Below, one piece after another: positions 1-64,000 of a stretch of 64,000 bases of DNA (positions are counted from its first letter, which is position 1; each line of letters starts with the position of its first letter). The notes below the pieces were generated by a model. The model searched no databases, was not told the origin of the DNA, and worked only from the letters and a program-made list of their open reading frames with translations. The position numbers and the translations under genes are program-made. The stretch spans positions 24,118,001 to 24,182,000 of the forward strand of contig NC_083286.1 in assembly GCF_963506605.1 (NCBI RefSeq). The letters run 5' to 3'. This DNA comes from Zootoca vivipara (taxonomy: Eukaryota).

Positions 1-1943
1 AAAAATAAAATCTGAAGGACAAATGCTCACCCTTTCCAATACACCCAGGAAAATTATAATAATAACAGCAGACTTTCAAATATATACCAAATAGGAAGGG
101 TATGCCTTTTATATATATATTTGAAGACTTAGGAAACTGGCTACTAGTGAAATGACTCCTAGTTACTACAATGTTGTCCTCGTAGGCATTCACCAAGTTC
201 AGTCATACTTGGTACTTCAGCAGTCTATGTCTAGCAGCAAAGTTTGCAAAAGCTGACTCTTGCGAGCCCAGTACAGGAGAAACCAAAACTAGCATTTTCT
301 TTCGCTGTTATGGATAATCTTCAAAGACCAGACTTCTTCCCTCCTGAGTCCTGACCCTTCCCAAGGGCTTCAGTGGTATGATATCTATCCCACTGCTTCT
401 GAAAGAAGTACAGCTGGCTGAAAAAGCCCTTCTTAATGGAATGCTATGGATTCTCTCTGCTGTGAGGATGTGTAGACAGTGCTGCAGAAATGGCCGTGGA
501 ATATTCAAATAACACAGAGCTGTATTGTGAAAATGCAACAATAAGTGACTGAACTATTGTCATGCTCATTTATTCACCAACTGTATCACACTCATTTATT
601 CACTCACTGCTAAATAGTCCACCCCCAATTTGACACAAGTGTACATTATTTCCCCTGCCTTCTTCAAAACAGAGTGGGGGGCGGCGGCGGAGGTATTTTC
701 CTCTTGTTTGGCTGCTTGGGTGGGGTAAAGCCTGCCATTTGCAGCGTGGCTGACTAAAATGCAGCAGACAGATAGTCGCTAAACAAATCCCGACCTCACA
801 GAGTTAAATTAAGTTTCTCTCAATGCAGGGATCCTTTGTAACATAGAAATAACTCCTAATTTAGTTCCGTGGATACAATAATCCAATTGCTCTGCACACC
901 ATGACTGAGAAGCTACTGTGTTAGCCAAGTGGAGTGTAGCTCTTCTGCTATCACTCCTTTGTATTGGCAAAACATCAAGCTAAAGAGAGGACCTGGAAGA
1001 GGGCAGAAAGGCATTCAGTGTTATTTTCTCATAGCAAGTATTGTTTTAATTTAAAACCTTGTCAGTGCAGAGACAATGGTTCCTTGCTGCAGGTGGGCCC
1101 TCTCCCACTTTTGTCAAGTGCTTTAGCTCTGTTTTGAAGGACATCTTTTTAAGCCTGTGGGTTGACATTTGCTTCTCTGTTTTTCAGGTCACCCAAACGT
1201 ATCACGTATTCACTGAGGTTCATCTTGATTTCCTTCTATTTCTCGGTTTTCATTTTTTTGCTCAGTTCCCTGAATTAAACTTCTCTGATGCAATTTTAAG
1301 ACCAGCTCATTTTGGAGCACACCTTCCCAATTAGCTGTTATATGGAGCGAAACTGCTTTGCTTGATTGTGGGTCTTCTTTAGCACATTCAGTAGAAGTGA
1401 GAAGTGACTCTCACCAGTTAGTCTAGAAAATGCAAATACCTTCCTCTATGGGGCTGCGAGAGGGGGGGGGGAAATGTGTTTCAAATGTGTTTCAAATGTA
1501 AAGTGTGAATGTGTGCAGGCTGAGGTCCTTTTCACATGTTACAATGCATTCATGGAAGTTGGGGGAAGCAGCGGGGATCAGCAGGCATAATCCCATTATT
1601 CACCATTCTCAGTCCCCAAATGAGAGTATGAAAAATCCATATGAAAATGTCTCTTGCTGAATCGTTTCAACTAATTGTCTTGGGGTAATGGCTTTCCCTT
1701 TAATTGTCTGGACATTTTTCTTGCAGATAAGCATTCAAACATTTAAGACCTTCCCTAGCAGACAAGGAAAAACTTCGCCCTTCGATTCTGCTTGTTCAAA
1801 GCCACATTATAGCAGTTGTTTAAAATGCTACCCCTTTATCAGATGTACCCTTTGGAATTGCCATGTCCAAATTGAAACATGAGATAAATTTCATAATACG
1901 GAGTAATACCAGAGTCGCCCTACTAGCTCTTAACTGTAGTATT

Positions 1944-2088
1944 GTTTGAGATGGCTCAGTTGGCATGGCATGAGACTCTTAACCTCAGGGTTGTGGGTTT
2001 GAGCCCCACATTGGACAAGAGATTCCTGCATTGCAGGGGGTTGAACTAGACCCTCGTGGTCCCTCCCAACTCTACAATTCTATGATTC
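1944..2088 (+). mobile_element. tRNA-Lys(CTT)-derived SINE with CR1-type 3' tail
   Basis: Head GCTCAGTTGG..CATGAGACTCTTAACCTCAGGGTTGTGGGTTTGAGCCCCAC resembles tRNA-Lys-CTT. Tail GATTCCTGCATTGCAGGGGGTTGAACTAGA..TCTACAATTCTATGATTC matches the CR1 3' end. Confidence 0.8.
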
Positions 2089-4669
2089 AGTCTCGGATTT
2101 GTGTACTGAATATATCACACACAGAATTGTTGCTTTCCACTGCATACAGCTTGCCATTAGAGAGCTGTGATTTGCCACGTGCCATTTCTATGCTCCTCAT
2201 AGGAACGATGGCGTGCAGCACCACTTCAGCAATCCAGGATTTAATGCAGACCCATGGACCCTAGACTATGAGAATGTGCCACCACTTGAGAACTCTAATG
2301 CCTTGGCACCCTTTAATAATGTTTGGAGATGCAGCAGAGCTTCAGCTATTCAGTAAAAGCAAAAATTGCTGCCTAGTCTAATAAATGAGCAGGCTGTTTT
2401 TTCCTCCTTTAGGCAAAAAGAGGTGAATGGGAATGATTATTTTAATTACACAGAGCCTTGCAGGTCTCCAGTAAAAGATCTTGAATACATAAATAAATAA
2501 ATTGTTGATTTAAAAAAAAATATGTTTAGGCACTATTTCCATCATTGATATATGTGCATTTTAGGAAAGAAACAAAATCCTAACTCCGCCCCCCCTCCCC
2601 TCAACTATTTAACAGCCCAACTGCTACTGGAAATTACTTTTACAATAACTCTCTAGATTTATGTCATTTTGTAAGCTTTTTGTAATTTGTACTTTGGCTC
2701 CCATCCACACTCAACGCCATCCTATTGTATGCATCATTTTATGGCACATTATTATAATACGCTTGACCTCCTAAATATTCATACATGAGTGTTGTCTTCT
2801 GTTCGCTGAGCAGTTATTTTTGCCATCAAAATTTATTTGTAGCTTTCTATATATTACTAAAAGAAAATGCATGCAGAGGTTAGGCTGCATTGAGCAGTAA
2901 ATGAATCTTTAGCTAAGAACTTATAACAAAAATAACAAAATCCTTGCAGAAGACGTGTGCTATTCTATGCATTTGATCATAAACTTTAAGACAATTTTTT
3001 AAAGTATAATTGAGCCAGGTTGCTACATTAATGAAGACTTTTTGAAATCAATATTTAAAATCTTTGAAATGTTGCATCTCATGGAAAATAATATAGAGAC
3101 CCATTGATCCATTTGTCTATGTATCATTTTGTAAACCAAGTCCATTTTTAAAAAAGACACATGCTGCACAATTTTCCAACTTCACAAAAGCAAGGCAAAA
3201 GCAAGCTAAATCAGCAGATATTTTCAAAATCCAACTACTATCTTATTCTCTCTCCCTCCCTCCCCACCCCCACACCAACATTTCATATAGATAAAATGGC
3301 AATGCCATTGTTGCCAAATGGGAAGCTACTGCAGACTGGAAACAATTTGGTTTGATTGTCCTCTACCGCCATGATAGCTTCGAAAGGCTATATAGTGCTT
3401 CTTGACTAAGGCCACATAGAAATGTTAATTCTCATTAGACTACTGCTCATAATGTCAGTTGGATTTACTCTTGGCATATTGAATATATCTCATGGATTTG
3501 GCATGCCCAGTTTGCATTATAAATAGTATATTTTCTATGTGTGGTTCTTCCTGGTTACAAAGAAAGAAACAGATTAAAAGTGAGGAGAACCTCCCTACTT
3601 TTCAGTATAAGACCACATTAGATCCTTTGAGCTTCCTTGCATCTTCTGGCCTACGAGCAACTCTTATAAAAAGGAAGCAGAAAGGTAGTGCTGTTTGGAA
3701 CTTCCTGATTGTGCCTGACCATAAACATGGCTGCTCAGTCTTCTGTTTTTCTTTTCCTTGCTCTCCCACAATCCTTCCTATGTTGTCCCAGAATCCTGGC
3801 TGGCTGATCTACCACTTCTTGACCGGATGGACTTTTAATTTTCTTGCTCCTCCTTCCACCTACTTCTAAACTAACTTGTCTCAGTTTGCCCCAACTTCAC
3901 CCAACCTATTTTGTATTATAAAAAGGATTTCTCAAATAATCTGTAATTTAACTCTCCTTCCTTTGTGACCATTCTCCCCTGTTCTTTTGCCGTCCTCCTC
4001 CTGATTTAAACCAATTTTGTTTTTGCCGGGATGTAACAATGTTTGTTTTGGAAAGGTAAAAGGTGTGCTATTGACACTTCCTTTATCTCTCTTTCTCCTT
4101 TTCTTTACGCAGAAGGCCTTTGTGTTCATCCATATCTTTAAAACAAAAACAAAAGGATGCTTGTGCAGAATATTTCCTTGAGAAATAATATTACTCTATC
4201 AACACCCAGTGGGCAGACATATTTTTCGACATTCCTCTTTTAATTAACTTGTCTTACAAACAAAGGCTACCAGATGAACACAATCTATCTGCCGTATGTA
4301 TTTTCAGCCAGGAGGCAGATAATTATTGCTCACTGCAGAAATAATGTTCTTCTACTTGCTCATGTAAAACAAACTTTAAATGTCATTTTTACAGCCATGA
4401 AGATTACACAGCACAATGCCATCTTAAGACACAGCAATTACACAGAGGAGCTTCTCATTAACCTGAAGGTCAAAGATCAGACTCTATCACCAATTCTTGA
4501 TAATATGAACCTAAATTGGTTTATGCTGAGAGTAATGATCTAATAATCAGAAAAAATGTGAAATGTAAAGACTGGAACATTCATTATGTTATGTATTTGC
4601 AAACAGAGCCTCCTGGTCTATAAAGAGTGGATAGAGATGATGACCAATATCCAAAAACTCATGCATGTT

Positions 4670-4850
4670 GTAAGAACAGAAGAAGAGCCTGCTGGATCAA
4701 GTCAATAGGTCATCTAGTTGAGCATCCTGTTATCACAGTGGCCAACCAGGCACCTATGGAAAACCCACAAGCAGGTGCCTGACCACAACAGCACACTCCC
4801 TTGCCATGGTTTCCAGCAACTGGTTTTTAGAAGCGCTACTACCTCTGACT
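4670..4850 (-). mobile_element. Old CR1-type LINE 3' UTR fragment
   Basis: AAGAACAGAAGAAGAGCCTGCTGGATCA.. is homologous to the CR1 3' end at 5908-6007. Confidence 0.6.
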
Positions 4851-5907
4851 GTACTGCATGCACATTGGGGGTTTTCAGCTCCCTTCCTACCTTCTCCATA
4901 AAAGTCACTTGTGAAGGCTAGAGCAGGGCACAAAGTTGTACCACACCTTGATCTTTTGGGTTCAGGCACGTATAGGGCTGGATCCAAAGTGTTCCTGATG
5001 GAACAACAGACACAGCCTTCCTTCTTTGGAGAAACACCTTTCCAAGAGTGGAAGGGAATTTCTCAATCCAAATTAGATTACTTTGCCACTGGAGCAAACA
5101 GGGTAGCATTTTTTCATAATAAATCATGAAACACAGTGGGACTTCTGTGTGTAAATATTAGACTGAAATACGAGATCTTGCTTGCTTTATGTTCCAAGCA
5201 GAATCATGGTCTATCCTGTATATGTTACAGAAAGAAAGAGAAAAAAAAACATAACTGTTCAGATAAACCAGTGACAGCCTCATAATGTTAAAATGTATTG
5301 TTTTGATTACAACAAACAACCACCTAGCAATCTTTACACATTAAGCGGAAATTGCATTTTCAGACTCGAGTGCTACAATACCTCTAAACATATTTACCCT
5401 ATAACATTTAGACAGTATATAGAAGAGTACAGAAGAAGCTAACTACTTTTTGTTTCAAACTATAAATTGAATTATGCTGCTCTTGTACTTTTCAAGGCCC
5501 CCTTTCAGTGCTAACTAGATAATTAAATTTCTGAGCTAGTCACAGTTTCTATTAAGGAGGGCTGCCAGTTATTTCCATTTGGGAATTTGAATGATATATC
5601 TATATTAGAAAAAAATGGATGTTTTTTGTTTTAGCATACAATAAAGGAAATAACCATTTTAGAATGAAAAAAAAAGTTTTAGAAGTGTACTTGCAGGACC
5701 AAATCAGATGGCAGACACATATAATAGTTTCTGATGTGTTTCTTTTTGGAGAGAAGCAGGGTGTTTTAAAAAGGCAGACTCCATTAGAGGAATCTGTGAA
5801 TTTTAGTAATGTTTCACCATCTTTTCTACCCCAAGAGAAAAAAACAGCTGGGAGGTATAGTTGTCAGAAGCAAAACTGCTGACTCAAGGAGAGCTTCTCA
5901 TTACTCC

Positions 5908-6775
5908 ACAAGAACATAATATGAGCCTGCTGGATCAGACCAATGGCCCATTTAGTCCAGCATCCTGTTCTCACATTCCCCCCACCCCAATCCCTGTGGG
6001 AAGCCTGTGTCAGGGATTGTATTGAAGAGCAGGAGGAATTGTGGAGGAAGAAGGGAATCTCAATTTACAGGGCTTTGAGGAACATAGCAGCTCAGAGACA
6101 GGTGAACAGCAGAGTTATGCTGTGTTAGGAGCAGGAGGGGAAGCAGAGCAGCTAGCTGACATGTCACTGGACAGCATCACCGACCCTCCTTCTCCCAAAA
6201 GACGGAGTTCGATAAGGGTGGAAGAACAAAGAGCACAGAGACAATTGTCCACGGACAGACGCCGTAGAAGCAGGTGTTACTAGAGAGGGAAGGGAGAGGG
6301 GTTCAGTGCGAGCAACTCCATTATGGAGGAATAACCAGAATTCTTCGTCTTTTACCGTGATGACTGAATAAATCATACGTAAGAACTTTCTTGTTTCCTC
6401 CCTGCCTCTTGGTGCTGTCGGGGGGGGGGGATCCCTCAAGCCTAACAGCCTGCAAGCTGGACATGAGCGCAAAGCATTTCCAGCAACTGTTGTTCAAATA
6501 TATGCTGCCTCCAACTGCAAAGGCAGAGCATAGCCCTCATAGCTAGTAGCCCTTGATAGCTTTATCCTCCATTAATTTGTCTAAGCCATCCAGGTTTGTC
6601 TAAACCATCACTGCGTCCTATGGAAGCAAGTTCATCACTTATGCACTGTGTGAAAATGTACTTTCTTTTATCTGTCCTGAATCTTCCAACACTGAGCTTC
6701 ACTGGATGTCCATGAATTTTGGTGTTAGGTAAAAAGAGGTGAAAACTTTCTTCTATCCACTTTATCCATGCCAAG
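5908..6775 (-). mobile_element. CR1 LINE 3' fragment, interrupted by a solo LTR
   Basis: Minus-strand peptide NTKIHGHPVKLSVGRFRTDKRKYIFTQ resembles the CR1 ORF2 C-terminus. The sequence is continuous across the 6008-6447 insert. Confidence 0.75.
6008..6447 (+). mobile_element. Solo LTR (probably Gypsy-type) with internal ORF
   Basis: Termini TGTCAGG...CCTAACA, 5-bp TSD GCCTG (6003-6007 and 6448-6452), AATAAA at 6367, ORF at 6041-6283. Confidence 0.8.
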
Positions 6776-7575
6776 CGAAATTTGAAGGAAGTGTCATCAT
6801 TGTCAATCATATTCATGCTCTTCTTCCTTAGATGTATCTTGAAGAAACTATGCATTTCCTTCTTTTACAGTTTGGATCTCGACGTCTTGAACCGAAGTTG
6901 CAAAAGTCTCAACACAAAGCTCCCAATATCCGTTGTATTACAGCCCAACTTACAGTTTTTTCCAGGAGATAGACTTCTGCTTGAGTTTATATTGCCAACA
7001 GTTGTAATTGGTGAAAGCTTTGTCGAGAGTTGTCATAAACACTCTTGGCTGGTTGGGGAATATGTAAGTGCTGCTCTGTACTTTATGAGAAGTAGCATAG
7101 ATTCATCCCTTTGGACTGCAGTCCTTGGGAGCAATAAACCCTTTGTAGTGTAGCTCCATTGATTATGTTCTTGTGGAAGAATCAAGCCAGATGAACATAG
7201 TTTTGGAAAGATAAACAAAAGGCTATAAAGGGTTATACAGCTGCCATTTGTTCTGATGAAGCTTGAAATGGAATCCAGTTCAAGAGTTCATGTAATAATA
7301 ATTTGAGGTGTTTGGAGAACTTCTTGTAATTTCTGCAATTGTTACACAACAGTACAATCACCTGAGATATTTGGAAATATCAGTGTAATTGCTACACAAC
7401 AATGGCTACAGACTTATATTTGCATATAGTGTATGTTCATTTTACACATACGGTAGTCTTGAATTTTTTGTGTTACTTTTATCCAATTTTCATTGTTGTG
7501 GGGGTTCCTGTGACTTGTCTGCTAAAAAACAAATAACAGAATAATTTGTAGCAGCCAAAGCAACAATATGGATCA

Positions 7576-8150
7576 TATAATCTTAGAATTAGAGAGCTGC
7601 AAGGGACCCCAAGGGTCGTGTAGTCCAACCTCCTCCAATGCAGGAATCTCAACTAAAGCATCCATGACAGATGGCCATCCAACTTCTTAAAAACCTCCAA
7701 AGGAGGAAAGTTCACCACCTCCCAGGGGAGTTCGCTCTGGTGTTGAACAGCTTTTACCATCAAAAAGTTATCCCTCATGTTTAGTCAGACTCTCCTTTCT
7801 TGCAACTTGAATCCATTTCTTTGGGTCCTACACCTTGGAGCAGAAGAAAACAAATTTGCTCCATCTTCCATGTGGCAGCCCTTGTTATATTTGAAAATGA
7901 CTATCATATCTCTTCTCCACCCCCTATTATCCAAGCTAAGCATACCCAACTCCCTCAGTTGTTCCTCATAAGGTTTGGTTTCCACACCCTTCATCATTCA
8001 GGTTGCCCAGCTCTGCACATGTTCTAGCTTGTCCATATCCTTCTTAATTTTTGGCATCCAGAACTGGACACAGTGCTCCAGGTGTGGTCTGACCAAGACA
8101 GAATAGAGTGGTACTATTACTTCTCTTGATCTAGATACTATAGTTCTGTT
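7576..8150 (-). mobile_element. CR1 LINE 3' fragment
   Basis: Minus-strand ORFs give [26 protein letters not shown] and KPYEEQLRELGMLSL..RTQRNGFKLQERR. A CR1 3' tail is present. Confidence 0.9.
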
Positions 8151-9356
8151 GGTGGACTGGATAATGACCAATAAACTAAAACTGAACCCTGATAAGGCAC
8201 ATTGCTGGTGGGTGGTTCCCACATCCAGCAATCAGGGAGGCAACCCATTATGAATTCATCTGATGTTATAAAGATGTCAGGTGATTGACACCTGTCAAAG
8301 CACAACTCTTAATACAACACTTTACACAGCACTCTCCAAGTGCCAAAAAAATCAACATTTTGGAATTGCTGTGCAAGGGTTTATCAGGCGTTCCATCAAT
8401 CCCCCTTTCACGCAGACATTTCTACACACTTTTCTTGATATTGTCTGAAGGGGCATGCAATTGCCACCATACATAGTCTTCCTTGGGTTCCATGATGGAG
8501 GAAACGTGGAACATGAATACAAGTAAGTAAGTAAATAAATACAACATTCAAAGAGCAAAGATTTCCCTTGTTCACTTCAGTTGTTCTTGTATTTTTTGTT
8601 TTAAGCCAGTAACATAACTCAAACTACTTAATTCAAATTATTTCCCCACCAAACTCTGCACCATTCCCTCCCCCCTTTCTCTTTTTTAACAGGCTTAATT
8701 TATAATGTTTTATTTCATTAAAGAATAAAAGACATTTTGACAATGGACGAGTGATACAGATCGTTTAATGCTCAGCTGTACCCATTATCATGAATTAAAA
8801 GAATTATATGTGGAATAGCAATCCCATCAGAACACAAGGCTTAATTGAATGGAAGTAGCCTGATAAATTGAGAGCTCTGTATGAAGCAATCATTTCTTAG
8901 ACTATAGCACACATGAGTTATAGCAGGAAGCATTCATGGGTAACATTTATTATTTTATATTGGGTTATTTTAAGGTTTTGCGATATGAAATGTAGGCACG
9001 GATTCTTTAGAACCACCAAGCCATATAACTCCCATTCACATTGATGAACCCAGAGGCAATGCACTGATTTATGTTTTCTTTCTGCAGTTGGAGCCAAAGA
9101 CAAACCACAAACATGCTTGAAAGAGTATGAGAAGTTCTTAATGCATACTTTGGGATGCCGGAAAACTTTATTCAGATTTATGTAGATCACTTTTTTCCAA
9201 AAAGCTCAGACAATAAGGTCCGTGATTTCAGTGCTGCATATTTTGTTAGCATGGTCAACCAATAATAAGGCAGTACTCTATGTCTAATATATGTTTTAAT
9301 GTACTTAGTTCTAATATTTTCACCAAAGCTTTTCTATAACATATACAATTAAGTGG

Positions 9357-10025
9357 AAACAAAATTTAAAAAAATCCTTCCAGTAGCACCTTAGAGACCA
9401 ACTAAGTTTGTCATTGGTATGAACTTTTGTGTGCATGCACACTTCTTCAGATACACTGAAACAGAAGTCACCAGACTGGGCACCACAGTTCAAGAAGGAT
9501 ACTGACAAGCTGGAACGTGTCCAGAAGAGGGCAACCAAAATGGTCAAAGGCCTGGAAACGATGCCTTATGAGGAACGGCTTAGGGAGCTGGGTATGTTTA
9601 GCCTGGAGAAGAGAAGGTTAAGGGGTGATATGATAGGATGTCATATAGAGGAGGGAAAAATGATGTTTTCTGATGCTCCAGAGAAGCGGACACGGAGCAA
9701 TGGATTCAAACTACAAGAAAGAAGATTTCACCTAAACATTAGGAAGAACTTCCTGACAGTAAGAGCTGTTCGGCAGTGGAATTTGCTACCAAGGAGTGTG
9801 GTGGAGTCTCCTTCTTTGGAGGTCTTGAAGCAGAGGCTTGACAGGCATATGGCAGGAATGCTTTGATGGTGTTTCCTGCTTGGCAGGGGGTTGGACTGGA
9901 TGGCCCTTGTGGTCTCTTCCAACTCTATGATCCTATGACCCTTATATATAGTGAGAGGGTGGGGAGGGGTATTACTCAGAAGGGTGGTGGGAATGGGTGA
10001 TTGGCTGATAGGTGTGGTAAACAAT
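9357..10025 (-). mobile_element. Penelope-like element pLTR fragment split by a CR1 insertion
   Basis: CCTTCCAGTAGCACCTTAGAGACCAACTAAGTTTG.. belongs to the same family as 33060-33275. A degenerate hammerhead motif lies at 9417-9454 on the minus strand. The continuation after 9938 is inferred. Confidence 0.7.
9476..9938 (+). mobile_element. CR1 LINE, 5'-truncated 3' end
   Basis: WAPQFKKDTDKLERVQKRATKMVKGLE..RKNFLTVRAVRQWN is the CR1 ORF2 C-terminus. The element ends ..TCTATGATCCTATGA. Confidence 0.92.
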
Positions 10026-10034
10026 TAAGGACAT

Positions 10035-10212
10035 AGATTAGTGTTAAAGCACATGCTTTGCATGTAAAAGGTCCCAGGTCCAATCCCTAGCATCTCCAGG
10101 AAGGGCTGAGAAATCCAGAAATCCTGGATAACCGCAACTAGTCTGTGTAGATGAACTTAAGCTATATAAGCCAATGGCCTGATTCAGTATGAAGCAGGCT
10201 CCAAACTTCCTA
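10035..10212 (+). mobile_element. Old tRNA(Ala-like)-derived SINE
   Basis: AGCACATGCTTTGCATGTAAAAGGTCCCAGGTCCAATCCC head. Homologous copies lie near 56845-57022, 62808-62975 and 63925-64000. Confidence 0.55.
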
Positions 10213-10613
10213 AGGTGGCTTTTCTGTGAAGCAATCCATCTCTCTGTGGCTTTCTAGGTAAATGTTGATGTGCATATCCTGATATTTCACCCATTATTAT
10301 CTCAAGTCTTTCTTTTCTATGTTAGCATATGAACAGCATATGTTTACCTACTTGTAGGTTAGATTGAATATTGTACCCTCTAAAATAATCTCCAAGATAC
10401 CTCCATTCTTCTCTTATCTTTATCTCATCGTTATTCCTCAGTTTTGGGGTCATGGTTACTAATTCTATGTATTCCATCAGTTTATTCTGCCAAATTTCCT
10501 TTGTGGGTTTCTCTTCTTTCCATATTTTCCGCATATACTATGCTAGCTGCAGCGGCCGTGTACAGAAAGATATTGAGTGCCTTTTTTGGAATGTCAAAAG
10601 GAATGTCTTTTTT

Positions 10614-10927
10614 CCCATTCTTAAGGAAATCAGCCCCGAGTGCTCACTGGCAGGACAGATCCTGAAGCTGAGGCTCCAATACTTTGGCCACCTCATGAGA
10701 AGAGAAGACTCCCTGGAAAAGACCCTGATGTTGGGAAAGATTGAGGGCACTAGGAGAAGGGGACGACAGAGGATGAGATGGTGGGACAGTGTTCTTGAAT
10801 CTACCAACATGAGTTTGACGAAACTGAGGGAGGCAATGGAAGACAGGAGTGCCTGGCGTGCTATGGTCCATGGGGGTCATGAAGAGTCGGACACGACTAA
10901 ACAACTAAACAACAACAACAACAACAA
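10614..10927 (+). mobile_element. BovB (RTE) LINE 3' fragment
   Basis: ILKEISPECSLAGQILKLRLQYFGHLMRREDSLEKTLMLGKIEG is near-identical to the C-terminus of the 30.7-32.1 kb copy. (CAA)n tail. Confidence 0.93.
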
Positions 10928-11334
10928 TTATTGCTAATAGAAAGGCCTCTGGACCTTTGGGAAATGCGAATTTAAAAATCTTTTTTAAATTCTGTGTAAA
11001 CCATTTACCAATGCTCTCTAGAATATGCTCTCTACATATGAATCAGGGTTTCCTTTACCTCAGGGCCCTTCCAGCACAAATTAGACCCTTTTTTGTATAC
11101 ATTCTCACTAATTTACTAGGTGTCAAGTCCCACCAGTACATCATCTTTTGTAGGTTTTCCTTAGTAAGATAACAGGCAGAGACATTCATTGTTTTCCCCC
11201 ATAATTTTTTCCCATTCTATGTTGTAACCAATATTGCCATCGTTGCCTTTACTCATCATTGGTCTCCCACTCCAGTAACAATTTATAAAATTTTGAGATT
11301 AATTAATTATCCTTTCCTATTACTTTTTTTTTTT

Positions 11335-11686
11335 GGGACCCAGGTGGCGCTGTGGTTAAACCACTGAGCCCTAGGGCTTGCTGATCAGAAGGTCGGCGGT
11401 TTGAATCCCTGTGACGGGGTGAGCTCCCGTTGCTTGGTCCCAGCTCCTGCCAACCTAGCAGTTCGAAAGCACGTCAAAATGCAAGTAGATAAATAGGAAC
11501 CGCTACAGCGGGAAGGTAAACGGCGTTTCCATGTGCTGCTCCGGTTTGCCAGAAGCAGCTTTGTCATGCTGGCCACATGACCTGGAAGCTATACGCCGGC
11601 TCCCTCGGCCAATAATGTGAGATGAGCGCGCAACCCCAGAGTCGGTCACGACTGGACCTAATGGTCAGGGGTCCCTTTACCTTTTT
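11335..11686 (+). mobile_element. Sauria SINE, full length
   Basis: GGGACCCAGGTGGCGCTGTGGTTAAACC head, central CCAACCTAGCAGTTCGAAAGCAC, tail ..GGGGTCCCTTTACCTTT. TSD TATTACTTTTTTT. Confidence 0.92.
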
Positions 11687-14039
11687 TATTACTTTTTTTA
11701 AAAAATAAAATAAATCTGAACTCATTTTCCCAAATCCCTTTTCCTTGTCTCTATTAAATAACTTGTTCAGCTGCATTTTAGAATAACTCAACAATATTTA
11801 AAAGGGCAATTTGGGGGAACTTGTAAATGAGAAGCAACCCATCAGGTTCATCTTTGTTAAAGATGTCTTCACAACAGGGTAGATTGGAAGGAGCTGTTCC
11901 TCCAGTCTGGCGGTGTTATAATCTGCACTTCAACAATCCCCAGTTCCACTCGAGGGGAGAATGAGGAATCTCCAAACAAACAAGATGATTAAATATAATC
12001 CACAAATCAGAATTCAGGCCCTTACTTGCAAACAGAGTCCACTGCCCTTTAGAGAATTTCTCAGGCTCTGTTAGCTTGACCTAAGCAAACAGGAGCAGGA
12101 CCATAGTGAAGAGTCACAAGGTGACAAAAGGAAGAATGAGATACTGAAATGCTGCTGCCTTACAGCTTCCCCAACCTCACAATCATTAAAAAAGTAAAAT
12201 GTCCAATGTTGTCAAATGCTAACACATATACTGTTCCTGTGCTCTTCTCCTACTTAGCTTTTTTTATTGCTCTTCAGAGTCAAAAAAGTTTTGATGGGTT
12301 TACAAAAGGGGCAAAAGAAAATTGAGTTCTGGAAGACTTAAAATAGCATTTTGTTTTATGGCAGCCGGAATTTGAGCAGGGAATTCATGAGGAGAGAATG
12401 AAAAAGAAAAGAAAAGCACAAACTGAAGTAAAACGATCAAAACAATTTGTGCCCCCGGATTTACATAACGGTGTACACACAATTTGATGTGTACAGTCTC
12501 AACTGGAAACAAAGGTCTGGCACACACACAAAGCGGAAGCAGATTTGAGGCCAGCTGGAGTTATGAATGGAGACCTGAATCCCTCTGCTGTGGCAAACTT
12601 GTATGATAACAGAAAGTGGTTTCCTCCCCTCTTCTTTCTCCTGCAGTTGTTTATTCAACAGAAATTCTTCTGATTTAAAATGTTTACTTTCCTCTTGGAA
12701 AGCCTGGGCACAATTTTTTATTTTTATTTTTAGGAATAATCAATTAAAATGATATTTTACAAGGCTTCCGGATGAAGCCAGATGATTCAAGAGCCTGCCT
12801 GGAAAAGAATAGAAGATGTACGGTACCTTGCCGAAGAAAGTGATTTAACTGAGAAAACAGAACGGTTGAAAGGGAATATAAAACACAACTAGGTAACACC
12901 ATCCAGTGGCCATACCCTGAAGCTCATACACATTCGATGCTTCGGGTACTCTATGTATCACAACTGAAGCCAGTTGGTGTATTCAGAGAGCTTTTATCTT
13001 CAGAAGCCCGAAATAATTGACAACTACATGCAAGGGAAACAAAAGCAACTGCTCCTTTCTTCCCATGCATTGTAAGTGAATTTTTTTTTTAATTAGGGAA
13101 GGAGCTAAAATCATTATAGCAATAAAAGAGAATCGAGATCTACAGGTTACACCCCAGCAATTGCTTTGGAAAAATACGCTCTGTGTGTAACATGAACAAA
13201 ATGACGCCATTCACATCTTCTGAGCTTTGTAAAAGGGCTTCAAAACAAAGTTCATGTTTGTACCTAGAAAATGTGTGTTGATTGAGAGGAGCGGCAGATG
13301 GCGAATTAAAGGTGCTAGTCTTCTTTAATGAAAAAAACTGCAATAAGGGGATGGGGGAATAGGGGGGGCTCCCCCTTTTTTGCAGCAAGAAGACCAGGTT
13401 TATCCAAAAGATACCCAAGAAGAATTTCGTAAAGTTTCTCCCAGTTATTTGTTTTGTTTTGTTGATGCACTTCCTTATCACAATTTCCGAAACACTAATT
13501 TTCTGGAGGACCTTGGGCCAGTCACTTGCTCATATCCTTGCCTACTTCACAGGGTTGGTGTAATGGTAAAAAAAAAGGGTAGCCGGTGAACAATGTATGC
13601 TGCCCTGAGAAAGGCCACCCCCATCAGTTTGCTGAGACTAAATGTGTCCCACCTGTTGAAGGAGGAAGCCTGGAGGTAATGGGGTGAGGGGTAAAAAAAG
13701 GGGGGTACTGCTTGGGCTAATAAACATGGGGGCTGGTATGCAGCATAAAAGGCAATGCCACCCTTGTGGTAGTGTGTACTTGGCCAGTCACCTTCAGGAG
13801 CTGAGTATGAAATTGGGAGCACCTCAGTTGCCCTTCAGGGTACTTCTTTGTCATAGGCTTGTGATGGGTTTGGGTTTCTGATTTGGCTATTTGGAGTTAA
13901 TTGCAATTGGCATTTAGTGTGGGCAAGGAAGTGATTTGGAGCTCTGGAATGCACCCCAGGGGTGGAGGGCAGTTCTCTGACCATTTCCTAGTGCTCTTGG
14001 GGCCTGATAGGTGCCAGGTGCTGAATGCTGGGCATTATT

Positions 14040-14067
14040 TATTGTTATTGCTGTATTATTACTGTAT

Positions 14068-14123
<56 letters not shown>

Positions 14124-14250
14124 TTCCCATCTGAATGGGTTGCCACAGCCACTCTGGGTGACTCCCAGAACAGGGCTGCCTTCAGACGTCTTTTAAAAAT
14201 CACATAGTTGTTTATCTGTTTGACATCTGCTGGGAGGGCATTCCACAGAA
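14040..14250 (-). mobile_element. L2-type LINE 3' fragment with (TAC)n microsatellite tail (about 14066-14123)
   Basis: Minus-strand WNALPADVKQINNY..FKRRLKAALF and CCCAGAGTGGCTG motif, shared with other L2 3' ends in the window. Confidence 0.7.
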
Positions 14251-16985
14251 AGAAGAGGAAGTCTGAATGGAGTTTCCTTCCAAACATTCCCAATTCCAGT
14301 TTTCAATGTCAAAAACAGTGACTCTCTGTTTTGTTGGTTGTGTAAATGGGCATCATCCAGGACGCACCAATCTGTACTCTCCCCTGTGTGCTGGATGTAA
14401 ACACAAAAAGACACACCCACACCACCCTATGGACAGCACTTTTTTAATTCACATAGGTTCCCCATCCAAGGAACCACATATCAGAGCATCTATTGGTTGC
14501 AATGTGTCCACTCACATAATGGAATAGTAAGTAAAGATCGTAAAAGTTGAGAGAACCACATTTTGGGAAGGTGATGGTATAAGGCAGTAGTGAGGGAAAT
14601 TTGACTACATGACTTCCAGTGTTTGACTTACACAGATCATGATTATCCAAGAACGGTGACAGGGTTTTTTTTTAAATTTTACTGCTGTACAAATTGCCAG
14701 CCCAAGCTGCCTCTGCAATTTGCCACATACTGTAGATATTATTTTATACTGGTTGTGATTCCTGTATTTTGACATCCGAAAAGAAGCCAATAAAATGTTT
14801 ACAAAAACTGTCTTGTTAAATATTCTTAAAAGATGAATATTTTTCTTTGTGCTGAAAAATATCACGCTAACAAAACCCAATGTCTTAATGTAAAGATATT
14901 AATACTGTAAGCGAGAGACATTTATTAATATTAAATCTTAAAAGTTTTTCCTCTAGAAAGCAATTTAGCAGCTATAACTGCAAAACTAGATTGCTGATTT
15001 AAAAACAAAAAACAAAAAACAACGTCTCGTTTTTGTAAGGAACATGACAAAAACATCCCACGGTCTAGATGCAAGATAAAAAATATTTCTTTTTATCGGC
15101 TTCCAGTGAAATGCAACACCCCTGCATTTTTATGCATATATATTTCCTGTATTTCTCTGCTATTAAAGGGCTATGTAGACTTCCAGGAAACTGGTTAAAG
15201 TCAGCACACAATGGATGATGCTTGCCTACGCCTCTTCTGGAGTCCAGACATTTATCTTGCCCCTCAATATTCAACATATGATAGCCAAAATCAAAGTGAA
15301 GTTGAATGCCTGGATGCCTTTAACTTGTCTGGTTATTTGTTTTAACAATTGGAAGAAGCAACAGGGACTGGAACAGCATGTGTGCAAGGAGCAGGGATCA
15401 CTCCTTCTCCCTTGAACAGCCCCATTGAAAACTACACCCAAAGGGTGCAATTTGTCCTGAGATGGAAGCTTCCATTGGCAATAATAACACATTTAATATC
15501 CTGTGTGTTTTGGTCTCATGTGCACAGGACAATAAGTATGTGTGCAGGCCATTATATATTGTAGGCATCTGATCTGATAGGCATCTGTGGACATAGGTCT
15601 TCTGTGCCAAAGTGTGGTTATTACCTTCTGAATGGGGAGCAAAGTGTCATAAACTGAGTATATATCCATCAACAATCATCATGCTCTCCATCTGCCAACA
15701 CACAACTTTCTTCTTTCCCAGGGTGCATATGCACATAGTTGACTATAGCTGATTCTTCAACCCTGTAGCAGAACATTCATATATGATAGTAGCAGAGGAA
15801 ATACATCTAGTCTGAATGGCTCACTTAAACACTGCTAGTTTTGATTGTTCCACTCAAAGTGTTTACGCTTTCTAAAACATTTATTGGACCCTTACCTTCT
15901 CAAGCCAATCGCAATGTGACTGGCAAAATCTTCCAAACGTCATTCATAGTTAAATACCTGTCAGGATTTAAAATATTGTACTGTGGAACCCAAAATGCCA
16001 TTCATTCATAATTCAAAAGACGTTTGATGACAACAATTACTGCCCCTCAATAGCCACCTAATCCACGCAATGCAGTCCAGCCTAAGGATTTGCAGGCCAA
16101 TGCAATTCAAATGAGCTTCATGGGCAAAGTAACAATTATATTTGAAAGCGGAAGAACTAAAAGGCGTTTGGCTTGAATGTGAAGGCAGAAAAGACCATTT
16201 GCATAGCTTTACAATTATTCTGGATAGATGGATCGTAACACTGTAGGAAATTACGATTCGCCTTACGGAAAAGAATATATAGATTCACATTCAAAGAAGG
16301 TTTGTCATCTTTATAAATAGTAATAAAACTAGAACATAATCCTATTTTAGAGAGGATTCGCAAAGCAAATCCTCACAATTAAGAGGAATATAGGTTCCCA
16401 TAGAAAGCTTAACCCTAAATTCAGTCCACTAATGTAATTAAAATGTTTTCTCAGAGTGATAACCAAACTATACTGGAGCATGATAAACATATAATATAGT
16501 GATGGGATCTATTTTCGGCCATGATAATATGCACACTAACGTGGAATCAAATATTACTGAAATTGAATTGGGTATAAATGTAATTGGAACTGTGGTGACC
16601 AGACTAGACTTGATGGAAGCAGGCTAATTTTTTAAATCTTAACGATCCACCGCCATCAAATATAAAGCAGGCATTAGGCGTTTAATTTTTTTTATAACAA
16701 AAGGGTAACCAATTTCACGGGAACAGATTACAGAGGCAGTTCTATAGGCAGAACTAAATGAAGATTACAGGAGGCTGGGTCTTTACATTTCTATGCTGGT
16801 GGCACCATAGTCTAGGTGAGGGGGCTTGAATTCAGCCCTCTGACTCTCCTCCCATCTCCAACACAGCTGACATGACCATGTGGCCAGCCATAACCTTGAC
16901 TACCATAGGAACCTCACTCTCAGGAGGTGGAGTGGGAACTGGCTTGGCCAAAGCCCCTCCTGGGATATCTGACAGCCTTCATATA

Positions 16986-17226
16986 CAGTGGTACCTCAGT
17001 TTAAGAGCAGCCCTGATTACAAACTATTCGGTTTACAAACTCCACAAAACCGGAAGTAGTGTCCCGGTTTGCGAACTTTACCTCGGTCTAAGAATGGAAG
17101 CCGAATGGTGGAAGGGCACCAGCGGTGGGAGGCCTCTTTAGGGAAAGTGTGCCTTGGTTTAAGAACAGCTTCGGTTTAAGAACGGACTTCCGGAATGGAT
17201 TAAGTTCATAAACCAAGGTACCACTG
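16986..17226. mobile_element. Tc1/mariner (Tigger-like) MITE
   Basis: TIR CAGTGGTACCT...AGGTACCACTG, flanked by TA on both sides. Confidence 0.88.
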
Positions 17227-17273
17227 TACCTGATGAAGGCCTTTGACCTTGTCAGCCAAAAAGGAATAAACAC

Positions 17274-17989
17274 GGGCACAATATTGAGTCTGATGCATGG
17301 GGAAAATTGTGGAATGAAAATCTAAAATTTACGGCATGTACAATTTTAAAAGAGAATGTAATGAAGGTGATTTATCTTTGGTACTTAACCCCTGTAAAGT
17401 TAGATGTAAAATATCAGACGGTGAATTCTACCACATGTGGTGGACGTGTGATAAGATTAAACCATTTTGGGAGAGGCTGTATAATGAGGTTAAAAAGATA
17501 TTTAGATATACCTTTGTCAAAAAGCCGGCAGCCTTTTTGTTGGGGCTAATGGGTAATGAAATTCGAAAAACGGACCAAAGATTGTTTATGTATGCCACTG
17601 TGGCGGCAAGAACATTAATATCCCAAAAGTGGAAATTACCTATGATAGCGGAGTGGCGGACAAAAATGTTAGAATATATGGAAATGGCCAAACTGACACA
17701 CAGAATTCATGACCAGGACGATGGGAGATTTCAGAAGGAATGGAGTAAATTTTTAGATTATGTAAAAGATAATTATAAAGAAATGAAGACACTAGCGGGA
17801 CTGACTTAAAACCTTCATCTTTGATATTAAGCATACTATGTAAATGTGCGATCAGATTGACATATTATACCTGCGGGTGGGGGGGGGAGGGAAGTCAGGG
17901 CTTGATAAAGCTGTATGTTCTATAAATGATATGTATGTATGATATGCAAGAACACCAAATGAAAATAATAAAAATTCAATGGTGGAAAA
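17274..17989 (+). mobile_element. L1 LINE, 5'-truncated (ORF2 C-terminal Cys/His region plus 3' UTR)
   Basis: ORF 17336-17809 reads CKISDGEFYHMWWTCDKIKPFW..PAAFLLG..YMEMAKLT. G-rich UTR, A-rich tail, TSD AAAAAGGAATAA (17258 and 17990). Confidence 0.85.
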
Positions 17990-18530
17990 AAAAAGGAATA
18001 ATCACACTGCTCAACACTGCCAAAGCTTCACAAGAAGATTGTGTCCTTCCGCAAGAACATGTGTGGCACTGTCCAATATCTGCTCATCTGCTCATCCTCA
18101 GATGCCTTCCCTATAAAGAGCAGCGTGAATCGGGGTTGCGTTCTCACCATGAGTAGATTCCAGGACCGGGATGCAAGAACAGCTCTGCAGAGTTAGCCTG
18201 TTGCCCAGGCAAGCACTGGTGGGCATATGAAAGCATTTTGTAGGTAGTCAACGTCAACACGTGTAACTAAAGAGGGAGAAGATAAAGGTCAAGTGGAAGG
18301 TAACTAAAGGAATCTAAAGGAATGTAATTCTAGCAACTGTCATCTCAAGGTTAACATACTGTTCCTTTTAAGGGCTTTATTATAGTCACCTAATAAAATG
18401 TTTAAAGGACTTAAATTATGAATCAGTATGATTCAAATAATGACAGAAGCATCTAGTGGGTAAACAGGATTTCTTTCTAAGGCAGATAATGCAGTTGAAA
18501 AGGGATAGGATAGGTACTTATAAAAATGTA

Positions 18531-18791
18531 CAGTGGAACCTCAGGTTGCGGACGTAATCTGTGATGGAGGCACATTCACAACCCGCAGCATTCATAACCT
18601 GCAGCACTGCATCTGCGCACGCGCGTGACACAATTTGGTGTTTCTGCGCATGCGTGAAACACAATTTAGTGCTTCTGCGCATGTGCAAGCGGTGAAACTG
18701 GAAGTAACCCTTTCCGGTACTTCTGCGTTTCCCGCGGTCCATAACCTGCAAATGCGTAACCTGAAGCTTCTGTAACCTGAGGGTACCACTG
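18531..18791. mobile_element. Tc1/mariner (Tigger-like) MITE
   Basis: CAGTGGAACC...GGTACCACTG, TA TSD, internal TGCGCATGCG repeats. Confidence 0.85.
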
Positions 18792-21700
18792 TATCTAGAT
18801 ACATACAGTAAGCTAGTGCCCTTGATGAAGCGACTGTTTTCAGATTTACAAGACTAAGCTATCATGTAGTGAAGAAGAATATTCTTCACAGAAGTTCTGC
18901 ATCCTAAAAGACCTGGGATCAGTTTATTTAAAGATACCACAGGGCTAGTTTTATTGCGCTATGAAGTTCCAGATGTGTCACTGACACTGAGCTACATGAG
19001 GAGTCACTGTGCCTTTAATTCAAACACCAGGTATGGTTCAATAACCACATAAAGTTCCAGAATAAATAAGTATTTTGCTTCATTCAGTGTGCTGGGCAGA
19101 TCCACTTGTGACTTGCCCAAACCACCAGGGATTTCGGCGGGGCTTATGTGCAGAAGGTGGGGGGACATAAGCCCCGCCCCACATAAAATGGCACACATAC
19201 CCCATTTTAATGGCAATGTCCGTCAACTTGGGGAGTTGGCTCCTGAGCAACCCACTCTCTTTGCCCCCATCAGCACTATATATTTAAAGGAGTAATACCA
19301 CTTGAAAGACTCATGGCTTCCTCCAAAGAATCCTGGGACCTGTACTTTGTGAAGGGTGTTGAGAGTTGATAGGGGACCCTTCTTCCATTCACTGAGCTAC
19401 AGTTCCCAGAGGTCCCTGAGAATAGGGATTGTTGGTTAAAGCGCTCTGAGAATGACTCATCTGGCACCAAATTTTCATTTTAATGGGGAGTCCATAGGAA
19501 TGTACACCCCAACAAGTTACACTTCCTTCCTTCCATTGCCTAAGTAATGTCAAATATCTGACCCTTTCCAAAAGAAGGGCAAGGGCAGCTTACATTAAAA
19601 ATGACTGATATTTGACACAATCTAACTTCCTGTGATGCCATGCTCTAACACAACTCTTTCCTACCAAATAGAACTTACCAAATCTTTCTTTATCACTTAG
19701 CCAAAGGACATTGCCAGTCCTTCAACAGAACAATAAGAACTGGGACACCACTCAAAATACTGTTAGAACAAACTAATAGTATCGAACATGCATGAAATAC
19801 TCTCCTTACAACTTTCTGCAGAGGGTTGGTTTTCACTGCCCACAAGGGATATCTCTGCTCATTAACTCAGAGGTCTTCATAAAGACAATTTTACATACTA
19901 TTTTCTAATATTGATGGATCAGCGGCATTGCAAGCTTTCTCAAAGCATAGTTTTCAGAACATCGTTTGGATTCTGCAGCAGGGTAGAAACTGTTTTGTGA
20001 ATCACCCATTAGTGCTTGGGCATTGCATCCCTCTAATGAACATTTATATCTTTTATAAAAGTTTCAAAAGTGTGCACAAAATATCACTGTTTTAGAAGAC
20101 TTTAACTTAGAAGCTTATTATGTGATTTAAGAAGCTCAGTTTGAACATTATTCAAATATAATAAGTAAAGCTTGTGCCAGAAATGTCTTTACTGATCATG
20201 TTTTGAACCTTATTCCTGCTAAGCTTTGTGCCTTCATAATCCCTTCTTTTAATTCTACTTGTTTTGCTAGGAATTTAGGAGCTTACTGTATCAAAACAAA
20301 TAGCCTGTAGAAATAAAAGGAACTGAGCAAAGGTTTTATCCAGTTAAGGGCACACAGTGCCAAAGGATAGAGCATGAATCAATCTAATTCTCTTAAGAAC
20401 TAGGATAATTTACTGCATTACAGAATTATGCTTGCAATTAGGTCTTGGGATATCTTTGACTAAAATAAATGTTTTCTCACCCCCCCCCCCCAAATATTGG
20501 TAATGGTTCCTTCAAATATCACAAGAGACTTTTCCCTAACTGTAGATATTTATCTATTTGTTTAGTCTTTAATTGTCCATGGGATCTGCTGGAGTTCGAT
20601 ATCTACAGCACATTAATAATGCTAATAATAAAGAATGTCCATTCTTCAGTTCCATTCCAGCACTTTGGTGCTTCAAAAACAAATTTTAACTTTCTTAAAA
20701 GAAATGCCTAGTTTTAGAAAGCTTATCATCAGAAATTGAATAAGAGGCTACCATGAACTCTTGACTTTAAAGATAAACTGGTTTGTTTAAACATTTCAGA
20801 ACTTTCTAATAGAATCATAAAATTGTAGACTTGGATGGGACCCTGGATGTCATATTTATATGTTGTGATATAATGCTTGATGGCCGCGTGGCCTTCTTGT
20901 TTCTACAGATTAAGGACTTGTCAAGGATTCCACATGGATTCAGCTTCAGTGGAGAGGCAAACATACTTCTTTGAGTTGATTGTGACTGTTAGAGCTTTAC
21001 GGCCATTAGTGGTTAAATGCCACAGGAACATCTGGTAGATACATTGGGGTATGCGTAGGAAAGTCAAGGGGCATAGGGTCAAACCATATAAAATTTATCA
21101 AATCATATTTTAAGAAGGAGCCCTATTTGCATTCCTCTTCCATTTAAGCAGAAGCAGCCATGACACATTTGCAGCCAAATGTGTCACTTCTTTAAAAAGC
21201 AACAACACCACTATTGTCAAAAATGGCTGTAATCTCATGCAGATGAGATATTGATCTGTTGCTGATGTTCGCTGCACAGCCAAAGGGGAGCCACATTGCC
21301 AGCTACAAACGCCATTAATCATAGTCTCCTTAATAACAGCACTTAAACGATCTCTCTCGGTATTAACTTATATTGCATCTCTGGCTTGTATCCAAGCTTG
21401 CATGGAAAAGGATTCCTTTGAAGGGGTAGTTCTGTGGCCACTGTAGATCATTTAAATAATAAAAAAGACTCCTGCTTTTCTTGAGTGCTTTGTCTACAGT
21501 AATTAGGCTGTATTAAACTCATTAGCTTGATTTAATCCAATTAGTTCAACAGGAATAAAAGGGAAAAAGTGAACTCCGTCATTTGCTTACATCAAAGAAA
21601 ATGAGCGTGACAGAAATTAAAAAAATGAATGAAATTCACAAATGGAAATTTAGCATGTTAAAGAACCCTTATCAGAGCTAAGCATGACAAAGAAAGGAGG

Positions 21701-22706
21701 TTTGTATGCTAGTTGTTGTTGTTGTTGCATCAGTCGTGTTCGCTTTTTTTATATATAAAGGATGAGTTTTATTGGTATTGTGAGCCAAGTCCTGTCAGAA
21801 TGAAATGTGCAGCTTCCACTGGTCGTAACAAGTGTTGCAAATATATCAAGCTAATAAATTCAGAATATATTTTAAAGGCCATTGCTGAAACCCTGGCTCC
21901 ACTTAAAGGTAATGAGATTTCTTGCAACTGACTTTGGAGGAATCTAGGGTCACCAGCACTTGGCCTTGAAGGATGAGCCTGTCCCTTTAATAAGTGCTTG
22001 GTACATGGAGCTGGTTGGCAGAAGCTAGTGCAACAGAAGTATCCTCTCCTTTAAAAGACACAAGGCTCCTCTTGCGATTGATAATCGACAACCAATTAGA
22101 ATGTGATCTGCGTAACCTATAGTACCCAAACCCCATTAGGCCGAATGGATATCTAACACTGCCATAATCTAAACAGAGAACCTAAAATACATCTTTCCTG
22201 TTTAAGAGACAAGGGGAATTAAGACTGAAGGAGATGGTCTGTATGAAGCAGACTGTCTATTCTGACAGATAATGACTCTCCAAGGCTTCTGCCAGGGGTC
22301 TTTTGCAGCCCTGCTGTCTGAAATTCTTTAACTGAAAATGTCAGGGGTAGAAACTGAACTGTAAGTAAACAAGACACATGCTCCGTCATCTCAGCCATGC
22401 TGCCTTCCAGCTTTATTAAGCTTTTTTATACTACAACTATGAAATATAATCTGGGCTCAATTCAAAGTGCTGGTGCTGACCTTTGAAGCCCTAAATGGAT
22501 TGGGACCCAAGTAACTGACAAAGTATTTCTTCCATATACGAAGCAGCCTAGATGCTCAGATAAACACTAGAGGCTTTTAGAGTTTCAAAGTTAATGACCA
22601 GCACTTTTAAACTCATCAGAAATTTAGAAGAAGCGAGCACATGGAAAATTGCAATCAACTCACATGTTTTCCCAAACTGGTTCTGAATGCAAGCTTCTGG
22701 AAGTTT

Positions 22707-22832
22707 CTCAGTTGTTTAGAGCATGGTGCTGATAATGCCAAGGTTGAAGGTTTGAACCCCATATAGGACAGCTGCATATTCAGGTTGGACTAGATGATCC
22801 TCAGGGTCCCTTCCAACTTTATGGTTCTATGA
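22707..22832 (+). mobile_element. tRNA-Ile-derived SINE with CR1-type tail
   Basis: CTCAGTTGTTTAGAGCATGGTGCTGATAATGCCAAGGTT resembles tRNA-Ile. Tail GGTTGGACTAGATGATCC..GGTCCCTTCCAACT. Confidence 0.7.
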
Positions 22833-22933
22833 AATACTCAGCTACACAGAATTGCAGTAGTTCAGGTTCCAGGCCACTACAGTCTTGGTCATCTCCCTTT
22901 CTTTGGCTGCCAGAATTCCCACCTACCCAATTC

Positions 22934-23250
22934 CCGGACCGGATTTACCATTAAGCAAAATCAGTGTTTGCTTAGGGCATCAAGGGGAGTGGGGCAAAAC
23001 ATAAATTAGGTAAGATTTGATATGAGGATCTGATCAAAGTCCTTGTAATTAGAAAAAAAAAGCAGGAGAATTTTTTTTCAAATATAAATAAAGTGAAAGT
23101 ATACAAAAATAAACATTTTCCACCTTACTGTAGGTTTTGCTTCATTTTGAAGAAAAAGGAAAATCTGTTTTCCGGCTTACTATTGTTTATATTTTGAATT
23201 AGATATGATTATAAGTGCTTAGGGCCTCTAAAGGTCTTAACCTGGCCTGG
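22934..23250. mobile_element. Degenerate hAT-like MITE
   Basis: Imperfect termini CCGGACCGGATT...AACCTGGCCTGG with similar flanks CCCAATTC and CCCAATCC. Confidence 0.4.
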
Positions 23251-25167
23251 CCCCAATCCCCTTTCTTGACATAGCATTACTCCAGGGGCATATTAGGGAG
23301 AAAACGATGCTTCCACAAGATCCATTGCTGCTGCCACAGTTAAAAAAAAGAAGAAACAACTGTCAGGTTTTAATTTCCTCTTTATTGCTATCAATGCACA
23401 TGGGGCTTTACAGAGGAACATAAGGAAAAGGAAGATCCTTTCCCTGAAGTGTCCATCCTTCCCATTGCATGCAAAAATCAATTTATCAAACAGAATCAAC
23501 ACACATATATGATTGCAGGAGTATCAGTCATCCAATTCACTCATCCCTTCAAGATGAATGGATTATGGTACCCACGTATATACACCCATGGGGCTTGCTT
23601 CATACTAAAAGTTTCTCACACCATAGGGAATGACATGCAAACTCTAATAAATTGCTACATGCTGGCATATATCTTGTGCCAAAGTGTGCCCTGAACTTGA
23701 TCTCTCTAATTAAAACTCTGATCTCCCCAACACGCTCAAGTATTATTATTCACACCCATGTCCAGTTGTAACCAGGAATGACACCTGACCATTTAAATTC
23801 TCTTCTTGTGAAACAATTCACCTCTGCTCTAGACTTTAATGTGACTTTTACTGACCTGGCATTGGCAAGATGCTGAAAATAAAATAAAATGCAAGATGCA
23901 ATAAATTAACCCTAGGCCAGATCTTGAACTTTTGAAACTCTCAGCCAAAAAAAAAAAAAAGGCCAAATGTACCTACTGATTCAGCAGAGTACTTTTCCAA
24001 ATGTCAAAGTTTAGAAGTGTACACCGGCATGCATTCCTTCAATAGGAATTCAGCATGAGTTTCCATTCATCATTTGTTGAATAGAAGCCATAATTATTGA
24101 GAATATTGCACAGCCTGCATCTAAATCTCAGCAGAAGATGGAAAGCCATAAGTCCCTGCTGTTATAAAGTTTCTTTCCTGAAATAAAAAGATTTTTTTAT
24201 TTTTGTTTTTTTTTTGTCAGACCATATTCCACCTTCCAGTTTAGGAAAATACAAATGCTTATATCCTGGCAAATATTGGGCTATCTCTGGTGGTAGCTCT
24301 GAGGACCTTAAACTCTCCCTGAAGTCAAGCAGGGGTTTGTGGTCTCCAATCTTGACAGTGAAGTCTTGTTGGAACAATGTTTTTTCTGGTTTGCATGGAA
24401 TCATAAAGCCTAGTCAAATGGTGCTTTTACATAACACAAACTGATATGAACCTCTTAAAATTGGAGAGACTTTTATTTGTCTGGTTTAAGAAAGAGAAGA
24501 AAAGCTTGGTTCCAATGAAACAAAAATCTCCTAATGGCTACATTTTGCAAAATACATCAGCTGGAAAAGTCAAGTGCATTAACCATTATGTATATTTTCA
24601 TTTCATTTAAAATCATCTTCATGGCTAGGTATTGTTTGAATTTACAGCAAACCTTCTGTTGCTGCTGAACATTCAAAGTAGCATCTTCTGCAGAGGCTGT
24701 ACAGTGGGAGGCTTAATAGGGATGCTGTTTCCATAACAACAAATAAGATTTGAGTAAAAACACAATACTCAGTGGTTGCTGTTCTTCACAGCAGATAAAA
24801 GCAGTTATTCAAAATTGCGAGCAGCAGTGCAGAGGGTTCTCTTCCGCATTTAGCAAGTGTTTAACTTGTAAATACTTGAGGGGCAGCTATAGTGTCTCAC
24901 AGATGAAGCCTGCATGCAACACTCATTTGTGGCTTGAAGGAGACTTGCCCTGGTCATTGATTTATATACTTGAAAACTAAAAGAATAGGCTCTTGCTAGA
25001 ATCTGGATCACTTAAAACATTTAGCAAGACTTCACTGTAGCCTCAAACCACTAAAAAAATTCTTTTTGTATTAGTCTGATTTATGGAGCTTTCTTATTGT
25101 ATTGTTGGGTGAGCAAATTCAGAATTTTGTATTGTGCATTGTTTTTAAATCTGACTTTAAATCAAGG

Positions 25168-25177
25168 TCTATCTATC

Positions 25178-25225
<48 letters not shown>
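25168..25225. repeat. (ATCT)n microsatellite
   Basis: Direct reading of the sequence. Confidence 0.95.
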
Positions 25226-25228
<3 letters not shown>

Positions 25229-26092
25229 ATCTTTTCATCTATCCATCTATATATATAGTGACTAACTATTGTATTGATGATGATGATCTGTTTATTATCT
25301 GTGCACGGCTGCTATGCACTTCAGAGAACAATGAATGCATGTCTACTTAAAGGTAAATCCCATTGTCATTGATCTAAATGTTTCTATTGTATTTTTGGAA
25401 CCTACTGAAGACCTTCCTTTTTCAAAAAGCTTTTAGAATGGGCGTCTTTATTCTAGAGTGTATCTGTACTGTTTATGAAGCTGTTTTTACATATATGAGT
25501 GTTTTTAATTCTTATGATTTATATATGTTATAAATCATACAATATGAGGTCTTCAGAGCTCTTCCCAGTCTACACCCACTTCCTCTCCTTGAGTGTTTTC
25601 GCCTGGTAGGAAAGTGTCCTTTGATAATACATCTTGCTTGTCTGAATGAAACAAGGCTTTATTTCAGCCAGAACCTACCGGAACTCAGTTCTGGCACTTC
25701 TCATGTGGGTGTCATTGCCATTCTAAGAGAACAAGGGAGGTGCTCATGGCATAGCTGCCAAGTTATCCCTTTTTTTAAGGGAAATTCCCTTATGCTCAAT
25801 AGGCTTCCTCGTGAGAAAAGGGAAAACTTGGTAACTATGGCTCATGGTGAGTTTCTTTTTCGAGAAAAATAGTATTGGGATGGAGGAAGGAGTGCCAACT
25901 TGGCCCCACAACTGTGGGTGCCCAGGGCTGTGGGTGCCATGCAGCGTGCATGGCCCTGGCACCGAAATTTGTGGGTGCCCAACCCCTTTGTGGGAAATTT
26001 TGAGAGTGCTGGAGTACCCAGGGCCCCAGGGAGTCGGCACCTATGGTGGAGAACAGAGAGAGGTTTGTGAATTTGTGTGGAAACTACTTTAC

Positions 26093-26341
26093 CAGGGGTC
26101 AGCAAACTTTTTCAGCAGGGGGCCGGTCCACTGTCCCTCAGACCTTGTGGGGGGCCAGACAATTTTTTTTGGGGGGGGGATGAATGTATCCCTATGCCCC
26201 ACAAATAACCCAGAGATGCATTTTAAATAAAAGGACACATTCTACTCATAAAAACATGCTGGTTCCCAGACCGTCCGCAGGCCGGATTTAGAAGGCGATT
26301 GGGCCGCATCCAGCCCCCGGGCCTTAGTTTGGGAACCCCTG
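26093..26341. mobile_element. hAT MITE, uninterrupted relative of the 42597-45028 element in opposite orientation
   Basis: CAGGGG...CCCCTG termini, 8-bp TSD TACTTTAC/TACTTTAT. Confidence 0.85.
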
Positions 26342-27737
26342 TACTTTATTGTACAAAGGTAATATTTTATCTTCATTGCTCCACCTGCTTTTGCCGAAGG
26401 CTGCACTTTGGTTGCCCAGCATTGAATCTGACCCTTTGGCTAAAAAGATTACCTCATCCTTGTTATACATTTTCATTGTACAAGGACACTGCTTTCCTCC
26501 TGTGCATACTGCTGCTGTCCCATATACCTCTTTGGAAAACACTTTAAAATAAGGGGGTGAGAAACCGTACCCAACCTTTAGCAACCCTACTGCACCCATA
26601 TTAGGAGTATTTATTTTGATATGTATGTTTAATTTAGGCCTTTGCTTCTTCAGGCTATTTCTATGACTTGGTATGTTACATGTGGTTAGGATGGATTTAT
26701 TTCAGCCAGAACTTGTAGGATGTATTAATGTATAATATTGCACTTGCCACCTCAACTGGGGCTTGCTGAAGACAAGTATATACCGTATATGCTTAACATA
26801 CTTAAGATATGCTACTGTTATTACCTAGCTGTTACTATTTGAATGGATTTTGCATTGTTTCTGGTTTTGTTGTATTATTCTGATAGAAACTGTAAACTGC
26901 TGTTGGGCTATCAATGAAGGGCAGTATATGTTTGAATAAAATAAGTAAACAAATAAATTAATGCATGCTTTTCTTTGTTCCATTATTGCCACCCTTGGAT
27001 TAGAGTTGAAGTATATTTTGTGGCAGCAGCACAAAAAACGGAAATAAATAGGCACAGTACTGGGTTGGGAAGATTGGAAGGCAATTTGCTTACTCCCCAG
27101 ACATCAAGTTGATCATTTAGGTGGAGGGGAAAGGCTGGTAATCCTCTTCATCCTCTGATTTGCATGCTGCAGCCGAGGAATGCATGTTTGTGTTTCCACC
27201 TCTTTATCTGTGCATGCAAAATGTGTAGCCACAACCACTATTGGCCACACCAGCTTCTGGCAGAACACCCCAAAGGCTTGGTCAAGGGTGAATATGGTCC
27301 TTGAGACCCCACCCCCTACTGGAAAATTAGCTACCCCTTCCCTAATCCAAAAGCTGGTTCTGCACCTACAGCACAGTGATTTATGGATAAGAATATAAAC
27401 AATTAAGTGGTAAACCAGTACCATTTCAGATGACAAGTGGGAAACACTATTTAGGAAGTCACTGCCCTTTACAAACAACATCACCTCTCTGCAAATACAA
27501 AGTCAGCACTGCCGGCAAATGGCGATGTCTTTCTCCCTGATGTGTAGAATTTTTGCATGAAGTGTTTGCCGTAAAGGTACTGTATATCAAATTGTAATTG
27601 TGAATTTTAACTTGCAGTTTGAAATAGAGCAGGTTCATGCATTGCAGGGGGTTGGATTAAATGGACCCCGGGTTCTCTTCCAACTCTATGATTCTACAAT
27701 TGTATCATACCATTTCTGCATTTCTGCACTAAGCTTG

Positions 27738-27740
<3 letters not shown>

Positions 27741-27819
<79 letters not shown>

Positions 27820-27829
27820 AGAGAGAGAG
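27741..27829. repeat. (CT)~38 microsatellite directly followed by (AG)6
   Basis: Direct reading of the sequence. Confidence 0.95.
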
Positions 27830-28884
27830 GGACTACAAGAATCTTATAAATGACATGGTAAATTGGATCAGTGGTCTATCTATTTGCATTGACCAATCAT
27901 ATGCCTCATGGTAGGCTGTGATTCTCAAATCTATCTCCTGTTGATAGTTCCCAGGTATTCAGCACAGATTTTGGTTGTTATCTCAAGCTGGGAAAGCAGA
28001 CAAGTGTGTGACTTACGCATCTCTGTTCTGTGCTTCCAGTGTATTTCAAATTACAACATATAAAATGGAAACACTAGTGTATTTCTAAAGGGGAAAGTGG
28101 CCCATATCCCCTATGCTGACATGTGCAAGCTGTTCCAGTGACTGGATTCTGTCTCTTACTGTGTTGGAGATGCAAATAATTCAGATATTAAGGGCAAATC
28201 ATTCGTCTCACCACAGGGAATATTTGCAAGTTCCCCCGTTTATACACTGTGCTTTAAATGGGCACAACTGGATGTGATCGTTTCTACAAGCACTTCTGTG
28301 GTTTGGAATTATCTGAGGACTGTTTCTGAACAGAGAGTTGTTGACATGATCGTAGGTTTAAACCACCAGCAGACCAATCCTCATTTGTTTATATAGGCCA
28401 CTTACGGTGACAATAATACTGCAAGTATTGAATTAGGTATTCAATATAGAATGCCTCTTTTTCAATAAATGTTTGGTAGGGATCAGCTTGCTCTATTATT
28501 TTGTGAATATTCATTTTTATTATACACAGACCACTACGGTGGCTCCATCTTTTTATAGAAGGGGGAAAAACATTTATTTTGTGTATTAAGGAATAATACT
28601 CTTTATTGATCGGTGCTGGTGGGAAATGAACTAAATGCATTTCTGTACGCTTGGCAACATCCATGATCCCCCCCCCCTCCAAGTGGGAGTATATTTTAGT
28701 TTTAGTGGAGAAATAAAATGGTAGAGCAAACAAGCAGCTACACTTTGTAGCCTTTATTTGTTAGTTCAGATGGGGGCTGGATTTACTGGTGAAACAAGAT
28801 CAGCATTGCCTCCAATTGTGGAAACTTAAGTTTGGAAGGGGTGGAGGAAGTAAAAATAAATAAATACTCATGCATTTCCAGAAG

Positions 28885-28981
28885 GCAGCCCTGTATTGGG
28901 AAGTTTTAAATTCTTGATTTTTGCAGTGTTTTTTAATATATTATGTTGGAAGCTACCCAGAGTGGCTGGCTGGGGTATAAG

Positions 28982-29027
<46 letters not shown>

Positions 29028-29028
29028 C
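28885..29028 (+). mobile_element. L2-type 3' end with (CAA)n tail
   Basis: AAGGCAGCCCTGTATTGGGAAGTTTTAA..CCCAGAGTGGCTGG followed by (CAA)n. Confidence 0.65.
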
Positions 29029-29434
29029 CTCCATCCCACAACCAGGAACGAAAATGTAAGATATTGTATGGAATATATAGACAACAGCTTTCTTAATGTA
29101 TGTCCTTGCATAATCAAATGTTCTCCTCCTCTCCTCCCTCTGTGCTACTCTAAATCTTGCCCCCCCCCACGCATTCTGAGGCAGATCTGGGGAGGTGTGG
29201 GGTGCATGGGGCAAGAAGGGGGAAAGTCCTGCTGGGCAAGTGAAAAGCCTTGTACTGATGGGACAAGAGATTTGAATACTGACCCCATTGTGGGCCGTTG
29301 AGCAGTAGATGAATGCTAGGAGCTTACCTGCCCCACTGCTAATCCAGTGTTGACAGCTCAATACTTACCTTGCTCCTGTCAGCTCCCAAAAGGAAAACAG
29401 TGCCCAACCCGGTGATAATAGAATAAATGATGCA

Positions 29435-29620
29435 GGGAGGGAGTTGCAGTCCAAGACAGGGAAAGAGCTGGTTAGGGAATACCTGGCTACTTTAAGTGAA
29501 TTCAATTCTCCAGGGTCTGATGAACTGCATCCAAGGGTAAAAAAAGGAACTTGCTGGTATAATATCAGAGCCTCTGTAATGCTTGAAAATTCAAGTGAGG
29601 TCCCTGTGGACTAGAGGCAT
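29435..29620 (+). mobile_element. Degraded CR1 ORF2 internal fragment
   Basis: Encodes a remnant VREYLATLSEFNSPGSDELHPRV, typical of the CR1 pre-RT region. Confidence 0.6.
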
Positions 29621-29750
29621 TGGATGTGCTTTAAATGTATGGTGAATATGTATCCTATGTTTGCTCATGGGAAGCCAAATGCTTGGTTTAGGGCTTATAA
29701 ATCAGGGGAAAAAACACATGGTATTTGGGATATGTTGCATAGTAGCTCAG

Positions 29751-29924
29751 GTAAACGGCGTTTCCATGTGCTGCTCTGGTTTGCCAGAAGCGGCTTTGTC
29801 ATGCTGGCCACATGACCTGGAAGCTATACACCGGCTCCCTCGGCCAATAATGCGAGATGAGCGCGCAACCCCAGAGTTGGTCACGACTGGACCTAATGGT
29901 CAGGGGTCCCTTTACCTTTACCTT
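29751..29924 (+). mobile_element. Sauria SINE, 5'-truncated
   Basis: Near-identical to the 3' half of the 11335 copy. (ACCTTT)n tail, TSD TAGCTCAG. Confidence 0.9.
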
Positions 29925-29985
29925 TAGCTCAGTTTTCCAGTACCAACAACTATCAAATAATGCAACATTAAAATCAGAGAATGTA

Positions 29986-30134
29986 GGTTGGGATAGCTCA
30001 GTTGGTAGAACATGAGGCTCTCGATCTCAGGGTCATGAGTTCTTGCCCAAGTTGGGCAAAATATTCCTGCATTGCGAGGGGTTGGACTAGATGACCTTCG
30101 TGGTCCCTTCCAGCTCTACAATTCTATGATTCTA
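29986..30134 (+). mobile_element. tRNA-Lys-derived SINE with CR1-type tail
   Basis: GATAGCTCAGTTGGTAGAACATGAGGCTCTCGATCTCAGGGTC head, homologous to 1944-2088. Confidence 0.8.
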
Positions 30135-30666
30135 AGCCACTAATGATATCTATAGGTAAGCAAAGTGTGTCTGCTCAGGTGAAAGGAGGAAGAAGAGGTA
30201 TTCTTGCAGCCTAGAGTACCTAAAGCAACTGTTGATTTCAACTCCTAGAGTAGGCATATTTGATAGGGTATTTTGTTGCAGTGTGAAGAGAGAATAAATA
30301 CACAACTGCTAAGAACTTTTAAGTAGCATATGAATTTGACCAGATCTGACATTAAATATATACCTTAAGGAATAGTATCTTAAGGAGTAAAGATACAGAT
30401 TCCATTAGAAACATGTAAGTTCAAGCACAGTTTGGAATGAAAAATAAATGGAAATTGTCTCTGCCAATGTTCTTTTGTTTGTTCGCTTGATGAGGTAAGC
30501 TTTTGCAATTTTGGACAACATTTTAAACAAATCTACAGATTGAGAATATGAAAATCAGTGAAGGAATGAGGTTTCACTTACAAGAAACCAATATTGCCCA
30601 CAGCGATCTTGGCATATAGCATATATACATGACCTTACAACATTTTATTAAGACACATATAGAACA

Positions 30667-32067
30667 ATATGCCAGCAAGTTTGGAAAACTCAGCAATGGC
30701 CAGAGGATTGGAGAAGATCAGTCTACGTCCCAATTCCAAAGAAGGGCAGTGCCAAAGAATGCTCCAACTACCGCACAATTGCGCTCATTTCACACGCTAG
30801 CAAGGTTATGCTTAAAATTCTACAAGGCAGGCTTAGGCAGTATGTGGACCGAGAACTCCCAGAAGTGCAAGCTGGATTTCGAAAGGGCAGAGGAACCAGA
30901 GACCAAATAGCAAACATGCGCTGGATTATGGAGAAAGCTAGAGAGTTCCAGAAAAACGTCTACTTCTGCTTCATTGACTATGCAAAAGCCTTTGACTGTG
31001 TCGACCACAGCAAACTATGGCAAGTTCTTAAAGAAATGGGAGTGCCTGATCACCTCATCTGTCTCCTGAGAAATCTCTATGTGGGACAAGAAGCTACAGT
31101 TAGAACTGGATATGGAACAACTGATTGGTTCAAAATTGGGAAAGGAGTACGACAAGGTTGTATATTGTCTCCCTGCTTATTTAACTTATATGCAGAATTC
31201 ATCATGCGAAAGGCTGGACTAGATGAATCCCAAGCAGGAATTAAGATTGCCGGAAGAAATATCAACAACCTCAGATATGCAGATGACACAACCTTGATGG
31301 CAGAAAGCGAGGAGGAATTAAAGAACCTTTTAATGAGGGTGAAAGAGGAGAGCGCAAAATATGGTCTGAAGCTCAACATCAAAAAAACCAAGATCATGGC
31401 CACTGGTCCCATCACCTCCTGGCAAATAGAAGGGGAAGAAATGGAGGCAGTGAGTGATTTTACTTTCTTGGGCTCCTTGATCACTGCAGATGGTGACAGC
31501 AGTCACGAAATTAAAAGACGCCTGCTTCTTGGGAGAAAAGCAATGACAAACCTAGACAGCATCTTAAAAAGCAGAGACATCACCTTGCCGACAAAGGTCC
31601 GTATAGTTAAAGCTATGGTTTTCCCAGTAGTGATGTATGGAAGTGAGAGCTGGACCATAAAGAAGGCTGATCGCCGAAGAATTGATGCTTTTGAATTATG
31701 GTGCTGGAGGAGACTCTTGAGAGTCCCATGGACTGCTAGAAGATCAAACCTATCAATTCTTAAGGAAATCAGCCCTGAGTGCTCCCTGGAAGGACAGATC
31801 GTGAAGCTGAGGCTCCAATACTTTGGCCACCTCATGAGAAGAGAAGAATCCTTGGAAAAGACCCTGATGTTGGGAAAGATTGAGGGCACTAGGAGAAGGG
31901 GACGACAGAGGACAAGATGGTTGGACAGTGTTCTCGAAGCTACGAACATGAGTTTGACCAAACTACGGGAGGCAGTGCAAGACAGGAGTGCCTGGCGTGC
32001 TATGGTCCATGGGGTCACGAAGAGTCGGACACGACTAAACGACTAAACAACAACAACAACAACAACA
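30667..32067 (+). mobile_element. BovB (RTE clade) LINE, 5'-truncated, young
   Basis: Uninterrupted frame from 30667 to the stop at 32046, (CAA)n tail, TSD ATAGAACA (30659 and 32068). Confidence 0.96.
30808..32046 (+). CDS. BovB reverse transcriptase, partial (TE-encoded, no endonuclease or promoter in this copy)
   Basis: 412-aa ORF with QAGFRKGRGTRDQI, FIDYAKAFD, GVRQGCILSP and LRYADD reverse-transcriptase motifs. Confidence 0.9.
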   Translation: MLKILQGRLRQYVDRELPEVQAGFRKGRGTRDQIANMRWIMEKAREFQKNVYFCFIDYAKAFDCVDHSKLWQVLKEMGVPDHLICLLRNLYVGQEATVRTGYGTTDWFKIGKGVRQGCILSPCLFNLYAEFIMRKAGLDESQAGIKIAGRNINNLRYADDTTLMAESEEELKNLLMRVKEESAKYGLKLNIKKTKIMATGPITSWQIEGEEMEAVSDFTFLGSLITADGDSSHEIKRRLLLGRKAMTNLDSILKSRDITLPTKVRIVKAMVFPVVMYGSESWTIKKADRRRIDAFELWCWRRLLRVPWTARRSNLSILKEISPECSLEGQIVKLRLQYFGHLMRREESLEKTLMLGKIEGTRRRGRQRTRWLDSVLEATNMSLTKLREAVQDRSAWRAMVHGVTKSRTRLND

Positions 32068-33059
32068 ATAGAACATTTATGTGATATTGTTTTCTATGGT
32101 TGTCTATATTTTGCAATCGTAACAGTAATAATGAGTTGGGACATGTTGCCATTGGGTAAACTAGGGTCATAACTTTATTTCACTTTGACATGACAAGATC
32201 CACAACAATCCTAACAGTGTGGGATGCTACTAATGCAGGAACTATCTATTGACTATCCATAGTCTCAAATAAGAATGGGCTACTCCACCATGAGTTAGAG
32301 GTAGTGTGATTACTTCTTCTCCCCAGTGTCCACACCTTTTCAGTGGTTGAGGTAAGTCACTTCTTCCCACAACCTTCATCACTCTGGGTTAGCTGCCAAG
32401 GGGTTCTGTATTTCATCTCCAGGTTCCAAAACCCTAAGTAGCAAGACTCCTGACTTCTCCATCAGCTTCCTCAGACAGACCAGATATTTCCCTACATAGC
32501 CCTACCATTGTGATGATCTATGGTCCTTGTCCCAGTGGGCATCTAAATATACATAGAAATGCACCCATGTTGCGGAAGCTATATACCACACTAAGAGAGA
32601 GAGAAATGGAGATAAACAAGACAAATGTTTACTTTCATCATGTGGGAACATATTCTTAAAATAATCATAATGTAAAGCTAATGAAGTAAATTCGGCCCAA
32701 TCTATGCATTGCCACTGCATATTAGGTGCTGAACTCAATGAGACCCAATTCTGAGCAGATATGTATAGGAATGGGCTGGAAAGATGGAAAATAATGTAAA
32801 AAAAAGTTTCATCCATTACAATAGAGATGGGGAACCCCTGGCATTCAGATGTTATTGAGCTACAACTTCATTTTCCTTGTCTGGTGGTCATGCTCACTAG
32901 GGCTGATGGCAACTTAAAGTCCAACAATGTCTGGAGTGATGTGGACTCCCTGCTTTACATATTGGAACCAATGACCTCTGGGTTCCCATTAGCAGATGAA
33001 TCCCAATTCCACATCAGTTTTCTGCTTCTTTTGAATCTACAAAAAGCTTTCGAACTAAA

Positions 33060-33275
33060 ATAAAAATAAAAAATCCTTCCAGTAGCACCTTAGAGACCAA
33101 CTTAGTTTGTCATAGGTATGAGCTTGTCATAGGTATGATATCTGAAGAAGTGTGCATGCACACGAAAGTTCATACCTATGACAAACTTAGTTGGTCTCTA
33201 AGGTGCTACTGGAAGGATTTTTTATTTTTATTTTGACTGCGTCAGACCAACACGGCTACCTACCTGTAACTAGTA
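33060..33275 (+). mobile_element. Penelope-like pLTR insertion with inverted 5' segment
   Basis: About 65-bp inverted arms and a 13-bp TSD CTTTCGAACTAAA (33047 and 33276). Confidence 0.8.
33139..33175 (+). ncRNA. Minimal hammerhead-ribozyme-like motif (Penelope type)
   Basis: UAU-CUGAAGA-A-GUGUG(CAUG)CACAC-GAAA-GU-UC-AUA contains the CUGANGA, stem II, GAAA and UH core. Confidence 0.6.
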
Positions 33276-35498
33276 CTTTCGAACTAAATTCCACTCTGGG
33301 AAGGGCAGATCCGTACATTCGTCCATTTCAATTGTGGCACAGGAGGAGGGATGAATGAATCAGACAGTCCCTTTGGCACGTGTTCATTCGTAAGTCTGTT
33401 CCATTCCATTTCCAAATTAATCTGTGATTCTTTTGGGGGGGGTCTGCAGATAAATTCACATTTAGAAGCAAATTTAAATATGTATTCTAAATATATTTTC
33501 TCTAAATGACGTACATCTCGAACAAAATAAAAAATAAGTATTTGATACCCCCCTCCCCCAAGTCAAGAAATGTTTGAAACGTCTAAGGCAAATGGGTAGC
33601 TAAGTTCTGATCTGCTCATTAGTCTGGGAGATGTAGATCAGGCCAATTCTTATTGGAATTAACAAAGAACTGTTAATGGGTGTAAGTGTGATGCAGGAGA
33701 ATGAGGTTCTTTACACCTTATTGTTGCCCCTTCTTAGGAAGAAATCACATTGTCCCCCTCCATTTCTCTTTATAGATTTTGTTATTATGATTTAAATTTT
33801 ATTTCATTAATGAATTGCCTCCCATGAGAAATCCCAAAGTGATTTACAATAAAACTAATGATAACTATACAAAAAAAATGAAGTTTTAAACACCAGTGCA
33901 TACATAAAATGGATTCTGATCCAGGAAAGATAAGCCAACTGGGATATGATTTTTAGGAGATTTATTGAAATTTATTTAGCACACACCAAATAGACAATAG
34001 AGAAGAATTCTGTCAGCAGCGAGACCAGGCAACTTGGAAGTAGTTTCCACATTGCACAGTTAGCATACCATTTCATCCTTCTTCTTTTCCTTACACATTT
34101 TAAAATGAATAATGTGACGCAAAAACATTACAGCATTATAAAAGTATTGTTTATATTAAGTTATGAACCCATTTACTTAGAGGCCTCCAGAGTAACCTCC
34201 AACCAGACTTATCTCATCATTAAAAAGGAAATTGTGTCAGCATAGTTTCACAAACAAATGTAGACCTCAGGGATCTTTAAAAAATAATAATACAAGAAAT
34301 ATTAGGCAATTATCTGCTACTAAAACATCAACAACCATCTCTGCCCTCCAAAATGAGAAAGTCTTGAAAAATTACATTTCTTGCTCAAAGCAAATAAACT
34401 GCAGGTGGATTAGGAAACCACTTTTAAGTCGCCAGCATTATGTGATCTTGATCAAATATAGGATACCATCAAACAGCAGTGATGCTTATTAGATGGAAGA
34501 AAGAAACTGAAATAGGGCCGTTTTGCCAACAATTGGAAACTTAGGAACTAATTGCAAAAAGTTTAAGACCTGAAGGGAGATGAAGTTTTATGCTTATTCT
34601 GAGTACGTTCAGACATATGTTCCCTTATCTGAATATGTGATATAAAACATAGAAAATAATTAAAGTGAATAATTGGATCCATTTCATGTCTTCATTAATA
34701 CATTAAACAAAAGATGACATGTTTTCAGCCTGCTAAGAACCCTAATGGCCATATTTTACATCCAAATACAGTATTTTTATTCATTTATTTTCATTGTGGT
34801 TTTTTTTGCCAGAACAGCCAATGGAAACCAGTAGGGGAGGAATTCCAGGGAGGAATTAATTGAAAATAGACTAAAAATTCACTTGCTAGTATAAATTTTA
34901 AAACCCAGTGGAATGCATTGTTCATTTTTGTTCTAAATAAGTGGCCTCTTTTGTTACCTGCTGGCTGTATCTGAGCTAATAGTTAAAACCTGAGGATTTC
35001 AAACTGTCAAATACAAAATGGTATATGCTACAAACTTTCAAACATAAATTAGCTTGAGCATTATGTATGTTTCTGCAAATTCACAAATGACCATTTTCAT
35101 GAGTGCATCTAAATAAAATATGCATATGTGAAACACAATATTGTATTACAGAAATTATTTATGTCAGTAGGATCACATTGAGCATAGAAATGTAAAATGT
35201 TCAACATGCCCTCGGGTATTCATATATAACCCTGGACACAATGAGCAAAATACCAAGAGGATGCTAAACTGGATTTCCCTGATGCCTGAGTGAGGGAAAC
35301 ATGACAGGATTAAGTGTATACTGAACAGTGAGGCTGTAATCCTAACCCAATTTACCTAGGAGTAAACTCTATTGAATACAACAGAAGTTTCTTCTGAGTA
35401 AACAGTGTTAGGACTGCAACAATAGATGGCTTTGTGAAGGGCCATAAGCCACTTTATTAACATTTTTCATGGTTTTTGCCAAAAAGAAGAAAAGGTGT

Positions 35499-35822
35499 CA
35501 GGGCCGGATTTAGGTTTGATGAGGCCCTAAAATACTGAAGGCAATGGAGCCCTTTATATGTCCAGCTGTCAACAACAAATTGTCACTGTTTTTTGTGTTG
35601 AATATATGCTATATGGTAATTTACGGACCTAATAGGTATCTAAAGCCATTTGCACATAACACAATATGTATTTTATCAAAGTAATTGCTGAAATGAAATA
35701 CAATTAAGAAGTATATTAATAGTGAAATACAATTAAGAAGAAATATATTTGGGGGGGGGGGCCACAAAGAGAGTGGAGCCCAAAGCTATAGCTTGTTTAG
35801 CTTATACGTAAATCTGGCACTG
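35499..35822. mobile_element. hAT-like non-autonomous DNA transposon
   Basis: Termini CAGGGCCGGATTTA...TAAATCTGGCACTG. No clear TSD. Confidence 0.55.
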
Positions 35823-36805
35823 GGTTCCTCCCTATGCTTGCAAGCTGGGTAGGACAGTGGAGTGTTTGGGACAGAAATGAGGAAGAAGAGGGAAAATGTT
35901 TCCACGCAAGTTGATGCTATAAATGTATCTTAATTCCCACCCCTCTACCTAATTGGTCATCTCCCAGAGAGCTAGTTGATCGGCTATAGGTAAGGAAATG
36001 CCCCCTTCTTAAATCTGTGGTCACCCACCGCATCAAATTGACAGTATAAGAAGCTGATTCCCCCCCCCATATATACTTAAAATAAGTTTTATTGAATACA
36101 AAAAAAGTATTCCTGAAATGCACGTCTGTGTTACATGTGGATTCAGATGCATTGATTGATAGAGCTTTATAAAGAAGCCAAGATAAGACAGATCCTCACT
36201 ATACTAGCATTTAGCCGGAGCTATCTGTCTTCACCTTCCACAAGCACTAAAATGCATCATGTACAATATATTTCTTTTACCAAGGTCCTTAAAGTGCCTT
36301 CTAAAGCACCAGGATAATACAGAAAAGAACCTGATAGAACTAGATACAAAAAAAGAATATTAAAAGGACTGAACAGACTGACATGTGCAGAAATACCTGC
36401 CTTGATAACCTTGAAACTTAACATTGGGGCAGGGGAAAGGGGGACTCAACGCGTGCGCCCCAACACCTCAAGGACATACTCTCAGATCTGAGAATCAATT
36501 TGTAACTCTCAGAATGTGCTGCAGTATAGTCCAATCCATAACCAATTCATTAAAATGGGAAGGTGATTCTGGGGAGCAACTGAAGATGTCTTTGAGCAAA
36601 ATAGTGCTATGAGCATTTGGGGGGGTAGGTTGGCTGAATGCCTGGGCCCCCTTCAAATTCCTAAGATCCGGCACAGATTTAATTGCTGGAATAGCCAGGC
36701 CAGCCTGGGTGATGGGCCATTAATAGAACAAAAGCAAAGGGGATGAGACCAGTAGTGTGCAATCAGCAGACTAGTGGGGCTAGGCTTAAATACCCAGCCC
36801 CTAAA

Positions 36806-37184
36806 GGGACGCGGGTGGCGCTGGGGTCTAAACCACTGAGCCTGCCAATCAGAAGGTCGGCAGTTCAAATCCCTGCAATGGGATGAGCTCCTGTTGCTCT
36901 GCCCCTGCTCCTGCCAACCTAGCAGTTCAAAAGCACGCCAGTGAAAGTAGATAAATAGGTACAGCTGCAGCAGGAAGGTAAATGATGTTTCCATGCACTC
37001 TGGCTTCCGTAATGGTATTCTGTTGCGCCAGAAATGGTCTAGGCATGCTGGCCACATGACCCGGAATACTGTCTGTGGACAAACACTGGCACCCTTGGCC
37101 TGAAAGCGAGATGAGCACCACAACCCCATAGTCGCCTTTGACTGGACTTAACCATCCAGGGGTCCTTTACCTTTACTTTTACCT
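36806..37184 (+). mobile_element. Sauria SINE, full length, different subfamily from the 11335 copy
   Basis: GGGACGCGGGTGGCGCTG head, (ACCTTT)n tail, 12-bp TSD TACCCAGCCCCT. Confidence 0.9.
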
Positions 37185-38735
37185 TACCCAGCCCCTCCAT
37201 GATTCACCCAGAAAAACTTCCTTCACATTGGTGTGGGGCAAATTTGAAACCCCACTTTATAATTAGATTGGCATTCTCATCTTTTCTTCTTTTTGAGCAA
37301 TCTGAAACAGCAACCATAACAATATTTGTTTTGTTCCGCTCCTCCTCCTCCTCCTTTTTTTCAAAATATTGTAACTGTAAAAATGATGAAGTATTTCCAG
37401 TGAACTCTTGTCAACATCCTAGAAAATATGCCAGAATGACAACACCTATTTATGTTCTGTTGACTTGAGAAAAATAAATAAAATCCAGTTTTCAAACTCC
37501 TCTGGAACAGACAGCACACAAACGACAATGATACTAACTCCATAGCCAGGTTTCATTTTCTGTTATTGTTCCTTCCACCTCATAGTAAACCTCGGGGCCA
37601 CAATCCAACACAGAGTTAAGCATACTTCAGTCCACTGACATCAAGCTGCTCTGCTTGGCAAACATAATTAAAAGATTGGAGGACACCGCTGACAGGTAAA
37701 TGAGCAGCTAATATTATTCCAAAACTGATTATTATCTGAAGAAAGTTATGGGGTATGAATTTACTCTTACTTACTGACAACTCTCTGACCTGTAACAAGT
37801 ACTCACCAAAGAAGACGACATTGGTCAGAGGAGCAATGATGCAAGAAACCCTGGGCCAGTCCTATCCTTAATCAACTCTGGGAGTAGCGAGAATAAGAAT
37901 TATCCTACTACAGTATATCAAACCAAAGGTCCATCTAACCAAACATTTTGAAGAGGTTCATTGACTTATTTTGTTTTATTTAGAGTTACAGGAAGTCGGG
38001 TAAGTCCCAGAGGATGGCTTATCCTTCTCTTATTTCTGACCCTTTATCCTAGGGGGAATATTCTAGGGGCGTGCTTTGGTTATGGGTGCCCCACCATGTT
38101 CCGTAATAAACTGGGGAGATTCAGGAAGGACTCTCCCATTTATAGAATGGGTTGTGTCATTAGCTTGGTGTCTCAAGGAAGTTAAGAAACTATGTTTCTG
38201 AGTGATTCAGTGGTTCTTGCATTCTCAAAAACACACAATCACCCCACCCACAAGAACAGAAACAAATTTACAGGGGAAATGCCCAGAGCTCAAGAAGGGA
38301 GATGTGTGTAGATAGAGCAGGGATATTTCATTTCAAAGGTTAGTGCTATATTTTAATCACAGTGAATGGTTCCCCCCCCCCCACTTCATTCCAATCACAG
38401 TGATTCAGGGAAGGGATTTAAAACACCGTTTGGTATACATGTGTATAGCAAACTTCCCTCTGTACAGACCTCTACTGTATCCCAGAAATTTCGGGGCACT
38501 GACTTCCCACCAATGACCCTTGGGACATCATGGTACTTGCTAGAAGGGTCATATTTTCCCAATTCCAGTATTCTCTTAGGAGCCATTATACCCCCTCCTT
38601 TCCTTATAACCTTTCTCCTATGCAAGTCATCAACTCTCAGGTATGTGGTAAAGCCCTAGGGCAGGACGGAATCTCAACAGAAGTGATAAAAACTGGCCTG
38701 ACCTCCTCCCTCCTGGCACACCTCCATGGCCTTCT

Positions 38736-39347
38736 TGTGATGGCCTGAGACTCGGACTCGGACTCAGAGCCGGAGGAATCACAGCCTGTACTGGACCCTC
38801 TGCCCAGAACATTGGCTGAACCTAGTCTGGGGCCTGTTTCTGAAGAGCCTCAGTCTGCTCAGGCTCCCCTGCAACAAGGACCAGCTGGGCAGAGTCAGGG
38901 GCCTGAGCCTGTCCTGGCTCCAGGTGCTGAGAATACCTCATTGTCGACAGCTGGTCCACTACCAGCTAGATCAGGAGAGGCTGAGGTGGCTCCTGGGTCC
39001 AGTAACCCTCCGGCGTCTCCCGAGCTGCAGAGACTCAGGGCTGAGAGGAGGCAAGACCTGAGTACTTGCAGGAGGAGTGCTCGCCTTCAGGCAAGGCAGG
39101 GTGGTGAGTCATCGGTGGATCGGGACCAGCCATTACCTCGTCAGAGATAAAAGGTGGTTAGACCCCGCCCCAGGTTGCGGGAGAAACATTGCTATTTGCC
39201 AGATCCTGCCTGTGTTCCTGCTCCCAACCTTGTCTAGTTTCCTGCCCTGCACCCTGCCTCAGCTTCATTGGACTGACCCCTCGTTGATTCCTTAGACTTT
39301 GGACCGACCCTGGACCTCACCTCTTGGATTACCCTTGGACCAGCACA
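38736..39347 (+). mobile_element. Solo LTR (probably Gypsy-type) with internal ORF
   Basis: TGTG...CACA termini and 5-bp TSD CTTCT (38731 and 39348). Frame 38740-39150 has a single early TGA. Confidence 0.82.
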
Positions 39348-39421
39348 CTTCTCTTGCTGTGTTGGGGGAAATGATCTGTGTCACAAGACCAGCACAACTC
39401 CAGCATTGTGACCCTCTACAA

Positions 39422-39557
39422 CAGGCATAGGCAAACTTGGCCCTCCAGGCGTTTTGGGACTACAATTCCCATCATCCCTAGCTAACAGGACCAGTGGTCA
39501 GGGATGATGGGAGTTGTAGTCTCAAAACATCTGGAGGGCTGAGTTTGCCTATGCCTG
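39422..39557. mobile_element. Palindromic hAT MITE
   Basis: TIR CAGGCATAGGCAAACT, 8-bp TSD CTCTACAA. Confidence 0.92.
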
Positions 39558-41259
39558 CTCTACAAGACCAAAAATCGCCACGACTGTAACAACTACCATT
39601 GAATCTCCCTGCTGAATACTGTGGGGAAAGACTTTGTTCATGTAGTTCTCAACAGATTAGAGTCACTCGCTGACGTGGTCTATCCTGAGTCACAATGCAA
39701 CTTCAGATCTCTGAGGTCAAAAGTCAACAAGATTTTCTCACTGCACCTGCAGCAAGAGAAATGCCAAGAGCAGAGATGCCCCTTCTACATCGAGAATAGC
39801 ATTTGCCGCTTGACAATGTTAGGATTGCAGCCTAAGACAGGAAGAAAGCAAAGCAAAACTAGAAAAAGAAAAAAGGGGGGGCGTAGTATGTCACTGTTTT
39901 TCTTCCTAGCCCTTCAGTTCTGTGACCGATCTGGTCTAGTATCCTGTTCTAACAGTGACCAACTAGATTCCTATGGAAAATCCAGGAGCAGGATCTGGGT
40001 GGAACAGTATTGTCCCCGCTTGTGAGTCTTAGCAATTGGCATGCAGCCTTCAAATCACACTGCACTCCTTCAGTGGGATTGCTTTGGAGTAAATGGTCTG
40101 AATATTTAAGCCTCAGAGTATGAAGGAATCCTGACATGACCTTTCTCTTTATCCTGTTGTCTTGAATGTCCTTCACTAAATCAACATTGAATTTCAAGTA
40201 TTATTAAGCAAGTTTGGTAATCAGAGGTAGACACTGATTTTTAAGGTCAAGTTAATTACTTGGGAGAGTTTAAAATTAACTGGATTCATTACTCTTTAGT
40301 TTTGAAAACAAAATAATAAGGAAATTGGGACAGCTACAGTTTGCAAATGATGTTGTTGCATTTCATTATAAAAAGAGCTACCATTTTCTAATTGCCTGGG
40401 AATTAGAAGAACAACCTAAGAAAATTAGATTAGATTAAAGTACTCCCAGATGTTTTCATTGGTCACTGCCCTGTTATTAATAGAAAAAGAAGCTTTGAAA
40501 ATTATTTGACAATTAGAAACAAATTAGAATAAGAAATTGTATCTTCTACTCAGAGACATCCCTGGGATATATAACTCAAAATGAAAGGGATCTTATTATC
40601 ACTGTGTTATATTCACAGAGCAGAGAAATGTTTACTCAGATCATGGTACGTAACCTTTTTCATGGGTTTTGGAAATCAAAATTATGTTGACGGATGCCAG
40701 TTACTGAGTTATAAGCTTAGTAATACACACAAGAAAATATTGTTGTCCTTCTTATAATAGGAAAATAAATAACCTCAAGAATTGCCACCAATATTCTATA
40801 TGTATTATATATCAAAACTATTTATACTTAAATGCTTAATGGGTTTAATGAAAGTTTTGATGAGTTTTTCATGATTCACTTAGATGGCTAATTAAATCAA
40901 GAATAAGTGATGTAATCAGGGATGCTATTTAAATAGCAAATGAGTTTTTGAGAAAGGATATGGTTCGTTTGACGTCTGTCATGGATAATCTCATATCTCA
41001 GGCCGCTGATCTGTGTTATCCAGCTGCTTAAACAGAGTTTGGGTGGATTCGCCAGAGTGACTCTGATTACTGACAACCTGTGTCTATGCTTAGTGATTTG
41101 CATATTGCCAACATATAAATTAAGGATTATAAAACTTAAGTTAGCAATCCAGTTCACAATAATCACAAGCATACATCTCAGGTAAAACACATATCCACAT
41201 ACTTCAGGAGTCCATACAGTATTGTAGTTGTTTAAATCAATACATGGGATCTTTTAGTA

Positions 41260-41261
<2 letters not shown>

Positions 41262-41297
<36 letters not shown>

Positions 41298-41410
41298 TAT
41301 TTATACCCCACCCATCTGGCTGAGTTTCCCCAGACACTCTGGGCAGCTTCCAACAGAACAGAACATTAAAATGGCAACAATCTATTAAACATTAAAAGCT
41401 TCCCTAAACA
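41262..41410 (-). mobile_element. L2-type 3' end with AAT-rich microsatellite
   Basis: TTTATACCCCACCCATCTGGCTGAGTTTCCCCAGACACTCTGGGC is the reverse complement of the L2 3' end at about 47990-48035. Confidence 0.65.
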
Positions 41411-41504
41411 TAAAATCATATTTGAAGTTCAGTGACATAGCATGCTACAGAGGTTATGGAAATTTGAAGAAAGGTGCAAAAGTGTGCATATGAACCTACC
41501 CAGT

Positions 41505-41880
41505 CCCTGAAATCATCTTCTGAGGCCCTTCTTTGTGTGCCTCCTCCTCGAGAGGTCTGGAGGGTGGCAATACGAAAACGGGCCTTCTCTGCAGTGGCTC
41601 CCCATCTATAGAATGCTCTCCCCAGGGAAGTTCGCCTGGCACCTTCATTATATACCTTTAGGTACCAAAACGTTCCTTTTTATCCGGGCCTTTGGTTGAT
41701 GTGATTGATATCCTATGCCCTTTTAAAATGTGTGTGTGTGTGGGGGGGGAGGTGTTATTGGGTTGTTGTTGTTTTTTCGATTATGTATTTTGTGGTTATA
41801 TATTTTTATTTTATTCTGTATACCGCCCTGACACCTCCAGGTATAGGGCATATATAAATAAAAATAATAAAAATAATAAT
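41505..41880 (+). mobile_element. L2-type LINE 3' fragment
   Basis: RAFSAVAP..NALPREV-like remnant ending GGCATATATAAATAAAAATAATAA. Confidence 0.65.
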
Positions 41881-42198
41881 TGAAAACAATTTATGTTGAG
41901 GCTCTGTGAAATAGGAGGAAGAAATGTTTATCTCCTTTTGTCATCTGATGCTTCTTTGTTCAAAGTTAACCATAAAAATCTGTGTTCCTGTAATGGGTAT
42001 ATAATGTGTTTCTAAGAGTAGGCAGAAATTTGGAACCCAGGATGGGGGAGCAGTTGTGAGGCACAATTTGGAATGTTGAGTTGTTAAGCACAGGGTTGTT
42101 TAGTGCGGACTTGCAGTTCTGACCCATTTTCCACTGCAGTTTGGACTCCAACAAAAAGCTATGTTCTTAATCTCCTTCCATTGTGGCAGAAGTTTACT

Positions 42199-42449
42199 GG
42201 AGAGCCATTGTGGTGTAGTGGTTAAGAGCGGTAGACTCGTAATCTGGGGAACCGGGTTCGTGTCTCCGCTCCTCCACATGCACCTGCTGGGTGACCTTGG
42301 GCTAGTCACACTTCTTTGAAGTCTCTCAGCCCCACTCACCTCACAGGGTGTTTGTTGTGGGGGAGGAAGGGAAAGGAGATTGTGAGCCACTTTGAGACTC
42401 CTTCGGGTAGTGATAAAGCGGGATATCAAATCCAAACTCTTCTTCTTCT
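42199..42449 (+). mobile_element. tRNA-derived CORE-type SINE with (CTT)n tail (Squam3-like)
   Basis: GTGGTGTAGTGGTTAAGAGC A box, GGGTTCG B box, GCTGGGTGACCTTGGGC core. Paralog at 50698. Confidence 0.8.
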
Positions 42450-42877
42450 ACATAATTGGTTACTTAATCATTTACTTTGTTAGGTTATTCCATTCCACAC
42501 ATTTCAATTGAAAGAAAACACAGGGCAAATTGGGGTAGGGGAGTCATCTGTTACCCAGCTTAGCTATCAAGAGCCATTGTGGTGCTGTGGTTAGAGCATG
42601 GGTAGGCAAACTAAGGCCCGGGGGCCGGATCTGGCCCAGTCGCCTTCTAAATCCGGCCCACAGATGGTCCGGGAATCAGTGTGTTTTTACATAAGTAGAA
42701 TGTGTCCTTTTATTTTAAAATGCATCTCTGGGTTATTTGTGAGGCATGCCTGGTGTTTTTACATGAGTAGAATGTGTGCTTTTATTTTAAATGCATCTCT
42801 GGGTTATTTGTGGGGCATAGGAATTTGTTCATCATTATTATTTTTCAAAATATAGTCTGGCCCCTCAAAAAGGTCTG

Positions 42878-44971
42878 GGACTTCCGGTCTGTCGCGGCGG
42901 AGAGAAGGACGCAGGGACTTCGCGCGCCGAAGTCCCTGGCTTCGCGGAGGGGGGGGAAGTCCGCAGAGCGAGCGGACTCCCCGTAAAAGCACCGGGTAGA
43001 GAGTCCCGGTGACTCACGCGCCCAGCGGCTGCTCCATTTTGCGGATCCCCCGCTGCCCGAGAGCTCAGTAGAGCGATCGAGAGCCGGCGGGGTGGAACCG
43101 CGGGAGCCATTTTGGGCTTAATCTTACCTCCGAGAAGTGAAGCTCCGAGTCCTGACCCGGCAAGCGGCAGATTCTTCCGAACAAAGTTAAAGGTTTCCAT
43201 AAAGTAAGTGGAATTTTGATTACGGACTCTAAATTCATTAATTGGAAAAATAGGAGAGACTTTAAAGAAACGGAAATCGGTCTCTTCCTAATGGAAAACT
43301 GGGAGGCGCTTTAAAAAATCTTAAGCCGAACGACGAAAAGTATTTGGAATTGTGGACCCGAGAGAAAGAAAGACTTTTTCGAACCCTCTCAACTCCCGAG
43401 TCCGGCACCCCTTGAGGTACAGCATTATCAAGGGGGAGAGTGCTTTGACAGCTGTCAAAAGCTGTCAAACTGTCAAAGACCGGGTGGATTTATTGCACTG
43501 TTGTGATTAGTAAAAATTGACTGAAAACGTGGTAGAACTATTTAATATTGGAACTAAGAATGGATTTGTGATTGAATCAAAAGACAAAGGAAAAGAACAG
43601 CCAAAATGGAGTCGATCGTCTAAGGAAGGAATTTTCCAGCACCCTTTGTTCTCCACCTCCTGTTTGTCTGCGGTTAGGAAAAGTATGAAAACAAAGTACT
43701 CTCGAGCCTTCCAGGAGGCTGTGCTAAACTATCTACAAATATGGGAGGACATTTACAAGGAACGGCAACATCCCAATTCACCAGCAGCTGAGGTTGAAGT
43801 CCAAGTCCAGGACTTAGAGGAAAATTTGAATTTGGAGACTGTGGAGATTGAGACTGGATGCCAGGAGAAACAATTTGATGAAAATTTTAAAGAGGACTTG
43901 GACTATAAAAAATATGCTTGGGATGAAGCAAAGCATGGACTTCAAAAGGAAGAAAAACAAGCAGAGCAAGAAAATGAGAAGCAAAGGAACTTGAGGTTTA
44001 ATGGACTTGAAGATCCTGGAGGGGTTGGAATGTGGGGTGATGTCAGTGAGGAATGGGAAAGACAGGGGCAGAGGGGGACAAGGGCCTGGAGACGGATATG
44101 GGAAAGAATGGGTGTGGGATGAAAATTTTAGTTAAAAGTTTTACTTTTAGTTTTTGAAAGACGGTTTTCGAAATTTTGGCCTGTTAACGGAAATGCTGAT
44201 CCAATTGGGGGAAAAGACTTAGGGAGAGGAGATGGAGTGTAAAAATGAAAGAAAATAAGCTGGGTTTTCTGGAGGGAGGCATAAGAACGGCTTAGGAAAG
44301 TATTTAAGCTAATGTAAATTTTTGTAAGTTAAGTTAGGTTCTAGGCAGAAAGCTGCCTACTCTCCTCTCCTTACTCTGAGATACTCAGTGGCAGGGAGTG
44401 CTCGGAGGGGTGAGGAGGGGATATAATGGAACCTTGGAAATGCTGTGCCCTACAGGTTCCTCTTGTGGCAGGAGGGGGCCTGTGGGAGGGCGGCACGGAA
44501 AAGGAGGAGGATTGAGTTAATATTATAAGAAAAGGATTTTAAACTGAAATAGAAAACCCGCCATAAGCTTTTAGATTTTGTTTAGGGAAAACCACGAGGA
44601 AGACTATCGAGGAAGTCACAATTATAAGGTTAAGATAATAAGAATTGGGGAGTTAAAATTCTCCCCTATTATTGTTATGTGTATATTTGTTTAAGTATGT
44701 TTATGAAAGAGCTGGGGGAAACCAATCCTCAGAGCTCCTCCATTCCTGTCCCTTCAGTGGCAGGGGGGGGGAGAGGGGGGAGGAGGGAGGGGGGAGGTCA
44801 AACCCAACTTACAATGGACCCCCTTTGATTCTCAAAGCGCACAGGTTTCACTGGTGGCAGAGGTGGACCAGTGGGTGGAGGGAAAACGAAGGGACAGTGT
44901 TGTATTGTATGTTTGTGTAGTTGTGTAGTTTGTTTAGTTTTGTTTGAAAATTAATAAAAAATTATTATAAA
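42878..44971 (+). mobile_element. Non-autonomous L1-dependent retroelement (HAL1-like), apparently full length
   Basis: CpG-rich 5' end starting GGACTTCCGG, one ORF, AATAAA plus A-rich tail, 11-bp TSD AAAAAGGTCTG, no RT or endonuclease. Confidence 0.8.
43517..44122 (+). CDS. Truncated L1 ORF1p-like charged protein (TE-encoded)
   Basis: 201-codon open frame (TTG start, first in-frame ATG at 43685). E/K/Q-rich segment followed by EKQRNLRFNGLED, resembling the ORF1p coiled-coil/RRM junction. Confidence 0.5.
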   Translation: MTENVVELFNIGTKNGFVIESKDKGKEQPKWSRSSKEGIFQHPLFSTSCLSAVRKSMKTKYSRAFQEAVLNYLQIWEDIYKERQHPNSPAAEVEVQVQDLEENLNLETVEIETGCQEKQFDENFKEDLDYKKYAWDEAKHGLQKEEKQAEQENEKQRNLRFNGLEDPGGVGMWGDVSEEWERQGQRGTRAWRRIWERMGVG

Positions 44972-46614
44972 AAAAAGGTCTGAGGGACAGTGGACCGCCC
45001 CCCTCCTGAAAATGTCTGCTGACCCCTGGGTTAGAGAGTCAGACTAGGACCTGGGAGACCAGGGGTCAAACCCTCGCTCAGCTATGAAGCTCACTTGGTG
45101 ACCTTGGGCCAGTCCTAGTTTCCCAGCCTAACTTACCTCACACAGTTGTTGTGAGGAAAAAATGAGGAGGAGAACTAAGTACCGGTATGCCACCCTGAGC
45201 TCCTTGGAGGAAAGGTGGGTTATAAATGTGATCGATTAAAAACAACAACACACCATCCTTTGTGAAATGAAAACAAAAGCAATGAGTACCTATTATATTC
45301 TCTGGATTGATTTCTGTTCCAGATATGGGATAAATAAGTGAACACTCTCAATTTCTAGTCCTGTTTTTGTTTAAATTCTCCAATGCTCCTATTGTGGATG
45401 TACATATGCATTTGTACAAAGAGGTGATGTATTTCAAACAGCAACACATTCAATCAATTCATCTTTTGTTTTGGCTACTAGCTGAAACTGATCATTCTGA
45501 AATTCTTTCACAGCACTGCTCCAGCTCAGGAATCCACACACAGACCCCCAAAGTAAAAAAAGCACATCTGTAGTTTCTCCTGTAGAAGATACAAGCTTAT
45601 CCTCTTGCTAATATTACTCTGGGTAAATAAGTGTATAAATATGTAAATATATACAAATGCGCAAATGCAGAGGTGGAAAGGATCAACATATAAATTTAAG
45701 ATAGCAACCATTAATTTTTAAAAATTTTAGATTACCATGCTACGTCAAGTAGAAATGAAGGTCTTTCTTGGTGTCTACATCTCATATATCTTATGATGAT
45801 GTGCTATACATGAACAGCAGTAGCATTTGCATGCAGATGATATTGTTCTTTATATGAGATCAACCACCATTGATAATTTCAGTGATGGATGACAGTCATT
45901 AATTGATCTGGTACCCAAATGCTTTGTTCAGAGCAAAAATATTAATATTAAATGCCAAGATAAATAATACAGTACAATATTTTCATATGGATCTATGTTA
46001 AACCAGCAGAAAAAAATGACAACATGTTGATTGAGTACTGATGGATTGCCCTTGATTAGGTGAAAGAGCATTCACTTTTGCATCAACAGAACCAGGGCTT
46101 ATATTTAAATAGATTAAATAGTTAGATGAGTTGGTTGTGATCTCCTGTGTAGACTTGGAAAACGATAGTACAAGTCATTTGGAATGTGGGAAGGATACAG
46201 CTGATCTGCTGGTGCCAATAAGAATATTTCAGTTGCTCCAGTGGTCATGACAATACACAGCAGCTGAGGCTTTGGCAGAGAGGGGAAATAGCTAGGCAGA
46301 ATGGACTGTTTAATTAGTCTTCCATGGTATGTTGAACTCTCCAAGCTCTGGTGCTGCAAAGCCATGTAACTGTAGAAGTCTCAGAGCTGGAATAGGCATT
46401 GCGAGCACCATACAGAGTGGAAAATCTGTGCCCTGCATATGTTGGTTGCATTCACAAGGCAGCTTATTCCATTTCCCAAATGTTTTCTAAATTGTTGATT
46501 TCTGCATTATATTTGGGCTTTTGTGTGACTTATGGGAAACTAATAGAATGTTTAGCACTCATTTCAAAGTTATTTGACTCAAGGACAATCAATTTAGCCC
46601 CTTAACCTGGAAAG

Positions 46615-46859
46615 TTCCTGCCAACCTAGCAGTTCTAAAGCACAAAGTGCAAGTAGATAAATAGGTACCGCTCCGGCGGGAAGGTAAACGGCGTTTCCAT
46701 GTGCTGCTCTGGTTCGCCAGAAGCGGGTTAGTCATGCTGGCCACATGACCCGGAAGCTGTACGGCGGCTCCCTCGGCCAGTAAAGTGAGATGAGCGCCGC
46801 AACCCCAGAGTCGTCCGCAACTGGACCTAACGGTCAGGGGTCCCTTTACCTTTACCTTT
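46615..46859 (+). mobile_element. Sauria SINE, 5'-truncated
   Basis: CCTGCCAACCTAGCAGTT..(ACCTTT)n with TSD TTAACCTGGA. Confidence 0.9.
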
Positions 46860-46993
46860 TTAACCTGGATAATAGGTAGCAAGAGTAAAGAGACATAAGT
46901 CAGGATAATATACCGGCATACAGTGCTTTTCTGCTGGTATCATGGGGGAATTATGGGGGGCAAAACTGGAGCATGCATGTGCATAAAGGGTAT

Positions 46994-47049
<56 letters not shown>

Positions 47050-47050
47050 C
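46994..47050. repeat. (AAC)n microsatellite
   Basis: Direct reading of the sequence. Confidence 0.95.
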
Positions 47051-47757
47051 GTTGTCCAGTGATGGTTGCTGTACTACAGTGCGAAAGTAACTTTAGAAAA
47101 CAGGACGAAAGCACTAGCATTATATCCAGGAAAACAAACACACACAAAATCACATACTTCTGACTTCACCTGTTGTTGGATCAACCTGAATCCTAACTCA
47201 CACCAATCCCAGTCAGCATGGCTAACGAGAAGGGTTTATTGAAGTTGTTTTGTTTAAACTGATTTTAATATGGTTGTAACCCACCCTGGGGCCTCATCTA
47301 AATCTAAATTAATAATAGTAGTGGTGGTAATAATAGCAGTAGCAGTAATTGTAGTACAACAGCATATGGCCACAGGTTCCCCACGTGTAAAGTACAAAGA
47401 ATGCTAGAAAAAATGGCCCCCACATAAAGACGTATTCCTGTCATGTCCATAATGTCTAGAAATGGCTATCTTGTCCCTAGTATTCTGTGTTTCCACAACA
47501 GTGACAGGCATCTCTGGACAAGGTAACGATGGTGTGAGATTGGCTGGAAAAATGAAATAAGGCCTTTTCTTGAACAGTACTCCACTGCCTAGGCGGACCC
47601 ATCAAGTGACTTCCCTCATTTCTTTCTGCCAACAGGTGATAAAAAAATGTTTCTTCTACAGAAGCTCTTTTGCTCTTTCATTATGCTCTCTTTTGCATAA
47701 TATATTTTCAATTGTTCATATTACTTTTTGTATTTTTTTAAAAAAATGTTTATAAAT

Positions 47758-48033
47758 AACTGAGATCCAGTGCCGAGGGCCTTCTGGCGGTTCCCTCACT
47801 GCGAGAAGCAAAGCTACAGGGAACCAGGCAGAGGGCCTTTTCGGTAGTGGCACCCGCCCTGTGGAACGCCCTCCCATCGGAGGTCAAGGAGATAAACAAC
47901 TACCTGACATTTAGAAAACACCTAAAGGCAGCCCTGGTTAGGGAAGTTTTTAATCTGTGATATTTTAATGTATTTTGGTATTTGCTGGAAGCCGCCCAGA
48001 GTGGCTGGGGAAACCCAGCCAGATGGGTGAGGT

Positions 48034-48075
<42 letters not shown>
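47758..48075 (+). mobile_element. L2-type LINE 3' fragment with (AAT)n tail
   Basis: Encodes GLLAVPSLREAKLQGTRQRAFSVVAPALWNALP and ends CCCAGAGTGGCTGGGGAAACCCAGCCAGATGGG..(AAT)n. Confidence 0.85.
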
Positions 48076-48387
48076 TTTGATAAATTGTCTTAGCATGAGA
48101 GTAATTAATAGGAAGTTCATAAACTGAATCTATACGTTGAAGCAAGTGAGTTGTGGGGAAGGGGATAAGAAGGAAACAGATGTATGTGGGAGGCCAAACA
48201 TGATGTTTCTGGAAAGGTTAAGGAAGGAAGGAATCCTACTCAGGAAAAGGAACTTTAGTTTCTTGGAATTTTGACATTTTTGTTGAAGACTCCAACACAA
48301 ATGGAAGGACTCCTTGTGATTAAATATATATATTTCAGTTTTAAAGTTAAGAAGAAAGGTTTTAAGGGAGTTAAGCATGCTTACAAG

Positions 48388-48518
48388 CAGTGTTATTTTT
48401 GTAGAAGGTGCCGGAACTCACCATGAACGCCTCCCTTGTTCTCTTATCATGGCAATGGTGTCCACCTGAGAGGTGCCAGAAATGAGTTCCATTGAGTTGC
48501 GGCTGAAGAAAAGCCCTG
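48388..48518. mobile_element. hAT MITE
   Basis: CAGTG...CCCTG termini with perfect 8-bp TSD CTTACAAG. Confidence 0.8.
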
Positions 48519-49864
48519 CTTACAAGAAACTAAAAAGCAGAAAAGGTAAAGGACAAAACCATTACTGTTCTTCATTGTCATCTCAGGGGATGGTAATCGC
48601 GTCGGGTAAATTGGGATGTGATCTCAGCTTTTAGGGATTCATTTCAAAACATATTCAGGATCTTCAGCCTTACACTGGAAGGAGATGGAGAAATTTCAAA
48701 AAGTAATGATCTCCAGGGAGGAAACTGCAGGAAACACAGATTATAGAGCAGCATCACCATCAAATTCAGAGATGGGTATTCCTCTGCCCTTGCAAGAGTA
48801 AAGGTGAAGGCCAACAACAGGATAAAGAAAAGAAAATAGAGTGGATAAAAAGCCATGAGACGAAATACATTTTTGAGATTAAATGTTGAGCTTCTTTATT
48901 TTATGTAATCTGCTCAGTATCATGCACTGTTTGCTAATCCTCTTGCCTAATGCTCAATAAGTGAATTTGTCCAGCAGTCATAATGAAGTTGGCTTAATTT
49001 CCTCCCACCTCTTTAACATTTATCAGCATTCTCCCCCCTAAAAAAGCTTCATTCCTGTTGTCAGAGTGCTTTTTAATATAAATATCTGCACTTATTTGTC
49101 ACAGTGGTATTTAGAGAACCTAATAGATAAGGAATAATCATGCATCTACAAATAATACATACAGAAATGTTAATAAGGCTCCAGAGGTCATCATTCATGC
49201 AACTATTAACATTAAAATAAAGACATTGTTTTCTTGCAATCCAGTACATCTGGCGCTCATATTTAAAAGTTTACAAGAGACTGTGGGGGCAATCTACAAA
49301 TGCAGTTACCCACATCAAGTCATTTCAGTGGGATTTCTACTATGCATGTGGTAATGAAATAAATAAAGTACAGCAGTGGTTCTTAATTGACTGATGCTCC
49401 TCTAATTTGTACTTTATGGTTAGTGGCTATTTTGTATTTTGTCCCACCCTGCTTGAAGGAAGGAGGAATGAAGTGCCTCTGGTGCTAACAGAGAAGTTAG
49501 TGAATGGGAAAATAGGATAACGGGATAGAGGTACTTGTCTGCCTTTCAAGGAAGGCATTGTCTCTTCACCAAGGAGTGGCCAATCATCACCGTCAGTGCT
49601 TTGAGCATGGGATGATGGAGCTGTTTCATGATACTGGCAGCTAGGAACACTTTTTTGTTGTTTTTGAAAGAAGCGGGAGGGATACAACTTGGTTTGGGAT
49701 GACTTGCAAACTTGCTTGGCCTTAGCTGACACGTCAATGCAAGCAGGGAGACATTTAAGCATAGGCTACTTGGGTCAGCACACTCCTCAGTTGACGACTG
49801 CCATTACATACCATCCAACATTTTGGGAGCGCAAGTCGGGACACACACCCCATCATGCCCACCT

Positions 49865-50532
49865 ATCAGGAAGAGAGCAGAGAGAATTGCTGTAGACCCT
49901 TCGCATCCTGGTCATCACCTGTTTGATTTACTCCCATCCGGACGCCGGTACAGGACTCTATATACAAAAATGTCCAGGCACAGGAATAGCTTTTTTCCTT
50001 GTCCCATCAAATTGTTGAATCTGTAGTTGTGGGCGAAATGGAAGCCAGTTGGTGGTATGGGGTTTTTCACTGTGCTGTTGTATTGTGAGGGGGATAGTGT
50101 TTGTATGAGGTACATTTTCCTTTACATTGCATTGTAGTTGAAGCAAAATTCCAAGTATGGTTGATACTTGGCCAAAAATTTCTATTCTATTCTATTCTAT
50201 TCTATTCTATTCTATTCTATTCTATTCTACAGTGGTGCCTCGCTAGACGAATTTAATTCGTTCCATGGGTCTTTTCTTATAACGAAAAATTCATCTAGCG
50301 AATTCCATAGGAATGCATTGAATTTTTTTTGAATTATTTTTGCCCATAGGAACACATTAATTGAATTTCAATGCATTCCTATGGGAAACCGCGATTCGCT
50401 AGACGAATTTTTCATAAAACGAATTCGTCTAACGAGGCAATCTCCGCTCGAAAAATCCTTTCGTTAAGCGGAAATTTCGTTAAGCAGGGCATTCGTTAAG
50501 CGAGGCATCACTGTATTCTATTCTATTCTATT
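49865..50532 (+). mobile_element. Rex1/Babar LINE 3' fragment with (TTCTA)n tail
   Basis: DPSHPGHHLFDLLPSGRRYR..RHRNSFFP..IKLLN is the Rex1-type C-terminus. The pentanucleotide tail at 50180-50532 is interrupted by a MITE. Confidence 0.82.
50230..50513. mobile_element. Tc1/mariner (Tigger-like) MITE
   Basis: TIR CAGTGGTGCCTCGCT...AGCGAGGCATCACTG, TA TSD. Confidence 0.9.
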
Positions 50533-50697
50533 CTCTGATTGCTTTCTCCCACCCTCCTGCCTGATCTCCACACTATTTCAGCCACCCAAGCCCAATCTCC
50601 TCTGCAGCCACCAGGGTGAGCATGAAGCCTCCTTTGCCACTGCTGCTCCAAGGCTGAGGACTCCTCTGCCACTACTGCTGTGATGACAAGGCCTCCT

Positions 50698-50950
50698 GGG
50701 AGCCAGCGTGGTGTAGTGGTTAAGAGCAGTGGACTCGCAATCTGGTGAACCGGGTTCGCTTCCCCACTCCTCCACATGCAGCTGCTGGGTGACCTTGGAC
50801 TAGTCCCACTTCTCTGAAGTCTCTCAGCCTCACTCACCTCACAGAGTGTTTGTTGTGGGGGAGGAAGGGAAAGGAGATTGTCAGCCGCTTTGAGACTCCT
50901 TCAGGGGAGTGAAAGGCGGGATATCAAGTCCAAACTCCTCTTTCTCTTCC
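50698..50950 (+). mobile_element. tRNA-derived CORE-type SINE (Squam3-like)
   Basis: Highly similar to 42199-42449. Confidence 0.8.
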
Positions 50951-53351
50951 TCCTCCATGAGGCCTTCACTGAAGCCTGTCGCAGGTGCTGACATACTTCC
51001 AGAAGCTGACACTGGCTGACATCATTGGCCTTGACGGGCCTCAGCGGAGGCCTCACCACAACAAAGGAGGCCTCACCCTCATCATGGCAGTGTGGGAGGA
51101 AGAGAGACACCTGGGATTTCAAACAAAACCAAGATGGCTTCTGTAAATCTGGGATGTCCCACTCAAAGTGGGACAGTTTGCAGGTATGCTATTACCACTA
51201 TTTCTGTACTGCACTACACTTCCTGACTCATGACCAAATCTATTTAACATACCACCCTATTCAACCATGCTTATCATTCCCCTAGGTACAGTAACAGAGT
51301 AGGTGAAAATGTTCACAACCCATGACCAATCTGGGCAATTAGAAAAACCTACTTGTCCCTGAACTGACTGGAATTGCAATGCTATAGAAGGGCTGCCACA
51401 CTATGGGAAGGAAATATATCAGGATTTGAGGTGCCACCACTTTACATAGTGCTGCTTTCCCCACCCCACACTGTAAGGATACTGATGCTCTTGCAAACAT
51501 CACCTTGATCCAGAGGTGGCCAAGCCATCACTGCCCCTCACCACCCTTCGGATACCTGGAGAAGGGGGACAAACATATTAACATTATCCAAAGTGCAGAC
51601 ATGTATAGCTTTGATTCTGCTCATGCCAGCGTCATCTTTGCATCTGTATTCACACAGCAATGCCATGTGTGAGCAGGTGCATGCCAGTCAGCACGTCATG
51701 CTTTGTGCAGCTGGCTATATTATTTTTGATCACATTAATCACTGATCACATAAACTGTAAAAACTAGACGACTGGGCTACATGTTACTTTGTTCACATGT
51801 CATACAGATAATGGCTCCCATTGTAACACAAGAACCAGCCTTGAGATGGCAACTGCTTCCCACACGTATTTTTTTGGGGGGGGGGGGCTGGAAGTCAGCT
51901 ATTCCTAAATATCTCTTGACAGTGGAAGTAGAATAATTCCGAGCCAATTTTCTCCTTCATCACACATCTTCAGAAAGAAACAGCATGAGACGTGTGTAGG
52001 ACGTAGAACTGCTGTGGCCAGGGAACAAGCAACTGATTATGAATCTGGCTCATCTGCTTCTCTTGTTCCACTTGGCAGAATAGATTAGCTTTTATTTCAA
52101 AGTGAGGGTATTGGATAACTCTCCAGGATTACACTGAACTCTGTTTGTAATTAAACATAGGCACAAATTAAATATTATACTTTTACCATTTCAGACTTGA
52201 GTAATCCAATAAAAGTTCAGGTTTCGCATTCAGTGGTGGCTCAGATAGGACTCAGGATTGGATTCAAGGCTGCATTCAGACGTGGGTTTTATTGTGTTAG
52301 TTTCAGTGGTTGTAATGTGAGATCTTCTGTCCTGATTTTTAATGTTCTTTTTACACTGCAATGCCTGCTGCATTATCAAACTGTGGCTTTGTGATAAACA
52401 TACCTCTGCGTCGCACTAAATTTTAAATGGTGTGAAATAACTCTATGGCAGGATACCGCCCCAAATTTTGTTACGTGAAATTACAGCCCCAAACTCTCCT
52501 GGAGTTAATGATTCCCCCCTCCCCCGAAAACAATTAACATGGAAATGAGCCCTAAGCTTCTACTAAATTTCCAGGCAGCATTTATGTTATGTCAAAGATC
52601 CCATAAAATGTGAGCATTAACAGATAAGGAACCATCAGGAAAATAGAGGAAAGTGTCTGCATGCACCCCAAGTGAAACATTTCTCAAGGCAGGAGGCAGG
52701 ATGGGGAGACTGTGGTCCTTCAGATGTTGACGGACTGTAACGACCATCAGTCCCAGCTAACAGTCCGAACTAAAAAGACCCGGTGTGGTCATTTTTTATT
52801 TTCAAAAATTTCATACATCTCTCCATTTGCCTACTCCAATTCAGGTAAGAATATTTATTCTCATGCTATATGTTGGAAGGACCAGAGGCTTTACTGTCAC
52901 TCCTGGAACAAATCCAGGCACCATTATTACTATGCATTGTTTAAATAAAATCTGCAGTGGAATGTTTTCTCGTAGCTCACCAATAATTGTATCGACACAA
53001 CTATTTCTCCCAGCTCTGCTTTTCCACAGGGTTTTTCAAAGAACTTGGCCGCAAATTGTTAGATTATTGGTATCACTGCTTTGGCTGCATCTGACATCTT
53101 CAGTGTCACGCTGTAATATTCCTGTGACTTTACTGGTAAAGAAAAGTCATCAGAAAAGTCAGGATCACTTAACCCTGAAATTTCAGATAGCTCAATCGAT
53201 TGCTGCTTGCACAGAATACATCATTACCTAGCTCTAGACAGGAGGATGAACTTCTATCATGTTTAAAGAGCCCACCTTTCCTCTTTGTACGAGGGACATA
53301 TTCATTTTGTCAATGGATATGGTTAAAAGAAAACACAAAGATCTCTCTCTG

Positions 53352-53443
53352 AGGCTGCAATCCTAACCCCACTTACTTGGAAGTAAGGCCCATTGAATTC
53401 AGTAGGACTTACTTCTGAGTGGACATGGAATGGATTCTGCTGT
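53352..53443. repeat. Short palindromic interspersed repeat (MITE-like), paralog at about 35332-35420
   Basis: GCTGCAATCCTAACCC..AAGTAAGGCCCATTGAATTCAGTAGGACTTACTT.. forms an imperfect palindrome. Confidence 0.5.
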
Positions 53444-53749
53444 AAATCTTTAAGGCATCGACTTTTTTTTGTTACTGAAGATGATTAGTCAATAGAATGA
53501 AGTGACACAATTAGGATAATAGAACACTGGTGAACCAGTTGCTTCTAGCCTTAGATGAAGAAAATGAAGAAGAAAAAGAGGAAGAACAAGGAGAAGAAGA
53601 AATCTTTCTGCCTGAAAGTGACAGGGCTGATCCAAAATTGTTTGTCATTTTTTAATTTCTTTTTTGGAGGGAGGAGGTAGGGTTGGTCTGATATCTGATA
53701 ATGGTGTGAGATCCGAAGGACAAATGTCCATGGCACAGACACCATATTC

Positions 53750-53885
53750 CAGGCACCCCCAAACTTCGGCCCTCCAGATGTTTTGGCCTACAACTCCCAT
53801 GATCCCTAGCTATCAGGACCAGTGGTCAGGGTTGATGGGAATTGTAGTCCAAAACATCTGGAAGGCCGAAGTTTGGGGATGCCTG
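53750..53885. mobile_element. Palindromic hAT MITE
   Basis: TIR CAGGCA(C/T)CCCCAAACTTCGGCC, TSD CCATATTC/CCCTATTC. Confidence 0.92.
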
Positions 53886-54169
53886 CCCTATTCAGCATCC
53901 GCTCCATTCATGAAGGGGAAGCAGATCCATACCAATATTGCTATGCCTCTATCCCCCTGCCCCAGCAGTGGGACCTCTGCAAAAGTGCATGCAGCTGGTA
54001 ACAAGTAGGCACCCGTTGTCAGGCATCACTCTGTATATGCAGAGCCTGAGAATGGGTCCACAATGTCAGGTGCAACCACAGATATGGTCCCACTCTTCCC
54101 TCATTTCATTTAGCCTACATTAGTATGATGAAGAAAACTACCCTTCAGGAATTCACCATACACTTACAG

Positions 54170-54305
54170 CAGGCATCCCCAAACTGCGGCCCTCCAGATG
54201 TTTTGGCCTACAACTCCCATGATCCCTAGCTAACAGGACCAGTGGTCAGGGATGATGGGAATTGTAGTCCAAAACATCTGGAGGGCCGAAGTTTGGGGAT
54301 GCCTG
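54170..54305. mobile_element. Palindromic hAT MITE
   Basis: TIR CAGGCATCCCCAAACT, perfect TSD ACTTACAG. Confidence 0.93.
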
Positions 54306-54552
54306 ACTTACAGGATAGGGTTGTTTGTTTGTTTGTTTTTGTTTTTTGTAGAAGGTATACTTTGCACTTCTGTGTGCCATTTCCTTTAACTAGTCAATAA
54401 CACATGGGGGGGTTAACCCCTTTTCTTTTCCCCACGGGTAAGTACACAGTTTTAAAAGAGCAAGAGAATGAGCAAATGAGGGCTGGCTGGTTACAAATGT
54501 GTTCATTGTGCATTTCCTCAAACTGAAAAGCTCAATTCAAAATCTGATCCTA

Positions 54553-55248
54553 TGTCAGGCTTCAGGGAATCAGCTTCCTCCCCCCTTGTGGCAGCAGATA
54601 AGCAGAACAAAGGAAAGGAGTCTTCTTAACCAGTCAGAAGCTTTAATAATCACAGTGAGAGAACAAAGTACACATCTCCCAGAAATGGAGGTGTTCCCAA
54701 TTAAGTTCCCTCCCCTCTCCGTCCCTGTTAAACTACGTCATTCCTACGTTTTGTAATCTGAGCTTGGAGCTGCTGTGTTTTCTGTGTTGACACTTTCTGA
54801 GCTCTCTGGGACTTTGAGGGAGGTGTGTGTGTGGATACTATCCAGAGACTGTGAATCTGTTAACTCTCTCTCTTCTAGTGCTTCTTCTGCTAGCTGTTCC
54901 CCACCGAGTATTTCCCAGCTTCTCTCTTCTGAACTATGCCCCTATGGAAACCACTGTTCCAAATCTATACAATGGTGCCTCGACTTACGAAGGCGATCCA
55001 TTCCGCAGTGCTCTTCGTAAGTCGAAGTCTTTGGTTGTCGAAGCAATTTTGTGCTTCTGCGCATGCGCAGCGCGCACGGCGAATAGACTTCCGGGTTTTC
55101 CGACTTCGTAAGTCGAAACCTTCGGAAGTCGAGTCATTCGGATGTCGAGGTACCAATGTACTGTTTTCTTGCTCCTGGGAAGATTAGACGGAGGGCTGGT
55201 TCGCACCATTCTTCCTATGTGCAGCCCTCCTCAACATGGTCACTGACA
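54553..55248 (-). mobile_element. Solo LTR related to 6008-6447, with nested MITE and decayed internal ORF
   Basis: TGTCAG...CTGACA termini, 5-bp TSD TCCTA (54548 and 55249), minus-strand ATTAAA. Its 3' end ..CCCTGAAGCCTGACA resembles ..CCCTCAAGCCTAACA. Confidence 0.8.
54970..55158. mobile_element. Tc1/mariner (Tigger-like) MITE
   Basis: CAATGGTGCCTCGAC...GTCGAGGTACCAATG, TA TSD. Confidence 0.85.
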
Positions 55249-56844
55249 TCCTATGTGCGAGTCAGAGTGCCTTCAAGTATCTGATCTGGGGATGGAAGGA
55301 GAGGGTGAAAGGAGATGAGAGGTGCCTGTGTACTCATGCCCATCTAATGGGCTTCACATAGACTTCCCATTGGCCACTGTGAGGTAGGCCTTGGTTTAAT
55401 CTAGTGGAGGGGCGGGTCTCTTCATGTTCTCATGGGAAAGGGCTAGATGCATCATCCAGAGAAATGACAGGGGCTTTAACAAAATCTCTGTGAGTGACAC
55501 CCAAGTTTTGGATCAGACATTCCAGCTTTGAGAAGTGCACCAATGTCTGCCCCTGGTCCCTCCTATTAGATCAGGATGCTTGATTTATTGTGTCTTCATA
55601 TGGTAGATTTGATATTTCAGTTCTAACCTCCCTCCCCCCCCCACAAAATAATAAAAGATATCCAGCTGATGAATAAAGAGAAAGGCATATTTACATGAAA
55701 ACTAAACCACTTGGGTAGGGGGGCAAAGGAGGGAAGGTCATCACATGGTAGCATTCTCTTAAAATAATCTTATACACATTTCAGGGGGAGACATAGAGTC
55801 CATTTTCAAAGTTTCAATTGAGGGCCCTTTTCTCTTTTGTGTAGAGACTGATTATTTGTAGATTGTTATAATCATCTAGAGCATGTCCTGTTTTATGTTT
55901 TTTGTGTTGCTTATGCACAGGGCTATCGGCTTCCAAATCCCGATGCCAGGAAAAACAATATCTGTTTTATCATCATGCTAGAGGACAATCCTAACTACAT
56001 ATATTGAAAATGCCAGCCGCTGATTGAGGGCAACATTCGGGTCATCATAACTAACTGTCACCAGCTGTTGGAACATTCTCTTTCCACATGTGCTGTACAA
56101 AATGCATGCCAAACTATCAAATAGCATGTAGGAATGCCAATAAATAGGGTTACCTGTCAGATTCTCGTTTGGAAAATAATAATAATAATGCAATAGCTTT
56201 TCTCTGTCGTTTCCTGCCGTATTTTCACTTTGAAATGGGGCATATTTCTCATCTTGAAATAATGGCTTTCATTTAACAGATAGGGCTCTGCCCAGAGACG
56301 TTGTGTGATCCAATTAGAATTTAAGATAACCTGTGATGTTAACTGCCAGCTCTGCTTAAGATGTAGCGACTGCCTTCCCACCCACTCCTAATGACCCTCT
56401 ATCATTTCTCTGTATGTCTGTAAGTTCCCTTACTCCAAGATGTATTGTTTTCATGCCTGTCTTTTCACAGATATTTTCACTCTTCTGCTCTTATATGTCC
56501 GCTGGAAACCTTGGCCAAATTGGTAGGGCTTGCTCTTTCTCTCTGCTGATTGCTCTGTGTGCTGAAAAGTGGGTTTCTTGATAACTTCCTTGGTCCAATA
56601 CTTCAACCAGAAGAACGAGTCATTGCCGATGGTGAAGAGTTTCATTGTTCAGTGGCAGGTTGGAGTCATGCTCTAAGGGCAGCCATGCTTTCCTGTTTGC
56701 ACAAGAATTGAGTGTTTGAAGGTGGTTTTCTATTATGCCATTTATTGAAAATGGGTTAAAACCGAGCAGATACTAGAACGCACTCCAGTTGTTTTAGAAC
56801 AAAGCACCCAAAGCTAATCTAAATAGTTTTCACACAGGAAAACA

Positions 56845-57022
56845 CAAGGCTGCCTTATATCAAGTCAAAGCTATTCATCCATGTAGCTCAGAACTGTCTG
56901 CACTTACTACCAGAAACTCTCCTGGATTTCAGACGGGATTGTCTCCCATCCTTACCTGGAAGTGGCAAAGACTGAACCTGGGATGTTCTGCATGCAGTGA
57001 AGGTGCTTCACCATTGAGCTAT
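56845..57022 (-). mobile_element. Old tRNA(Ala-like)-derived SINE
   Basis: Reverse-complement homolog of 10035-10212. Confidence 0.55.
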
Positions 57023-57385
57023 GACCTTTTACCATGGGTTTGATCCAGACTTGCAGAGTTTTGATGGTGTGATGCTCCACTGGAATATTGGGATTGTCAC
57101 TGATTCATTCTTCTCCCTGCAGTTCCCTTTGACCTTTGAAAATCTGTTCTGGAGGTCTGGAGGCCCTCAAGAACAGTAGGGTGGGTGGTGGCAGGGACTA
57201 TAGAGAGGAAGGAGAATGACCAACAGTTGTCATCCTCTAGCTGAAGCTAATTGGCAGCCAATTGCCCTGGTGAGCAACCTGGCCACCGAATTCTGCACCA
57301 GCTGAAACAAAGCACCACCAACAACAAAAACCCCACACCAATTGATAACTGTCCAAACAATAACAGCAAAGACAATGCTCTACAT

Positions 57386-57974
57386 CAGGGACAGCCATCT
57401 TCCAAGAGACTGCGATCTACTCACACAATTAAAAACTGGCAGTGATCTACCCCTGGGGGGGGGTTCAGATGAAAGTTGTTGAGCTATTTTTAGGGAGGAA
57501 AGCCCCATTTCTAAGGGGTTCAGATCAAAGTTGTTGAGCTTTATTTAGGGAGGAAAGGAGGCAAAGGAATAAATTTTTAAAGCTGCTCACCAAGAGATTG
57601 CTAATTAAACAGTCAGCCTTGCAGCAAGAGCTGAGAAGCAAAGCTACAGGGAACCAGGCAGAGGGCCTTCTTGGTAGTGGTGCCCGCCCTGTGGAACGCC
57701 CTCCCATCAGATGTCAAAGAGATAAACAACCAACTGACATTTAAGGCTGAAGGCAGCCCTGTTTAGGGAAGCTTTTAATGTGTGACATTTTAATGTTTTT
57801 TTAATCTTTGTTGGAAGCCGCCCAGAGTGGCTGGGATACAAATAATAATAATAGCAAGCTACAGGGCAAGGGGAGGGGGAGGGACTGGATGGAGGAGCCA
57901 GCGATCGACAGTGATATACAAAAACCTCCTGGGGATCGACCAGTTGATCGCGATCGACCTGTTGAACATCCCTG
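57386..57974. mobile_element. hAT non-autonomous element with nested L2 fragment
   Basis: CAGGGA...TCCCTG termini, perfect 8-bp TSD CTCTACAT, subterminal GATCGAC repeats, internal duplication of about 45 bp. Confidence 0.85.
57631..57852 (+). mobile_element. L2-type LINE 3' fragment
   Basis: Homologous to 47800-48075, (AAT)n tail. Confidence 0.8.
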
Positions 57975-60871
57975 CTCTACATATTTCAAAATCTGAATAA
58001 GTATACTTAGTATTTATTTTATTTCCTTTCCTTCATGGTTAAAGTTCAGCACATGTATCAATGCAGTCATCGTTACTACAACAGTTCCAGCAGATAAACC
58101 GATATTATTGTTTAAGTTCATGCATCTATTTAGATATCTATATACTAACTTTTATGGCAATGCATACTTAGGGCAGTACATAGAATTGAACACATTTTAA
58201 TTTCAGAAAGTATCTAACATACTATAAAGCTTCAATCTTCTCAGAAGCAAGAGCTTTCGATTGGCTCCAGTTCTTTCATGAATTATTTAACCAAGGGGAA
58301 ATGAAAGTTCACTTGGGCAGTTCTGGAAAGCTTTGGGACATTGATTAGGATGCAAGAGGAGCAATAGATTACGAGAGAGATAAATACCAAACAGGGAAGT
58401 TACTTGAGGCCAGTTATAATGGGAATTTTGCCTTCCACAGAATGAAGAACTGAGTAGACAAAATGAAATTAAAGGTGGAGAAATGATGTGCACTTTAGCT
58501 CTGAATCTAAAGCAAGACACAAAAAACACAGAGAAATGCTGATTACCATTGTATTCCAAACTATCCTGGAATGGCTAATATCCAAGTTCTCTATGGATGC
58601 TGAAGCACAAATACGGAAACAAACAATTAATAAGAAACTAGAAACTGAAACCCTTTTAATGAATTAGGCAGACTTCGATGAGTGTGCTTATGATTCAGAA
58701 GATGTAAGGTCTCAAATTGCAATCCCTTTCACCAGAAGGATTCCAAAATGAATTTAAAAGTAAGTTGAATTTAGAGGAACAGACAGTGTTACTATTATGC
58801 ATCACTATACCTCAGACCAGATTAGAGTTGATTGTTAGAGTTTCACGGGGAACATTATTATTATCGAAATTGGACTGTCTAGTCTTTTCAGAGGAAAAAA
58901 GGTACACACTATATAAAATACCAAAGCAACAACTTTGCTGCAGAGCTTTAAAAGTAAAGTATACTCCATCATTTCATACATGACTCGCAACCTTCTTTAC
59001 CTTCAAAAGAAGTAGAAAAACAGCATTCTACATAACCAGTCTAGAAATTCTAAATAAGTTTTTTGTCTGTCTGTCTGTGTGGGTTAGTGGGTGTGTTTAA
59101 AAAAACCAGAGAGCTTGTGGAATTAACTCATCCATTCCCACTTCTAAGACACATTTTGAATTATTACTAACCATCTTTATTTTACCAGGGAGGGGAGGGG
59201 AGAGAAATATCTCAGTAGAGGGATTTCATTCCAACAGCGCTGTTTTTCTTTGGTGAGATCGATAGTGGTAGCATCTGAGGCCGCTCAGAGGAAAAATGGT
59301 CATCTTAGGTCCCAGTCATGTGATAACAAAGAATAGCTTTTTCCATGACCTTCTCCTGTTCCTCTTGCTCTGTGTCTCTTTAGAACCATCCCTGAAGCAT
59401 TTTGATTTTATTTATTTTTTTGTTTTGTTTTTACCAGTGTTTGTTTTCTGAGGTTGACAAGTGTTAAGGCGTGAACCTTGAATACTTGAGTCGAAGTCTG
59501 TCTTCCAGCTGGAAAAAAAGAAGAAGAAAAAGGGAGGGGGAGATAAAACCCTCCTGAAATGCCAGAAGTGTAATATTGGCTGTTCAGCCCTTCTTGGGGA
59601 ATGTATTCAATGCTGTTTGTGGAGAAATAGATTTTCCTTTCCCCTTTTCAGCACAAGCTGAAAAATGGTCAATTTGTTCCTTAAATCATCATTGTGAAAT
59701 TTCAAAAGTCAGCATTTAACAAAATACTTATTTCTCTGCCGCACTGAGAACCGGGCAATTGTTTGTATGTTACCATGAAACAGGCAGTGTGTGAAACACT
59801 CTCCCCAATCAACTGTTTTCGGAGCCATTCAGGAAAGCATAATGAGTTTGCCAACTTCCTAGCTTGGGATGCATTGGTGTCTCTCTGCCCTTATATTTCT
59901 CATTTTGACCTTTCAAGTCGCCAATCCTTAGCTCAATCTTGCAGGTTCAGAAAAAGTCAGGCAGGGTGGCTTTCTGCCATGGTTAGAGTGACAAGCACTT
60001 TATCAGGGTTTAATTAGATTTTCTTCTTTACAACCAAGAACTCAATATCCCTTTCATAAAACACTCTCTTTGATACACAAGGCTGCGGTGGCTGAAGAGA
60101 TCTCTATAGGAGTGTCTCACCTCTTGTCCAGTGACATTAAGGCATCAAAGACGAGTTTCTGCAAAGTAGTAGCAGAAAGGTAGATTTGATGTGAATCAAC
60201 TGTGTTTCATTTGTAGCTACGAATTGGTATATAGATTTCAGCAATTAAACCCTTGTTCCTTAGACTGGCCATACCACCGGCTAAACTTTCTGCTCCATTA
60301 GTATACCTCTCAGGAGCTGTGAAATGTCTCACAGTGAAAAGATAAAGCTGACAAAACAGCGTTAAGGATTATCTTTTATCGCTACTAGAGAGCCGTATCA
60401 CTGAAATCAAAGGGAATCAGTAGCTTAGTAAAGCTGTGAGCTGAAAGAAAACATCTTGAGTACCAAGAGGAGCTGTTCATGAACAAAGTGTTTCCTTTTT
60501 TCATAAGATAACTTATCCCACTTTGTACAGCTTTCCATTCAAAAAAAAAGAATATCTATGGAGTCAGAGGTTTAACGACTATGTTAAAGATAAATATTTC
60601 TCAGATAGGGGTTTTAGCTTCATGGGAATCCATAAAGAACACTGACAGTTCTGTAGACAACTGCACAAGAATGTACGGTAAGAAAAGCCTATCTAGTCCA
60701 ACCTCTTCTCACAGCGGCCAAACAGATGCCTATGGGAATCGTGACCAGAGTGCAACAGCCTCTTGTAAGAGGCAGAATGCCTCCTTCAATGGATCACAGA
60801 ATGTCACTATCATGTAGTCACATACCTTACCTCCCAGAAGAAGAAATTAGAGGAAAATTATGCAGAGTTTA

Positions 60872-61192
60872 ATCATCATCCTCATCATCATTTGTTATTT
60901 ATACCCCGCCCATCTGGCTGGGTTTCCCCAGCCACTCTGGGCGTGTTCCAACAAAATATTAAAAATACAATAAAACATCAAACATTAAAAACTTCCCTGA
61001 ACAAGGCTGCCTTCAGATGTCTTCTAAAAGCCAGATAGTTGTTTATTTCCTTGACATCTGATGGGAGGGCATTCTACAGGGTGGGCGCCGCTGCCAGGGA
61101 ATGCCCTCTGCCTGGTTCCCTGTAACCTCACTTCTTGCAGTGAGGGAACCACCAGAAGGCCCTTAGAGCTGGACCTCAGTGTCTGGGCCCCA
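60872..61192 (-). mobile_element. L2-type LINE 3' fragment
   Basis: Minus-strand LRSSSKGLLVVPSLQEVRLQGTRQRAF, homologous to 47758-48075. Confidence 0.82.
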
Positions 61193-61980
61193 TCTCCTGT
61201 TCTATTGACTCCACACCCTTTGAAATAGATGACCACATTGGGGAGCCCTGTTAAATGGCAACTTTGCTAATTATTTAGTAGCCACTACACCACCATTCCA
61301 TATTGCCACCCAGAGAAAGCAATTTTCCCCCAACCTGATTATGCTATAACTGGCCTCTACCCCAAAACTGAGTTTTCATATGCTGGGCTTTGTTTTCATT
61401 TCAAGTCTCAAAAGCTGATTGTGAGAAAACATGCCAGGACTTGGCTATGACAAGCAGTATGGTGTAAGTAACAGCTGAAGAGCAATCAGGAACCAGCAGG
61501 CAGGACCAGAGGACTAGCCTGGAGTCAGGACCAAAGAGGAATGCCTGAGGTAAATACTGGGAATACAGAATATGCCAAAGTTTAGGTATAAAGTTTAGGT
61601 TCAAGCAAAGCACCACTGAAACAGACACATCCCATAAAGTTATTACTGGATGACCTGATGGGTGGAGCCAGTTCAAAGTTCTTCACTGAGAAGCTGGCAT
61701 TGAGCAATTCACCACATGGGACAATGGTTAAAAACCTGAGACAAAATAAAAGGCTGTGATCATTTTACTGCTTGACAATCAACAGGGCCAGGATGTATTG
61801 GTGAGGCTCAGAAGATGCAGGAATCAAAAGGGTGACCTTCTACTATCTTTCCTAGAGAGCTGCTTTTTGAGTAAGATGGAACCTAAATAATTCAATGCAC
61901 TTATAATAACATTTCTGCCTTTCGTGGCTACTAAAGTCCACGCTAGAAAAGGCTATTCAGAGGAAAGTCAACATGTAGTC

Positions 61981-62118
61981 CAGTGTTTCTCAACCAGTGT
62001 GCCTCCAGATGTTTTGGGACTACGACTCCCATCATTCCTGACCACTGGTCTTGCTAGCTAGGGATGATGGGAGTTGTAGTCCCAAAACATCTGGAGGCAC
62101 ACTGGTTGAGAAACACTG
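61981..62118. mobile_element. Palindromic hAT MITE (alternative TIR)
   Basis: Long TIR CAGTGTTTCTCAACCAGTGTGCCTCCAGATGTTTTGGGACTAC, perfect TSD ATGTAGTC. Confidence 0.93.
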
Positions 62119-62739
62119 ATGTAGTCAACTCTTTAACAATGGCACTATGCAATAATAACTACAGTCACATAAATATAATTGTGACTATCTGCTGCATTGC
62201 TAGATATTTTTCAATATATCTCCAAAACTTATTCATAATAGGCATTATCAATTCAAGCTGCTCTTCTTGGTTATTTAAAATATCATCCACCTTTCCACTG
62301 CAGGGTTTTTTGGAAAGAAAGAAAAAAACCCTATTTTCTACACCATTCATTTCAACAACTGCAAGTGATATCAATCCACTATGAAGTTCCCTGTTCCTTT
62401 TCTCTAAGCAAAGCATGCATTTTAAGGTGTTGAAACACATAGCAGGATTTTGTTGAGTGTTTTTTTTACTCTCTGCTGACCTTGAAAGGCAATACTGAAT
62501 GAATGAACTCAAGAGCTCTGTGCAAACATTCAATGTGCATAGAAAGGTTCGCGTTGTGATAAGAAAACTTGAGAACATGCCTGTTGCCCACAACCTCTTC
62601 CATATTCCATAGCTGCATGTTCAAGACTTGATATCTACATGAACCTATGGACATACCTCCCAGTGCACATAGTCTCTCTATGTACAATCTGTATCCTGTA
62701 AAACTGGAGGGCTAGCTCATATGCATCAAGCACTAGGTT

Positions 62740-63200
62740 CATAGTACGTTCAGAGGAAGACTATGAAGATCAGGGCTACAGAAAACAAGTCCTATGAAGA
62801 ACAATTCACATAGGAAGCTTTTTTATATATACTAAGGCAAACCATTGGTCCATTTAGCTCTGAAGACTGACTGGTGGTAGATCTTTGAGATTTCAGGTAT
62901 AGGCTTCTCCCAGCCCCACCTGGAGATGAACCCCAGACCTTTCACATTTAAATCAGATGCTTTATCACTGAGCCTTGACTCTCCTCTGCTGAAAGAGCTA
63001 GACATGCTTAGGCTGGAGAAGATAATAGTGAGATGGAACATGGTAATGTTCTTCAAATATCTTCAAATATGTACCTGCCACGCTGAAGAGAGCAAACAGA
63101 TTCTCTCCTGCCACAGTAGGTAGGACTACCTGTAATCTAAGGGTGTAGGTTTGACTGTACATTAGGAGACACTTCTTGATAGTGAGGGTGGGGTGAATGC
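62740..63200 (+). mobile_element. Degraded CR1 3' fragment with nested minus-strand SINE (about 62808-62975)
   Basis: Remnants VQRKTMKI..NKSYEEQ and LKELDMLRLEK..FKYL flank an inverted tRNA-Ala-type SINE. Confidence 0.55.
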
Positions 63201-64000
63201 TTGAAAAAGCTCAAGCAAAGCTTGGGAAGCCATCTGCTGGGGAGCCCTGATTCCGATTTGAGGGATGTTTAGGATGCATGTGAACTGGCAGCAATACAAG
63301 CACTACTTCAAACACATGGAGGTTAGTTACAGCAAGATGGTGCGCATGATTACTTTCCTGTTCACTATACATTCATCTCTACACAAATCAATCATATCCA
63401 CAGTGCCTGAAGTTGATGTGCCTCCTAATTATTTGCAATGTAGTGCTATACAGTATTCAGTTCATAGGTAATATGATCTCAATTTTATAGCTTTTTGCCA
63501 TAGGTTGATTTGACATCATAAATGAATTTTGTTGCACGCACTGGTTGTGATTGCTTTTTAATTAAAACAACACTTCTAGAAAGACTCATTAGAACATGGA
63601 GAGAAGCACCGTGTGTTATGAGCTTCTTTTAAGACGTTGACAGTTTAATAAGCATTTGTGGCTAAATGTTTCCTAACACTTTGACATCTTTGAGTGGCTA
63701 TATGATTTTCAGGCACTTATGCCATCACCACCAAGCAGTGATACAATAAATAATGTGTCTTCCCCTTTGGTCTTATTCCGGCCAAATCTAATTTGAAGAT
63801 TTAAAATGTGTTTTCCTTGGCATTAAAAATCCAGTTTTATTTACTTCAATTTTTGCTTATTTTCTTAGAACTCAGTCCTGAAAAGGTCCTGGGGAAGGGT
63901 CAAGGGTGGCTCGTGACTGGAGAATATTCTTTGCATGCAGTAGTTCCAGGTTCAGTCCTAGGTAGTTTAGGGGATGTTCCCAGTCTGAAACCTTGGAGAG

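Follow-up and report, generated by a model that had tools for sequence, protein, structure and literature searches.

Coding sequence that overlaps the U3 region of the 3′ LTR is known from HIV nef and MMTV sag, both of them distinct genes, each with a start and an mRNA of its own. A Pol frame that itself enters the LTR has a known precedent in the plant CRM group A, where a centromere-targeting CR motif takes the place of the chromodomain and a tRNA (tRNA-Met) serves as primer. In the Copia superfamily, the integrase C-terminus of Ty1 is long and disordered, with basic NLS elements and a short tethering motif, as described in the excerpted text of PMC10050235. The Tf1/sushi group of the fungi/vertebrate cluster combines a CCHC Gag, separate overlapping gag and pol frames, the order PR-RT-RH-IN, a C-terminal chromodomain, a self-priming PBS complementary to an LTR segment, and a 5-bp TSD (excerpts of bioRxiv 10.1101/2022.12.06.519325 and PMC4600332). 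The elements described here share all these features but, unlike that group, carry an acidic/Pro/basic extension of ∼100–140 codons past the chromodomain, which fills U3. Among the matches listed, fish relatives run on for only ∼40–45 residues after the chromodomain, and our literature searches found no earlier description of the long tail.

We analysed three solo LTRs (A, B, and C) in a 64,000-nucleotide stretch of Zootoca vivipara DNA (the window), together with their families and relatives. We propose, with a probability of roughly 0.78, that their U3 frames are remnants of a C-terminal Pol tail of Tf1/sushi-type chromoviruses, a tail that would serve nuclear import or chromatin tethering of the integrase.

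Structure of the three solo LTRs

The first-pass annotation had reported three TG..CA elements with 5-bp TSDs, and their coordinates, ends and TSDs proved exact (Table 1). The assignment as solo LTRs rests on these features and on B LTRs at both ends of a full-length element (L091); no 5′ junction of an A or C LTR was found, while A/C-type LTRs do follow a chromodomain and polypurine tract (PPT). All three U3 frames begin at LTR base 2. The peptides described earlier are present in the window, but all three window copies are broken. As also noted before, B has no DNA similarity to A or C at E ≤ 0.01, and B and A peptides align weakly (E 0.02–0.6 among the matches listed). A and C are related subfamilies with weak DNA similarity, E going down to 6e-9 among copies.

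Table 1. Positions of the LTRs, frames and signals within the window
Feature	Position	Strand	Remarks
Solo LTR A	6008-6447	+	A/C lineage, chromovirus-type; TSD GCCTG at 6003-6007 and 6448-6452
Broken U3 frame of A, probable Pol-tail remnant	6009-6283	+	No ATG; frame shifts near the start, after ∼14 codons; stop ends at 6283
Solo LTR B	38736-39347	+	TSD CTTCT; same LTR family as the full-length decayed element L091
U3 frame of B, 137 codons	38737-39150	+	ATG 38740-38742; premature stop 38746-38748 (codon 4) in the window copy; terminal TAA 39148-39150
TATA-like GATAAAA in B	39146-39152	+	Overlaps the B-frame stop codon; putative function, from its position ∼30 nt before the self-primer
Likely self-primer and transcript start of B	39177-39187	+	Complement of the PBS in L091; probable U3/R border
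Solo LTR C	54553-55248	-	A/C lineage; TSD TAGGA
Broken U3 frame of C, probable Pol-tail remnant	54728-55247	-	No ATG; interrupted by the 193-bp insert, two further stops and a frame change
193-bp TA-flanked insert in C	54968-55160	.	Terminal inverted repeats of ∼24 bp

Coding signal in the LTR families

The three LTRs belong to dispersed repeat families with 249 (A), 243 (B), and 1606 (C) first-look candidates, of which 40 copies each were scored; a TSD with at most one mismatch was present at 56 of 90 fetched loci. The open base-2 frame is more than composition. In none of the families did it contain a codon column with a stop in most copies, whereas the other two frames held 5 and 5 such columns in A, 2 and 9 in B, and 5 and 8 in C, and a stop-free run of matching length arose in 64–82 of 5000 dinucleotide-matched simulations. 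Of 18 A copies, 4 had intact runs of 106–133 codons, and 9 of 25 B copies kept the frame open as far as its usual stop. One of 18 A copies and one of 27 C copies had a Met among the first 30 codons.

Solo-LTR variants common to at least three copies gave an omega of 0.32 (A), 0.51 (B), and 0.53 (C), private variants one of 1.2–1.3. When pooled, 55 of 122 shared variants were synonymous against 35.9 expected, a value reached by 1 of 5000 simulations, while selection in B and in C taken singly is marginal (p 0.03–0.06). The synonymous excess in shared variants and a dN/dS below 1 in three element pairs (see below) bear out the earlier suggestion of a coding U3 frame and show that purifying selection acted on it in the elements from which the LTRs derive. 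The acidic, Pro/Ser, basic layout and its place in a squamate Ty3/Gypsy lineage were likewise recovered. The indel test suggested with it gave no signal (multiples of 3 in 7/19 shared and 31/82 private indels), because homopolymer slippage dominates.

The first-pass annotation had named as its refuting condition that the pattern is purine-rich composition only, which would leave it without a coding history. A and C are 55–59% purine, the GC-rich U3 of the L208 type is stop-free by chance in 8–11% of simulations, and the null indel test would also agree with composition. However, Pol and this frame form one continuous reading frame in five intact elements, and the synonymous excess is confined to the base-2 frame, so that we find this explanation hardly credible; unless the alignments are wrong, it is refuted by Pol continuity, dN/dS and synonymous excess.

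Pol of intact relatives reads into the 3′ LTR

Five intact young relatives, with LTR pairs 98.5–100% identical, carry Pol frames of 1339–1381 codons. In all five, Pol is stop-free through the chromodomain and PPT and ends 94–105 codons inside the 3′ LTR, LTR base 2 being codon position 1. The tail ends in a basic block, and its second half has a net charge of +6 to +12 in each of the five. Of 13 young copies fetched, 11 kept the tail open throughout. Full Pfam domain scans covered two of the five (L173 and L208) and found PR, RT, RNase H, integrase, SH3 and chromodomain upstream of the tail; the C-terminus of a further element, L172, was scanned as well.

The order PR-RT-RH-IN with a C-terminal chromodomain (Pfam on L173, L208 and the L172 C-terminus; order read in the decayed L091) identifies these elements as Ty3/Gypsy chromoviruses. 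Self-priming is indicated by perfect PBS complements of 10–12 nt in six of six elements examined, B included, and between L208 and L209 a matched change occurred on both sides of the PBS/self-primer pair. A, B, and C likely derive from Tf1/sushi-type chromoviruses, with self-priming seen in B and relatives, A and C placed via their lineage, and trees built from local copies and database matches.

In one element pair the dN/dS of the U3 tail was 0.25 (p=2e-6), against 1.35 and 1.22 in the shifted frames, and two further pairs gave 0.40 and 0.20, where the protein-guided alignments used for two distant pairs bias dN/dS downward. The tail of L208/L209 combines a dN/dS of 0.16–0.25 with a high dS of 0.53–0.73, the basic half (0.16) being lower than the first half (0.39), while the intact pair L173/L175 gave 0.84, which is not significant. 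Part of the tail conservation is not protein-level, since the tail end overlaps the TATA-like box and self-primer in the intact relatives. In B and the five intact relatives, for which a transcript start could be placed, the frame lies upstream of it or ends just inside. In three RNA runs, of which ∼6% each was read, the intact L208 family had no GT..AG joint into U3 among those listed; the reads came mostly from 90–99% relatives, fell on both strands and say nothing about translation. On record, no RNA run carrying the L208 stretch was listed.

Could the tail be incidental read-through, i.e., a Pol without an earlier stop, whose added peptide does little more than remain open and accommodate the promoter and primer signals beneath it? 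The ratio for L173/L175 and the coincidence of some basic codons with the GATAAA/AATAAA box would fit, but constraint on DNA signals would not give the L208/L209 values. Tails of different families have almost no sequence in common among the matches listed, and yet the basic end recurs in families of unrelated DNA. Family D spread without such a tail, and the short run-ons of the fish relatives point the same way, whereas similar tails exist in two other squamates, fused to Pol in XP_061449381.1 (Rhineura, worm-lizard) and KAM3854145.1 (Vipera). The lack of Pfam or atlas matches is also consistent with read-through: Pfam found none for the three LTR peptides, and the ESM atlas gave low recognition of B (best score 0.81). 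A word-based search of longer proteins with the chromodomain-plus-tail region retrieved nothing among 888 candidates, which is weak evidence. Altogether we consider incidental read-through unlikely.

Frames of the A/C lineage

Nine of 13 decayed junctions of the A/C lineage were in frame with Pol, and 8 of 11 when three neighbouring paralogs are counted as one (p=0.009 against 1/3), with the proviso that the protein query behind the junction search already held the fused frame and could favour in-frame matches. Six junctions read without a stop from the chromodomain into the LTR. The frame of L172 spans 939 codons and closes with an acidic/Pro/basic tail, whose alignment to the A and C peptides beats all of 1000 shuffles. 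L129, a C-like junction copy, is in frame with its chromodomain, and over 534 bp its LTR shares 76% identity with C copies. For family A proper no junction copy was found, the nearest being 67–80% relatives; one lead (L092) was rejected as another LTR subfamily beside a partial A LTR.

It is very probable that the frames of A and C are Pol tail. The stand-alone small accessory protein proposed in the first pass does not hold for them, as they lack a start codon and their relatives continue the Pol frame. In this A and C differ from nef and sag, which only B might resemble.

Proposed origin and role of the tail

From established retroelement biology, genomic RNA would hold U3 at its 3′ end only, and the tail would therefore be translated as the end of Gag-Pol, while reverse transcription would place U3 in both LTRs. 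LTR–LTR recombination would then leave tail codons in solo LTRs, upstream of the promoter and, in A and C, without a start codon, where they would decay neutrally. The idea that solo-LTR formation spreads a gene stands for the DNA, which is copied, but the tail is cut off from its start codon.

The acidic, then Pro/Ser-rich, then basic tail may be a disordered nuclear-import or chromatin-tethering module of the integrase. This predicted role, suggested by basic clusters in the sequence and by analogy, seems to us slightly better than an even bet. Its functional model is the Ty1 C-terminus, which differs in superfamily, in not being LTR-encoded and in lacking a chromodomain; no homology is claimed. 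As in CRM group A, Pol enters the LTR in the five intact relatives, a likeness of architecture, but these elements retain a Pfam-positive chromodomain ahead of the PPT, with the tail added after it, and their PBS is self-priming.

If the Pol-tail reading is correct, most of U3 in these vertebrate chromoviruses doubles as integrase coding sequence, and the last Pol codons of the intact relatives also contain a TATA-like box and the self-primer, a compact overlapping coding. The tail becomes a candidate for how still-intact elements reach or choose chromatin, in parallel to the plant CR motif and the Ty1 tail. The same reading corrects a tempting misreading as an accessory gene and would explain gene models that start in LTRs.

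Fused tail or separate gene in family B

L091, flanked by B LTRs, is a full-length but decayed gag-PR-RT-RH-IN-chromodomain element. Pattern and protein searches led to the same two B junctions, neither of them in frame (0/2): one junction has the chromodomain frame meeting the LTR at base 1, the second at base 3. For B, a Pol tail is the mildly favoured assignment, and a separate ATG-initiated gene is possible. In B only, the tail would have turned into an independent gene of 136 codons, starting from an ATG of its own at LTR bases 5–7, a reading that we hold to be doubtful; similarly tentative are its routes of expression, stop-start reinitiation after Pol (TGA at bases 3–5 overlapping the ATG) or a candidate spliced RNA.

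In 23 of 25 B copies the second codon is Met, in the context G-x-x-ATG-G, as expected for a separate gene. However, this ATG lies within the integrase attachment end, the Sushi 5′ motif TGTYANR (PMC3601003), so a translational reason is unneeded. Pol of junction copy L094 ends at a TGA overlapping the B ATG, but the L091 junction is in the third frame and at least one B junction copy is therefore decayed. Shared B variants also argue for a gene (32/77 synonymous vs 24.2 expected, reached by 98 of 3000 simulations), while the base-2 frame is identical to that of all fused relatives.

An integrase tree grouped B with family D against A/C and the young families (split support 100), and Pol of D ends before the LTR, stopping ahead of the PPT in 13 of 13 junctions listed, which would favour a separate gene in B. 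With outside sequences added, the B+D grouping was unsupported and B joined the Rhineura protein with only 41% support. The tail of the latter begins GRGAGDS-VMAPSEDSS, much like B, and this VMA-type start is fused to its chromodomain, which argues for a Pol tail. Alignment of the B peptide to the fused tails of L208 and L172 beats 998 of 1000 shuffles; to the Rhineura and Vipera tails it does not beat them (121 and 79 of 1000). A B-profile search among longer proteins yielded a single match, a gene model in which the LTR peptide is linked to Gag, and did not retrieve a Pol fusion. In Podarcis muralis, a gene model opens with a MAWDSD peptide resembling that of B (46% identical), as a separate gene might, but the entry is a computed model joined to Gag and not expression evidence.

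The wider scenario, in which squamate chromoviruses evolved a U3 integrase tail for nuclear entry or targeting that split off in B as an independent small nuclear protein via stop-start reinitiation at the extreme end of the LTR, is rather improbable in our view. If true, B would have gained a nef/sag-like gene by fission of Pol within a Ty3/Gypsy element, and would provide a rare example of Pol giving rise to an accessory gene. Since the whole frame, ATG included, is present in each B solo LTR (open in 9 of 25 copies examined), host read-through transcripts could then express the protein from many sites.

The insert in the window copy of C (Table 1) is presumably a Tc1/mariner-type MITE, judged by its ends.

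Results

Three solo LTRs, A, B and C, were present where the first-pass annotation had placed them, each between exact duplications (table). They belong to dispersed families with 249 (A), 243 (B) and 1606 (C) candidates, of which 40 per family were scored and 30 fetched as loci, and target site duplications (TSD) with at most one mismatch were found at 56 of the 90 fetched loci. A and C have common termini and weak DNA similarity, while B is, as noted before, without DNA similarity to either. Among copies with both ends located (18 A, 25 B, 27 C) each of the three families shows a long frame that begins at LTR base 2; no codon column of this frame holds a stop in most copies, and the other frames have 2-9 such columns. 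The window copies are all broken, so nothing intact is encoded by the window itself. LTR C also carries an insert, short pieces of which match elsewhere in the window, and a further open frame resembles a non-LTR reverse transcriptase, putatively RTE/BovB-like by its motifs.

Coordinates of LTRs and associated features (window positions unless a locus is named)
Feature	Position	Strand	Length	TSD
Solo LTR A	6008-6447	+	440 bp	5 bp, exact
Solo LTR B	38736-39347	+	612 bp	5 bp, exact
Solo LTR C	54553-55248	-	696 bp, including insert	5 bp, exact
TA-flanked inverted-repeat insert in C	54968-55160		193 bp	
Short matches to the insert	near 18631-18687			
Reverse transcriptase-like frame	30652-32043	+	464 codons	
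LTR of additional subfamily	L092:2514-3054	-		
Co-varying primer	L208:5726-5736			

A search for chromodomain-PPT-LTR junctions yielded 13 copies that have a placeable LTR start and belong to the A/C lineage or lie close to it; L152, L148, L158 and L159 (junction deleted or unplaced) and the young families were left out of this count. The LTR lies in the chromodomain's frame in nine junctions, six of them without any stop between the two, and off-frame in four; merging neighbouring paralogs (3 of 13) leaves 8 of 11 in frame (p=0.009). L129, the junction copy nearest to C with 76% over 534 bp, keeps the frame, and this search found no junction of A proper. Locus L172 has a 939-codon frame from RT into the tail, which aligns to A/C better than 1000 of 1000 shuffles. 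In five intact elements of three young families (L173, L174, L175, L208, L209; LTR pairs 98.5-100% identical) Pol ends 94-105 codons inside the 3' LTR, with LTR base 2 always at codon position 1. The tail carries a net charge of -9 to 0 over its N-terminal half and of +6 to +12 over the C-terminal half. In contrast, the Pol stop of chromovirus family D precedes the PPT in 13 of 13 junctions among those listed, nine of which have a TATA-like box at base 149-195. Since most junctions are in frame, Pol of the intact elements continues into the LTR and the U3 frames of A and C lack an ATG, the ORF of A and C is very probably the end of Pol. Of the small U3-coded accessory protein proposed in the first-pass annotation, the coding, selected U3 frame stands, but not its independence from Pol in A and C.

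In family D (L101, L096 and others) the Pol stop directly follows the chromodomain and an ATG stands just ahead of the PPT G-run, whose length differs between copies; short frames of 34-53 codons then enter U3. Two large young chromovirus families in the genome set searched have dozens of copies with open Pol frames of 1369 or 1379 codons; a long acidic linker (dN/dS 0.17-0.30) separates their chromodomain from the PPT.

For family B the searches found only two junctions (L091, L094), neither of which shows a fusion. In L091 the chromodomain frame runs onto LTR base 1, in L094 onto base 3, and due to these different frames at least one copy is decayed. In L094 the Pol TGA overlaps an ATG at LTR bases 5-7, as if the B frame were split from Pol, and in a tree of local copies B groups with D, apart from the fused families, a grouping that is not robust after adding outside sequences. 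The B motif PPASPELQRLR resembles PPTPELRRKRR of the fused L208 tail (2 of 1000 shuffles). A Rhineura protein (XP_061449381.1) has a chromodomain fused to a tail that starts with GRGAGDS-VMAPSEDSS and ends with PPSPAECRQQKVRQKRGR. The layout recurs in a Vipera protein (KAM3854145.1); both are annotated gene models known without their LTR borders, and the B peptide aligns to them no better than to shuffles. We favour a B frame fused to Pol, with a probability slightly above one half; a split frame appears less likely and an independent small gene unlikely. A Podarcis muralis gene model (P0155, UniRef) opens with a B-like LTR peptide, followed by Gag. The nearest proteins that carry a species name suggest that the host is a squamate.

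L091 is a decayed 5.4-kb element (gag-PR-RT-RH-IN-chromodomain) with two B LTRs and the TSD CTGTG; one B copy is its 3' LTR. The PBS of L091 can pair with a stretch of the LTR that lies 30 nt downstream of a GATAAA box, and this position predicts a transcript start of B at about LTR base 442. The B frame (LTR bases 2-415), with its stop codon inside the TATA-like box, would then fill U3. A PBS/LTR complement of 10-12 nt was present in 6 of 6 elements examined, and L208 and L209 differ by a matched change on both sides. In the five intact elements the self-primer lies inside the final Pol codons; primer and PBS co-vary between L208 and L209, the encoded PLGG being unchanged. Self-priming and a chromodomain define the Tf1/sushi group (bioRxiv 10.1101/2022.12.06.519325, PMC4600332). 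An additional LTR subfamily has A/C-like ends, an acidic/basic U3 frame of its own, a PBS of the self-priming type and an open gag; its 3' end adjoins a partial A LTR.

The dN/dS below 1 anticipated for the U3 tail was observed between L208 and L209 (0.25, p=2e-6; shifted frames 1.35 and 1.22) and in two distant intact-subfamily pairs (0.40 and 0.20, alignment-dependent), yet L173/L175 gave 0.84, which is not significant; RT-IN values were lower (0.02-0.08). For solo LTRs we used non-CpG variants and took those shared by at least three copies to reflect source elements. Omega was 0.32, 0.51 and 0.53 for shared and 1.2-1.3 for private variants. With the exact mutation mix matched, 55 of 122 pooled shared variants were synonymous (35.9 expected), a value reached in 1 of 5000 simulations; per family it was reached in 9 (A), 315 (B) and 260 (C) of 5000, so that only A is clear, and in 98 of 3000 for B with 31 copies. 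The proposed bias of indel lengths to multiples of three in the frame gave no signal. The U3 tail is a coding region under loose constraint.

Discussion

A real, selected coding region overlaps U3, and an integrase tail probably explains most of it. As in the squamate elements, Pol reaches into the 3' LTR in plant CRM group A and some beet Bingo elements (PMC3059260, PMC3605345); in fish relatives Pol also overruns a PPT-like GGG stretch, for a short distance only. The literature covered, including PMC3601003, yielded no description of squamate Tf1/sushi elements in which a long acidic/basic tail follows a chromodomain that is itself intact, and an earlier mention is quite possible.

Genomic RNA of retroelements has U3 at its 3' end only, and the tail would therefore form the last part of Gag-Pol, its codons being copied into both LTRs. 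What the data show is the continuity of the Pol frame in relatives and selection on the tail. A solo LTR of A or C would retain tail codons without a start, its own promoter lying further downstream. By analogy with the plant CR motif and the Ty1 integrase C-terminus, which is disordered and NLS-bearing (PMC10050235), the basic end may be a nuclear-import or chromatin-tethering signal and the acidic part a flexible linker. RNA reads on L208 showed, at low depth, no GT..AG joint into U3. Reads entering its U3 from foreign flanks (71, 69 and 134), which say nothing on translation, are such as host read-through across solo LTRs would give.

Follow-up and report, generated by a model that had tools for sequence, protein, structure and literature searches.

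A multi-copy, non-autonomous L1-type retroposon

The window, the whole 64,000-nt stretch of DNA that was analysed, carries a 2.1-kb insertion on the + strand (42878 to ~44971), in whose 3′ UTR the hairpin modules studied here are located. The parts of the element and of its insertion site are given below; statements on published work refer throughout to the available portions of the papers cited.

42600..42866, no strand assigned: left part of a very abundant short repeat hit by the insertion (left limit approximate; from read and contig depth and joints)
42867..42877 (left) and 44972..44982 (right), +: 11-bp target-site duplication AAAAAGGTCTG (from the sequence)
42878..42888, +: 5′ terminus GGACTTCCGGT, matching the lizard clade-1 L1 start (GACTTCCGGTG...) and zebrafish L1s
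42878..43684, +: 5′ UTR, CpG-rich at its start
43685..44122, +: orphan ORF of 145 aa, from the first in-frame ATG (frame open from 43514)
44953..44958, +: AATAAA polyadenylation signal, preceded by a GU-rich stretch
44969..44976, +: short A-tail of 8 A, the final 5 A common with the right duplication
44983..45028, no strand assigned: right-hand remainder of that short repeat (joints found at 44975, loose ends beyond 45028)

The 5′ terminus corresponds to the L1 start reported for lizard clade-1 and zebrafish families (PMC5381506), the alignment with the lizard start being confined to the first 11 nt. The leader begins with a region of 68% GC containing 23 CpG (42870-43069), and a 3′ UTR of ~850 nt lies behind the short ORF. 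This ORF is the only + strand frame of at least 120 aa in the element and gave no reverse transcriptase match; no endonuclease or reverse transcriptase ORF was found in the element. The interrupted short repeat, which appears to be MITE-like, was present at tens of times the depth of the element, and many reads and contigs joined 42832-42864 directly to 44975. Diverged contigs and reads spanned the whole element in organism A and also, at lower density, in organism B. Since diverged contigs covered its full length in both organisms, the element represents a multi-copy family, of which the window holds no second copy. The insertion is thus a multi-copy, non-autonomous L1-type retroposon, displaying the duplication at an A-rich site, AATAAA signal, A-tail, lack of an endonuclease or reverse transcriptase ORF and multiple copies expected of L1 mobilisation. 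An earlier note on this DNA had placed the hairpins in the 3′ UTR of such an element, a location borne out by the L1-type ends, the duplication, the A-tail and the absence of reverse transcriptase.

Within the 5′ UTR, an ATG in strong context (GCCAAAATGG; 43606-43623, +) opens just 5 codons. Near 43622 some contigs differ or join elsewhere, suggesting subfamilies with other sequence upstream of the ORF. Strong GC-rich hairpins lie at 42912-42938 and 43036-43105 (+), one of them a near-perfect inverted repeat near the 5′ end.

The 145-aa product is rich in E, K and Q and was predicted at low confidence (pLDDT 53.5, single-sequence model) to be all-helical. No homologues were recovered by word-index searches, by phmmer against 1.84 billion representatives, or from the Atlas, Pfam, PDB and metagenome loci, the best PDB sequence match having an E of 0.21. 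A long helix of the model ends in RNLRFNGLED, which we take to resemble the start of the ORF1p RRM, and the product is possibly a truncated ORF1p-like (coiled-coil) protein. Among the variants listed, 5/13 in the ORF were synonymous and 0/13 created a stop.

Other repeats share the window. A 464-codon frame at 30652-32065 (+), with an RVT_1 match at E 2e-41, ends in AAC repeats and is presumably Bov-B/RTE-like. The Bov-B-like reverse transcriptase fragment of the window and the 5′ end of the element together suggest a squamate host. A GC-rich (~50%) region at 38750-39400, with a TATA-like and a pyrimidine-rich part, gives the impression of a solitary long terminal repeat. The strongest hairpins of the window belong to a MITE-like family of short inverted repeats (39422-39562, 53750-53890, 54170-54310 and 62002-62097).

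Two related modules present four GUGGCAG loops

The modules span 44335-44897, and each contains two long pyrimidine/purine hairpins (H1 and H2 in module 1, H3 and H4 in module 2).

44342..44359, +: short hairpin of module 1, 7 bp with an AAAG loop (predicted by folding)
44360..44420, +: H1, 23 predicted pairs, loop AGUGGCAGG at 44387-44395
44423..44435, +: linker 1 with TATAATGGAACC (sequence and fold)
44441..44495, +: H2, shared-register loop UGUGGCAGG at 44464-44472
44506..44704, +: AU-rich spacer between the modules (from the sequence)
44709..44737, +: short hairpin region of module 2, with competing registers (predicted by folding)
44735..44786, +: H3, loop AGUGGCAGG at 44756-44764
44810..44821, +: linker 2 with TACAATGGACCC (from the sequence)
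44821..44893, +: H4, 25 predicted pairs, loop GGUGGCAGA at 44853-44861

Global alignment showed the two modules, described in the earlier note as having the same order of parts, to be related (score 105 versus 48.2±10.1; 0/1000 shuffles as high). The second hairpins, H2 and H4, are identical at 28/38 positions in an ungapped alignment. GTGGCA occurs at 44388, 44465, 44757 and 44854 and extends to GTGGCAG in every case; the four long stems, described in the earlier note as capped by GUGGCA, in fact carry GUGGCAG at all four apices. Four copies of GTGGCAG within 44335-44897 (563 nt) were reached by 0/5000 dinucleotide shuffles, and four copies of any 7-mer containing all four letters by 6/5000. 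A motif-plus-linker pattern derived from both modules matched just these two places in the window, the linker-to-loop distance being 32 nt in one module and 33 nt in the other. The linker TA(T/C)AATGGA.CC and the loops have been kept while the stems have diverged yet still pair, again in agreement with the original description. The 7-bp short hairpin claimed for both modules was clean in module 1 (44342-44359), whereas competing registers were predicted in module 2. Linker 1 may pair with 44336-44342 to form a three-way junction, a prediction for module 1 only.

The four hairpins were aligned ungapped, anchored on the motif, and 36 registers were tried. A single register gave complete pairing (20/20 cells), consisting of a 9-nt loop, N-GUGGCAG-R, on a 5-bp stem; this loop replaces the 5-7 nt originally suggested. 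Two-sided changes were found at 4/5 pairs of this register, a level reached by 7/500 shuffles, and an exact permutation gave 0.008; since duplication links the hairpins to one another and this register was picked after inspection, the shuffle counts are not probabilities. Slid controls were 69-88% paired, with at most one pair showing a two-sided change, and none of the 11 other GTGGCAG sites in the window had five such pairs. All 7 motif positions are invariant in 4/4 hairpins, whereas each of the 5 neighbouring pairs varies; the two A-U pairs, which are rare, are both matched. A conserved loop on a covarying stem is therefore seen among four paralogous hairpins of one copy. Over a longer, 14-pair register, H2 and H4 were paired in 26/28 cells, with 1 two-sided and 4 one-sided changes, a pairing not above shuffle (243/500) and one for which two sequences cannot beat the shuffle.

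The iron-responsive element is defined by CAGUG within a 6-nt loop. Reading the CAGUG found here in that way was dropped, as the stem needed to close a 6-nt loop does not pair.

Folding is strand-biased and strongest in module 1

Module 1 folded at -85.8 kcal/mol (z -5.64; 0/200 shuffles as low) and module 2 at -79.8 kcal/mol (z -1.99; 8/200), and all four hairpins were retained when the whole element was folded. As a stricter control, each arm was dinucleotide-shuffled separately 500 times, which keeps the 5′ arm C/U-rich and the 3′ arm G/A-rich. Shuffles as good were obtained in 1/500 cases for H1, 1/500 for H2, 15/500 for H4 (marginal) and 142/500 for H3, so that H3 is explained by composition alone. 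The expectation that the hairpins fold better than dinucleotide-shuffled G-rich controls thus held for H1 and H2, marginally for H4, and failed for H3. The preference for + strand RNA, also expected from the many G-U pairs, was upheld at every hairpin: + and - strand folds were -33.6 and -20.5 kcal/mol for H1, -36.4 and -21.2 for H2, -31.4 and -20.2 for H3, and -28.3 and -17.5 for H4, an advantage of 11-15 kcal/mol each.

In its minimum-energy fold, H2 has a loop of 3 nt and most of the motif is buried; this fold lies 4.5 kcal/mol below the fold in which the 9 loop nt are forced open. The 3′ arm of H3 matches the canonical G-quadruplex pattern (score 2.96), found in no other hairpin arm, and the module 2 fold shifts to use quadruplexes once these are allowed. 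In such folding models, H3 could adopt a G-quadruplex in competition with its predicted stem.

Variation among copies, reads and contigs

Six variants fell in the hairpins, none of them in a loop or linker, among the variants listed (40 of 629). Folding energy was equal or better for 5/6 (combined p 0.14, not significant). The variants at 44478 and 44862 convert a U-G pair to U-A, as found at the same place in the sister hairpin, and that at 44769 disrupts a C-G pair. A>G differences in the stems were not accepted as RNA editing, the same differences being present in a DNA run.

Contigs of organism B differed at 15/490 positions in the 3′ region versus 111/869 upstream, counted on 7 of 8 records out of 493 that represent different copies, with gaps excluded (10 in one 3′ record). 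A contig consisting mostly of spacer showed 6/139 differences, versus 4/162 for a contig over module 1. Since the mostly-spacer contig is about equally conserved, and the records are few and from mixed copies, we did not count the lower 3′ divergence as specific to the modules. Summed contig depth was 65,600 over the module bins versus 33,900 and 34,000 over the spacer and ORF bins, with 3106 records fitting two places.

RNA reads of the element were few, in both orientations, mostly <95% alike and mostly from other copies. No transcript start or end was defined on the element in the RNA runs examined, no joint inside the element appeared among the joints listed, and no indexed RNA run was listed for it.

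Searches for related motifs and for L1s with the loop

Rfam, whose families include the iron-responsive element, U4, 7SK and ribozymes, returned 11 matches to 42800-45100 at E up to 10, all far below the gathering threshold (best E 0.86). We found no paper describing the motif in the literature searched; Repbase and Dfam lay outside the scope of the search, and the family may be catalogued there. With neither an Rfam family nor a description in that literature, the suggestion of a possibly undescribed element stands. The module pattern matched 1 locus in viral contigs, 52 in metagenome contigs and 7 in prokaryote genomes, the last by similarity over 20-24 nt alone. When 57 matches outside the window were folded, only one metagenome locus, L028 (~1410-1600, -), placed both motifs in long hairpins. 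It was rejected as a relative, being a 63% GC tandem palindromic repeat (presumably REP-like) without BLAST similarity to the element; its hairpins likewise end in GGUGGCAGA, which we take as chance. No related locus was thus found in the viral, metagenome and prokaryote collections, a weakly informative result as these are assumed to hold little reptile DNA.

The window contains one intact L1 3′ UTR. It belongs to a 5′-truncated L1 3′ end at 17270-17989 (+), with a frameshifted ORF2-like C-terminus, a G-rich 3′ UTR and a 12-bp duplication (AAAAAGGAATAA) at 17258 and 17990; the C-terminal frame is assigned, on our assumption, from a motif, and gave no Pfam match over 17270-17989. GTGGCAG is absent from this 3′ UTR. 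Since this truncated L1 inserted without them, L1 insertion in this genome does not generally require the loops, and direct recognition of their sequence by ORF2p is weakened as a general rule, although a single family among many is slender proof. The last 107 nt of the element showed a weak likeness to the L1 3′ UTR at 17810-17986 (score 28 versus 19.8±3.3; 52/2000 shuffles).

An older, degraded L1 ORF2 fragment lies at 11300-10340 (-), with a tblastn E of 1e-4 to the fragment at 17.3 kb and an unrecognisable 3′ UTR; a Bov-B-like short 3′ piece (~10617-10927) interrupts it. L1 3′ UTRs of lizards have been described as repeat-containing, those of Anolis being mostly without G-rich tracts (PMC5381506). 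Five probe motifs were absent from the available supplement of that paper, which includes spacers and gives full-length L1s to 400 letters. By eye, the ORF1-ORF2 spacers of Anolis L1_AC17 and L1_AC18 in this supplement each hold a pyrimidine/purine hairpin whose loops are similar and contain GAUGG and whose stems differ, a layout resembling the present one except in its loop; the available text of PMC5381506 itself reports no shared structures for those spacers.

Interpretation of the four loops

These results demonstrate that the motif is real, non-random and apparently undescribed. Its kind is already known from the 3′ stem-loop signals of non-LTR retroelements, among which it is a further variant. 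A protein-binding site used multivalently would be expected to show just such a pattern, with one loop sequence occurring four times on interchangeable stems, and we tentatively favour, with somewhat less than even confidence, the reading that the four loops are a protein-docking signal helping the element RNA to capture L1 ORF2p in trans. The hairpins, as predicted, would form in + strand RNA and expose four near-identical GUGGCAG loops on long G-U-rich stems; selection would have kept the loop sequence and the pairing of the stems while the latter diverged. A protein would read the loops; given that one L1 3′ end in the window lacks them, we slightly favour a host RNA-binding adaptor over ORF2p itself. 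RNA so bound might meet nascent ORF2p more often, as Alu does via SRP9/14; in addition, ORF2p may be anchored by the last stem, upstream of the A-tail. Against capture, ~75-610 nt separate the ends of the hairpins from the A-tail; in the human ORF2p structure, by contrast, the stem adjoins the poly(A) (PMC10830416). A bolder form, which we consider doubtful, would make the element one of an undescribed reptile class of non-autonomous L1 parasites, in which a four-loop N-GUGGCAG-R scaffold, neither 7SL- nor tRNA-derived and absent from the helper L1, recruits a host protein and hijacks ORF2p, with the orphan helical protein replacing ORF1p; this would be an independent answer to the problem that Alu solved with SRP9/14.

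The module may instead descend from one autonomous L1 family, in whose 3′ UTR or ORF1-ORF2 spacer it would be the stringent ORF2p recognition site; the element would then be an internally deleted derivative that kept and duplicated it. Stringent LINEs and SINEs, those of the plant L1 clade included, do share 3′ stem-loops with conserved loops and variable stems (PMC3747384), and both the weak likeness of the last 107 nt to an L1 3′ UTR and the ~2-fold contig depth over the modules, expected if other elements share them, point the same way. However, that excess may reflect cross-mapping between modules, given the records fitting two places; the sole intact L1 3′ UTR of the window has no GTGGCAG, those of Anolis L1s are described as mostly without G-rich tracts, and the five probe motifs were absent from the available supplement of PMC5381506. 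We regard such inheritance as unlikely. Similar weight, and thus a minor one, is given to a host protein that stabilises, exports, localises or translationally controls the intronless RNA of the element from the loops, with no special role for ORF2p. Four dispersed copies far from the A-tail would suit cooperative binding, and a long 3′ UTR behind a short ORF, next to an L1 without loops, is consistent with it, but no known element with this loop was found in Rfam or the literature searched, and expression data do not tie the module to RNA level.

A neutral origin would have an ancestral G-rich and C/U-rich hairpin duplicated twice, its apex surviving by chance, with any function residing in quadruplex-forming G-tracts as proposed for mammalian L1 3′ UTRs. 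The behaviour of H3, no better than composition-matched shuffles and with its quadruplex pattern, fits this, as do the effect of G-rich tracts on retrotransposition of mouse and human L1 (PMC13705589) and the similar conservation of spacer and module 1 contigs in organism B. Against it stand the invariance of the motif beside five variable pairs, the matched A-U pairs, the excess of H1 and H2 over arm-wise shuffles and the kept linker-to-loop spacing, and we judge it quite improbable. Mimicry of a small nuclear RNA (U4 or 7SK stem-loop 4), attracting U6 or LARP7-type partners, is highly improbable. Human U4 contains the CAGUGGCAG of H1 and H3 close to its 5′ end (PMC13253345), 7SK stem-loop 4 contains the UGUGGCAG of H2 (PMC13383808), and U6-LINE chimeras exist in Anolis (PMC4476161), but these are matches of 7-9 letters found post hoc by text search for the motif. 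On our reading of the printed sequences, neither is an open 9-nt loop: the U4 stretch lies in and beside stem II with U6 (n.3-16), and the GCAG part of 7SK has an upstream CUGC partner. Among the Rfam matches at E up to 10, none was to U4 or 7SK.

The way in which non-autonomous RNAs get round the cis-preference of L1 ORF2p has been worked out chiefly for Alu; for L1s outside mammals, it is an open question whether 3′ structures are read (PMC4176376). With its four copies and natural covariation signal, the loop motif offers a compact handle on trans capture of ORF2p. Should the module affect only RNA stability, it would still be an uncatalogued vertebrate cis-element; should it be neutral, it would be an ordinary G-rich repeat tail.

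Comparison with known systems

HAL1 (half-L1) elements are non-autonomous L1 derivatives (PMC5753468, PMC5786205) and resemble the present element in their A-tail, single ORF, absence of ORF2 and presumed mobilisation by L1 in trans, and, as far as its first 11 nt go, in an L1-type 5′ end. They differ in encoding a recognisable ORF1p (coiled coil, RRM, C-terminal domain), whereas no homology to ORF1p was detected for the 145-aa ORF, and neither an RRM nor a C-terminal domain was predicted in it. The available portions of these two papers mention no repeated 3′ hairpin module.

The stringent 3′ tails of LINEs and SINEs (ZfL2-1 and ZfL2-2, PMC4176376; plant L1/SINE, PMC3747384) likewise combine a conserved loop with a variable paired stem in the 3′ UTR, and the L2 ORF2 of zebrafish is general in its reading of the stem but specific for the loop (PMC4176376), a precedent for the docking reading. 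In contrast to these tails, the element has four long stems, each with a 9-nt GUGGCAG loop, spread across two duplicated modules and 550 nt; the one intact L1 3′ UTR of the window revealed no autonomous partner with this loop.

Alu is a Pol III transcript of 7SL origin. The element, unlike Alu, starts with an L1-type leader and contains an ORF, and no Rfam family corresponds to its loops. Alu capture of ORF2p through SRP9/14 (PMC10830416) is comparable in employing a structured non-autonomous RNA, in depending on ORF2p and an A-tail, and in its proposed logic; human L1 ORF2p engages a template stem-loop, proposed as the reason why Alu outcompetes L1 RNA (PMC10830416), which is a second precedent for the docking reading.

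With the G-rich tract of mammalian L1 3′ UTRs (PMC5381506, PMC13705589) the element shares sense-strand G-runs and, in H3, quadruplex potential. It differs from that tract in that a complementary C/U-rich arm and an unchanging loop motif stand before each of its G-rich arms.
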